64,000 nt of DNA, taken from positions 186,001 through 250,000 of the forward strand of contig OY253678.1 in the NCBI GenBank assembly GCA_958009085.1, given 5' to 3'. A program made the translations under genes and the position numbers. Source of the DNA: Protoeuglena noctilucae. Its lineage: Eukaryota. The notes under the pieces were generated by a model. It had not been told where the DNA came from. It worked only from the letters and a program-made list of their open reading frames with translations, and ran no database searches. Positions 1-64,000 of the stretch are shown here, piece after piece; positions within the stretch are counted from its first letter, which is position 1, and each line of letters starts with the position of its first letter.

Positions 1-77
1 GCAGACCTCACCCCAGCTGCGCCCTATCTAGCGCACCCATCCAGTCACCCTCCACCCCACCCCTCCCTTCACCCCAG

Positions 78-3000
78 CCGCACCCTGTTCGGCGCCCCCA
101 ACGTCGACGCCATCTCCGCCATTCGCCCCACCACGGCCCTCTTCCTCTGCAACTTCGAGGCCCTCCACGTCATGGGGGTGTTTGCCATGCAGGGCGATGT
201 GACATCAGCAGTGGGGAGGGCCCTCGAGCCCAGCGCGTTTGGGGGACGCTTTCCCTACCACGTCAGGCGAGTGTCACTGGTGGTACTTGATCAATGCCGC
301 TTGCATCAGTGTCTTTCCATGACCACGTCATGGAAGCTGCTCTGGTACTCGCCCCCCGCGTGTCCATACGGGGTCCGCCGGCTCCCCCCTCACATCCCAT
401 TTCACATCTCAACTTCCCTCCCACCCCCCCACCCACGCAGGGTCCGCCAGCTCCTCCCCGCCCCCGCCCCGCCCCTCCGCTTCGGCCACCCCGCGGCCGC
501 CTGCCCCCCCGGCCCCACCGTCGACACCGCCGCCCTCAAGCAAGCACACCCGGCAGTGCTGGGGCAGGGCAACCGCCTCCGCACCCACCTGCCCGCCGCC
601 ACCGCCGTCGACATCTGTCGGCTGTTCGAGGCAAGGCGATGGGAGGAGACGGCACAGGTGGTGCGGCAGGCAGTGGCGGGTGCAGTGGGAATGACGAGGG
701 ACGCGATGCGGGGTGATGGCGGTGGTGGCGGATCAACGGGTGGCATCAGTGGTAATGAGGGCGGGTTGAAGGGTGGTGCGAGGGGTGGCGAGGGTGCAAG
801 TGGGAGAGGTGGTGCGAGTGGTGGTGAGGGCGGTGGTGCTGGTGCAAGTGGGGCAGAAGATAGTGGACGGAAGGGCGTGAAGGGGAAAGGTCGGGGTTCA
901 ACCCGGGGGTCAGCCGCCGCGTCTGCGGGGTCAGGGGAACGTGCTGCGTCGGTAGAGGGGCGACAGGCAGGGGAACGTGCTGGCGCGCAAGTGGTGACGG
1001 GGCCTGGAGAGGTTTTACTACGGCGCCGGCCATTAACGCTAATTGAGCTGAGCTCATCATCGGAGGAAAACGCGGAGGGTGGGAATGCGGGGAGTGGTAG
1101 GGGTGCGGGGTGTGGCGGTGGGCCTGAGAACGGAGGGACACCTGCGGGGCTTCGAGAGGTGTGCGACGAGGACGGCCGAAACAGCGACTCTGGCAGCGAC
1201 TCTGGCGCTGGCAGCGAGGATGGGTTGGCGTGGGGCGGGAACGTCACGGGTGTCTCACGCCCCTTGCGCGGCCCTCCTGCTCGGGTCTCTGTGAGCAGTG
1301 GGGGCTCTGAGGGGGCTTCGTTTGTGTCTCAGTCTCAGTCTTCTGATTCTGGGGACGAGTGGGTGGCTGGGGATGCGGAGGACGGCAGCGATGCGTCCGG
1401 GTACACGGTGTTTGGGGGTGGCAGTGGGGAGGAGTCGGGGGACGATGACCTGGGCATCAACGTGGTTGGGTTGGAAGAGGGAGGTGAGGTGGTGGGTGGG
1501 GATGGGGTGGGGACGAAAGGGGGTGTGGGATAAAACTATCAAGGAGACTGTGGTGGGTGCACGAGCTTTAAACAGTGTGACGTTGCTTCCCCCATCTTGC
1601 TGGCAGCCCTGGCGATGTGTGATCGAACCCCCACCCCGCTCGTGCTTGCAGCATTACCGTTGCGTGACCTGGAGGACCCCACCATGCCAGCCGCCATGCG
1701 CCTAAGGGGTGGCGCCCGTCGGTTCAAGCTCCGCAAGGCTGCCCCTGCCCCTCCCCTTCCCCCCGCGGCCACGGGGGGACTCCAGGCTTACGCGCACCTC
1801 GGCGACAACGTCAGGTGAGGGATGGGGCTGAGACCGGTTGAAGATAGATGGGAGATTGAGCGCTATGGACGGTTATGATAAGATGTCAAAACAACGCGAT
1901 GGAGAAGGACGGCTGGCTTTTTCGACCTCCGCCCACTCACCCACCTCAGCATCACTCCCACCACTACCACCGCACTGACCCACTCCACACCCCTCCTGCC
2001 ACCCCAGGTCCTCCTTGCATTTCGAGCTCGTGGCCTTCGCCCGGCACTGCGAGCCCTCCCCGTCAGCCCAGGCCCTTGCCCACGAAGCACGGAGAGTGGT
2101 GGCCGAGTCCGCGCGCCGGTGTTTTGGCAAAGCAGCGCAGGTGGAGGCGTTCGGATCGCAGGCCACGGGACTGGCGCTGCCTGGGGGTGATTTGGACCTG
2201 GTGGTGCTGGGGGTCACGGGGCACGTGCAGCTGGGGGGGTACCAGGTGAGGGAGGTGGTCGTGGTGGTGGTGCACGCTGCCTGTAGCGTCGACGCTATCG
2301 TCGACGTCTCTTGTCGATTCGCAAACCACAACAAGAGCTTATGAATCCCTTATCGACTGCTTTTAAACACCATGCTAGCATGAGATTTTCTATTCAGCCC
2401 CATTATTGCACTTCCCCTCTCTCGCAGCGCCCCGTCTTCGCCCGTCGCCTCTCGGAGTTTCTGGCGGACCTGCGCCAGAGCGGGGCCGTGCATGGACGCG
2501 CCTCGGTCATCCAGGCCAAGGTCCCCATCATCAAATGCCACATCCGCACCCGCCCCGGGGCCCCCGCTGTTCGCACCGACATCAGCATGGGTGCTGCCAA
2601 TGGACTGGATGCCGTCAACCTGGTCCGAAGACACCTGGCGCAGGTCCCCCAGGCACGACCACTGGTACTGGCCGTCAAGGCGCTGCTGCAGCACGAGGGA
2701 CTCAACGAGGTGAGTGATGGTCAAGGACAGGCACCAGTGCCATACATGCACGCCGGGCTGTGTTGCACTGGCTGCAGTGCTGCCCCGGGCTATGAGGCAG
2801 GGCTGCAGCATCGTTGCCGTATCTGCCATTCGCGGCTCTGTAGCCACCCTTGCTTATCAAATGCCTCTCGTACCCCCGCCTCCCCCTTCAGGTCTTCACG
2901 GGCGGCCTCTCCTCTTACGCCGTCACCAACATGGTCCTGTGCCACCTCCTATACCTCGGCCTGGTACCCAGTACCACGCCCTCCCCCGCACCCGTACCTG

Positions 3001-4087
3001 GCCGCCCCCTCGGCGCCCGCCACGGCAACGACCTGGGAGTGCTGCTGCACAGCTTCCTCAACCACTTCGGCCGCACTTTCTCCTACAGCCGGCAGGTGGT
3101 GAGCCTGGCGGGGGGGGGATACGTCCCCAGGGACCGAGGGCGGTGGCGCTATGAGGGAGGCCAGGGCCTCCTGGCCGTCGAGGACCCGCAGAGTCCCGGG
3201 AAGAGCATCACGGCGGGGTCGTTTCGCATGCAAGACGTGAAGGAGGCGTTTCGGGCAGCGGCAGACGCCCTGGGCTGCGCCATGCCCCAGACGGGCGACC
3301 GGGTCGGGTGAGGGTGGGCGGGGATGTGAGGTGTCGGGACAATGAGGGGTGTGTCGAGGGTTTAATCATAGAGGTGCAGCTTTGGTGAGATTGTGCGGTA
3401 GGTGGCGGAGGGACAGGTGATTGGCGGGGCGGGCAGTGGATGGGGCCGGGCGACCTCTCGTATGCTCGCTTTGTCATCTGTTGGCCTAATGCCGTGACCC
3501 ACCGCCGTTCTCGATGAATGCAGGCTCGTTCCCGAGGCAGCGAGCGAGGCGGCGATGTGGGCGCAGGTGCAGGGTGCTGGTTCCCATGCATCCGTGGCAG
3601 CGCATGTCACGCACACCTCCCCGCAGCTGCCCATCCTCAACACCGTGTTTGACGTGACGGGTCTGCTGGGTCGGAACGCGCCGTTAATGCGGACAGATGC
3701 GGGGGGTGCAGGGCGCGGGCAGCTGCGCGGGGCGGCGGAGTGGGGCGGCTTAGCTCCAATGCAGGCGCGGGTCCCTCGTCAGCAGGCGGCTTCGCAGAGC
3801 TGGGGCTTCTGGAAAGTGCCGGTGATGACGGCTACGATCCGGACGATTTCGGGCCGCTCGGTGTCATTGGGTCGGGTGGCAATTCGCCGACAAGCAGCGG
3901 CCGGGCATTGGGAGTGGGGACCAAGCGCAAGAGAGAGGATGGGTCGCGCGGTGGGTCGCGCGGTGGGTCTCGGGGAGGCTCAGCGGCCCGATTGTTCGTT
4001 CAGCGGGGGCGGAATGGGGGCAGGGGCGGGCGGGGAGGCCGGGGGCGAGGGCGTGTCAAGCGTCACGCGCCACCATCGCAACCTTAA
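78..4087 (+). CDS. DCD-domain plus TRF4/PAPD5-type non-canonical poly(A) polymerase (multi-exon, 5' end lies outside the window)
   Basis: Exons 78-266, 441-1483, 1607-1814, 2008-2245, 2428-2709, 2892-3307, 3524-3566, 3627-~3705, 3765-4087 splice in frame. DCD-like segment LFGAP..TALFLCNFEALHVMGVF..FGGRFPYHVR. Nucleotidyltransferase motifs FGSQATGLALPGGDLDLVV, AKVPIIK, RTDISM, LNEVFTGGLSSY. PAP-associated motifs DLGVLLHSFLNHFG and LAVEDP. RGG-rich tail. Confidence 0.85.
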
Positions 4088-4501
4088 AGGCTGCGCGCGT
4101 ATAATTTGCTATGCACGCGCGTCTTGAAGTGTCTGATGTCTAGCGCATTGAATCGGGGTGAATGAGCCAGGCGGTGGGCTGGATTTCGCACTGGCACTGA
4201 CGGGACCAGGGCAATCCTAATGACGCCGGGCAGCGGCGAGCACAGGCATCAGCCGCGGCTACTCCCATGACAGTTGTGCATGTGAACCCTGCCTGCCGTA
4301 GTTTGTTTGCGTGTCAGGCTCGCTAGGACAAAAGTGCTGCTGCTGTTGGCCATGAGCCCCATCATCTCAGGCCCAACAAGGGCGCACTAAGACGCGATAT
4401 TGACCAGCAAGTCGGGCTGTGCTATTGCGCGGGATTAGGGGCTCAGGGGGTGCGGCGAGAGCCGTTTCTGCGGGGTGCGTCAGCCCCAGATCGTCAACAA
4501 G

Positions 4502-7500
4502 ATGGCCGACGCCCCCGCTGTTATCTCCGCGTTCCATGAGGAGATATCCAAGCGCGTCGGATACCTCAAGGTCAGTACCGGGCCCCGGGGCGAAAGGCTT
4601 TGCTGCGTCACGGCGACATGTGTGCTGTGCGCGCGTGCGCCGGGCCACCTGTCGCCGCTGTCGTTGCCCCGAGCGATCCTACGCGGACGTTACAGCTCAG
4701 TGGCTCGACCGAACTGCATCTGGCCGGAGCTGTTTCGAATACCGGGCTGCTCGGTGGGCGAGACTTGCCCAGAACGGGAGGCCCGGTCGGAGGGCGCCGG
4801 GGGGCATTTCATATCATGCATGCGATTATGTTTCATATGAGCAAGCCGCGTGTCTCCTGAATCGTAGTCTCGGCGCTCACTCGCGCCAGGAGAGGCTGGG
4901 CGATTGTTTGCCGCAGTTGACGGCCTTTTTCCCGGCGTCGCTATCAGCGCACTGGTTGCTGGGGCTTGCTCTGTGTTCTCGCGATGAGTGTGGAGCGATC
5001 CGCGCACCGCGAGCCCTGACATCTCTGGTTTCACGCTCACCATTCGCGCGCACCCGCAGGGGCTGGAGAGCGTGCACATCTCCTCGGAGGCGATGAAGAG
5101 TCGCTTGAAAGTGAAGAAGAGGATTCGGGAAACCATCAAGTACTACGTGGGGAAGCTCTCGGACCACTACTGGTGCGTGCAGCAGCTGCTGCTGCTTGGG
5201 CATGTGTCCAACTCGCACCGCCACCTCCCGCTCACCGCAGCTGCCGCTTTGTGAACCTGCAGGGTCCCCCAGGTGCTGGCCATCGGCGATGCCCTGGTGG
5301 CCAAGGGCGAGCATGACCTGGCCAAGACCGCCTGCTTTGCTTTGGTCCTCGAGGCCGACCTCTTCCGGTGAGGGACGCGGATGGGATGCATGTGCAGATG
5401 TCATCGTCAGATGGCCCATGGCCATGTCCATGTCATCCTCCTGTCTCGCTCTCTTACTGCCCAGCTTGCTGTCGTCACACTGCCCCACTGCTCCCACCCC
5501 CCCCTCACCCGACTACACCCCCATTACCCACCCCACACACCCACCCCACTCACCCCCGCAGCTCCGCCTCGGGGGAGAGCCGCCTGATGTCCCGCGAGGA
5601 CCGCGCGGCTGCGGTGGTGCGCGCCACCGCCGGCTCCGCCCTCTGCGACCTGGCAGCGGTCACAGACGAGGACCCCTCTCTCGCCCTGGCCAGCTCCCTG
5701 CGTCGCTACGTGGCTGCCGCCGGTGGCCTCAAGCAGGCCCTCGACCTGGCTTTGCCTTATGAGCGCCTCTACTGGCTCACTTTCAACGTCTCCATCCTCA
5801 CCTCCCGCGCCGCACGGCAGCTGCTGTCACGGGGGTTCGCAGCCGACGCCCTTCCTCTTCTCGTGCACGCCGTCCTGGCGGTGGAGAACGGCGTCAACCT
5901 GTGCCTCCCGAGGTTCCTGCCGTGGCGCGTCGAGCTCTACCGCCTCGCGTGCGCCGCCTACGTTGCTGTGGGGGCCGTGCCACAGGCCCGGGTGAGACTG
6001 CTAAGATATCGATGCTGGGAAGTGAATGGCACACACAGCGTGTCTGGCATCATGTGCTATACACATTGCCGCCCTACCATCTGCCTTCCCCGCAGTCGCC
6101 GCTGTCCCAGGGCCTGGCGAGGGTGACGGAGCTGCGGGACGTGCAGTCCCTGGACCCCGTGCCGTGCCCCCAAGACACTCTCGATGCTTACCGGGAGACA
6201 CTGGACGGAATGGCATCTCTAAAACTGACGCTGGACCTGGCGGGGCCCGAGTCAGCGCTGGTGCCAGAGGGGCAGACGCCCGAGGGGGCGGCGGAGGCAG
6301 CGGTGGCGAGGGCGGAGGCGGGGGTGCCCGACGAGGCACTGCGGCTGCTGGCGCTGCTGGGGTGCCTGCACGATCCCAAACGGCCCCTCGGGAAGCGCGG
6401 GGGACTCACCCCGGTGCAGCAGGCGGCGGTGCGGGCTGCGGGGCGCGTCGCCACGCCCCACCTCAAAGTCATCGAGGTGAGTTCTGAGCGGGATGGGTGT
6501 TAGATGCAAATTATCTAGTTATACGAGTTGTTGCCTTTCCTATCGCGTCCCTTCCATGGTGCCCTCACCACCCATCCCATGCTTACTAGTACACCCTCCC
6601 CCACCCCCGCAGTCGACCCTGGGCCGCCGCGCTGCCGCCATGGCTCGCCTGGGCGCCGACCTGGGCTTGGAGCCACCCGCAGCTACAGCCGCGGACGATC
6701 TGACCAACGTGCCCGCATCGATCATGGCCGAGGAGGGCCCTGGGGACGGCCCTGAGGACACGGAGGCGTTGGAACGCGCCACGGCGGTGGTGGGGGCATC
6801 TGCACACCAGGCGCTGCTGCTGGCGGCGTACGCGGCGGAGGACTGGACGCTCTTCCGAACGGTGAGGGGCTGCTATGTGCTTAAGCGAGCTTTGTAAAGG
6901 AGGCTTGTGAGTGTTGTGCGAGTAAGAGACGCGGTGTCATGGCATCATGCTGCTTTCCAGTGTATGTGTTTTATCCTCGTCACTGCAAGCAACATTGCAG
7001 CACCCGGCTGCCACTATCCGCACCCGGCCATCCCCCAGCATCACTCACCCCGCACGTCACTCATCCCACCATGCATCACCGTCCCACCCCCAGGCCCTCT
7101 CCACCGCTGAGCTCCGCTGCAACCACGAGGGCGACGTCTCCCTGGGCGCCGCCATGTCTGGGGAACTCACGGCCCTGCGAGTCACCGCCCAGGGCCTGGA
7201 CGCCCTGCGTCGCATCGAGGTGCCCGACAGCGCTTACGTGGTGCGGACCAAGAGCCCAGAGCCGGGACCCAAGGTGGACGCGGGAACGAAGAAGCCGGTG
7301 AAGAAGGCAGATTCCCGAATGCCAGCACCGACGGCGGGTGCGGATGGGGGTGCGAAGAAGGGGGCTGAGGAGGAGGCCAAGGCAGCGGCAGTGAGTGCTA
7401 GCGCATGTGCAGGGGTGGACCTCTCCGGGGCAGTGAGGGACCCGGAGCAGTTCGCAGCACGGCTGCAGCCCGCGGTGCAGTTTTTGTGCTCTGGGGCGCG

Positions 7501-10500
7501 CGCGGCGGCACTGGCGGCGCCGGACGTGGTGGCGGGGGTGGCGGCGGCGCTGCTGGGGGCGTGCCGCGGCGACGTGGATGCGTATCTGGTGCGGGACGGG
7601 AATTGCGAGGAGCAAATGGAGGCGGTGCTGGAGGCCCTGGACGAGGCCTTCAGCGCCGTGGGTCACCCGGACGCAATTCTGGCGCTGGGCCTGGCGATCA
7701 AGCTGGGCACGTCGCTGGACAAGGGCGGCAAGGTGGGGGTGGCTGTTTGCATCGTGCTTTGCGAGAGGGCTGCTATGTTCTGCTAAAGACACTCTCATCA
7801 CTAGCTCCTTCTCTGTGTAGTTGCAACTGAGTGACTGACTGCGCTCGCTGGCATGCAGCACCCATCCTCCACACCTCACCTCTCATCCCCCCCTCCACCC
7901 CTCTCTCCCCGCAGCTCCTTCGCGGCATCGAGGTGATGCGCCGTGCCGAGTCCCGTGCGCGTGACATGCGTGCGTGCCTGGTGCAGCAGGCAGTCGAGGC
8001 AGAGAGAGATGCAGTGGGGAGGGAGAGGGAGAGGGAGGAGGGGGCGGGGGCCAGGTCACTGGCAGTGGAGATGTTCTTGGACAAGGGGTGAGAGAATGGG
8101 GTGGAGTTATAGATGGGTGACAGAGGAGCGGGTGGCATGGTGATGAGTTTTGGGTGATGAATATCGGGCCAGTCTTTCATGCTCAACTCTCAACTCTACC
8201 CCCCCAGGTCGTCCCCTGCGACGTCTCTGGACCGCCCGCACCCCCTCTGCGACCCCCGCCACCTGAGTCGCTTCAAGTGGGTGTCTGCCGCACGCTCCCA
8301 GCCCCACCCCGAGGTGTCGCCTCTCCTGGCGGCCATCACAGACACCGAGCAGGTCGTCGCGTGCATGCACGCCGACGTGCTGGCTTTGCTCTACCGCCTC
8401 GAGGTGAGGGAAAAGGGGAGAGGAGACGGACTGGCCACAGGTGGACTGCCATTTTCTCAGTCAGTGTTCTCCCTCCAATGCTCGACGTAACCACCCACAC
8501 CTCACCACCCGCACACTCCCCTCCCTTGTGCACCCCACCTCGCGTTCCGCCTATGTCACTACAACGCACCCCATCTCTCTCCTCCTTTCCCCCGCAGCTG
8601 CGCCAGGGCATGCTCGACCAAACGGAGGCCGCCCGCCGCCGCACGCATCGCTTGGTGGCCGACATCGCCCGTCGCGACGAGCAGCACCTGGTGTTTGGAG
8701 AGCGAACGCTGAAGGAGGTGCGGCTGGACAGGGAGCGCGTGGCAGCGGCGGCCGAGACGAGCAGCAACCCCGCGGCGGCCGAGAGCCGACTGGTGGACGA
8801 GTGCGGGGACAACCTCTACGCCAGGGCAGTGCTGGTGAGAATGCGATGGCAGAGACTGTGATCGGCACAGGGAACAGTGATTTCTTATTCGACTTGAGGC
8901 AGTCAGTTGCCCAACAAGGATTGCCTTTGTGTCTGACCCCCCACCTCGTCATCTGACCTGCCCGTTTCATCTCCAACCCCTCCCCCCAGTTCATGGAGAT
9001 GGCCCCTCACTAATGTCATCTGACCTGCCCTTCACTCTCCCCCCCAGTTCATGGAGATGGCCCCGTACCACGCCACGCACGACAAGCGCGTGCGGCTGCT
9101 GCAGGACGCCCACGAGTGCCTCCTGCAGGCCCAGGCGGCGGAGGAGCGCGTGTTATCGGCGCAGCAGGGGCACCACGCCTCGCGCAAGGGCAGGCCCACG
9201 GCGCCGGTCGTGCTCTGGCGCACCTCCACCTCCGTCGCCGTCACCTGCCCGCCCCTGCGCGCGCGGGGCAAGTCCCCCACGCACTTCGCCGTCTACGGGA
9301 AGCTCTACGCGCCGGGGCTCGCCCTCAGCATCAACAACACGGCAGCGGGTGAGAGCTGAAGGAAGGCAGTTGCTTAATGCTTCATCTCTCCCTCTCCCAC
9401 ACACCCTCGCTTAGCAACAACTCCCCACCCTCTCTTGCTCGTTTCTCTCCCTTTCCCGCACAGCCTCTCTCACCCTCATCTCTCACCCTCACCTCCCCAT
9501 CCTCATCTCTCCTCCCAGAGTTCGAGGGCCTGGGCGTCCCCGTCCCCCTCCACTCCGAGGTGGTCGTCCGCGGCCTGCCACCCAACCGCGCCGTTCTCAT
9601 GGCAGTGGCGGCTTACGACAGCGCAGGCGCACTGGTGGCTGATTTAGGAGAGAGCGGCCCCGAGGTGGTCACGTGCGCGCCACTCCCCCTTCTGCTGCTC
9701 CATGCCAACCTGGCCATCACGGCGGGCAACCTGGGCGCGCTCGACGTCGGCAGGGCCTCCAGCGCCCTCCTCACGCGCCACTTCGTCAAGATGACCGAGG
9801 AGAGGCCGCTGTGGGAGGAGGACCCCAGCGACTGCACCACGTTGCACGCAGCACGGGTGCGGGACGCCAGCCCCCAGCTGCTGCGGGCCTTCGCGCACGC
9901 CACCTACGTCGGGGCCGCGCGGCTGGTGGCAGGGCCCCCCGCCCCCGCCGTGCCGCTGTCGGGCGCCGTGCCTGGTCCCCTGCGCACTCCGTACTTGGAG
10001 GGGCAGGTGGCGCGCGTGCGTGCGGCCAAGCGCCTGCTGCTGGCCATGCACGCCGCCGCCACCATCAACGACCAGCAGCTGCTGGCCGAGGGGGCCGTGC
10101 GGGTGCACAACCTGCTCGCCCCCCTGACGGAAATGCCCCGCAAGTCGCCCCTGCTGGCCAAGCCCCTCGCCGCCTGCTGCGCCCTCCTCCGCGGCCTCGC
10201 CGACGTGGCCCTGCACCCCTGCCGCGCCGCCATGCCCGCCGCCACCCACCTCACCCTCAACGCCATCCAAGTGAGTGTGTAATGGTGATGCATGCATTGA
10301 GGTGTGTACTATGGTCATGGCATGGCAAACGCCCACGTTCCATCCTGCCTTGTATCTTTAACCGCACACCCCCACCGTCCGTCTCCTCACTCCACCACCC
10401 CAATGCCACCCCACTCACACACTACTCTCTCACCATCACCTCACTCTCCCCCCCACCCCAGGTCATCGGTGATGTGCATGAATCCGACGCCCTGTCTCTG

Positions 10501-13500
10501 CTGGCCAAGCTGGACGCGGACATCCTGCGTGCGGCGGGCGTGGAGAGCCAGGAGGAGCTGGCCAGGCTGCAAGAGATGCTGTTGCTGGATCCGGGGCTGA
10601 GGAACGCGGCGGGGGAGCTGGTGCGGAAGCGGATGGAAGATGAAAAGGACCTGGTGGCCGCCACGCTGGTCAAGGTGGCGTCGGGGGACGTGCAGCAAGT
10701 GTGGGCGGAGGTGAGGGATGGGGCAGATGTTGCGGGGGTGGCTGGGGGTGACAGGGCTGGGCAGAGGCAATAGTGGAGTGGTGTTGGTCACTTGCTACGC
10801 CACCGATGCCCTGTTCGTGTTCCCGCTGCTCTGTATTCAATTCTGATCCCCACCTCACCTTGTCCCCAGATCACCGCGGATGGCCACCCCCTCCGCGACC
10901 ACCCCCGCTTCATCGAGGTGTGCTGCCGACTGTGCCAGCGGTGAGAGACGGGGCAATGGGGGGTTACTTATACTGCTAAGCGTGGTATCTGTCTCAATAC
11001 ATAACCAACAAAGAGGAGCGTGCTAGTAACCCCTCAGCGCCCTCGCCCATCGTTCTGCGCTCACACCACCTCAGCCCACCCCCGACCCTCACATGCTCCC
11101 CCCCACTCCCCCAGTGTGTACGGCATGGGCATGGACAAGCAGATGCTGGAGTGGGCCGAGCAGGTCCAGTCCTGGCGCAAGGGCCTCATCACTTTCCTGG
11201 GCCTGCCCCCCAAGGGGTGGCGGCTGGAGGAGGCGGTCGAGAAAAGCACTGTGAGTGCCCTGCCACCTGAGGAGGCCAAGGCAATGGAGGGGGCCACGGA
11301 GGAGGAGAGGGAGGAGAGGCTGGGGGAGCTGAGGAGGGAGGACGCGGCGGCCAGGTTCCTGCAGACCCGGCTGAGGGAGGTGAGGGGGGGTGGTGGGGTG
11401 GGGTGATAGATAGACAGAAGTGAGGTGAGAGGTGGGAGGTGGGAGGGGGACTGACAGATGGAGAGAGCTGTCAGGTGTGGCGCAGAGGTAAGGACAGAAG
11501 CATGTGTGACCATCATCCTACTCTCCACCATCACACCCTGTCCCTGTCTCTCTTCCCCAGTCAAGCATCGCTATTCCACCCTTCTCACTCACCCCCGCAG
11601 CTCCTGCCCTTCGGCCGCGAGCGCCGCAAGCGGAGGGCCAAGCACCAGGCGTCCCTGGGGTGGGCCTCGCGGCTGGCGCTGCTGCAGGGGCTGGCGCTGG
11701 CGGCGCTGGCGGCGGGGTCGCGGTCCGAGGCGCCGACGGAGCCGGTGGCGGCGGCGGGGGCGGGGGAGGGGGAGGAGGGGCCGGTGGGGGCGGAGGGCGG
11801 GCCGCGTGGGTCGGACGAGATGGAGGATGACCAGGACCTGAGTGGATTTGAGGACGACGATGGTGGTGGTGGGGGTGGCGGCGGTGGCGGGGGTGGTGGC
11901 GGTGCTGCCCCCGAGAGCAAGGGGGAGGACGAGGTGGCGTGCTTGCGTGCTCTGCGGTGCTTTGCGTGCGCCGTGGAGCTGGGGTTCCGTGCGCGGTGCT
12001 GGGCGGGGGTGTACAACGCGTGCCAGGACATGTGGGACGCACTCAAGATGGTGCTGGAGGTGAGGGAGGGGTGTTTGCATGCGTGGGGCGCTTGTTGAGG
12101 TCGCCTCCTGTTGGTGTGTCTTTCGACTCGCTTTCCATGCACACGCTGCCTCGTGCTCTTACCATGCTCTTACTCCCTCATCTACCGTGTACTGTAACCC
12201 ACCCATACCTGCACCCCCACTCCATCCGACACTCTCACACTCGCACCCCCAGGTCCACCGCGACCACCTCCTCCACGCCGAGCAGCGCGCCCACGAGGTC
12301 TCCATCACCATGCACGACCTCAATCAGCGATACTACGTGCGCCACCTGCCCCTGGAAGTCAACCCACCACCTGCGACGGGGAAGGTGAGGGGGATGGGTG
12401 GGGATTGATGGGGGTTGCCGGCAAGGTGTGAAATGAGTGCTGTGGAGGTGCATGTCCGATTCCCTGACCAATGGCAATGTTAGAATGGAATGGCTGTGGC
12501 TGTGACGCATCGATGCACCCGCCCTGCTTCTTGCCTTGCTGTCCGTCCACCACTGCTTCCCCTCCCCCTGCCCCACTCTGATCCTCCGTATGCCATCTCC
12601 CCTCCCTCACCAGGAGGCCAAGAAGGGCCCCACGTCCCAGGAGGCCAAGGCAGCGGAGCAGGCCCAGCGACAGCTGGAGCAGGCCCTCATGCAGCGACGC
12701 CTCAACATCATCCGAGGACCGGACAACATCGCGCGGGTGCTGAGGGCGCCCATGCAGCGCCTGATGGACCTGGTGGAGCTGTACATGCACGGCACCCCCC
12801 TCGAGGACGGGGCGGAGCCGGAGCCACTGCCAGAGAACGACGCCGCGTCGTTCGACATGGGCAGCGACAAGGTGCCCGACATATGGTGAGAGACGAGAAT
12901 TGCGGGAATGATGGCAATCTCATGGGTGGTTTAGGAGGCGCGTGTCGGATTCTCGTAAGGCTCTCACTGTGTGTGTGTGTTCAGCATGTGACGACATCCG
13001 CCTACCTCTGTGCTACGCTCGGGTAGCTACTCAACTGCTTCTTCTTCTTATCACAATCCCAGACTTACATCTCACAAGGTTTCTATTCCATGTTCCATCT
13101 CACATGCCCCCTCCCTCTCCTCCCAGGTTCCACCGCCGTGGTGACATGGACATGCGGTGGCTGCTGACGCTGGTGATGGCGGTGATGCACATCATGAAGG
13201 ACAAGTCGCGGCACGACATGATGTTCACATTAGGGGAGCGATTCAATGCACTGAGCAAGGACGTGTTTGCCGACAAGCTCCTGCCCCTGCTGGTGGCGGC
13301 GTGCCCGCTCGTGGGAAGGGACATCGCCCAGTGGACGGTGGCGCTGGAGAAGGCAGTTAGGGACAAGAACGCGGCGCTGGAGGACCTGGAGAGGTGAGGG
13401 ATGGGCTGCAGGGGTCACGGTTGGTATGCAAAGTGCTTGCTTGGTTGCTTGCTTGGTAGTAGGCCATACAGTGGTCTGCGCCCGTTCCATCTTCTCTGGC

Positions 13501-16500
13501 CTGTGCCACCTCTAGCATCTGTGATACCCGCTCACCCCCACCGCTCCCACCCCATCCCCCCCCAGGCTCCGCACACGGGTGCAGAAGAAGCTGGGCCTGC
13601 AGGCGGCCAACGCCCTGGGCGGGGCGGGCAAGTCCGTGCGCAAGAAGCCGAGGCGGTTCGTGTCAGAAGCGGGGTCCCAGGCGGGGTCCGAGGTCAGCGG
13701 ATTCGACTCTGCGTCGGAGGCGTCGAGCATGATGTCCGCGCAGAGCGGGGCGTCGTCGGCGTTCGGGCGCAGGCGCAAGACGCGGCAGCCGCCCAACGTG
13801 GCGGTGAGCGACGGCGGTGGGGTCGTGTCTGCTGCAGTTCCTGGCTGGGAAAGAGGCGGTGGCACACTTGAGCATATGTTTGCGCCGATTAAGAGTATTG
13901 CTGGTGTGCACTGTAGATGCCTTCCACGCTTTCGACTCCTGCACAACCTCTCCGCGATAGACTCCCACTTCCCAATGCACATCCACGCCCCTCTTCACCC
14001 CAGCTCCCCCGCGAGTACATCAAGTGCATCGACAACCTCAAGGCTCGCCAAGAGAGTGCCCTGGTCATCCAGGCCACCAATGAGCTGGGGGACGTCTACG
14101 CGCACTTCGGGTGAGGGACGGGGATCATGGGTTGCAGACCCTGCGCAGCTGATGTGCCCTTGCATTAGATACTGTGTTTTTGTTCCTGCCGCTGTGCTCT
14201 CTCTGCTGCTCACTCCGGTGCTGACACTGCTGCCCTGCTCCGTCGCTGTTTCACGCACCCTCGCCTCTCATCCCCCCCCAGGGACCTGCGCCTGGCGTGC
14301 CGCGCCTGGGGCGACGCACTGGACGCTCTGATGGGTCCGTACCAGTGCGTGACCAGCTGGCGCACGGAGCTGACGCCCCTGACCCCCGAGGGCCTCATGG
14401 GCAAGTACGGCGTGCAGTCGCTGCTGGTGGGGATCAAGCTGCTCGGCAAGCTGTGCCGGTACGATAGGGAGCAGAGCGTCGATCTCAAGGTCTCGGCCGC
14501 GGAGCTCGCCTGCCACCTGGCGGCCGCCTGCTTCCGGTGCAGCTTCACGCACCCCCAGGCGAGGGCGGATGCGGGCGGGGTGTGGTGACTGGGATCAAAT
14601 ACAAGGGGTTTGCTATGTTTAGACAAGCGACACCTGCATGGCTAAGCTGTCACGTTCGTTGATAGGGCGACTGGCCTTTCTCTGCGCTCGAAAGGCACCC
14701 GTTGGTAACGGGTGTCACGCACGCATCCAGCATCCAGCTGCCCTGACTTGACTCTGCTGCCCTTGCCCCGCAGCGCATGATTGACTTCGGGGACTACTTG
14801 CCCGAGGAGATCTACGAGGGGGCGCGGATGTTCGGGGACAACTACGAGATCAACTTGGCGGACCTCCTGGTGAGCGCAGGGGCAGCTCATGCATGGCCAC
14901 CCGTACCCCAGTCAGCCCTGTGGACCTGCGAACCCCGTCCCAGCTCACCAACACCGGTTACAAAGCCCAGCTGCGTCGCTGTAGCCAGCTGTCCTGCTGT
15001 AATAACAGACTGTCAACGACAGCAGACTCGCCACACCCCACCCACCCCTCTTTCACCCCCGCAGTCATCCCTGGAGACCCTCTCCCGCGCGGCCGTGGCC
15101 AACTCCCTCTCCTCCCTCGCCCTCCCCCTCCTGGCACTCACCGAGCACCTCGCCTCCCGCGTCACGCGATCCCTCTCCCTCACCGTGCTCAGCCGCGTCC
15201 TGCGCGTCAGGCTCCTCTGCAACCTGGGGTGCCTCGCGCCCGCCAGCCTGGTCCTGGTCAGGCTCATCGACGGCGCGGGGCTCCCCAGCCGCTCCCGGGG
15301 AGGGGAGGAGTTGATGCTGCGGGGGGAGGACGGGGTGGCCGTGCCCAGGCCCGGCGCAGCGCTGCCACGCTACCGCGCCGCCCTGCACCCCGCACATCCC
15401 TCCAATCGCCCCGTGGTGCTCTACGTCGCCACCCAGGAGGTCCACCCCAGCGTGCAGGGCGTCTACGGCGCCGCGCTCCTCACCCAGCTCCAGCTCGCAA
15501 GGGCCGACTTCCTCAGGTATGGGCGGTGGGTCAATGCGCACCCGTTTCTGATACTACTACTAGAAGTGTATCGCACTGCCTGTGTGCTGCGAGGTTCCCA
15601 TCATCGCCAGTCTCTCAGCAACTACCGATGCCTGTCTACCGCCTTTGTGTCTCCCAGGACCTGTGGCTCGGTGCCGTCCCTGTGGCGCCTCAGTGACCCC
15701 GTGACGGGCGGTCCCAAGAAGGCCGACGACGCCGCCCCACCCCCCGAGGGCAAACCCGATCCCAAGGGACCACCCCCCGCCCCTCCCCTGGAGCCCTGTG
15801 CGGAGATCCTGCAGGCGGCCTCGCGCATCCTCGTGGACATCGTCAAGCGCGCGTGCAAGGAGGGCACGGGGGTCGTGAGGCGAGGGGCTGCGGGGGGCAG
15901 GGGTGCAGAATGACTTCGGGGCTGCTGTGCCTGACCGACTCAGTCATGTCACCATATCACCATATGGGTGTGCCCCATGTCACCTCCCTCGTACACCCAA
16001 CCACCGCCTCCGCTCCCTCGCTGCAGGTCCCGCCCCCAGAGCCCCCGCAAGCGCGAGCCCGAGACCACGGACCCACGCGTGCTGCGAGCCCAGGAGGCGG
16101 CTGCGAAGAAGAAGGCCAAGAGCGACAAGGAGAAGCCCAAGCCGGTGAAGAAGTCGTCGCAGAAGGGGAAGGGGATGGCGGCGGTGGGGGGTGCCGTGCC
16201 GGAGGGTGACACCGTGGAGGCACCGACGGGCGCGGAGGCGGGGGAGGGCGTGGCGCACCGCATGCGGCGGCTGGTGGCCGAGGCGTTCCTGCAGCTGGCG
16301 CTGGTGCGGGAGCAGGAGTGGCGGCTGCGGAAGGCCCTCGACTACGCCCTCGAGGCGCTGGCGTGGGCGGAGCGGGGCCCGGGGGACGAGGAGCGCGGCC
16401 GCCTGCGCAAGTACGAGGCGAACGACGTGCTGGAGCGGTCGGCGGTGCCGCAGGAGACGTGGCTGGAGGCCAAGGTGGCCGTGGCCAGGCTGTGCTTCAA

Positions 16501-19500
16501 GCTGGGGGCGCTGGGGCCCGCCTCGGAGGCCCTGGCCAGCGCCAGGGCGGACGCGGAGGCCTGCGGGGACAGCTGGTGCCTGTGGCGGGTGGCGGTCATG
16601 GCCCGGCGGTGCGCGCTGCTGGGAGGGGTGGTCCTCGACAACTGCCGGCAGCTCAAGGCCCTGTGGGACCAGGCGGTGAGGCGATAGTGGAATGACGAGA
16701 TTGCTAGCTTGACCACCCCGCACACGCACTTGCACTTGCACCTGCATCCTGACCCTCCCGCTGATTTCCCTGGTCTCGCAGGCGCAGTACAACTCGGTTT
16801 TCCAGCGCCTGGAGCGTGCCGAGCTGGGCTTGTACCTGGGGGACGTGCTGGACAGCCTGTCGATGCGGCGCGACGCCAACGAGCTGTGGACGGCAGCGGC
16901 AGCGCTGACGAAATCGTCAATGATGGACCTGGGACTGAAGGAGATGCTGAGGGTGCCCGAGGACGAGAGCGCGACGCTCAAGGGGGCGTCCCTGCACGCC
17001 GAGGCGCTCCTGCGGCTCTCCACGGTGCTCACGGTGAGAGACGGAGGGTGTATGTGTGGTGCTCGATAGCGAGTGCTGCATGGTAAGGCAGGTGAGTGTC
17101 AGCGTCTGGACCATTCGAGTAATTTGTAGGAAAACTCCATGATATCGAATCATATCTGCTTGATGCGAGTGTGATCGACTCTCCTCATCCCCATACCCGC
17201 AGCATGACACGGACTTCACGGGGGCCGTCCAGGCGGCGTCCGAGGCCCTGCGCATCCTCGACTTCGTGTGCTGCTCCCCGCACCTCAAGGCCCGCGCGGC
17301 GCTGCAGTGCGCGCGTGCCCAGGCGCTCGCCCTCACGCGCCCGGCGTTCATGTGGACGCACGCCCAGCCGCCCATGCGGGTGGCCCTGGCCGCCTCGCTG
17401 CTCTCCCCCGACTGGCCTGACCGCGCCGTCATGATGGGGGAGGCTCCTGCGCCGGGGCAGGCCGAGGAGCGGGACAAAGACGTGGATGCGCCCTCGGCCA
17501 CCGCGGCCCCAGCTGAGGCCGACGACTCCACTCCCGCCAAGAAGAAGCCGGGCAAAGCAGACTCCAAGGCGAGAAGCAGGGCGGCTCGCGCAGTGAACAG
17601 CCCTGCGGCACCTGTGGCCCTGTGGGGCGTGGCATGCGATGCGTGGGTGAGCATTGCGCGTCTCCCTCTTTGCAGGGCAAGAAGGACAAGTTGGGCGGCA
17701 AGGGCGGCAAGGGCGCCGCGCCCGTCCAGGAGGAGCCGGCCGTGGAGGGCAGCGAGGACCCGCGGCACTTCCCCACGCGGGGGGGCGACTTGAAGCGGCG
17801 GCGGGCGATGGCGGCGCTGTGGCAGCTGCAGCGGGCGCTGGGGTGGGCCCTGCTCGACGGGGGCCACGACCGGGCGCTGGTGGGGGACATCTTGCGTGAG
17901 GCGGCGTCGCTGCACGTGCACATGGAGGACGGTGCCAGGGCGGCGCACGCCATGGCGCTGGTGGCGAGGTCGGACGCGATGGCCTTCCGGGCGGTGGCGG
18001 GGGCGGTGCCGCCCGTCACGGGGTCGCTGGGGCTGCGGTGGGCGCGGGAGCTGGTGCACGGGCGCGAGGCCTTCTTCCTCGACCAGCCGGGGCGGTTCAA
18101 GTGAGGCATGCACCGGCAATGGGACACGGGCTGTCGGGTCCACATTAAGGCCTGAAGTCCAGCGACCGGCCTGCGCGCAACCACGGTGCCTGCTGTTCTC
18201 TCTGCACCGACCTTTGTCTTTCCACCCCTGCAGGCCCGTGCCAGCCACCCCCGTGGCGAGCGTGTCCGAGCAGGCGCGGCAGACGGACCCGGGGGAGTGC
18301 CTGGTGCAGCTGATGCTCCACTTGAGGGAGGCGGGGCGCGCGAGGGGGTGTCTGTACTACCAGGAGGCATGCACGCAGGTAAGACACCCGTCACAGCGCA
18401 TGGGCATGCCTGCGTGACTGTCCCTGGCCCACCCCACCCCCACCTCTCACACTCGCTTGCCTCACGCAGGCGGCCGCCCTCCACACGGCTCTTCTCGCCA
18501 GCTCCCCGGACTACGCCTCGCTCCTCTGCTTCCCTCGCCCCCCCGCCCTCGACCCCGTCACGCCCCTCCCCGTCATGCCGGGCCCCGGGGCGGTGCGCGC
18601 CCTGTGGTGCGGGCAGCAGGCAGTGCCAGAGTCCTACGACGCGTGGGGCCTCCTGCACGAGGGCGCGCTGCCCGCGAGCGAGGGCAAGCGCACCCTGGGG
18701 GGCATGGAGCTGGCGGTGAGGGCCGACGCAGTGAGCGGGGGTGCCCGCTGCCCGAGCAGGCTGCCCTGGAACATACGCTTACATGATGAGTCTGAGTATC
18801 TGTCCCGCACCATACCTATCGATGCCTCGAGCCTCGCTCGCCACCCCTGACTGTGCCCCTCCCCGCAGTCCTTCACCGCGCCGTCCCAGTGGAGCATCCT
18901 CCTGGCAGCCGTGTGCCCTGCGCCCCGCCTGGGAGCGTCGTCCTCGGATCCTCTGGGGCAGCAGCCTGCGGAACCCCGCGTGTTCCGCATCGCGGTCGAG
19001 ACGGGGCAGGTGCGGCTGTGGCATGAGCTGCTGGTCCTGGCGCAGAGGGCCCTGGAGGACTGGCGGCGCAAGGCGCAGGAGCGGACGCGGGCCCCGGAGC
19101 CGGCGGAGAAGGCCGGGAAGGGCGGCAAGGCGGGCAAGGGCGACAAGGGGGACAAGGGCGAAGCCCCTGCTGCTGAGGAGCAGGCGGACGTGCCGGGGGA
19201 CCTGAGGGCCTTCCTGGCCTCGACGCTGCGGGGGGTGTTTGGGGGGCTGCGGGAGATGGTGGCCCCCCCGACGCACCGGGGTCGGCGGAGGAAGGCGCCC
19301 GCCCCTTCGCGGGGCCCCTCGGCCGCCAAGCTGACCCGGGGCCTGAGCCGGCGCATGACGGTGCGGAGTGGGTCGGTGGCGGGGGGCCCGTCGAACAAGT
19401 CGGACATGCTGGAGCGGGTCAAGCAGGCCAGCCGGATGCTGGCGGAGGAGTCGCTGTTTGGGGTCGAGACGACCGAGGAGGCCGGTGAGCGCCAGATGGG

Positions 19501-19748
19501 GTGGCTGTGGGGGCTGGCTGAGCTCGCTGGGTGACGATGGGCGCAGTCTGACCCCCGCTCGAGCCTTTTTCTCTGCAGCTGCCATATCCGAGGAGATGGT
19601 GAGCGCCATGCTCAAGGAGGGCGCCCTGGACCGCCTGGTGGCTCTGCTGGACACGCGGACGGGGGCGGCGTTCGAGGACCTGGCCATGGGCACGTGGCTC
19701 ATCAAGCTGCTGACCAGGCCGCCAGAGAACAAGGCTGACAAGAAGTAG
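4502..19748 (+). CDS. CFAP54: Cilia- and flagella-associated protein 54 (central pair C1d), roughly 30 exons
   Basis: Very large helical protein starting MADAPAVISAFHEEI. The segment LYWLTFNVSILTSRAARQLL..LAVENGVNLCLPRFLPWRVELYRLACAAY matches the CFAP54 N-terminal region as I recall it. FN3-like segment PTAPVVLWRTSTSVAV..VVVRGLPPNRAVLMAVAAYD. Stop TAG at 19746-19748. Confidence 0.85.
8948..9064 (+). repeat. Tandem duplication of a 3' splice region plus the first 17 nt of the exon in CFAP54
   Basis: gtcatctgacctgccc...ccccccag|ttcatggagatggcccc occurs at 8948-9006 and again at 9015-9064. Confidence 0.9.
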
Positions 19749-20142
19749 CCGAGCAAAGCCTTAGCCAACTTGGTGATGCTGTTGTGTACTTTGTCGTGTT
19801 TCTTAGCGTATTTTGTTTTGATCGTCAGACATGTTCAGCCCAGCTTTCTGAACTGTGGCACCGCTCTTGCATGGCGTAGACGCCCTCACCCGCCGGAGTC
19901 GGCCCAACAGGCCAAGGCCAGGGCGGTCTGACACGGGTTCCACTTGCGCCCACCTTCACGACTGTCCAGTTGGCATCTGAAGGATTTCACCTCTTTTCCG
20001 ATAGAGTGAGCCACGCAATTGCCATCCAACGCCAGGGCCGCTCTTCCTGCCTTATCAATCGCACAACATCCCTTGGACAGTCGTGGGGCTGAGATATAGC
20101 CCGATCCTGTCAGGAGAGGAAAGTACAGCGTACGCTGACGCA

Positions 20143-22534
20143 ATGTCGCCAGGCGGCTCCCATTGCCGGTGCCGTCCTGGCCCCCAGTGGGGGGTAGCAC
20201 TCGTGCGTCGTCCAGTCCCTGCGTGCGCCGGACCGTGGAGGGAAGTCGCGCGACGGGGCCACCAGCGGCTAGAAACGAAGAGTCAGGTTCAGGACACGCT
20301 GGTCTCGTTCCTCGCATCAGGTGAATTCCCAGCAAAATCGTGCCGGCGGCCTGGCCGCCATTTCTGCACGGAGCGACTCGCCATACCGACATATTGGCGC
20401 CGTCCCCGCACGTCGCGAAATACCAATCGACAATTCGCGCAGTTTGGGGGACCTCGGACGCCAATGCGCCGCGTACCACGGATGCACCAGGGGACGGTGA
20501 ACCACAGCCTGCAACAGCGAGCGCCCGAGAGCCCGTCGACCCTTCGCCTGCCCCCCTCGCTGTCGTGGGGGCCGATTTGGATGCATCGCTGGTGAGAAGC
20601 CGCGTTGTCAGTCCGTTCAGCCCACTCCACGCACCTGATGCCCTCGCTTCCATGACCATCCCTCATCTCCGACCTGCCTTCACCGTGTTCCCTCGCAGCC
20701 CGACCCCGACAGCGTGTGGGCCGCAGCCCTGGCCCTGCAGCCCCAGAGCACGCCTGCAGACATCCCCGTGGGCGGCCCCCTCCTCCCACTCCAGGGCCTG
20801 CGCCCCCAGACGCGCGTGGCCGTGGTGAAGCTGGCACTCGAGTGCCTGCGGGAGCACGCGCAGGTGCGGGAGGGCGCAGCATCATCAACCATGCTCGCGC
20901 TTGCCACTCCATGCCGCACGTTTCAACCGTCCTGTCTCTGTCCCCTACTGCGCAGGACATCCCGGCGGCCCTCTGGGCAGCAGACGCAGCACGCTGGGAG
21001 GCTGTGGCGAGGGCGGTGCTTGCGAGCACCTCCGCTCTGACAGCCCAGCGGTGGCTAGGTGCGAGTGGGGCCACGCGCTTGCCATGCCCCCTCATGTCCA
21101 CGACTTCCGACGTACGACAGTCACGGCAGCATGTCTCTCCCCGCAGGATACGTCCCTCCGGACCTGGCCCAGCAAGCGAGCAGGCGCGTGGCTGCGTGCC
21201 TGCGCAGTGAAGGGGATGGGCCAGACGGGGCCTGGGGAGCAAGCGGGAGTGGTGGTGGTGAGGGGGGCATGGAGCTCTCCGGGCGCACGGGTAAAACCGC
21301 GCAGGGGCTGCTGCAATGGCGCGGGTGGGCGGCTGGCCAGGGAGCGGAGGCCGAGGCAGACGGCGCAGGGGACAGTGGGGACGAGGTGGACGCGCTGCTG
21401 TCGTCGCCGGGACTGTGGGACGGATGCGACGACCGCATGGGGCTCTTCGCAGCCGTGCTGCGGTTCCTGCGGTTCCCCGACGAAACGCGGGAGGAGCTGG
21501 CGGCTCTGTGCGGGGAGGGGCGAGGGGCGGCGCTGGCGAGGGCGGAGGGAGCGCAGGTGGGCCGCTGCCGCTCTGTGATGGGAGATGGCGTGACTCGTAA
21601 GTTAGACGGACGTCTCACGCTCCGCTGAGCTTCTGTGGCGCAGGAGGGGATGCTGGGGCTGCAGGGGGCCATGGTGGCGCGTGTGGGTGGGCAGCTCAGC
21701 GTGTTGAGTCGAGCCTCAGACGTGGCGCTGGACATGGCAGTGCACGCGGCCAGCGCAGCAGCGGAGGCGTACCTGGTCGAGGCACGGGGGGGGACCGAGG
21801 GGGGGGCTTTCTTGACAAGACGGGACAGGTGAGGAGGCATGGCTGTGCTTAGCAGTACTAAAATGGGGCCAGGGCGTCCGGGCTGGGGCCACATTATATA
21901 TTGCAAGTGGCGAAAGGGTCAAGCGTCCCTCCCGCGCAGGGCGGCGGCGGTGGGTGGGCGCGGCTGGCCCCCCTTCCTGCACCCCCGCATCAGCAGCACC
22001 CGCGCCCTGGAGCGCTTCCGCAATCAGCTGGCACTGCGGCGCGTGGCGCAGCGCGTGTGGCACGACGTGGTGGACATCTTCGAGGACTGCCACCAGCTCT
22101 TCGCCGTCCGGTGAGTCAGACGGCCTGCCCTGGGGGGCCTTGCAAAAGCCCTGTTCTGTGAGGGTTGGCTGTGTGACCCTGGCGTCGCGTCGTCCTTGCC
22201 TTGCAGCCCGGACGGGGCGCTGACGAGGCGCCGCCTCAGGGCGCGGCGCGGGGAGGAGCTGGACAGGCTGCGGGGCCCCCGCCTGTGGGCGTCCATGGCG
22301 CTCGAGTGCGCCGACGTCGCCACGCCCCTGCTGCGCGCCTTCTGGACGCGGCTCGGCGGGGTGGTGTCCTGGCTGCTCGTCTCCTTCATCGGCCGCGCGC
22401 TCGGCCTCGTGTGGGCCGGCATCTCCATGTCCCTCAGCAGCGTGAGGCCCGGGGCCGACCCTGGGTCCCGCAACAGGGGCGCGGGGGCGGGGTCCGCACC
22501 GCGGGGGCCGGCCCAGGCTGGCGCATGGTATTGA
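20143..22534 (+). CDS. DUF3685 / Ycf55-like protein, probably plastid-targeted (multi-exon)
   Basis: C-terminal ISSTRALERFRNQLAL..DIFEDCHQLF..RRGEELDRLRG..ECADVATPLL..VSWLLVSFIGRALGLVWAGI matches the DUF3685 pattern (STRxLERFRN; IGRGIGLIGRGI). The start is tentative. Confidence 0.75.
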
Positions 22535-22784
22535 TCGTCCGTCGCTGCTTCAAGTGGCCGCGTTACGTGCAGACCTAGACCTTGGGCAACTCACCTTGGT
22601 GATGAATCCGTACATCCGCTGTGCAAAATCTCTTGGCGGTGTCATTACATCTAATTGCAGCTGCTATGCGTCGTTCATCGTTCCGAATGCAGCGTCGCCC
22701 CCGCGCGGTCGATGCGCCGCGGCCGGGCCGACCAACGCGCCCGTGCACGCCGTTCGCCCGGTGGCGCCGCCCGCGCGTCCCCCG

Positions 22785-25455
22785 TCAGCTGAAGCCGGCC
22801 TGATACCCCTGCAGCCACGCGCGCATCAGCGCCGCGCTCTTCGACTCCGGCCGGCTCGCCGCCTCGCTCGCCAGCTCCTCCGGGCTCTTCTCCAGCCGCA
22901 CCACGTTGCCTCCCTTGCGCCGCAGCGTGCGGTCCGGGTGCACCACGTGCATGCCCCGCAATCGCACGGGCGCCCACCGGTTGCGGTCGTCGCCCAACCC
23001 CAGCTGCCCGCTGTCCCCGCGGCCCCACACGTACACCTCCCCGTCCGGCCCCGCCGCAGCGCAGTGGTGCTCCCCTGCGGTCATGGCGGACGGGCTTCGT
23101 TATAGTGTCCGGATGCCCTCGCCAGCTGCACCGTCGCATCCCCCCGGGTGCAGGCGTCTCACCTGACATGATGGCCACCACGTTCTTCCCCTCCAGGCGC
23201 CTCACGGTCTGGAAGAGGCGCGCGTTCTTGGCGTTCTTGTTGGAACCCCGTCCCAGCTGCCCGTAGTGGTTGGCCCCCGCCGATCGCACCACGGGCACCC
23301 CGTTGCGGTGCAGGAGCACCAGCGTGTGGTTGAGCCCCCCCGCCGCCTGCACCACCCGCACGCACGCCCCCCGGTCCTGATCCCGCACCCCCACGCGTGC
23401 CGGGGTGGGGTGCCACACGCTGCCCCTCCCCGGCCCGCCTCGCGGGAACGTCCCCAACTGCCCGTGCGTGTTCTTCCCGAACACCATGAGCTGCCCTGCC
23501 ACGGTGATGGCCAGCGTGTGGTGCCCCCCAGCCGCCACGGCCGTCACCCGGTCCTCTGGCCGCAGCACACGCGGGTCCAGGGCCTGCACCTTCCATGGCT
23601 TGGACAGCGCAATCGTGCTGGAGACCGCGAGGGCCGGGTGCCCCAGCTGGCCGCAACGGCCGTCACCCCTGTGAGCGCGGGAGGTCGGGGAACGGTGACG
23701 CGACCACAGTGCAGGGGGTCGTTGGGGGCGGCAAGGACCGCATCGCACGGTGGCTCACCAGGTGTAGAGCGTCCCGTCCGAGGCCAGCGCGACCGAGTGG
23801 GCGGCCCCCGCGGCCATGGACACGATGCGGATGTTGCGCAGGGCCTCGACGCACGTGAGGACGCCCTCGTCGTGGAAGTTGCCATGCCCCAGCTGGCCGT
23901 GGCGCCCCTTGCCGCACGTCCACACCGACCCGTCCTCACCGATGGCCATGGAGTGGCTCGCGCCGGCACTGCGGGGCGGGGGCGGGCGCGGGCAATGGAC
24001 GTGAGGGCGGCCCGTCCGCGCGCCCGCACGCTCGGCTTGAAGCCCAAACCCGGCCTTACCTGATGGCGACGATGCGCAGGTTGCACAGGGAGAGGACTTG
24101 GCGCGGGACGGGGACCTCGATGGGGAGGGCGCCGAAGTGGCCGAGTTCGCCGCTGCTCGCGAGGCCCCAGGTGAAGAGCTCGCCCCTGCGCGTGATGCAC
24201 ATGGAGTGCGAGCTGCCGCACGCCACGACGGCCGCGAGGGGGTCCGGCTCCCCCACGAGCGTGCTGCCCAGCCGCACGGGGGCGGGGGTCGGGCGGTCCT
24301 GGAAGTCCACCGCCCCGAGCTGTCCGTAGAAGTTCCTGCCCCACGTCCGGAGCGTCACGGGGCCCCACCGGGGGTCGTGGGACGCCGGGTCGCTCTCCAC
24401 CAGCAGGCCAGCCGTGTGGTGGGCGCCCAGGTTGAGCGACGTGGACTGCGCGGCGGCGGCGGACTGCGCGGAGAAGAACGCCAGCAACTGCACCCACGTC
24501 TCCCCTTCCCTGCGAAGGCGGCGGGCGGAGCGCCGGTGGGCTGAGCGGGCAGTGGCGGAGGTGGCAACCCCGCGGGCAGCCGTGAGCCAACTGCTGGTAC
24601 GGGCGGCCCGCGAGCGCGTCCCAGGCGCCTTCTAAACTGCTACGACGCAGACGACGACGCCCCACTCGCCTCGGGACGACGTCCTTGGCCCTTGGGATCT
24701 CCCGCAGCTTCTCGCGCGCCACCTCGTCAATCTCGCCGTCCTCCCTGAACCACTGGCACGTCGACGCCATCTGAGCAAGTTGCTTCGGCTTGCAGTGGGT
24801 CAGGATCTCTCGGATGATCTGCGAGGGCGGCCCATGCGGGGGTCCTTTCTAAGCGCGGGGGCTTCCCGGCGCCGCGGCCTCGCGGACTCTTTCGCGAGGG
24901 CGCCCTGTATTACCAAATAAACGAAACCAAAGCAAGAGGCATCTTCTCGACCCCGAAGGCGCGGCCAGCGGGGAGAGCCGCGTAGTACAGGGTTCGTCCG
25001 GACGGAGCGCGGCGGTTCCGGGCCCCGCGAGAGTCCTCGCGAACCAAGAACGGCCTTGAATCGTACTCAATGACCGCGGGGCAGCCAAACGGCGCGGCTT
25101 GGGGCCCGGACGGGGCGCCCCACTAAACGGACTGTGCTCCAGGGCCGCTCACCTCTCGCGGGAGGTGCGAGAACATCCCCGTGTTTTCGAAAGCCTCATA
25201 GTCGAGTCGCGTGCTGCGCTTCCCCGTGGCAGCGCGTTTGGCGGGGGGTCCGGCGATGTCAGCCGAGTCCTCTCGCCTCCTCTTGCCGCAGAGGGAGTCG
25301 GCCGAGCTGCACGACGCCTCCCCTCCGCAAGCTACGCTGACATCCTCGTTTTCGGCACGCGCCCGCGACCGCGTGAGGATCCCGGAGCGCGGAAACTTTT
25401 GGGGAGGGCTCAGCGAGCGCCTCCTCCGCTCCCGCGCCTGCTCAGACCTGTTCAT
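22785..25455 (-). CDS. F-box plus RCC1-repeat (7-blade beta-propeller) protein
   Basis: Spliced F-box MFSHLPREIIREILTHCKPKQLAQMASTCQWF, followed by RCC1 blades TWGRNFYGQLG, TWGLASSGELG, TCGKGRHGQLG, WGDGRCGQLG, VFGKNTHGQLG, SAGANHYGQLG, VWGRGDSGQLG. Confidence 0.85.
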
Positions 25456-25710
25456 GGCGGCCCATGGAGACGGAGGTGCTGCGACGCAGTCCTGAAAGTG
25501 AAGAAGGCCCGGGGAGCGCGAAGACCTAAACGGGCACCGCTCTTGCCAGAAACAGGGGTCAGGCCGTCCTCAGGAGCGCGGTCCCCGGGCGCGAACGCCA
25601 CGGCTCTCGCCTCGTGACGGGTGCGGACGAGGATGACGGGACTGCTGCGGCGAGCGTCCTCGCTGCTGAGGGCGCAGGGCGCGCTCGGCCGGGGATCGCA
25701 GGCCCGGGGG

Positions 25711-26367
25711 ATGGCGTCCGATCACGGTGCGTCCTAGCGCACTGCTGCGCCTGCTGGGCGGGGTTGAGGTCCCGCGGAGGCCCGTTAGCTGACGTGATGG
25801 GGGGTGCGCGTCATTGCATCCCTGGCCCTGCGTGGCCGCCGGGAGCGACGCCGCATTTCCGCTCTGACCCTCTCGCTTGACGTGCTGCGGAGGCAAAGAC
25901 CGGCGCTGGGGCGCTCCACGCCCCTACACATCGCTTGCGCATCGTGTGCCTGGGCGCTGCGACTCCGTGCGGCGCGTGGCCCGGCCGATGCCCTCTGGAC
26001 CATCCTTTGCATCGAGGCCTCCGCCGCAGCCGACCACTTCGTCAACTTCTGGGAGAAGCCGACCGCCCCGTCCGAGTGGAAGCCCGAGCAGGCCACGCTC
26101 ATCATCTTCGCGGGCTGGGCGAGCGTGATCGCGTTCTTCACGCGGGGTGACGGCAAGGACCCGACGGAGAAGATCCTCGAGGCCCGGTGCGGCTCCCCAC
26201 TGATGTTGTCGCGGCCTTTTGCGCTGCGCTGGGCGCAGCATCTCGTCACAGCCGCCCGTTCGCCTCGCAGGTACCAGGCCTTGAAGGAGGGGAAGCCGCT
26301 GCCGGGCGAGAAGGCGGAGAAGGGGCACGGGGGGCACGGCAAGAAGGAGGCTCATGGGCACCACTGA
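25711..26367 (+). CDS. Small single-pass membrane protein (3 exons), possibly a mitochondrial respiratory-complex accessory subunit
   Basis: Exons 25711-25726, 26030-26186, 26271-26367 give MASDHADHFVNFWEKPTAPSEWKPEQATLIIFAGWASVIAFF..HGHH*. VNFWExPxxPSxWK before a TM helix resembles a small conserved plant protein family (from recall; function uncertain). Confidence 0.65.
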
Positions 26368-26873
26368 GCACTGAGGTGCAGGATGTCCTGCCACCAAGTT
26401 AGACTGTCTTCTGCTGTTATGCGCGTTCCGGGGCTGCAGTGTGACCGTTTTGCATCGGCCAGAGCGGACGTTTGGTTCAAACTTGCGTGGACCTTGTTGG
26501 GGGCATACCCGTAAGCGTGCATGCGCGAGCTATGGGTGGCTCGTGTGCGAAAATGCGGCACGTGCTGGGTCGACAGGCAGCTGCATAACCTGCTGCGGCT
26601 GAGCGCAGGAAGCCAGCAGCGCACGGGGGGGAAGGGGGGGGGGGGGGGGTGCACGGGACGATGTGTGGAGGGGCGTGGAAACTTCCACGCCTATCGTGGG
26701 AGAAAGGATCTGGAAAAAGAGGCGCGCGACTCGCGGCTGCTCAATCGGGCGCCATGCGACGTCAAGCGTGGGACAGCGTGGGGCAGCCACCGAGTGGCGA
26801 GCACCCCCGAGGTATGGCAGCATGTGTGGAGGGGCACCGAATGGCTCGCGGGCCATTGCAGCTGCCCGGAACG

Positions 26874-29800
26874 TCATGGGCGGTTCTGATCCCGCGGGTG
26901 CGCGGAGGGCGAGGGTGGGTTGCGCAGGTCGGGGAGCGTCAGGCTCTTGCGCACCGAAGAGCGATCCCCCACGCCCCGGAACATGCCTTGCACCACGCCC
27001 TCCGACACCTCGCGGCCCTCGTCCTGCGAAGACAGCCGCACAAGTGGACGTCATTGCATGACGCAGACACAGCAGCGCCACGGTGTGGGCCAGCGCTTCT
27101 GCCCAACAAACCCGCGTGGGTGCCCTCGCCGCCTCACCAGCGTGGGCAGGGGGCAGCCCTCCGCCAGGCTCGTGGCGGCGCTCCAATGATGCGCCCGCTT
27201 GCCCCCCTGCGCCGCTTCGGCATGCCCGTCCCCGCCCGCCCCGTCCACCACGTCCATCGCCTCGTGGCTCCCCGCCTCGGACACCCGCGAGAGGCCCCCG
27301 CCGTCCACCGAGCCGGAGCGCCGGCCCCCGCGCTTGCGCAGGAGGTTGGTCCCCACGAGTAGCCCCGTGGCGGCGATGCCGGCGACGGACGCCGGGCCAA
27401 AGGCGGCCAGGGTGACGCCCGCCAGCGCCAGCGTGGACATGGAGCGCAGGCTGGGGCGGCCAGAGGGGCTGCGGGAGAGGGCGCGGCGGGCGTATGAGCG
27501 CGCACGCATGGCGCGAGGGAGCGCGTGGCGGCGGGGTGGAGCGAGCGACTCACGGGGGAGGCCCCATCCTGCGGGGGGAGCTGGGCGCCACGGAGCCCTC
27601 GCTCTTCTCGCTGGGGCGGGCAAGGGGCCCCACGCCGACGATGGCCATCTCCTCCCGGCTGAGGGGGTCGGGGCGCTTGTCGAGGCCGAAAGCCGACGGG
27701 TCGGGCGCCGTGGGCTCCGCACGCTGGCGACGGGCCGGCCTGGGGGGAGGGGCATGCCGCAACCGTCACAGCCGCATATCAGTGGCTCGGCTACCCACCA
27801 CGCGTGAGCCTCTCATGAGCCTCGCGGGGGCATGCAGGTGCGGTGCCGTCTTGTTCTCTGCGCGCTTCCTCACCGGAACCGGTCCTGGAAGAAGGTGACG
27901 AGGCTGCGGACGAAGTTGCCCATGCCCGCCGACACGGCGAAGCGCGCGAGGCGCTCGTTGATGCGGAAGTCCTCGTGGTGCAGCAGGGTCGTCTGGCACG
28001 CCGTGCCGCCGGGGGTGAAGGGTGAGGGGATGGTCACGGCCCGCCACATCGAGTAGTAGATGTCGCAGCGGAGGATCTGCGAGGGGAGGCGGAGACACGC
28101 TTAGAAGACGCAGGTGGGCACTGCCCCGGGTCGGGCGAGGCGCCCGTGCCGTGCGCGCGCCCCACCTGGCCGCTGGGGAGCGCGCGCGGGTGGCGGCAGC
28201 TCTTGGTGATGCCGTAGATGGCGCCGTCGCTGCCGACGAACGTGCGGCGCGCGATGACGTAGTCGCGCTCCTTGATGAAGGAAAAGGGGAAGGACCGGAC
28301 CCAGTGCACCACCTGCCGCCGATCGCCCTGGCCCCCCGTCTCCACCACGTGCGCGCGGGTCAGTAACGGGTCCCACTGCAGCCGCGCGGGGTCGTCGAGG
28401 AAGAAGTCGTGGAACTCCTCAGCCGTGGCGTCGTCCACCGTCGTCACCGACTTGTACTCGGTCTTGCCCGTGGGCAGCATCCGGCGCCACGCCGTGTAGG
28501 TGGCGCCCTGCGGGGACGCGGGCCGATCGTGATCGTGAGGCGGCGGAGCAGGGTGGGCGTCAAGAGCGACGCTGCGGGACCCCTGCGCTTGCTACAGCTC
28601 ACCGGTAGCTTCTTGTCCATCATGTGTGACCATGCCGACGCCCCCGGCACCTCCCCCTCCTGCTCAATGCGGTACTTGAAGAAGCCCAAGTCGTCCTCCC
28701 CCACGTACCACGCATCGGGGTCGTCGAGCATTTCCTCCGGGGGGAGCACGCCCAGGGACGGCGGGTGCGGGCCCGGCGCCAGCGAACGCGAGCGGCGTGC
28801 CTGGCGCGGGGCGCCGGGGCGGTCGGCGGATGCGCCTGCGGTCCCCAAACCTCGGCTCTGGCGGAAGGCGGCGTGGAACGACTCCCACCTGCGTAATGCG
28901 AGATGGGGAACGCGGGGTCACTCCCAGGCACGCGTGTGTCGAGCCTTCAGGCGCAGAGGACCGCCGGTGGTCAGCACTCACGTGGGGAGGGTTGGCCTCC
29001 ATCCCTGCCCGCGGAGGTAGCTGAGCAGGGCCACGACGAGCGTCGCCATGACGCCGCGGCGCCCCCCCACGTACACCACGAACGCCCACAGCATGACGGC
29101 GTAGCGGGCCGCCGTGGTCGTCCAGCCCACCGCCGCCGCCATGGCACCCCGCTTCTCCACCGCAGGCGCCGACGCCCCTCGTCCCTCGGCGGCGCGTGGC
29201 AGGGGCGACGCGGGCGCCGAGGACATCAGGTCGTCCGTGGCCACGCGGCTGTCCTCGGAAGCGCGCTTGGTCGCGACGAACGCCGTGGCGGCCGCCGCGC
29301 GTCGCTTGGGCACGCTGGCGTCCGCGAGGCCCCCGACGGCGGCGTGGCCGCTGTCGATGGCGGCAATTTCCAGCTGCGCCGGCCACTGAGGACACACAGG
29401 ATAGGGCGAGGTGAGTACCACGTCTCCGCCACCAACACCTCTATACAAGGCATATGTTGGCAAGGAGCCGCTGCTGTGCTCGTCACAGCAGCAACAGCTC
29501 GGCTCACCAGGGTCCGGTCCATGGCCACGGCCGTGGCAAAGTGCTTGCGCGCCAGCATGGGGGCGCCCCGCGACAGGTGGATCTTGCCCATCAGGTAGTG
29601 GCCCGCCGGTCCATGGAGGTCCTCCTCCGCCTTCTTCGAGACCAGGGCAGCCTGCGACAACGGCCCTCGCTCCCTCCATTTAAGACTGGCCAGCGTGCTA
29701 GGAATCGGGGCCCTCGCATGCGCGCACGCCCCGCCCCTCACCTCGGCGTCGTCGGCGCGGCCGAGGAGGAGGCACTGGCGCGCAAACATGTACCGGCTGA

Positions 29801-30471
29801 TGGCCGTCTTGACGTGGGGTGCCTTGCGGCCCGCCAGCGCCGCGTACGACTCCTCGTTGAGGCCCGCAGCAGAGAGGACGACCTCTATGACTTGGGCGCA
29901 CGCGCCCAGGCCCACGCAGACAGCGGCGGCGGCGAGCGTCAGCCACGACGCGCGGGCCAGCTGGGCCCCCGCGTCCGCAAAGGCTGTCGCCGCCACCAGC
30001 GCCGCCACCGCCAGCACTGCAGGGTCGCGGGAGGCGGGCGAGGGGTCGCAAAGGGCGGCCACGCGACGCGATGCGTTCTTACGACCCGAGGCGGCGCGCC
30101 CCACCTGTCCCCATCTGCTGGAGGACCGCCGCCGACTTGGAGATGCCCGCGCTCGCCCGGACGGCGTTGATGGCCGTCTCCAGGTCCAGCACGCGCCGCT
30201 GCAGGATGCTCGCGATGATGGGCTCCGGGCCCGGCCCGTTGCGCGGCTCCTCCACGACCTCCAGGCACAGGCGGGTCTGCTCCTCATTGATGGTGCGCAG
30301 CCGGAGGACGGCCGTGTCGTAGCGGTGGTACGCGCCCCATGCCAAGGCGGAGCTCGCCAGAAGAACGGACGCGTGAGGTAGCACGAGCAGCGCCCCCGCC
30401 GCGGCATCCTGCGGCCCGCGGCCGGCCAGGAAGGCGACCCACGCCGACGACATGCGCTCCACCACCGTCAT
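26874..30471 (-). CDS. Membrane-anchored TPR-like plus START lipid-transfer domain protein (multi-exon)
   Basis: START domain TYTAWRRMLPTGKTEYKSVTTVDDATAEEFHDFFLDD..WVRSFPFSFIKERDYVIARR..LLHHEDF. It splices in frame to upstream TM helices and TPR-like GHYLMGKIHLSRGAPMLARKHFATAVAMD. Confidence 0.75.
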
Positions 30472-31375
30472 GGCGCGGACGGCGCGGTTCCGAGAGCCCT
30501 CCTCGGACGCTCCGCCACCTTATACGCCACGGGACCGCGTGCGCCTGCGGGGGCGTGACGCGGGGCGCGGGGGGCTCGCACGCACGGCACCAACAACAGC
30601 CGGGGCCACGGCCGCGGCTGGGGGCAGCGGAGCGGGGTGATGGGGGCCCGAAGGCTCGCAATCGGAGTGACGAGGGCCGGCGGTGACGTCCCTACAGCGA
30701 TATGACGACCAGGGACGCGCGAGGGGGGGGGGGGGGAGATACGAGGGGCCAAACTCCTAACCCCAGCCCGCCGCGGGTACGGGCGCGACGCGCCTGGCCT
30801 CGGCGAATAAACTCGCGAACGATAAGACGGATCGCAGGGCGCGGCGAGCGTCTTGCCGGGCCCGCGCGCGAGAACCACGGCTCGTCGGCCGTCGCGGGGC
30901 CGCCCCGGCGCACCCTCGGCGCGGGAGGGAGGGGCTGCTGCTGAAGAATCGCGCAGGGATGCCGAGGACCCCAGGGCGCCCGTGTCGGAGCGGAAGCTCA
31001 CCGATTTCCAGGGGCTCTTCGGCGAGTCGCGGCAAAACGGCCGATTTCGAGCAGGGCGAGGGCGACGCGCCGATTCGGAAAGCAAACAGGATCAAATGTG
31101 AGCCACGCGCGCCGCAAGGAAGGCCGGACCAGGCTCGACGCTCCACTGCGGCCTGTGCAACGCCGAGCGACGCGTAAGCGGGCTGCAGCGCTGTCAAAAG
31201 GCTTGTCGACGAGATTCTCTCGGCATTCGCGGCCGACGACGGCCCGCACGTGCAGTGGAGGAGATCTTCCCCGTCCGACCGGCCAGAAACCTAATCAGGT
31301 GTGCCATGTGATTTTCCGCGGCGAGTTGGTCTGCAGATGGACATGGCCTCAAGGTAGCCGCCGTCCGCGTCGGAC

Positions 31376-33522
31376 ATGAGCGAGGATGTTGCTGCGCTGC
31401 AGAAGCACGTCCTGTCGCTGGAGACTAAGGTCGCCACCCTCACTGCGATCAACAGGTGGCGTGGAATGCCGGATTCATCGCGTGACCCGATCCGCGCAGT
31501 GACATCTGGTCCCTTGAGTGCCCCGCGACCCTGCCCCGTCCCCTGCAGCGCGCTACAGAAGCAGGCCAACGGGGGGCGCAACAAAACGGACCTCGACGAG
31601 GTCATTGAGGAGTTCACCGAGCGGCTGGGCAGGCTGGAGGCCAAGCTCGCGCAGTGTGAGGACGAGAAGTACCGTCTCAAGGCGCAGCTGCGGTTGAAAG
31701 AGCAGGATGCTGCCTCAGGCAACAGGACAGGGAGCCAGGATGTGATCGCCAAGTACCGGAAGGTGACTGCCTGCTCTGAACCAATCCTTGCATGCTGCTG
31801 GCGCCTGTGACTCGCTGAACGAGGGACCTCCTGGGCCGGTGCAGGACGTCGAGGAGCTGGGGCGGAAGAACGGGGAGCTGCACGCCACCGTGCGTGGGCT
31901 GCGTGCCAGGGTGCGGGAGCTCGAGTCGGACAACACCCACCTGCAGGCGCGGGTGGAGGCATGCCAGTCTCAGGTGGCGCAGCTGGAGGAGCGGGGGTCG
32001 GCAGAGCGCACGCGGCTGCAGGAGGCGCTCGCGGTGGTGCGGGAGGAGGCGGCGGGGGAGCGGCGGCGAGGGGAGGAGGCGTTGCGCGCGCTGACAGCTG
32101 AGAAGGCGCAGCTGCGGGAGGCGCTGCGGGGTGCGGAGGAGGCGGCAGTGCTGGCGGAGCGGGAGCGGGCGGCGGAGCGGGAGAGAGAGTTGATGGGGCA
32201 GATCGATGGGATGCGGGCTGCCCTGGCGACCGCGGAGGTGAGCGGAGGTGACGGGATCGTAGCCGCAGGCGGGGAGCTGCCAGCCCGATGCTGCACCGCG
32301 CAGTGACGACATCAATTGGCTGCAGGAAGAGCGACACTCTTCCGAGCAGCGACTGGCCTTGGAGCTGGCCTCTGCGGAGGCGCGGGCACGGGCGCTGGAG
32401 GGGGACAGGGAGGCAAGGGGAGCGGGACCGGCTGTGGACGTGGCTGCCGTCACGGCACCCTTGATGCGGTGAGAGGCCGCCAAAGAGCCCGCGAGGTTGC
32501 CGCCTGCGTGCAATGCAACGTCCGCTCCCGCACCAAGGCGCGCCCCCATGTCTCGCTACCACAGACAGGTGGAGGCGCTTACGCGGGAGCTGGAGGCACA
32601 GCACGCGGCGTCGTCCTCGCTACAGTCGCGGCTGCAGTCGCGGGTCTCGGAGCTGGAGGCGCAGCTGTCCGCGGCGCGCGGGGAGGTCACGGCGGCCGCG
32701 GCACGGGCGGCAGCGGCCGAGGAGGCGGCGGGGCAGCTGCGGGTGCTGCGGGAGCGGGACCGCGCTGAGGCGGCAGAGGCACGGGGACGCGCTGCGACGG
32801 CGGAGCGTGCGGCGCAGCGGGCGGAGGATGAGCGTTCGGCGGCGGTGCGGCGGTGTGCGGCGGCCGAGGCGAGCGCCTCCCGGGTGGAGAAGGACCATGG
32901 CGCGCGGCTGGCGGGGCTGGTGGAGGCGCGCATCGCCGCAGAAGAAGCGCTCAGCCGCGCTCAGCTGGAGGCGAACTCTCTGCGGCGGCGGTTGGCAGAG
33001 GCGGAGGCCAGTCAGGGTGCGGAGGGGACGGGACGGTCGGTGGGGAGGAAGGTTGCATCGCGGGGCAGCTCGCGGGGCGGTGCGTCTGGTAACGGCACGG
33101 CAGCTGCTGGCCCTGGACCGCCCCCTGCACCTGCGGGGTCGGAAGATGGTCTGGCGGACCTGGCCCGTCAGGTGGTGCGGCTGGAGTCAGAGGCGGCGGC
33201 TTTGCGGGAGCAACAGGAGCTGGCGATGGAGGCCCTGGGGGACCGGCAGCTGAGGGTGCAAGAGCTGGAGGAGAGACTCGCGGAGGCAGAGGAAGGGGCG
33301 CGGGAGGCACGGCAGGTGCGGGAGTGGTGGCGCACCCTTTCCAGCCGTGAGGGTGCGCGTGGCAGGCGGGGGTGAGCGGGAGTTCCACGTCGGTGGTCGC
33401 AGGTGTTCCACGAGCAGCTAGAGGAGGCGGTTCGGCAGCTCGAGGCGCTCAGGGCCGTCAAGGCAGGCGGGAGAACAGACGCGAGCGATCCACGCATGGG
33501 GGCACCCGCGACAGTCAGCTAG
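31376..33522 (+). CDS. Coiled-coil TMF1/golgin-like protein
   Basis: Long heptad repeats. The C-terminal LAMEALGDRQLRVQELEERL..RQVFHEQLEEAVRQL resembles the TMF C-terminal domain. Confidence 0.6.
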
Positions 33523-33627
33523 CGCCAGCCGGCACGGGGCAGCACATGGCAGAATCTCGCACTTCCTGTTCATTGCATCTATTATGGCGAACATTGCGCA
33601 GCTCCCTCTCATTTCACTCGCTGGCAT

Positions 33628-35869
33628 TCATGACTGAAGCCCTGTCCTCAAGACAGGGCTGCTGAAAACCAACGAAGACTCCAGCAGCTGCCACGGTGGC
33701 TCCGTGCCGTCCCCAAACAGCGCTTGGCACGGGGCACACACAGGGCGCTGAGCCTCTATGCCGGCTGCACCCCCCGCTCCCTGCTCTTCGCTGCGCGGGG
33801 ACAACATCGGGCCTCGGCACAGCGTGCAGAGCCCGGGGCACGGGACGGGGTCCCCGAGTGCCTGCGGGGCAGGAGGTAGCGTCAGCGTCTAAGCGGGCTC
33901 TTCCAAGCGTTAAGGCATCTCCGCCCGATCGAACCCCTCGCGCACCTGCCCCAGCACGCTGTCAGGCTGTCCGCGCCCTCTGTGTGCGAAGCCCACGTCC
34001 ACCGCAGGAGGGGCCTGGGCCGCGGGGTCGTTGAAATCAAAGGCCCGGAGCTTCGAGGCCGAGCGCAGGACGGTGGATGCCGTGGACGGCGCCGCGTCCT
34101 GGAGGCTGCAGATGAAGTCCTCGCAGGCGCCGTTGATGGTGCGTGGGGGCGCGGCGGCACTGGACGCCCAGCTGCAGAAGAGCATCGACGGGGCGGGGCG
34201 CACGCCCATAAAGTGGGTGAAGAGCGCCAGCTCTCTGCGTGGACAAGCGGCTATGACACTCGAGTGTCGAGGGCGTGTGGGAGTGGTTGGCCAGCCCGCG
34301 CTCGGGTCCCACTGACCTGGCAGAGAGATCTTTGACGGGCCTAATGATGGTCGGCCCATTCCCGTGCACCGTATGCCTGGCATCCAGGGGCTGCACGTCT
34401 CCCGCCGTCTCGTGTCCGCGCCCCTTGCTGATGCCCGCCAGGGTCCTCACGGCGAGGCGGGTCGCGCTGCAGTGTACGAAAGGGATGCAGATGTACGGTG
34501 CGTTATGTGCATGCAGTGTTCTGCTTTGCAGCCTCATGACACGTACAGCTGATGCAAAGCATGGGTCTCACGGTCACGGTGTGCTGCTCACCTGTCCCCA
34601 ACGCTGACCTTGTTGCACCCCATGACGCAAGCTATGGCCGCAACCAGCGCCGTCTTGAGAATGCTCACGAGGTCTTCACGGCTCGAAGGGTCCACGGTGG
34701 CGTCCAGCAGGGCACGCAGCGCCTCCCGGCACGACTCGGGGGCACGCCCGGTCAGCGCCTGCATGTCGACGCCCTGCGGAGCGCAGCACGGGAGGGGAGT
34801 CTGCCAGATAAGCGACATTTGCAAGACCCATCGACACTGCTTCTGCGGCATGCCCGTGTGTCCCTGACAACGCAGGCACGGGCACTTGCAGCCCCCCATG
34901 TCACCCGCAGGGCGTCGACACCGGGGCCCTGAGGCTGTGCCGTGGGCACTGGCGCCTTGTGCATGACCCAGGCAAGATCGGCGACCAGCAGCCGCACCCC
35001 GCCCCCCCCTGTGCCAACGCTGCCGCAATCGGCATCGAGGCGTGGGCCATCGTCGCCCCTGGCGAGGAGGTCGAGGAGTCCTGTCTCCGAGGCCCGCGCA
35101 ACGGCGGCGGCGACGGTGGAGCGCACGCCCGCGGCCGTGCCCCCGTTGACGTCGAACGCGAGGAAGTCGTCGACATACACTGCCGCCAGGTCAAACGCCA
35201 GTCGACTTCGCTGCGAGGATCGAGGGCAGCAGAGCCATGACATCCCCTCCGCTGCGTGAGGCGGAGGACCAGCACCCGGCCGGCGACCTCACCTCGGGTC
35301 GAGCCGTCTCGAGGGTCCTCATGCCCGCGAGGCACGCCAGCATGGCTGCCGAGGCGGGGCCACCAGAGACGGCCGCCAGCACGCGGTCACCCTGCCGCAC
35401 CAGGTCGTGCGAGCGCGTCAGCTGCTGCACTCTGCTGCGCACTCCCAGCAGCACGCACCGGCGGCACGCGGGGTCTCGGATCCTGCGAGGGCGAGGGCGC
35501 CTTCGTCAGCACTGTGCGGCGCGAGGGACTCACGCACTTTGAGGGAATTCGGCCCCACTCACCGTATCTCCGCGCACGCCGGAAGCGCGCCGCATTTGGC
35601 GCAGGCGGGGCGAGCACCGTTGGACGTTGACACGGGAGGGGGACTTCGAGAGGATGGCCCCGCCTCCTCTTGCCCATGATGCGAGGGAATCGCTCCACGC
35701 AGCCAGCTGCCTGCTTCCTCGACTTGTCTGAGAAACAAACCGCGGCAAACGGCATCGAACCAAGACCAGGGCCGGCGGCTGGCCCCCGGCACGAGCTGCC
35801 TGTCCCGCACCTGTGGCGGCCTTCTTCGAAACGTTTTATGGCTTCCGTTCCTTCCAGCTCTTGTTGCAT
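33628..35869 (-). CDS. CTU2: Cytoplasmic tRNA 2-thiolation protein 2 (Ctu2/Ncs2)
   Basis: ACRRC..GDRVLAAVSGGPASAAML, DPSSREDLVSILK, ATRLAVRTLAGISKGRG, IIRPVKDLSARELALF, PSTASTVLRSASKL, and C-terminal CTLC..CAPC. Ends are approximate. Confidence 0.85.
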
Positions 35870-36161
35870 GTCGAGGGATTGCAGAGGGGCCAAAGGAAAG
35901 GAGAGAAATCACTTCAGAAGCGACTTGAGCGCGTTGCGCGTCCTTTTGACACTCCCCGTACAACCAAGGTCATCTGGAATCTGGCGCAGAGTGATGGGAA
36001 GGGGAAGAGGCACCCACCGTAGCCACCCTAGCCGGCGTAGGGCGGGGTAAAGATGCAGCACATTCCTGCGTTTCTAGATATCGCGGGCACCATCTGGATC
36101 CTCAGTGTCGTGACGGCATGCCAAGTCGATAGCTCGCTGCGATCGTGCCATCCGCCGCGTC

Positions 36162-38543
36162 ATGGCAGCCTGCTCCGCTGGGCTGCTGCTTGGGGGGGCC
36201 CGGGGTCGCTGGGGATGGACCCCCCCTGTCGGCGTGAATAAAGCGTTCGTGCAGAGACGCGTGACCCCGACCCGCTGCGGTCCAGCGTGCGCGCAGTCGA
36301 CCGCAACAGATGAAGATGTCATCCCTGCACGAGCGAAAAAGACCACGGCGCATGTCAAAGCCGGGGACGTCGACGTCTACATTATTGGCATCAGTCACGT
36401 CTCCCGGGTAGGAATGCGACTGCGCAGTCCAATCGAGCCTTCGCGAGGTTGTGACGCCCAGCACAGATTGCGATCCACATGGGTCCCGCTCCCCCAACCC
36501 GCGCGCGCTTTCCTGCAGGAAAGCGTAGTCCAAGTGCGGGAGCTGATTGCAGCGGTCAAGCCAGATGCGCTTGTCTTGGAGCTATGCAAGGAACGCGTGG
36601 ACTTGCTCGTCTCCGAGCAAGCCATCGACCAGAGCGACCCTGCCCTCATGGTGAGTCACAGCGGGCTCCTTCTGACAAGATATGCTCGCCCTCGTCACTG
36701 TTGCCCACGTCCTGTCGGCCTCGCCTGCCCCAGTGGCATGCGGACGGGGCACGCATTGTGGGCCTGCCCACCGCGCCCGGGTGGCCGAGGGAGGAGGACC
36801 TGCTGCCACACCTGGCCACAGCAGCAGGGACGCCCATGCTGCCGTCCTCCGACATCGACGACGACGTCCACGCGCTCCTATCCACGGGCTTGTTCCGCTC
36901 CGTCTCGGCGCGGGCTGCCCTGGCACCCCCCGGGTCCGCCCCTTCCTTCGTGGCGTCAGCAGGCGCCCAGGTGCGTCTGCGTCGGCCATCAGAGGTTTCC
37001 GTAGCGGTGCAGTATCCGTTAGCCGCACCCCTGCGTGATCTAATCGTGCCTGCAGGCTCCCCTGTCCACCGTCCCACCGCTCGGCAAGGTGGAGTTCTCG
37101 GTGACGGAGCGCATCCTCCCGCAGCTGACTTCCCTGGACATCCAAGTGGAGGGCTTGTCCTCCGAGGAGGCCGCGAAGATTTGTCGGGACGTGATGTCAG
37201 CGCCCGGACCCACCGTGTCATGGCTCCTGGACGCAAGGCGCCGGATTCTCCAGGCGCTGGGGGGTGGGGCCACCGCTGGCGTGGCATTCGATGGGGTGGA
37301 GAACGGTGCGGTGGTGGTGCGGGGGACGAGTGCAGGGGAGCCCCTGGACTTTGGCTTTGCGTCGTCAGCCCGGCTGGCAGATGGGTCCGGGTGGGGCGTC
37401 GGTATCCAGCCACCGAGGGATCTCGCACCGCCGGACGCCAAGTCCCGAGCGCGGGCGGCCCGTGAGGCGGCAGGACCGGTGAGGTGGCCAGGCAGAAGGA
37501 CCCTGCGCACGTGGACGGTCGAGGAGCGGAGAGCGCTGGGGGGCCGTGGTCCGGATGATACGTCGCGTGGGGGGCTCCCAGACCAACTCGTCATGTGGAT
37601 GACGCGCAGTTATGCTGAATACCAGGCTGCTGCGGGAAGGGTTGTAGGGATCCAGGTGGGACCCAGGACCAAGGCACATGGGCTGCTGTAGGAATCCTGT
37701 GCCAGCCAGCTAGCTGTTATTGTGGGTCAGCTGCTTTCTCGCCGCAGGCGGGGGAGGCGTGGCGCGCGGCGACCGAAGAGGCCTGCCGTCATGACGTCAA
37801 GTTGGTCGTCCTCGGCGATAGGCCAACTGACGTGACGCGCGAGAGGCTGGCCAACGCCATCGTGAAGCGAGTCGGGCTCCAATCTTTGGCAGCCGTTGCG
37901 GCGGGAGTGGCAGTCCCGTGCGTTGCCCAACTTGCACAGGGCGCGGCGGGCTTGGAGGCCTATGCTGCAGGTGTTGCAGTGGCCCTGGTGACCCTCGCGC
38001 CGGTGCTGTGGCAGGTGTGGGCCCCCATAGCGGAGGTAAAGTCACTCAGCCAACTGGGGTCTGCCAAGGCTATTGAGAAGGCCGTTGACGTCCCGGAGCC
38101 CCTCCAGGGCAAAACGCAGGCAAGGACAAGTTGCGAGGGGCTTGCTCCGTCATCATCGGCCCGGCCACATTAACAGAACGCCGCCGGTGCCATGGCCGCA
38201 GATGACGAAGCTTTGGGGCGAGGACGCTCTCATTGACTGGCCGGGGGCGATCGACCCCATCATACACGAGCGAGATCGGTTCATGGCCGCTGTGCTACGC
38301 TCTCTCGCGGATGGGCTGTGCCGGGTGCCGGTTCTCGTGGCAACGAACAAGGACGGAAAGGTGTTGCTGGAATACGGGGCCATCACGTCTTCCAAAGCCT
38401 GTCCGCTGGGCACCGGAAAGGGGGCGTTTGAGTACCATTCCAGGCCCAAGCGCATCGTCGCAGTGGTGGGCACAGCGCACGTCGGGGGCATGCTCGCGAA
38501 CTGGGAAAAGGCATCCAGGGAGAACCTCGACGACTTGCTTTAA
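36162..38543 (+). CDS. TraB/PrgY (TRABD)-family protein with transit-peptide-like N-terminus and a large internal insertion
   Basis: VYIIGISHVSRES..VRELIAAVKPDALVLELCKERV, GEAWRAA..LVVLGDRPTDVTRERL, IIHERDRFMA, RIVAVVGTAHVGGM. Confidence 0.9.
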
Positions 38544-38612
38544 CCACAGGGTATTAACGCTCTCTGCAGCTGCCAATGAATGCGATGGCGATGGCTGCCA
38601 GCAAGACATGCA

Positions 38613-38700
38613 AGTGCAAAGCTGTGGGGTTCGCGTAACTGATCTACCAGCCAACGTAGTGCAAAGCTTTTTGATTCGCGCAACTGATCTACCAGTCAAG
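38613..38700. repeat. Two-copy imperfect tandem repeat of about 45 bp between the convergent TraB and POLQ stop codons
   Basis: agtgcaaagctgtggggttcgcgtaactgatctaccagccaacgt followed by agtgcaaagctttttgattcgcgcaactgatctaccagtcaag. Confidence 0.8.
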
Positions 38701-38701
38701 G

Positions 38702-41700
38702 TTAGGACGGCCGCGACGACGGCGCGTAGTTGGTCAGCTGGCCCCACGAAGGTCCAACTTTCAAGCGCACTTCGAGTGGCACACTGAGGGGCATCGGCAG
38801 ACCTGACAGGTCTGAGAAGTCGGTCATACAGGCGGAAACGAGACTCGCAGCGGCGTCCAGGCAGTCTTCCTGCGACCGAGGCGAAGAGAAACCATAGGTC
38901 TTGCGGCCCTCGTGCTGCATGTGCACAGAGCAAAGCTGAGCCATCCGCCCTGTGCCTGGACTTCGAGGAGGAGCTCGTCATGGATCTGGAGAACGAGATG
39001 CGCACGGCCCGTGAGCACTGGGTCCCTTTCCAAGCGGCGTGACAGTTGCACCATGGCATGCTTGACTGCAGGGCAGTGAGACACGGGGCATGACCGTGAG
39101 GCGTGAACGTCTGTTGCCATCAAGGAGGATGTTGCACTTTGCGCCGTTAGGGAGGCACTCACTCAGGTCTGCAGCACCGCCCTGGACAAGCGTGTTGATT
39201 AAGGCCCGTTCCGCAGCGGCCCGCTTGTCTGCATCGGAGTCCTGAAGCCCCGGGAACATGCGGATGCGACCGCCAAGCGTCCTGCGTGGCGCAAACCACA
39301 ATCACAGTCGAGGCGAAGCCATGCCTCCATGCACATAACTATGTCATCTGCAACTCACGTTATGTAGGGCTTGCTCCTGGACCGAGCCTTTTCAAGCTCC
39401 TTTCGCTTCCACCGCTGCACGCCTGGGAGGAGCCCTTCGAAACGCTCCATGAATTCCCTGGGGTATGCAACAAACGAGTTCGGTCAGGGGGCATTTTCAA
39501 GAACAAGCGGCACAGGCCCTGCGCGCAGCCGCTCTTGCCTGGCCTCGCTCACAGTGCACCCCAGGTGCGAAGACAGCGCTGAGACGCCCATGCCGTAGAT
39601 CAGCCCATACGTAAGCTGCTTAGCGCGCGTGCGCTCCTCGTCTGTCACATCTGCCGGCGCCTTGCCGTAGAAGGACCCCGCCATGACGTGAAAGGGATCC
39701 AGCCGCTGTGCCCCCACGCCGTGCGCTGACGCAGAGGAGGTCTCAAAAAACTTGCGGAGAACAGGGTCACCGCTCAGGATAGCCAAGACGCGGCACTCCT
39801 GCTGGCAGTAGTCCGCCGCCAGGAGGACGTGTCCAGGAGGTGCCACAAAAGTCGAACGCACTTCCACGCGAAGCTCCGCCTGGTCGGGCTCTTGAGCGGT
39901 GCCCATTGCCGTGACCGGCAAACGGAAGATTTTGGGCTTGGGGATGCACTGAAGGTTGGGCTGATCCGTTGCCAGTCGCCCCGTGCAGGCAGTCGTCTGA
40001 TGGAAGTACGTTCTCACACGGGCATGGGCCCCGTAACTCTGCGGCGCCCCGGACGTGCAGGCCTCCAGATTCCAGAGAACGTCGTCCCGCATTTTGACGA
40101 GCTCCCGATGCAGGGCTAGCAAACGCGCAAATTCCGCTGCAACTTCGTTGCCCTCCTGGCAGGCGATGAGTGCCACCTCCTGCAGCACACAGCACGCTCG
40201 TGGCTCGATGGCGGCAACTTGGTGGCGCGCCGACAACCGACAAGGCCCCAGGGGTACAATCGCACCTGCAGGACTTCCTTGTTCGTAGAGGGGTAGCCAT
40301 CGGCGCCCCTCCGGCTGTTGGGGGGAGGGCTTGCCCCAAGCGTGTCGAAGAGAGCACGAGCGCAGTCACGGCGATTGGCGAGGCCGTGCTCAGGTCCAGA
40401 GGGAAGCGATGCAATGGCCGTGGCCCTCCGAGAGATGGCCTCAATCATGGAGCTGAGGGGCTGCCTCCAGCCTGCGGTGGACGTCAAACGAGCTAAGACC
40501 ACCGGCACGGGGAGAGTGCGCCATGCACCAAACTTGCGCAGGCACGTTGCAACTCACCTCGAAGCATGTTGAGGTCGAGCAGCATGCCGTGATGCTCCAT
40601 GGAGGCAAGGACACGCGCGAGGCACGTCTCCCTGTGCAAGGCGGGACCCAGACCCCGCGAATCCACGAGGCGGAGACACCAGTGGGCACCAAACGCCACC
40701 ACTGCGGCCGTCCGGCAGCACTGCGGCGTGAGGACAGAGAGAGGGCGGTCTAGGGCGGCCGACAGTCACGGGGGTCAGCAAAACCTTCCTCAATCCTTAC
40801 CTCCAAGACGCCCGGGGGGGGCTGCCGCGTAACTTGACGACCGAGGTGCACCGCATTGGTCACAAACACGCCGGCGGTTGCATCGCCAACAATCTTCATG
40901 CGCTCTGCCTCTGAGAACTTCCTGCACTTGGAACAACCATATCGCTTGTAGCTTACTTGCGTCGTGCCAACGTGCAGACGCCAACGCCGTCGTCAAAACC
41001 GCACCTTCGGAAGCAAGAGGCGACCTGGCGCATGATCCCCGCAGCCATCCAAGAGGATGGCGCCGAAGGGCTTTGTCCGCAGTTGGCCGCCCTCTTCCTC
41101 AGAAAAAGGCCCGTCGGGGTCGATGGCCCACATGGACAGGCGCAGGTCAGCCACGTCCTCCCCAAACAGCGACGTAGGTCCGCCGAGCGCTCCGCTCCCC
41201 TGCCAGGCAGACGCCACCTCCCCACCCTGCCCGGACCGCCGACGCATCTCATCCGCAAGGTCCGCAAGGTGGACAAGCTGCCTTTTCAGCCCGTACGTCG
41301 CGAGAGTCAGGCCGCCCTTGCCCCTCGTCACAGCCACAAGCGCGTCCCACAGCGCGAGCGCATTTGCTGCGTCAGCCAGTGGCACATACATCGTCCGCTT
41401 GACCAGGCCATAGGAAGACGGCCCACGTGCCTCTTCACGCGGCTGGTCTTGGTTCCCCACTGCAGCAGCTAGCCCTGATGGGCTCCCCCCTGCCTTCTCC
41501 GTGCCGGAAGGGCTTTGGTTGAGCCATGCCAGAGAGACTCCGAGGATGCCGGCAGCTCGGAAGGGGCAGGAAGAGGACGACGACCTGCCTTTGTAGGGTT
41601 TCGCCAGTGGGGGAAGGGCAGGCGCCGTCTTTGACGCCCCTGCGACGGGAGGTACAAGGTCGAGCACCACGGCGAGTACTGGATAAGTCGCCACCCTCGT

Positions 41701-44700
41701 CTTATGGATGTAGGCGACGTGCGACACCTCGTGCGGCTCGCTCAGCAGGACCAGCCCAACTGGGAGCTGTGCAGGATCAATCGGCAGGTAGCTGAAGACG
41801 CGCAGTAATGATGAGTCCACGGCAGCCTCGTCCACTTCCTCGGTGCCTGCGACAACGTGCATGTTACCCTTGCTGCTGCGCCCCAGCCTGTCATGCAAAA
41901 TCCTAAGCAGCTGAAGCCCGCAAAGCTCACCAACTAAGTTTGTCCCCTGAGCCGTCTTTGTTGCAGTTGCCACGTTAACCCCAGCACGTGCTTCAGGAAG
42001 AGAAACAGTGGGCCCGAGAGTTGCCTGGGACATCTCCGCCCGCCGATGAGCTGGAAGCACGACTCCATCCACGCCACTGCGCTGCCGCTTTCGGGGGCTT
42101 CCCGCACCGGCACCGCCGCCGTTGGCCTCTGCATCACGTGCGCTGATGCCCGCGTCCAAACATCGCTTGCTGGCCACTTCCAGCCTCGACTCACGTGCTG
42201 TGTCCCTCCCAGCTTTGGCCTCGTCGTTCACTGCTCCTGCTTTCGGATCGAGTTTTTCCGACGTCAGGTTTGGCCCTTTGGAGATCTCGCCGTTGCTCGC
42301 CTCCTCCGTCAACGACCTCAACAGCTGCTTGCGTGCAGGCTCCACCGAAGCAACGTCCTCCCTGTCCGCCGCCGTCCTGCCCCGCTTTTTGGCCGATGTC
42401 TTGACGCCGGCTCGGAGCAAGTCCGGCGTAATAATGTCTTGGCATGCCACCTGCGTCCGCGTCAGGCCTGTCTGTAGGCCCTGCCCGCTGCCAGGCGTCC
42501 CCAGAGACGCCACAAAACGGGGAGACTCTCCATCCATGCTGCGGGCAAAGGAGGGCGCCGAAGTGAGCAAGACCAATCTTAAATGAGAGTTGTGAGTGAA
42601 GTTCAGCACAAGGAATATCTACCTGCATGGATGCAGGTGGACGCCGTCGGCCCTCAAGTGAACAGTCACGCCGGGCAGGGGCGCAGGTACGTCGTGCGGC
42701 TTCCCAATGGCCACGGCTCCTCGCTCGGGTTTAGTAGGCGTGTCGGACGACACCCGGGCCATCGTCCCCGTGATAGATGGCGCCACGCCCTCCGCCATCT
42801 CCCTTCCCGTGCCCAGAGAGCTTGGCGTCATAAACTGGAGGCCCTTCTGCATGGCAATCAGCTGCTCCTGCTGCTCCTTGAGGCGCTCGCGAAGGAGTTT
42901 CTGCGTCCACTGAAGAGGGAAAGGATGACAACGGAATCCAACTTGGGTGGCCTGGCCTTCACGCATGCGACGCCTCACCCGTGCCCCCTTGATCATCTTC
43001 TCGGCCAGCCAGTAGTAGGTGCGCCCGCCCCCAGACCCTGACCCTTGCTTACCCCCCTTAGGCCCGTTGGGGTCAGCCTTCTCGAACAGTGCCGCAAGAA
43101 TGTTGGCGTCCTTGACGTCGGCCACAGCCTCCGGAGTGCGGTACCCCGCACGGTACAAAATGCGAGCGCGGAATCCCTTGACGCTGGGGATCTCGGTGAG
43201 GGCTGCAAGCTCTTGCTTGACGCCGGAAAACACACGGCGCGTAAAGAGCTGCAGAAGGGCATGGAGGTCGGCCCAGCCCATGCGGTCGCAAAAGGACGCA
43301 GACATGTGCGCAAAGCGCGAGGCGTTGTCCTGGAGGGCACGCACAGTGCCAGGGTCGACTCTGAACCTCTTCGTGACATCCTCCATCGGCACCTCTTGCG
43401 TTAAGTCGTGCAGGAGCAACGCAACGAACAGCCTCTGCGCCACCGTGACCACGTCGCGTTCGACCCCAGCGCCAGTTGCCCGCAGGTCCTGCCGCCTCCC
43501 CGCCTGCAGGTCCGCCATCAGGCGCTCGAACCGGTCAGCCCCACCGTTGGCCGGCACAACCGCCGCCGCAACACGCGCAGCGTGCTTGTTGCCTGTCAAA
43601 CCCCGGAAAAGGGACAGCAGGGACTCGCGCGGGAAATTGGGCAAGTTGCTGCCAACGGGCACGCACAAGTAGGCGAGATGGAGGTCGCCATCCAGAACCA
43701 CACCACGCTTGCGGGCCAGGTCTAGGCGCTCGTGCGCCTCCAGAGCGTCCTCGGGACGCATGCCCGCAGCCAGGCACGCTCGGCCCAACTGCGTGGCTTC
43801 GAAGCGCTCGCCGGGACCGTCCCACACGATGAAGGGCTCACGCTTCCGGACCAGGCGATCATCGTTGTCGGTCCCCTTGCCTTCCAGCCAATCCAACGCC
43901 CTCTTGGTAGCATCGCGGACCACGTGTCGAAACCGCTCGGGGTCATCGTTCGTCGCCGCGAGCAGCGTGCACTGGATGTACGTGTTGATATCGTGGCACG
44001 TGGCGACTCGTCCCGTTGCGATGGCTTCCAGCATGGTTTGTCGCATGCCCTTCCGATCCTCGCCGAGGCACGACAAGATGGGCTGGCAGGGGGCCGCCAT
44101 CAACGCCAGCAACTCAGCCTCCCCCACTCCGTCCGGAAGCAAAATGGCCTCCCCTTGCGAGTCGAGGCCGGCGCGCCCAGCCCGCCCGCACATCTGGCGG
44201 TAGCGTGCCGGGTCGTAAAGGTTGGCCAGGCCCCTGCGGCCGATGTACGGCTGCCGGAACACCACGCGTCGCGCCGGGAGGTTGACCCCCGCCGCCAGGG
44301 TGCTCGTGGCGCAGAGCACCAGCACCGCCCCGCTGCGGTAGGCGGCCTCGACCACCTCACGCTCGTCGCGCGTCAGGCCCGAGTGGTGCCAGGCGACTCC
44401 GCGGGCGACAGCGTCTACCAGGCGCTGGGCGCCCTGCATGTGCCGCAGCCGCTCGACTGCCTCGGCGCGCCCCACGTAGCTGTCCGACTGCGTGGAGCGG
44501 GGCACCTCGGGCACGTCCACGCGCCGCGCCAGCTGCGCTGCCGTGAGCTCGCAGCCGTTCTTGGAAGCGCAGAAGACCAGGACGGAGCCACTGTCTGCCA
44601 CCGTCTCCCGCACAAGCTGCCCCAGGTGGCCGCGGTCCCAGTCCTCCGGCGGCGGGAGCTCCCGGCAAATGCGCCCCTCGGGGTCCTTGAGCACCGAGCC

Positions 44701-47458
44701 GACGCGCAAATACCGCTGGAGGTTCACTGGCCGGTAGTCCGCCTCGAAGAAGGCCGCCCCGAGCCACCGGGCCACCGCCCGTACGTTTGGCATTGTGGCG
44801 CTCATCCCAACGATCTGCACCGATGACGCTGGGCTGCGGGCGAAGAGCGCCCCCGCCTCGTCGAAGCCCAGCGCTCCGCCCGTGCCACCTCGGCCAGCGG
44901 CCTGCCCCGCAGCCCCCCCGGCCTGCGAGTGGTCCCCCCGGACGGCCTGGGACCCAGGGGCAGCGACGACGCCGGCGTACCGCAGTTTGGTCAGCATGAG
45001 CTCTAGGAGGAAGCCCCGGTCCTCGTCCCCCACCATGTGGAGCTCGTCAATCACCACGCACCCCAGCCGATCAAGCTGCCCCTCCTCCAGCAGGGCGTTG
45101 ACCAGGCTGTTGGCCTTCTCGATGGTGCACACCACGGCGCCCGTGTCCGAATCGAACGGCCGAGCGCTGTGGTACTCCCCGTAAAGCCGCTTGGTGCGCC
45201 GGGGCGGGTCCATCGCGTCCAGGACGCGGTCCAGGTGGTCGGCCTTCTCGTCGCATAAGGCCACGAAGGGGAGGACCACGAGGGCGGGGCGGCCGACCTG
45301 GAGCAGCCGGCGCAGCAGCAGCACCTCGGCCACCAGGGACTTGCCCCCGCTCGTGGGGGCGCAGTAGACCAGGTTGGCGCCCGTGTCCCCGACCGTGTGG
45401 ATGGCCGCCGCCTGCCACGGGTAGAGAGCGAAGGGCTTGCCATTGTGGTACCGCTCGCACAGCGGCCCGGGCAGGTAGTGGCTCAAGTCCAGCGGCAAGG
45501 GCGCCGGCCCCAAGGGCGGGCGCAGAGAGCCCTGCTGGGACGGCACCCCAGCCCCCTCCCCCAGGAGGCAGTCCAGCGTGCCCCTGGCGATCGCGATCGA
45601 CGCCACCCCTTGTGGTCCCCCACCGGAGGCCCCCGGCACGGGATCTGCCTCGGCAAGCGTCCCTGCAGAGACCGCCTGGGCGAGAGGACCATCTCTGCCC
45701 CCGCTCGGCGCCCCAGCTGCAGGCTTCCGGGCCTGTGCCGGGGAAAACTCCGACCCCGCCCTGCTTGAAGTCGCTGGGGCAGGAGGCCCCGCGTTGACAT
45801 CAACAGGGACCCCGACAGTCTTGCCCTTGTTGCCAGTGGAAAGCGCCTGCGCGAGTAAGGCGGCCTCTGCAGCCTCGCGGGGCTTGGACTCGACACGACC
45901 AGAGGAATGTCCCCCGACTGGCCCCTGGCCGAGTCGTGGCGTCTCGTGGTTTGGTGCTCCCTGCACACCCCTCGTGTCGCTGACACTCGCTGACGCCATC
46001 GCAGGTGCGGGGCTCGGACGCACGGGGAGCGCGGGAGAGATGTCAGTGCCACCCGTTCGCTGCCAAGACCCTGACGTCGAGACAGCTCCGCCTGGGCCTC
46101 CGCTTGGCCTCAGAGGCTCGCTCCTTGGCGCCGCGACAACACTCGGCGGACCCCTGATGTCCGTTGACGGCACGCAGGCCTGCGGTGTGATCAGGGAGGG
46201 GCGATGGATTGGCAACGCTGCGCGTCCCATCTTTGCACATGAGGAGAAAGCCAAGTCAGATTTAAATAAACATATGGTATTCATCACCTGTTGGGGAAGA
46301 GATGGCCTTGCCAAAACCCCAGCACCCTCCCGCAGCACGCCTGCGTCCTCGACCGCTACTTCCACCCCGCAGTGACCAGCCACGGCCGCGCGAGCATTCG
46401 CGCTCGCTGCGACGTTGGAGCCTCTCGTCGTGTCTGGCGGCACGGGCTGTTCCGCCCCACGCGGCCACAAGTCTTCTGTAGCATCCTTCTCCGGGCCAGG
46501 CACAGCCGCTTCCGCCATCGCAGTCCCTCCGTGACCCTCCGACGCCTCCTGCCGGCCGCCGTCATCCGTCGCACGCTTCAACATCAGGTCTCCTCCCCCT
46601 GACCCGCCGGCCTTGTCGGGAGATTCGCCATCCCGGCTGCCGGCGGCCCCTTGCGACCGTCGGGCTCGCGCGAACCCGGCCCTGTCCGCCAGCCCGTAGA
46701 AAATCTGCCGCGGTGCCCTGGCAGAACGCCCCGCGCCCCGGAGCGCCAGAGAGGGCGTCGGGGGCGGCGTGCTCGTGTCGGACAAGCCCGCATGCCGCAA
46801 CGACGCCAGTTGGCCCAGCAGACCAGCCGAGGACCCCGACGTGCACGTGGCAGAAGACGTCCCGTCGCGTCGGCTGTCACCTCGTCGCGTGGTGGGGGCG
46901 TGCTGGGCGTCGGGGGCGTTGGGTCCCGGGGTGCGAGGGAGGAGGGGCGGGCGGCGCATGACGGCCCGCTTGCGGTCTGGGGACGAGGCGAGAGGGGGAA
47001 GCGTGTAACACGCGGGCAATCCACCAAGCACATGAGCGCTGCGCCCACGGCATGGCGGCGGACCCACCAGGACTGGGCCCCGGGGGGACGGCCGTGGAGA
47101 AGGTCACAATGTCGATGGCGGATGGGCCATCCTGGCTGTCGGGAACGAAGAAGAAGCCCAGGTTGTCGGCCGCAACGATGGGCCTGCATGGGAGGGCGGC
47201 GCGCCAGGCAGTCAAGGGTGTAAATCCTCTCCACAAGGCCACCACGCTTGACAGCTGCCCCAGCTGCTCCTCACCGGTCGCCGTAAAAGGTACCAGCGCC
47301 AGCCGCGGGGGCTCCTGGTCGAGCGGCTCCGCCCTCGATCTGCACGGAGCAGGGGGCACGTGGCACAGGAGATGAGACCAAAACAGGCAGACATGCCGCC
47401 GGCTGCCACGCTGCGTGCTGTGCCGTCTCGCCTGCTCGGTGCCTCCTCCCCTATTCAT
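38702..47458 (-). CDS. POLQ: DNA polymerase theta (TEBICHI/POLQ): Hel308-type SF2 helicase plus family A polymerase
   Basis: Helicase motifs APTSGGKS, VVIDELHMVG, GMSAT, ATSTLAAGVNLPARRV, QMCGRAGRAG. Polymerase motifs TGRLATDQPNLQCIPK, AADYCQQECRVLA, RTRAKQLTYGLIYGMG, LQIHDELLLEV. The 5' micro-exons (MNRGGGTEQ|IEGG..FFVPDSQ) are inferred from splice phase. Confidence 0.95.
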
Positions 47459-47584
47459 GGGCTTCCGCCGACGCCAGCCAAAGCACAGCACGGAGCGCCT
47501 GCGCACGGGCAACCGTGGGGAATGAAGTGGGTGAGGGGCCAGGTTTAGACCACGAGTTGAAGGGGGCAGATGGTGAGGGCACCT

Positions 47585-48374
47585 TTAGAAGTCGAGCCTG
47601 CGCCTGAGCATGTCGAGGGCGTCTTGGGAGATCTTCTCATCGCTGGGGCGGGACTGCTTGATTGGGGCCTGCGGCGCCACGCGAGCAAGGGTTGGATGAG
47701 AGACCGGAGTGCAGGGAACCCAGAGCAGCGTCACGTGACTAGAATACTTGCCGTGGGCGTGCGGATAGGCGCTGTGTCCGGTTCGGGGCTCTCCTGGTTC
47801 CGCCCCACGCCTGCCGACCCAGCACCCGCCACACCCTCAGGCGGCTGTGCCACACCGGCGGACGCACGCGAGCCAACCGTCTCCGCAGCCGCAGCTCGCG
47901 GGCATGCCTGTCCACCCCTGAGACGTTCGTAGTTCGAGGCCCGGGTATGCGTCGAAAGGGAGGCGAGCCGGGCGGAGAGGAGGTCGACGTCTGCGTCTGC
48001 AGAGACAGCCGAAGCGAGGTCCCGTCGAATGGAAGGTCCCAATACGCGACGCGACGCAGGAGAGAGAGACGATAGACATGCGAAACCATGTTCGGCGAAA
48101 AGCGGCTTTCAGCCGCTCGTCAACGACCCGCTGACGAGAGCGCACCTGCCGTGGCACGGTCCACGTCGAGCCGACTCGTCCGTAGGTCCTGCGGGTGCGG
48201 CAGAGGCGAGCCCTTCTATAGACGTTGAGAGCGCGGTCGGGCCTGCGCAGGGCGGCGCGCCGCGAAGGCCCAGCAGGTTGGCACGCGCACAAAAAGCCGC
48301 TGCCTGACCTCCGAACCTCCGGCAGCTTCGCGACCTGTCTTCTCACGCCCGGCCGGTACTTTCTTAGGTTGCAT
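47585..48374 (-). CDS. Small, probably disordered protein ending in TPTAPIKQSRP..RRRLDF* (candidate cyclin-binding protein)
   Basis: Four exons splice in frame (MQPKKVP..GSE|DLRTSRLDV..|ADVDLLSARLASLS..IRTPT|APIKQSRPSDEKISQDALDMLRRRLDF*), with a GC donor at about 47751. Confidence 0.55.
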
Positions 48375-48715
48375 GCAAGAGCGGCTGCCCTTCCAGCCGC
48401 TGGCCACTTCCCGGGTCTACGCTGGACGGTTCGGCATGACTTGAGAGCCTTCGCTACCTAGGGGACAGGACGAGACGTGCAAGTCGCATGGCATAAACTC
48501 ACGAAGACCACACCAGTGACCTGGGACTTGTCACCGTGCAGGCGGCGCTGACCACTCTCAGATTCTCGCAGGGAGGGCTTTGTGCTTGAAGCACTATTTT
48601 AACGATTTCTACTGCCCGCTGCGGCAGCTCGTGACGTGAAGGAGAACAGCGTGGCGCATCGCGCTAGGCGAATCGTGTCAGCAGTAGGGTCAGTCTTGCT
48701 CGGCCAGCCTGGCCG

Positions 48716-50595
48716 ATGTCCGGCCGACCAGCGATTGAGGAGCTGGCCTGGTATCCCGAGGATCGGGGCGATGCCAGCGCCTCTCGCAAAGTCGAAGATG
48801 CCTTGCACGCCTGCGCATGGGCATGGCGGCCCTGCCTAGTTCGGGGAGGGGCAAAGGACCTCCCCGCGTTCGACGCGTGGCACGGGCCATCGGGGAGGGC
48901 GCGCATGTCGCAGCTGGCCGGACCGACGCATGTGTCTGTGATGGTGAGGATCAGGCGCAGCCGAAGACGGAGCAGTTGACGACGGAGCAGCTGTGGGCAG
49001 CACCGCGTTGACATGGCTGGGCTGCAGGTCTCCCCGTCAGGCGACCCCGACTTCTCCGGGGTGAGCAAGGAGCATGGACAGACGTGGATGGACCTGGCCA
49101 CGTATTTCTCGACGGCCATTGGAGGCGACGGCGGAGGCGAGGAGGGTGCAGCCCGCAAGAGGCCAAGACGCATGGCTCTGTACCTGGCCCAGGCCGACAT
49201 TTACGACAGAGACCGGCCCGAGGGGTCGCTCGCGGGGCTCCAGGAGGACCTGCGGGAGCTCCCCTTCGTGCCGTGGCGGGAGAGGAAGGCAGGCGACGGG
49301 GCCGCGGGTGGACCGGCGGACGGCACGAAGCGGTGGAGCCCTCGGCTGCAGGCCGTCAACCTTTGGATGACGAGCAGCGAGGGGTCGACAGGCTCCGTGC
49401 ACTACGACAACTGGGACAACGTTTTGGCCGTGCTATCAGGTGGGGTCTGGGCCTTTGGCGCAAGACGGCTCGCTGCTGGGCGCTGCAGCCCGGGTGAGCG
49501 CGCTCTCTCATTGGTCGCAGGCAGGAAGCGGGTGACGCTGGCTGCACCCAACGATTCGTCCATCCCGCACCGGAAAGTGTGGGAGGAGGACACGAACCAC
49601 TCCACGTCGGACCCGGAGGACTTTTGTCGCGACCGTGTGGCTGTGCAAGTGAACGCCGGTGACGCGCTCTACATCCCCGAGGGGTGGTGGCACTGCGTGG
49701 CGTCCGACCCGGAGACCATCGCCGTCAACTTCTGGTACGACTCGTTCCAGGTGCTGCTGCGGGCGGAGAATCCACGGCTCTGCCGCATGCGATGGATGCA
49801 CTCGGTGCGGGGCCACATCGGCGCGCACTCACACCCCTCGCGGCCGCTGCAGGTGACGACCGCGGAGTCATCCATGGAGTACCTGGTGCGCAGGGGCATC
49901 TACGCCGCGATGATGAAGGAGCAAAAGGCCGCGTTTGCACGCATCCCGATTGCAACGGTGAGGGCTCTAGTTTCCCACGTTCCTGCCCCCGCCCTGCGTG
50001 CTGGATCCGCAGCGCTGAGGCTGACGTTGGCTGCGTGCCCTCTCAGGAGATCACGGGCGTCGATGGGATGCCGCCGCGTCGGTGCGGGGGCGCCGAACCT
50101 CTCCCGCCAGACCGCCGGGCCCTAACGGACGCGGAACGGAGGGCGGTGGAGGTGCTCGTGGGCAGGCGCAAGCTCGGGGTGTCCATGTCTTGCACATGCT
50201 GGGAGGGTCACAGCACGGGCTGCCCGCTCACTGCATCCGCGCCTGGCATCGTTCTGCGCTCCTTGGGGCCGGCGGGGTGCCTGCGGGTCGTCTACCATTT
50301 GGCGCGGGAGTCGGGGGCAGGGGCCCTCGCAGGCGGGCTGGGGCGGCTGCTGCGGGCGTGGGCCTGCATGGACCACCTCGTCTTGACGGAGCTCATCACC
50401 GAGGCTCTGTCGCTCCCCGAGATGGCAGGCGAGGCGACGAGGAGAGAGTTCACGGATGCGTTTCATGGGGCCTTGGCGTCAGAGCAAGAGCAAGAGGGCA
50501 CAGAAGGCAGCGCAGGCACCATTACGGACGTCATCGAGAGGAGCCGGACGCTGTGCCGCAAAACGCTTGCGGCCCGCGCCATCGAGGGGATTTAG
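48716..50595 (+). CDS. JmjC-domain (cupin-like) 2-oxoglutarate/Fe(II) oxygenase
   Basis: LYLAQ, VNLWM, SVHYDNWDNVLAVLSGRKRVTL, AGDALYIPEGWWHCVAS..IAVNFW. The HxD..H triad is intact. Confidence 0.9.
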
Positions 50596-50646
50596 ATTCG
50601 CGCACGCGGCACGCTCCACGCACCCATCGGCCAGCCTAGCCCAGCC

Positions 50647-51272
50647 TCAAAGATCTCCATGTCCGTGCTTGGCCGCCATCTCGTCGATGGGGCAGTCCCG
50701 GAAGACCCTGGACTCCCAGACCTTACCCGTCCCGGGGTGCACCTTCAGCACCGTCACTCCAGAAAACTCCACCCTCTGCCCCGTGGCAGGGAGGCCCAGG
50801 AACCCGTGCACGTTGGTGCCGGACGCGGTCCAGTACACATACACGATCCCGACCTCCTTGCCGTTGATGTTCTTAATTTTGAAGTTCAGGTCCGGGTATG
50901 CGGATCGCATGTCCGAAATGAGGTTCTCATACCGGCGCCTGCCCCTCAGCTCGAACTCGGCACCCCAGCAGCTGTCCACGTAACTGCAAACGGCTCAGCG
51001 GGGCGCAAGGTTCTCACGTCTCGCCTCATCTCTCACGCCGAGTGACCGGCGAGTACTGCCGTGCTGTCTTGCCTGTGGTCGTCGGTGAGAAGGAGATCGA
51101 GGACCCAAAACTCCCCCTGCGACCACACCCTCTGGTACAGCTCGTGGGCCACCTGCTGCGCAGCCCGGGCGCTCCATGGCGTGGCCGGCAGCGCGTTGTT
51201 CGTCGCCCTGAGGTTGATGGAGGAGAAGGTCCAGCCGTGGGCGCTCGCCCTGTATTGTCTGCCCGGAGCCAT
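50647..51272 (-). CDS. SnoaL-like ester cyclase / NTF2-fold protein
   Basis: LYQRVWSQGEFWVLDLLLTDDH|SYVD..MRSAYPDLNFKI..WTASGTNVHGFLGLPATGQRVEFSGVTVL. One GC-AG intron in the CDS. Confidence 0.85.
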
Positions 51273-52506
51273 GCTTGCCAACGCATCCTAGAAGCAGGCA
51301 ACACTTAGCGCCTCCTCACCCGGCCGCGGTGGTCGTGCTGTGCATTGGCACGTCTATCGGGCACTCAGGCTCGTCCTGGCACCATGAGCGGCTCCTCGCC
51401 GACTGCGTTCCCCCTCGTGCCTTGTCGGCCGCTGCCACCAGTCGGCAGGTTGGTCTCTGCGGCGAAGAAGGGCCCGTGTTGGTCCCTCCTTGCGCCATGC
51501 GCCACGCCCAGGCATCGCCATGGATCCGCCACAGTGACGCACCCTCGTCTCCAGGTAGCGCGCCGTACGGCCCACGCGCGCGACGCCGAGCGGACGCGGC
51601 AGGGCGCGGCAAGGGCGGAAGACAGTTAGGCAGCACATGGCGCGACCCGGGATCCAAACGACGCCCCTCGCGCAACCAGCCCCTCGGCCTCGAACTAGAT
51701 CTCAATGCGGCAGGCGACGACGAGCCCGACCGGCCGCGGGGTGCAGGAGCGCGTGCGCCGAGGCGACCGTGCAAGCGCAATCGCCGACTCGAGCTTTGAA
51801 GGCAAGATCCCTGAGACAGTACACGACGGCTCGCGCCGGAAATTGAGCCTCGCCGCGCCCCAGGCCGTGCTTTGGGCAGTGCGACAGGCCAAAGACCTGG
51901 CGTTGCAGGCCTGGTATTTTTTTTTGCCACCCATCGCCGGCCGCAGACCTCCACGCCTCGCAGACCACCCCACAGCGATTGTTTTCGGCGTGCAATGCTC
52001 GGCGGGCCGCCTCGCCCTCCTTTTTTTTTTGCTTGACCACGGGCGACAGCGGCCTACCGCTGGTATCGCACTAGCCGTTGCTTTGGTCACAGGTGACCCG
52101 TGAATGCGCTGCGTCAAACGCGAAGGAGTTAGGGAGGGACGGGGCTTAAGTCTCGCGGGTCGGGCCCCGCGACCCGGGGGCTCCCACGCGCCTCGGGTCT
52201 GCGATTTGTGATTATGTCGATAATTAGAACCGTTCAGGGGCACCCTTGGGTCAGAAGGGTCCCGAAATCACGCGGAAAGTTCCTCTCTCTCCAGCAGCGC
52301 CCCGCTTCGCCCGCGCCGGGTGGGGGCAGATTCGTTTTGCTTTGCCGCCTTGGCGCGCCGCTGTGACGCGGTGTGTCGGCCGGCTGGCGACCTGTGCCAA
52401 CAAGGCCCGTGCCGCGCCGCGTGACCGTGCGCTGCCGCGCCCTCCGCGGGGCATCGCGCGCAATCGATCGCGAGGCCTCTGCCGTGGCTCTCGGAGCTCA
52501 ACTATT

Positions 52507-55413
52507 ATGCTCCCTCTCGCCCGGTGCCGGCCCCACAGCGCTCAGGCCTGCGCCCCAACCCTCCCACAGGCCCCCGCCTTTGGCGCGTACGCGAGCGGCG
52601 TTTCCCCGGCTCCCCGGCAAGGCGGCCGCCGTGAGGAATCGCTGGGGGGACTGGTTGGCTCGGCGGGCAAGATGGCGCGGCCGGCGGGCGCCACGTCAGT
52701 GCTCCCGGCGGGCCCTCAGTGAGGAGCGCGGTGGCGCGGCGCGCCCGGGGCCCAGCGCGGTTGTCGCGCGCGCGCGGACGGTGTCTGCCCGCTTCTTTTC
52801 GAGAGATCGGGGCTGAGATGGGCCGTTTTTCCGGGATTGCGCGCAGGCATGCGCCTTGCGCCGGGCAGTCGTGGGCCCACCGGCGGGCCCCGGTCGCGCG
52901 ACACTTCCGCAACATCGGGTGGGTGTATCGCGAGACGCACCGGTCCGTCTAGCGGCAGCCGCCGACGCGCCGCAGGCAGGCCCGCACGCCCGTGCGGGCG
53001 GGCACCTACCTTGACGACGCCGAGTTCATCCCGGCGCCCTCCGCGACGCTGATTGACGAGCTGCAGGCGAGTGGCGCGTCGAGTCGAAACGACTCCTGGC
53101 CTTCTCCGAGAGGCAGGCAGGTGTGCGACGGCGCCTGGTGCCGGCCGTCCCCCGCAGCACATGCGGACGCAGTCGGACGAAGAGGTGTCCAACCGGCAGG
53201 AGGTGAAGACGGCAGAGGAGATCGACAGTGACTGCATACGATGGGGCCGCGCCCTCGCGCGGAGCAAGACAGGGATCCAGGACTACAACGAGACGGAGCG
53301 GGAGCTGGAGGACTTGGCCGCCAGGGGGCACAGCGTGCCCGTGTACGTGATGCTCCCGTTGGACGCCATTTGGCTGGAGGAGAAGGTGACGCGGTGGCCG
53401 CGCCGATGCTCCACGGCTTGCCGGGGGGTGCGTCTGCCCTCTGGACCCGTCTGGACCTGTGTTGCTGTGGTGGCCCGCAGAATGGCACTCCCTTGGGCAC
53501 GCTCTGGCCCGAGCTCAGCCGGGAGCGCATCCGCGGCATCCATTCGTACGTGAAGAGGTGCAAGGCTTTGCAAGTGGGCCTGCAAGCCATCAAGGCGGCG
53601 GGGGTGGAGGGCGTGATGGTGGACGTGTGGTGGGGCATCCGTGGAGAGGGAGGCCCCCGGCATGTATGACTTCAAGGCGTACAAGGAGCTCTTTAACATC
53701 ATCAAGAAGGCCGGGCTCAAGATCCAGGCCGTGATGAGCTTCCACGCGGCGGGGGGCAACGTCGGCGACACGTGCAAGGTGCCGCTGCCGGCGTGGGTGC
53801 TGGAGGTGGGCGAGCGCGACCCGGACGTCTTCTTCACCGACCGCGCCGGGGTGCGGAACCGGGAGAGCCTGAGCTTCGGGGTGGACGACGTCCCGCTGCT
53901 GGACGGCAAAACGCCCATTGAGGTGTACCAGGCGAGGCCGGGCGGGCGCAGGGGGCAGGGCGTGGGTGAGCGTGGCCTCTGCGGCAACCGAAGCGGACCA
54001 CCTCTCTCGCGTGCTCCCCCGCAGCGGTTCATGGAGCGGTTCGTGGACGAGTTTGAGGACATGATTGGGACGACCATCACGGAGATTACGGTGGGGATGG
54101 GCCCCGCGGGGGAGCTGCGGTACCCGGCGTACCCGGAAGGCGACGGGCGGTGGCGGTTCCCCGGTGTGGGGGAGTTCCAGTGCTATGACGCGTACATGCT
54201 CAAGAAGCTGCGGCAGGCGGCCAAGGACTTCGGGAGGCCGGAGTGGGGCCACGGGGGCCCGCACGATGCGGGGCACTACAATGCCAAGGCGTGGGACACG
54301 GGGTTCTTTGTGTCGGAGGGGGGGTCGTGGGACTCACCCTACGGCGCCTTCTTCCTGAAGTGGTACTCAAGTCTGCTGGTAGACCACTGCGACCGCATGC
54401 TGACGGCGGCCAACGAGGTGCTGGGGAAGCGCAACCTCCCCATGTCGGTGAGACGCGGGGGGGGGGGGGGCGTGGCATGGGCGCCGGTGTTAGAGCGGGT
54501 GCAGCTACCGCAACACCACGCCATCCCCGCCTGGTCTGATTTGCAGCTCCGGAGGGTGTCCTCGCTGGATGGCGACGTCAAGCTCTTCAGCTTTGCGTCC
54601 TCCTGCCACCTCGGGGTGAAGCTCCCGGGGGTGCACTGGTGGTTCAAGGCCAAGTCCCACGCCGCAGAGCTGACGGCTGGCTTCTACAACACGCGCGACC
54701 GCGACGGCTACGAGGAAGTTTTCAAGGCAAGCGCGGGCTCGCGCGGGGGCGTCGCCGGCTGGGCTGTGCTGGGGCCCCTGCGGAGCGGTGTCGGAGCCTG
54801 CGGGTGTCGGTTAGGATAACAGGCGCTGCGGCTGTTGCCCGCAGATCCTGGCCAAGCACGGGGCTCGCTTAAGCTTCACGTGCGTCGAGATGCGGGACCG
54901 CGAGCACGCCCCGGAGGCGCGCTGCTCCCCCGAGGGCCTCCTGCAGCAGATTTTGGAGCTGAGCGAGCGGCACAGCGTGGCGGTGGCGGGGGAGAATGCG
55001 CTGCAGCGGTATGACTACGAGGCATTCGATCGCATTATCCAGAGCGCCTTCGGCCAGGCGAGTGCAGCGCGACGGCCTGTGGATGGTTTGCGTGGCATCG
55101 CTGGAGGGGTCTTGGATGACTGACAATGCCCGCTCGGTTGGTCCCGCAGGCGGCTCAGAAGAACAGCCTGGCGCAGCTGACTTTCCTGCGCATGGGGGAC
55201 CTGATGTTCGACCAGTGGGACGCCTTCTCCAACTTCATATTACGGATGCGCAGGTGCGGGGTGGGGCCCGTGCGGGGCGGGGCCCTGGCGGGGCATGCTG
55301 CCCCAGAGACATGCGCGAGATGTGTCTCTGACGTTGCTCTTTCGCGCAGGATTCCGTTAGAACGCGCGAAGGCATTGGCTGAGCGGCAGAGGGCGAGCCA
55401 CCACGTAAACTAA
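52507..55413 (+). CDS. BAM: Beta-amylase (GH14), plastid-type, with an apparent +1 frameshift at 53640
   Basis: VPVYVMLPLD, GVMVDVWWGI(c)VERE, QAVMSFHAAGGNVGD, GPAGELRYP, PGVGEFQCYD, HAAELTAGFYNT, FTCVEM, AGENAL, TFLRM. Confidence 0.9.
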
Positions 55414-55817
55414 GACGCCGGCCTTTTGGTACTCTCGCCACCTCCTCCCGTAGCTACCAGTTCGATTTTAGGCACCGCTCCGCCTCTGCTGGGAATGTGA
55501 CCTGTTTTTGCCACCAGACCGAGCGCCAAGCTGTGTCGTGGTGGGTGACTCCCGATCGCCTTGCGCAGCTCGTCTCCCTCCCCGGCCTCCGCGCTGCAGC
55601 AGCCAGCTAGTCAAGCCGAGGAGCCCCGGCGTCGCGCATCCGAAGAGACGTCGCGACGCTGCGGCGGCAACCCCTCGCTTGCCCGCTGTGAAGCCCGCGT
55701 CATGCATGCGCATCACTGCACCGCTGCCTCCGTGTTGAAAGGAGCCATGGGCGCTGGGACCGATTCACTCGGCGTCAGCCTCGCTATGCAGACCCTGTGC
55801 CGCCCCGAGCCGCACCG

Positions 55818-56986
55818 CTAGAGCTTGAAGATGGCGTTTAGCTGACTCACGTGCAGGTGGACATCTCCCCGCCCCACGCTCAGCGCGCTCGCGTCGCCAG
55901 TCGCTTCCCACCGGAACTGCGGCACAGGAAGCGCGACGAGAATGCTCGCATGATTTACCCAATACACAACTCATGTGCGCATTAGTCCCCCTCAGAGAGG
56001 GCCCCGTCACCTCCGAGTCTGGCAAGGGGATGGCGAGGTTGGCGCAGACCTCTGCCTGGAAGTGATCGGTCACGCGGACCTTCTGCCGTACGTCGAAGCT
56101 GTTGCGGACCATGGAGAAGTTGTTGGAGCCACTGCAGAATAAGGGTAGGGGCGGTGCTGCTCCAGCGTGCACCAGGAGCTCTGCAGCACGTGTGCAGCCT
56201 GCCCATGAGTCCGTGCCTGTGGCTCACCTGTGGATGCCCAGCATCAGACGAGGGCGGAAGTCTCTGGCTTGCCGATCCAGCAGGGGCTGGTAGGACGCTC
56301 TGGCTTCCGCGGCCAGGCTGAAGGTCGTCGACAGCCCAGGAGCGGCGAGGGGAATCTCCTTCCGATAAACAATCTCCTGACACTGCAGAGGGGACCCCAG
56401 CTCGCTTGCCAAGGGCTCTCAAGGGATGTGGCCAGGGCAGCAAGACGCCATGGCAGGCGGGCGTCGCTCACGTCCGTGTTGAGGCCGATGGTTCCCCCGA
56501 GGATGGTCTCCTTGCACATCGCGTGGTAGCTCAGCTGCTTGGTCCTGACGTTGAAGTCCACGCCGAGCCGGACTTTCAGGGGATAGACGACCAGGGCCTG
56601 AACACGGGGGATCGTGGCGGATGACCCACCCCATCTGCGCACCATCGAGCCTAGTATTCCAGCGACTTGCCGCACCTTGCGCAATTTGATATTGTCTGGA
56701 GGCTTTGCCGACCACGTGAAGCGCAGACCCGGCGCGGTGGCCAGCATGCCCCGCGTCTCGACCGTCTGCACTTGGTCGCCCCTGCGCCGGGCATAAAAGG
56801 ATCCCAATGTGTCGTATATGTTAGTGACACATGGCGGGGTCCCTTTTTATGGCATGACGAGCGCAGGGCAGACAGCTCGGGGTGCTCAGGGCGGGCATGA
56901 CTTCACCGGCCCTGCGATGACCTCTGCGAATTCCTGGTCAGCCGGACGGCGGGCAGGAATCGGAACGCGCTTCCTTGGTCCGACAT
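55818..56986 (-). CDS. Uncharacterised beta-strand-rich protein, possible organellar outer-membrane beta-barrel
   Basis: In-frame spliced exons with alternating amphipathic strands (LKVRLGVDFN, LSYHAMCKE, FDVRQKVRVTDHFQAEVCANL) ending GDVHLHVSQLNAIFKL*. Confidence 0.55.
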
Positions 56987-57187
56987 CGTGGCTCGCTCAC
57001 GGTCTGGCCAGGCCAGGCGCAGCGGTGGGCACCGCTCAAGCGTGCTTTGGATTGCAAAGACTCTTTTATCGTTGACAGGGCGCGCTGAGGGCGGCTGGAC
57101 GCTGCTAGCCCTCTATACTAGCGCCCCTCTTTGTCGGCAGCCAACAACTCCAGATTGACTCGATGGCTCATGCGGTGTCGACGGGCG

Positions 57188-58233
57188 TCAGGACAGCGCC
57201 TGGACCAGCTCGTCGCACGTGTCTGTGAGGAGGTCCAGCACCTCCTCGAACCCCCGGCGCCCTCCATAATAAGGGTCGGGGATGGGCTTCCCCCGATGCT
57301 TGGTGCTGTAGTCGGTGATCAGGCGGACCTTGAGCGACAACTCCTCCCTCCGCGGGACTCCCAGCTTCCCCTGGGCCCTCCAGTGGTCCGCGGCCTCGTG
57401 GATGGCCGCAATGTTGGACGGGTCCATCGCCAGGATATGGTCGAATTCACCAAGGTCCGAGGGCTGCAAAGGCAGAGGGCCGCATCTGTGTCTGCCCTGG
57501 GCCCCTGAGCTCCAGCCACGGTGTGACGGCCTGCCTCCCATGGACACGTTGCGCACCTTGAGTGGACGCGAACGCGACCGGAGCGTGATCCCCCGCTCCT
57601 CAGCCGCCGCTCGCATCCGTGGGTCCGCAGGGTCCCCGACGTGGTACGAGAAACCGCCATCCATGTACCAGTCGTCGCTCCCTCCCCCGGTGCCGCACGA
57701 GTCAATCACATACTGCGCCGCTAGGCCCCTCTTCTCAACCACGTGCTGCATGACGGCTTCGGCGCTCGGCGACCGGCAAATGTTGCCAAGGCAGACGAAT
57801 AAGACGCGCGTCGGCCCCCCAGCGCTCGCCCCCCCTGTGGCCTTCACCTGAAAGCACGGCGGGGGCATTGCTTCTGCTATGACCATGGTCTCACCTCCTC
57901 AGATTTCGCCGTGCACCACAGCTCACCGAGGGTGTGGGCCGGGACGCGCTCAACAACCCCCGCATCATCGAAACCGACAGTACGCACGACACTTCTGGTC
58001 GATGAGCTCGCCATCACACCCACGGAAGGGTTCATCGCGTGGGTAACAAAGGACGCGGCGCATGGATCTGGTAGCCTCTGGCGTTTCGGGCAACGATCGC
58101 GATCGCAAGGGCGGAGGAGGAGCAGCAGTGTCGCAAAACATTTCACTGGCCGCGACGGCGTCCACGATAGGCGAGACAGGGACTCGCCCTCCGCCTTCAG
58201 AGACATGGCCACGGCAGCAAGCGCCCGCGCCAT
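57188..58233 (-). CDS. Low-molecular-weight protein tyrosine phosphatase with an N-terminal extension
   Basis: VLFVCLGNICRSPSAEAV, IDSCGTGGG..HVGDPADPRM, FDHILAMD, IPDPYYGG. The start is tentative. Confidence 0.92.
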
Positions 58234-58377
58234 CACCTGCCGTTCCCTGGTCGCCGTCCGAAACACAAGAAGGCCGTGCTGCGCCGCGCAATCGGTGCCG
58301 AGGGCTCTGGTGAGGCGAACGGGCCCCTCAACGTGCGTGACCCATCGCAGAGCTTTTGCGCCGATCTAAACGCGCGC

Positions 58378-61300
58378 ATGCGTAGCCGAGCATTCGAGGC
58401 GCTCGATACGGCTACACGCACTCTTTCAAGCGTACTCGGCGTTTCGCCCTCGCAGGTTCAGTCGCTGCGGGCCACCTGCGCGCCGAGGTGAGACGGGGAA
58501 TTGATGCACGCGGGACATGGCTTGATTCCGCATGGCCAACCCGCATCGTGTTTTACATGCAATGAATAATCCATCTGGCTGGTCTGAGCAACCGCCGCTT
58601 GCCTTGATGGACGCGCAGGAGGCCCCCGAGTACGCGCACCTTCGTCGCGTCGAGTGAGGTCGAAGAGATGGTGTCCAGCGGTGAGTGTTCGTCATGCGAA
58701 CAAAATGCGCGCCACTTATCTACCCTCTGAGGGTCTTGAAACCGGCGCCGTCTCTTGGGCCCGCAGATCCCAAGGTCAACGCGCTGCGGTCCGCAATGGC
58801 AGCCGCCAATGTCCAGGCCTTCATCGTGGTGGGCATGGGATGGGGTTCATCTCGCTCCCCGCTTCCTGCTCTTCGTAGCCTGCTGCTCGGATGCCTCTGC
58901 ATTCTGTGCCCGCAGCCCTCGGAGGACCCTCACATGTCCGAGTACGCCCCCTCGTGCTTTGCGCGCCGCGAGTTCATCTCCAAGTTCGACGGCTCCGCGG
59001 GGACTGCCGTGGTGTCCGCCGACAAGGCGATGCTGTGGACGGACGGGAGGTACTTCCTCCAGGCCACGCAGCAGCTGGGCCCCGCCTGGCAGCTCATGAA
59101 GGCGGGGATCAAGGGTGCGTGTGCCCTGGCGTGCGTGCTCGCTTGGGTCGTCTCGCATCGGCATCGAACAAAGCAACAGCTGTTTCTCCCTCACTAGCAG
59201 GCGTCCCGACGATCAAGGAGTGGCTGTGCCGGGAGCTCCCCGCCGGCAGCCGCGTGGGCATTGACCCGTACGTCCACACGCTCTTCGAAGCCAGCGAGCT
59301 CAAGGCCGCCCTGGAGGAGGCGGGCAAGATATTGGTGAGCGTGCACGGATTTGTGCTGCAGCGAGTCAACGGCGGCACCACCCTCTGACGACGGACCAAG
59401 GGAAGGGTGGGGAGGGTCGACATGTATGCTCCCAACCTATCCCCACTTTGCAGGTGCCGCTGGAGACCAACCCGGTGGACATCGCGTGGGGCGCCGACCG
59501 CCCGGCCCCTCCGACGAATAAGCTCCGGGTGCACCCCCTGAGCCTGGCTGGCGAGGCGGTGGCCGACAAGGGTGCGTTCGCACGCGGCATATCACAGGCA
59601 GTGACCGCGCTCGCTGCCCTTGCAGTGCCCGGCACAGCAAGCCCGTCTGCGTTTGGCCCGTCCCCCGCAGTGCGGCGCATGGCACAGGCGGCGGCGGAGA
59701 AGAAGGCGGACGGCGTCCTCGTCACCGCCCTGGACGAGGTCGCGTGGCTGCTGAACCTCCGCGGGGCCGACGTCGCTTTCAACCCCGTCTTCCTCTCCTA
59801 CGTCATCATCGCCGGTGAGGCGTGCTTAAGGGGACGTTGGGGTAGCGCGATGCCTGTTGTTGACGGTTCTTGGCGAGAGCCTCCTCGCCCCCGCATGGAC
59901 GCAGACGGCGCTGCCACCCTGTACGTGGATGCGGCCAAGCTGACGCCGGAGGTCTCGGCCCACCTGAACGAGGGCGGCGTGCGCGTCAAGGGCTACGAGG
60001 ACGGTAGGGGACGCCCTGGCAACAGCTGCCGCGCACCTGCAGGTGGCCGTCGCAGCCGCCTGCGTGATACGACCCCACTCGCCCCGCGTCGCCGCAGCCC
60101 TCGCCGACTTCCAGGCCCTGGCGCGTCAGGGCAAGCGCATCCTGGTGGACCCCAAGAAGGTGTCGTACGCCTTCGCCCGCGCGGCGATGGAGACGGACGA
60201 GGAGCGCAAGGCCAAGAAGCAGAAGGCGAGGGGACGGGCACTCGGGCGGCGGGTCAGGGCGCGCCACAGCTCTGGGCTGTCGTGTCCTGATGTGGGGCGG
60301 AGACTGGCCCTGCCCGCAGGTGGAGGATGGCGCGGCGTCGCCCCCCTCGTCTCTGGTGCAGGAGCCCAGCATCGTGAGCCTGGCCAAGGCCGTCAAGAAT
60401 CCCGTGGAGATGGATGGGATGCGCGAGGCGCACCTGCGCGACGCCGTGGCCCTCGCGTCGTTCTTCTGCTGGCTCGAAGGGGAGGTGGCCAAGGCGAGTG
60501 CGTGGCATGGCAGATGGCGTGCGTGTCGCCCTGCTGGAGGGACGGCGTGCACGCGTGGGGGGGGATGCCGCATTCAAGCAAGCCCTCTTCTCCCCGGCCA
60601 CTCTCGCAGGGCGCCAAGCTGGACGAGGTGGCCATTAGCGACAAGCTGCTGGGCTTCCGCCGCCAGCAGCCGGGCTTTATCGAGCCGTCCTTCCCCACCA
60701 TCGCGGGCGCGGACGCCAACGGCGCCATCATCCACTACCGGCCGGTCCTGGGGGAGAACAACAAGACCGTCAAGCAGGCGAGCGCAGGCAGGGCCACATC
60801 GCGAATGGCCTGGGCGGGGCACGCTGGACAGTTCCTGACTCCGCCCCATGAGTCCCTGTGCCCCAGGACACGATGCTGCTGGTGGACTCAGGCGGGCAGT
60901 ACGACTGCGGCACGACAGACGTGACGCGGACGGTCCACTTCGGCACCCCCACGGACAAGCAGCGCCGGGCCTTCACGGCGGTGCTCAAGGGCCACGTGGC
61001 GCTCGACGTGGCCGTGTTCCCGGAGGGCACCCCCGGCTTCTGCCTGGACACCCTGGCCCGCACGGGGCTCTGGGCTCTGGGCCTCGAGTACCGGTGACTG
61101 CGGGACAGGCTGGCAAGGTCTAGTGCAGGGGCGTGCGGGGGAAGTGAGGGCCTTCATCCGCGCACACTCGCAGGCACGGGACGGGCCACGGCGTGGGGGC
61201 CGCCCTGAACGTCCACGAGGGCCCGCAGTCCATCAGCCAGCGCTACACCATCACGCAGGGGCTCCTGGACGGCATGATCATGTCGAACGAGCCCGGGTAC

Positions 61301-61769
61301 TACGAGGACGGCGGGTTCGGCATCCGCATCGAGGTGCGCCTGCGACCCATGCGGCCTTGCAGAACCGCGGTAGAACCGCGCTGCTTGGGTCCTTGCCGTC
61401 CTCACACCCGTCCACTCGCTCCTGCGCAGAACCTCGTCATCGTCCAGGCCAAGGAGACGCCGTACAAGTTCGATCCCGCCATCAAGAGCCTGGGCTTCGA
61501 GAGGCTCACGATGCACCCCATCCAGAAGAAGCTGGTGGCCGTGGAGATGCTGTCCCCGGCTGAGCTCGAGGCGCGTGCTGGCGTGGTTCCCCTAGCAGCC
61601 GTCCGCTGCGGGTGGAGTGCGGCGTGACGACTGCGACGTCCACTCCCCGCCCTCGCAGTGGCTCTCGGCGTATCACCAGGAGATCCTCGACAAGGTGTCG
61701 GGCAGGATCGCGGACGCGGACGTCAAGGCGTGGCTGGAGCGCCAGTGCCGGGAGTGGACCAAGCATTGA
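58378..61769 (+). CDS. Xaa-Pro aminopeptidase P (XPNPEP1/APP family, M24)
   Basis: [95 protein letters not shown]. Confidence 0.95.
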
Positions 61770-62121
61770 AGCGAAGGGCGATCCTCGGGGCGAGGATCGG
61801 CTCCTTTGAAATTCCGAACACGCACGGCAGGGAAGGGAGGGTTGAGCTCACGATTGAGCCCGCGGGAGCGTGGGGACAGCCCGACATCTAGACGGTGCGA
61901 CTGGGGTCGGAAGAGTTCTAGAAATGCGCCACGGGGGCTACCATGCTGTCACGCGACACCACACGCTAGGGATACGCAACGATGAGACCATGAGCAGACA
62001 GCGGCGTGTCACTTCCCCATCTGGCTGCCCATGATTCCAAACTGAGTCATGCCGGACCGCGTCTTCTGCAAGCGCCGGGAGGGGTCGCGACGTGTGAGCT
62101 CGTGGCGCGTGGCGTGCATTT

Positions 62122-64000
62122 TTAGCCCAGCCTTTCTAAGCCGCCACCCACCTCGGCAGGGAAAGTCTGCAGGCCAGCGACGTTGTTGAGGTTCGAAGTC
62201 ATGCGATTCAGCTTCTCCCGGGGCATCAGGGGCTTGGAGGTTGCTCGCTGTGGGAGGGCGTTGACCTTGTGCCAGGGCTGCACCCCAGGCGCGCCACCCG
62301 GGGGTTCCGACGGTGAAGGCAGCGACCCGACCTGAGATAACAGGTCACCATTGCTGGAGTTGAGGAAGTGCCACGAGCCAGGCAGCGCCCATGGTGCCGC
62401 AGGCAGCACGCCACCCATCACGTACCTGCAGCGCCTTGCTCGGTCCAGGGATTCCGCCGCTGTTTTGCCTGGTGGATCCAATCTTTTGCAGGGCGGGAGG
62501 AGGGCGGGGTCTGCAGGTGACAAGACGGGTCTGCCGTCGGCTGTGGACCCCGTCAAGCCTCCTGCCCGCATCCACAGCTTGACGCCTCACCTCCCCGCCG
62601 CGCCCCTCCCCGGAGCCCCAGGCAGGGAGCTCGGAGTGGCGGCCCCTCCCGCCACCCCTCCCGAGCCCGCGCGCTCCACCGGCCCCGCCGTGGCCCGCGC
62701 GTTGCTGGGGCCCACCGAGAGGAGGTTGCCTCCCGAGGCAGGCACCTCCAGGGAGCGCCCGCTGGGGCCGCTCGATGCGAGGAGGGCGTCCGAGGACAGC
62801 CCCGCGCCCACGGAGCTCCTCAGGGAGTGCCCCCGGGAGAGCGCGGCCGACGGGGTGGCCGAGCTGCGCCCGGGCACGGCGGGGGAAGAAGCCACGGGCT
62901 CCGACGCGCGCGCCGGCCCGACGCCCAGGCCCAGCTGCATCTGCGTCGCGCCCTTCCGCAGCATCCCCTGGCCCCTGCTGGCCGCCCCGAAGCCCATGCC
63001 CGTGCCGCCCCCCGCCCCCGCGGCCGGGCGCCCCGGCAGCCCCTGCAGGGACATGCTGAGGGGGTTGGCCGCCGCGGGCTTGGCCGCCGCCCCGCCGAGG
63101 GAGCTCGTCGAAAGGGCCGCGGAGCTGCTGCGCATGGGCCGGGCGCTCTTGTCCTGCGCGGCGCGCAGCAGCGGGTTGACTGGGGCCGCGTCCGGCGACT
63201 GCATCTGCGTCGGGCTCGGGCTCGGCTGGGCGCTGTCCCCCGCGCTCTCCTGGGACTCGCCCCCCTCTGCGTCGCCCGGGAACCCGTCCTCGTCCGGCAG
63301 CGCGATGCCCAGCTCGCTGTTCTTCATCTTCTGCTTGAAGACGTTCCGCGCAATGTGCTTCATCTGCGCCGCCATCTGGCGCTCCCGCAGCTTGGAGTCG
63401 GCCGCCACCCTCTCCTCGGCCTTCTTGCCCCGCTCCTCGCGGCGCCGGGCCGCCTCCTCCCGCCTGCGCGCGCAGGGACCGACGGCTAGTCCGCTCCACG
63501 CCCCCCGAGTGCCGGCGCCACACAGGGCCCCCGCCCAGCGCCCCGCCCCTCACTTTCGCTCCTGGTCCTTGAGGGACGCGAGGTACTTGCGGTGCTTCTC
63601 GGCCTTCTCCTCCTCCAACTGCAGCCGCTTGCGGATGGCCAGCCACATGCGCACGTTCTTCTGGATCACGACCGCCGCGTTCTCCTTCACACTGCGGGAG
63701 GGCAAGCCGAGGAACTCGATGCCGCGCGGCTTCCTGGGCGGGCGGCATGGAGCCCTCCCCCAGTCTCTCCCCATCCGCACCGCATGCTCTCGAGCTGCCG
63801 CCGCGCGTAGACCCTCGCGGCCTCGCTCCGCTGCTTCTGGAGCTTGTTGAACTCGGCGGCGCGCTTGTCCCGCTGGTCGACCTGCTTGGTGTGCTGGATG
63901 ACCGTGAGGTGGTGGTGAATGTCGTCGTTCACCACGTTCTCGGCCACCTGCATGTAGAGCTCCATGGCCCTCCTCTGCTCGTCGGACGGGCCCTTGCGCT
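62122..64000 (-). CDS. 3' part of an IQ-motif / coiled-coil protein with a low-complexity tail (5' end lies outside the window)
   Basis: AAVVIQKNVRMWLAIRKR (IQxxxR) followed by a charged coiled coil and an Ala/Gly/Ser-rich tail. Stop at 62122. Confidence 0.6.

Follow-up and report, generated by a model that had tools for sequence, protein, structure and literature searches.

Results

GC-AG introns are frequent in the window

Can GC serve as a routine 5' splice site in an alga, and does such use require a splicing machinery that differs from that of other eukaryotes? This question is raised by a stretch of 64,000 nucleotides from Protoeuglena noctilucae (the window), for which 17 GC donors had been listed from the sequence and GC-AG introns had been predicted to be common. 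All 17 sites are present in the sequence as described, 16 of them with GC(G/A)AG (the site at 61571 reads AG/GCGCG) and 16-17 preceded by an exonic AG, the site at 47751 being the sole one that is modelled without it. Seven sites are supported by RNA, two by homology, one by an RNA-derived acceptor and seven by a gene finder (Table 1).

A single study with three marine metatranscriptome samples provides the RNA evidence, in the form of assembled contigs, not reads, and about 46-50 kb of the window are without RNA cover. The resulting set comprises 21 introns in three genes (aminopeptidase P, beta-amylase and low-molecular-weight (LMW) phosphotyrosine phosphatase); the count rests on the joints listed, and 28 further joints lie outside the set. 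Seven of these introns are GC-AG (33%, 95% CI 15-57%), in line with the original prediction; the probability of at least seven in 21 is 1e-9 at a rate of 1%, 5e-5 at 5% and 3e-3 at 10%. The acceptor is AG in all 21, and GT and GC are the only donor dinucleotides seen, with no GA among them.

Contigs rather than reads, together with 2-4 letters of alignment ambiguity at each RNA joint, leave room for an artefact through chimeric contigs, wrongly placed joints or actual use of nearby GT donors. Within this ambiguity, however, no GT..AG cut exists, and GC..AG is the sole cut with an AG acceptor for each of the seven GC introns. The same joints are found in the three RNA samples and none in the DNA run: the four GC-AG introns of aminopeptidase P are skipped in contigs of 3/3 RNA runs and 0/1 DNA run. 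Two more GC-AG introns come from an independent transcript-derived protein (P0001), and the spliced frames yield full-length conserved proteins. We therefore regard an artefact as very improbable. Four loose-end consensus strings of the RNA contigs, searched whole against the window, gave no match for any of the four. The seven RNA-supported GC introns are excised from mRNA exactly at GC...AG, and introns with a GC donor are frequent in this 64-kb stretch, where they make up approximately a fifth to a third of all introns.

Table 1. Introns considered in this study. Positions are those of the window; a slash separates exonic (lower case) from intronic letters.
Feature	Gene	Position	Strand	Donor	Evidence
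Predicted GC-AG intron	DCD-domain gene	267..440	+	cag/GCGAGT	Gene finder, all priors
Predicted GC-AG intron	CFAP54/FAP54	14559..14773	+	cag/GCGAGG	Gene finder
Predicted GC-AG intron	CFAP54	17569..17675	+	aag/GCGAGA	Gene finder, all priors
Predicted GC-AG intron	RCC1-repeat gene	24510..24669	-	gag/GCGAGT	Gene finder, all priors
Predicted GC-AG intron	Gene without family assignment	38120..38201	+	cag/GCAAGG	Gene finder, all priors
GC-AG intron	DNA polymerase theta (POLQ)	39458..39538	-	cag/GCAAGA	Homology only
Predicted GC-AG intron	POLQ, 5' part	47340..47431	-	cag/GCGAGA	Gene finder, all priors
Predicted GC-AG intron	POLQ, 5' part	47669..47751	-	acg/GCAAGT	Gene finder, priors 0.25 to 0.02
Probable GC-AG intron	SnoaL-like gene	50984..51072	-	cag/GCAAGA	RNA, acceptor only
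GC-AG intron	Beta-amylase	53067..53157	+	cag/GCGAGT	Homology only (colinear with P0003)
GC-AG intron	Beta-amylase	53932..54024	+	cag/GCGAGG	Absent from P0001
GT-AG intron	Beta-amylase	54448..54546	+		P0001
GC-AG intron	Beta-amylase	54727..54844	+	aag/GCAAGC	Absent from P0001
GC-AG intron	Beta-amylase	55058..55149	+	cag/GCGAGT	RNA length sum and relative P0003
GT-AG intron	Beta-amylase	55254..55349	+		RNA length sum and P0003
GT-AG intron	LMW phosphotyrosine phosphatase	57464..57556	-		RNA contig pieces (CT..AC on + strand)
Span with 11 GT-AG introns	Aminopeptidase P	58310..61429	+		RNA joints
GT-AG introns, first six	Aminopeptidase P	58310-58455, 58488-58618, 58681-58766, 58829-58915, 59115-59200, 59335-59453	+		RNA joints
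GT-AG introns, last five	Aminopeptidase P	59572-59670, 59815-59904, 60004-60097, 61094-61173, 61334-61429	+		RNA joints
GC-AG intron	Aminopeptidase P	60226..60319	+	aag/GCGAGG	RNA joints
GC-AG intron	Aminopeptidase P	60494..60609	+	aag/GCGAGT	RNA joints
GC-AG intron	Aminopeptidase P	60778..60866	+	cag/GCGAGC	RNA joints
GC-AG intron	Aminopeptidase P	61571..61658	+	gag/GCGCGT	RNA joints

Evidence for individual introns

The aminopeptidase P gene has 15 introns by RNA joints, four GC-AG and eleven GT-AG. Once they are spliced out the reading frame is open, and its exons match the Pfam models Creatinase_N and Peptidase_M24. In the phosphatase gene, the Pfam LMWPc profile spans the junction of the GT-AG intron uninterrupted.

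P0001 matches the beta-amylase exons of the window exactly. For the introns at 53932 and 54727, GC..AG alone among the allowed cuts fits this protein, and the 53932 joint is also seen in RNA contig pieces that end at 53928 and restart at 54022. In the region of 55058 an RNA contig requires 188 nt of intron; 19 combinations of boundaries fit this length, one of which is colinear with the relative's protein P0003. The transcript from which P0001 derives retains the intron at 55058. At 53067 there is no in-frame GT within 45 nt, and the gene finder keeps the GC donor at every prior.

A metagenome scan returned one locus (L001), a relative's contig in which beta-amylase is encoded without any intron. 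Apart from beta-amylase, Pfam models identify a Torsin-like domain on this contig, its tblastx matches to the window are mostly of low complexity, and no genes shared between its surroundings and the window were found with either method. The intronless relative suggests that intron numbers may differ greatly, as might be seen if a mobile intron family (introners) with a GC end had spread the GC donors. An all-against-all blastn comparison of 144 predicted introns, however, found no sequence family, only three weak pairs of reciprocal matches (20-32 nt), and an introner origin, to which we attach almost no probability, was rejected on this ground.

The original prediction also held that several GC splices restore conserved protein. 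In the POLQ gene this is the case: tblastn with POLQ homologues recovers SEAR, an insert containing an in-frame stop, and EFMERF, so that the splice at 39538 would restore the conserved SEAR/EFMERF, and the Pfam DNA_pol_A profile runs on across the junction. For the SnoaL-like gene, RNA contig pieces end at 50983, the predicted acceptor of the intron at 51072; a GT 36 nt further in may be the donor instead. When a transcript protein of this gene from the same organism was searched for, the sole match was a relative with 63% identity.

The seven remaining sites are predicted, GC being chosen at priors of 0.25, 0.1 and 0.02 at each of them. At 267 the Pfam DCD match goes no further than the junction, and the second half of the domain was looked for downstream of the intron and was undetected; this intron is 174 nt long with a reading frame that is open when retained, and it may be retained rather than spliced. 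The exon before 14559 aligns to residues 2032-2119 of Chlamydomonas FAP54 up to its last residue, and the alignment halts at the junction, while the read-through frame has a marginal CFAP54 match only (E 0.47). Among solved structures, no relatives were found for the exon downstream of 14559 or for the exons on both sides of 17569. Retention would introduce a stop at 14559, 38120 and 47751, and in-frame GT is absent within 45 nt of 24669.

Gene-finder census of the window

We made a gene finder for this analysis and ran it at four priors for GC donors. Predicted GC donors number 34 of 140 introns at a prior of 0.25, 28 of 144 at 0.1, 22 of 145 at 0.02 and 12 of 143 at 0.001, which corresponds to a GC-AG share of 15-24% across priors 0.02-0.25 (140-145 introns). 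A very rough earlier estimate of 100-130 introns, more than 10% of them with GC, was right in that 10% is exceeded and slightly low in both figures. Low priors lose RNA-proven introns, with 20/21 recovered at 0.02 and 18/21 at 0.001. In a held-out test, 19 of the 21 RNA-supported introns were recovered (approximately 10% error); of the introns missed at priors 0.1 and 0.02, one had its GC donor swapped for GT.

By chance, the genes under RNA cover could carry unusually many GC donors, with a genome-wide share of only a few percent. The 21 introns with their wide confidence interval come from three genes, and predicted shares are uneven, ranging from 0/9 to 4/9 per gene. This local excess is nevertheless improbable in our view: predicted GC donors are found in 10/15 gene models across the whole window, seven or more of 21 would be rare even at the 5% rate given above, and 12 GC donors are still called at a prior of 0.001. 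Extending the result to the whole lineage is an extrapolation from 64 kb.

GC donors have stronger flanks than GT donors

GC donors in other organisms carry a stronger consensus, and the same is observed here. As had been noted from the sequence for nearly all GC donors, an exonic AG precedes the donor in 7/7 RNA-supported GC introns, compared to 4/14 GT introns (p=0.004). In the predicted set, A at +3 is found in 7/28 GC donors and 4/116 GT donors (p=0.001). The GC consensus is AG/GC(G/A)AG, whereas that of GT donors is G/GTGAG only, and in-frame GT alternatives close to GC donors score far worse. The exonic AG and the excess of A at +3 indicate that GC donors need stronger flanks, as under standard U1.

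In the predicted set the AG association depends on the donor model: with exonic positions left out it is borderline (12/22 GC versus 39/121 GT, p=0.055), and with a laxer intron penalty it is gone (8/55 versus 27/171). Inside predicted exons AGGC[GA]AG is not avoided (8 observed versus 7.1 expected), and GGT[GA]AG is depleted (6 versus 17.8 expected), a depletion that is partly circular. In the final 45 nt of introns C-rich 5-mers are overrepresented, in keeping with a pyrimidine-rich tract before AG.

The consensus of U12-type donors is /(A/G)TATCCTT. The 28 predicted GC donors all follow the pattern GC(G/A)(A/C/G)..., and ATCC at +3 to +6 occurs in none of them; minor (U12-type) introns were rejected on this basis.

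Origin of the GC donors

The window has 67.2% GC, with 85.5% at third codon positions and 63.4% in introns, and its genes are nearest to green-algal genes. The original prediction had offered two explanations, relaxed recognition of +2 through altered splicing factors and GC-biased drift that turns GT into GC, with the exonic AG as compensation. The second fits both the base composition and the AG pattern. We consider it probable that the introns of this GC-rich marine green alga are ordinary U2-type ones, and that C has replaced T at +2 in approximately a fifth to a third of them by drift with compensation in the flanks. With C at +2, pairing to U1 snRNA (and later to U6) would be one base pair short, a loss that would be made up by full pairing at -2, -1 and +3 to +5. 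Strong flanks would let T-to-C changes accumulate at +2 under strong G+C pressure, the G+C content being 67% overall and 85% at third codon positions. The same splicing machinery as in other eukaryotes, in which GC-AG accounts for about 1% of introns, would suffice.

Alternatively, a changed reader of the 5' splice site (the U1 5' end, U1C/LUC7 or U6) might be blind to T versus C at +2, in which case GC donors would be as good as GT and their share would follow base composition. The GC-AG share of 15-33%, against approximately 1% reported elsewhere in a published survey (PMC7072748), speaks for such a change. Stronger flanks at GC donors, on the other hand, are unexpected if +2 is unread, and with a neutral +2 more C than T would be expected from intron composition (C 32%, T 18%), whereas GT is still approximately three to four times commoner. 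The flank compensation thus favors GC drift over altered U1 and speaks against a U1 with a preference for C at +2, while other changes of the machinery are compatible with it; overall, a changed reader seems unlikely. An Rfam search of the window matched no family.

The boldest version of this alternative is similarly doubtful: that this alga is the first member of Viridiplantae with a routine GC 5' splice site (at least a quarter of introns genome-wide) through a lineage-specific change in U1, U1C or U6, and thus a third independent GC-tolerant origin after haptophytes and pelagophytes. If it were true, the alga would offer a tractable plant-like system for studying +2 proofreading.

Discussion

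The main weight of the finding lies in gene annotation. If GT donors are assumed in gene prediction or read alignment, approximately every fourth or fifth intron would be misplaced here, and since genes have up to 15 introns, most multi-intron gene models would be corrupted. Under GC drift with flank compensation, the green alga would be evidence, along with haptophytes and pelagophytes, that high G+C repeatedly drives +2 from T to C, and the compensating exonic AG would mark the limit of tolerance for C at this position.

Standard U2-type GC-AG introns of plants, animals and fungi share the termini and the strong-consensus donor context with those described here. At no more than about 1-2% of introns in two surveys (Frey and Pucker 2020, PMC7072748; Pucker and Brockington 2018, PMC6310983), their frequency is 10 to 30 times lower. 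Dinoflagellates, for example in Symbiodinium genomes, commonly use GC and GA donors at moderate GC content. The likeness is that of a marine alga with common non-GT donors; the difference is in the GA donors, none of which were seen here.

The haptophyte Emiliania huxleyi (65% GC) has 56-65% GC donors, RNA-validated and attributed by the authors to GC content (Feldmesser et al. 2014, PMC4028052). The same report gives 82% GT and 15% GC for JGI models compared to roughly 40% GT and 60% GC in RNA-based junction sets, and states that predictors assuming GT mis-annotate its genes (PMC4028052). Both algae are GC-rich, have RNA-validated GC donors and keep the AG acceptor, whereas E. huxleyi has a GC majority together with GA donors and the present alga has a GT majority with only GT and GC among 21 introns. 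The two also belong to different supergroups, ours being of the green lineage.

A comparable share is that of the pelagophytes Aureococcus anophagefferens and Pelagomonas calceolata, for which a preprint gives approximately 14-17% predicted GC-AG introns and attributes them to high GC, a lower-GC relative having 0.32% (bioRxiv 10.1101/2024.10.30.620910). These are likewise GC-rich marine algae, with a GC-AG share similar to that of the window, but they are stramenopiles with 0.1-0.9 introns per gene, in contrast to up to 15 in a 3.7-kb gene here. Our literature search found no report of a high GC-AG share in a green alga. For other GC-rich algae a high share has been published before, and the green alga would be an addition to that group.

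RNA-supported introns

Contigs from three RNA runs (three samples of one study) and one DNA run were aligned to positions 44001-64000; the runs that match the window are marine metatranscriptomes (RNA), together with DNA runs. Among the joints listed, all 15 lie in the aminopeptidase P gene, and the contigs hold 28 further joints. Each of the 15 occurs in all three RNA runs and not in the DNA run. The exact cut is ambiguous by 1-4 letters per joint, and all allowed cuts were enumerated. A GT..AG cut is possible for 11 of the 15; for the joints at 60226, 60494, 60778 and 61571 there is none, and the sole cut ending in AG is GC..AG. These are precisely the four GC donors originally predicted for this gene. 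The spliced sequence is a single open frame giving the full protein.

A transcript-derived beta-amylase from a JGI contig (P0001, 383 residues) agrees exactly with the beta-amylase exons. Missing from it are 53932-54024 and 54727-54844, for which only GC..AG is available, and 54448-54546 (GT..AG); the genome-derived protein P0002 translates through 53932-54024. The joint at 53932 is also given, independently, by RNA contig pieces. Between 54845 and 55343 these pieces indicate a total intron length of 188 nt. Nineteen boundary combinations satisfy this sum with an open frame, and one of them, 55058-55149 (GC) plus 55254-55349 (GT), is colinear with the beta-amylase of a relative (P0003). The intron at 53067-53157 is likewise colinear with P0003 and has no in-frame GT within 45 nt. 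The four GC donors expected in this gene are therefore borne out, 53067 by homology, as four of seven supported introns.

Overall, 21 introns are RNA-supported, all with AG acceptors: seven GC-AG and 14 GT-AG, a GC share of 33% (95% CI 15-57%). The probability of at least seven GC-AG introns in 21 is 1e-9 at a rate of 1% and 3e-3 at 10%. For five predicted GT introns in the minus-strand gene at 55.9-56.9 kb, the RNA length sum is met after one 6-nt acceptor change; counting them gives 7/26.

Census across the window

We built a gene finder based on dynamic programming, with codon log-odds, donor and acceptor weight matrices that omit +2, a prior on intron length and an adjustable prior for GC donors (q). 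Training began with the RNA-proven exons and introns and continued with the finder's own predictions. A q as low as is usual in other eukaryotes misses some of the proven introns.

Gene-finder output at different priors for GC donors
q	GC donors/introns	RNA-supported introns recovered	Originally predicted GC sites used
0.25	34/140	21/21	17
0.1	28/144	21/21	17
0.02	22/145	20/21	16
0.001	12/143	18/21	10

When its training was restricted to genes left of 48.5 kb, the finder recovered 19/21 RNA-supported introns; one of those missed at q=0.1 and 0.02 has the proven GC donor 60226, where a GT was chosen instead. The finder also fuses neighbouring genes and places a spurious intron at the beta-amylase frameshift. 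It estimates about 140 introns in the window, of which 15-24% would be GC-AG. Together with the RNA-supported share, this bears out the original prediction, that GC-AG introns are common across the window, more strongly than it was stated (above 10%). The practical weight of such frequent introns is in gene annotation.

All 17 GC sites originally named are present, each after an exonic AG save acg|GC at 47751; 16 read GC(G/A)AG, and 61571 reads GCGCG. The site at 39538 lies within the POLQ polymerase domain, where the Pfam profile continues across the junction and a stop-containing insert interrupts conserved text (tblastn, three POLQ homologues). At 51072, the predicted acceptor coincides exactly with the point where RNA contigs end, which is evidence on the acceptor side only; a GT 36 nt inside is a possible alternative donor, and a search for a same-organism protein of this SnoaL-like gene found none. 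Introns at 267, 14559, 17569, 38120, 24669, 47431 and 47751 are predicted by our own gene finder. Homology offers hints at two of these, as the DCD match stops at the junction proposed for 267 and the FAP54 alignment at that for 14559. Retention of the 267 intron is possible, since it is open and a multiple of three in length.

Donor context and mechanism

Donors in general follow the consensus G|GTGAG; those of the GC class read AG|GC(G/A)AG. Exonic AG precedes 7/7 GC donors versus 4/14 GT donors in the RNA-supported set (Fisher p=0.004), and +3 is A in 7/28 GC versus 4/116 GT donors in the predicted set (p=0.001). In-frame GT alternatives near GC donors have poor flanks. A C at +2 would weaken pairing to standard U1, and neighbouring positions would make up the loss. 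Of the two mechanisms first proposed, GC-biased drift compensated by exonic AG fits these enrichments, with the caveat that some checks are weaker: with a donor model lacking exonic positions the AG association was 12/22 versus 39/121 (p=0.055), and it was absent under a laxer penalty. Avoidance of the full GC motif inside predicted exons was not seen (8 observed, 7.1 expected). The rival mechanism, an altered reader of +2, is possible but unlikely. Base composition (CDS 69.6% GC, GC3 85.5%, introns 63.4%) fits a mutational push, as drift would have it. U12 consensus is absent from the predicted GC donors. A mobile-intron origin was rejected, because the predicted introns form no sequence families.

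GGT[GA]AG occurs 6 times in predicted coding exons, where codon shuffles give an expectation of 17.8. Cryptic GT donors may thus be avoided, although the depletion is in part circular, since the gene finder calls sites of this kind as donors. Acceptors of predicted introns are mostly (C/G)CAG|G, preceded by a C-rich, not T-rich, tract; the top enriched 5-mers in the last 45 nt are CCCTC, TCCCC and CTCCC.

Further observations on transcripts

The intron at 55058-55149 (plus strand), removed in an RNA contig of run X1, is kept in the transcript of P0001, whose protein continues FGQASAARRP...; this is a single case of a retained GC intron. The beta-amylase frame shifts by +1 within the conserved GH14 core (53625-53665, plus strand), with VDVWWGI in one frame, VEREAPGMYDFKAY in the next and one extra C between; P0003 carries the same text unbroken. 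The shift is present in DNA and RNA, since an RNA contig (53479-53928) and a DNA run cover the place without gaps. Both P0001 and P0002 begin at a Met 3' of it. The gene may be a transcribed pseudogene, encode a truncated enzyme or use +1 frameshifting.

A relative's metagenome contig (L001, 8686 nt, 74.7% GC; genomic DNA or cDNA) encodes at 4236-6215 an uninterrupted 660-residue beta-amylase with 81% identity to P0001 (pairwise alignment), with no introns versus at least seven in the window gene; a Torsin-like domain is its sole other Pfam match. A 2599-nt RNA contig (X4 record 10) spans 55344-57843, from the last beta-amylase exon (plus strand) into two minus-strand genes, and therefore the 3' ends of these convergent genes overlap or abut in the RNA assembly. 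A contig of run X3 connects 60445 to the earlier position 57910 through 31 letters of other sequence, and may be a chimera or a back-splice.

Gene content and affinity

G+C is 63-70% along the 64-kb window, which holds about a dozen nuclear genes and has no Rfam matches.

Genes identified by Pfam on predicted exons, and one RNA-supported intron
Feature	Position	Strand	Evidence
DCD-domain gene	from 79	+	Pfam, predicted exons
Cid1-type poly(A) polymerase	2009-3305	+	Pfam, predicted exons
CFAP54/FAP54 flagellar gene	about 4490-19748	+	Pfam, predicted exons
Coiled-coil gene		+	Pfam, predicted exons
JmjC/cupin gene		+	Pfam, predicted exons
Beta-amylase	about 52.5-55.4 kb	+	Pfam, predicted exons
Aminopeptidase P	58.2-61.8 kb	+	Pfam, predicted exons
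RCC1-repeat gene		-	Pfam, predicted exons
START-domain gene		-	Pfam, predicted exons
DNA polymerase theta (POLQ)	38.7-48 kb	-	Pfam, predicted exons
SnoaL-like gene		-	Pfam, predicted exons
LMW phosphotyrosine phosphatase gene		-	Pfam, predicted exons
GT..AG intron, phosphatase gene	57464-57556	-	RNA contig pieces

The nearest named relatives of the beta-amylase are chlorophyte enzymes (50-54% identity), and in a quick single-gene tree it groups with one relative on a separate branch next to the core chlorophyte classes. Among solved structures, Chlamydomonas FAP54 is the best match to one CFAP54 exon. Our reading is that the window is nuclear DNA from a marine green alga that is rich in both GC and introns and has no close named relative in the databases. 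Its CFAP54/FAP54 gene is very large, with some 35-44 predicted introns, and implies that a flagellum with a central-pair apparatus is formed.

Comparison with known GC-AG-rich genomes

About 98% of introns in animals, fungi and plants are GT-AG, and about 1% are GC-AG (PMC7072748). Our search of the full-text literature, in which few subscription journals are covered, found no report of GC-AG-rich splicing in any green alga, and the main text passages of a plant-wide survey including algae mention none (PMC6310983). Two exceptions to the 1% level are in print, E. huxleyi and pelagophytes. In E. huxleyi, GC donors account for 56% of 241 hand-mapped junctions and for 61-65% in Cufflinks and RNA-seq junction sets; the acceptors are AG, and the authors explain the pattern by a genome of 65% GC (PMC4028052). 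Predicted GC-AG introns reach about 14-17% in pelagophytes versus 0.32% in a lower-GC relative (bioRxiv 10.1101/2024.10.30.620910). The mechanism in the window is most likely the known one, GC pressure with compensation by the flanks.
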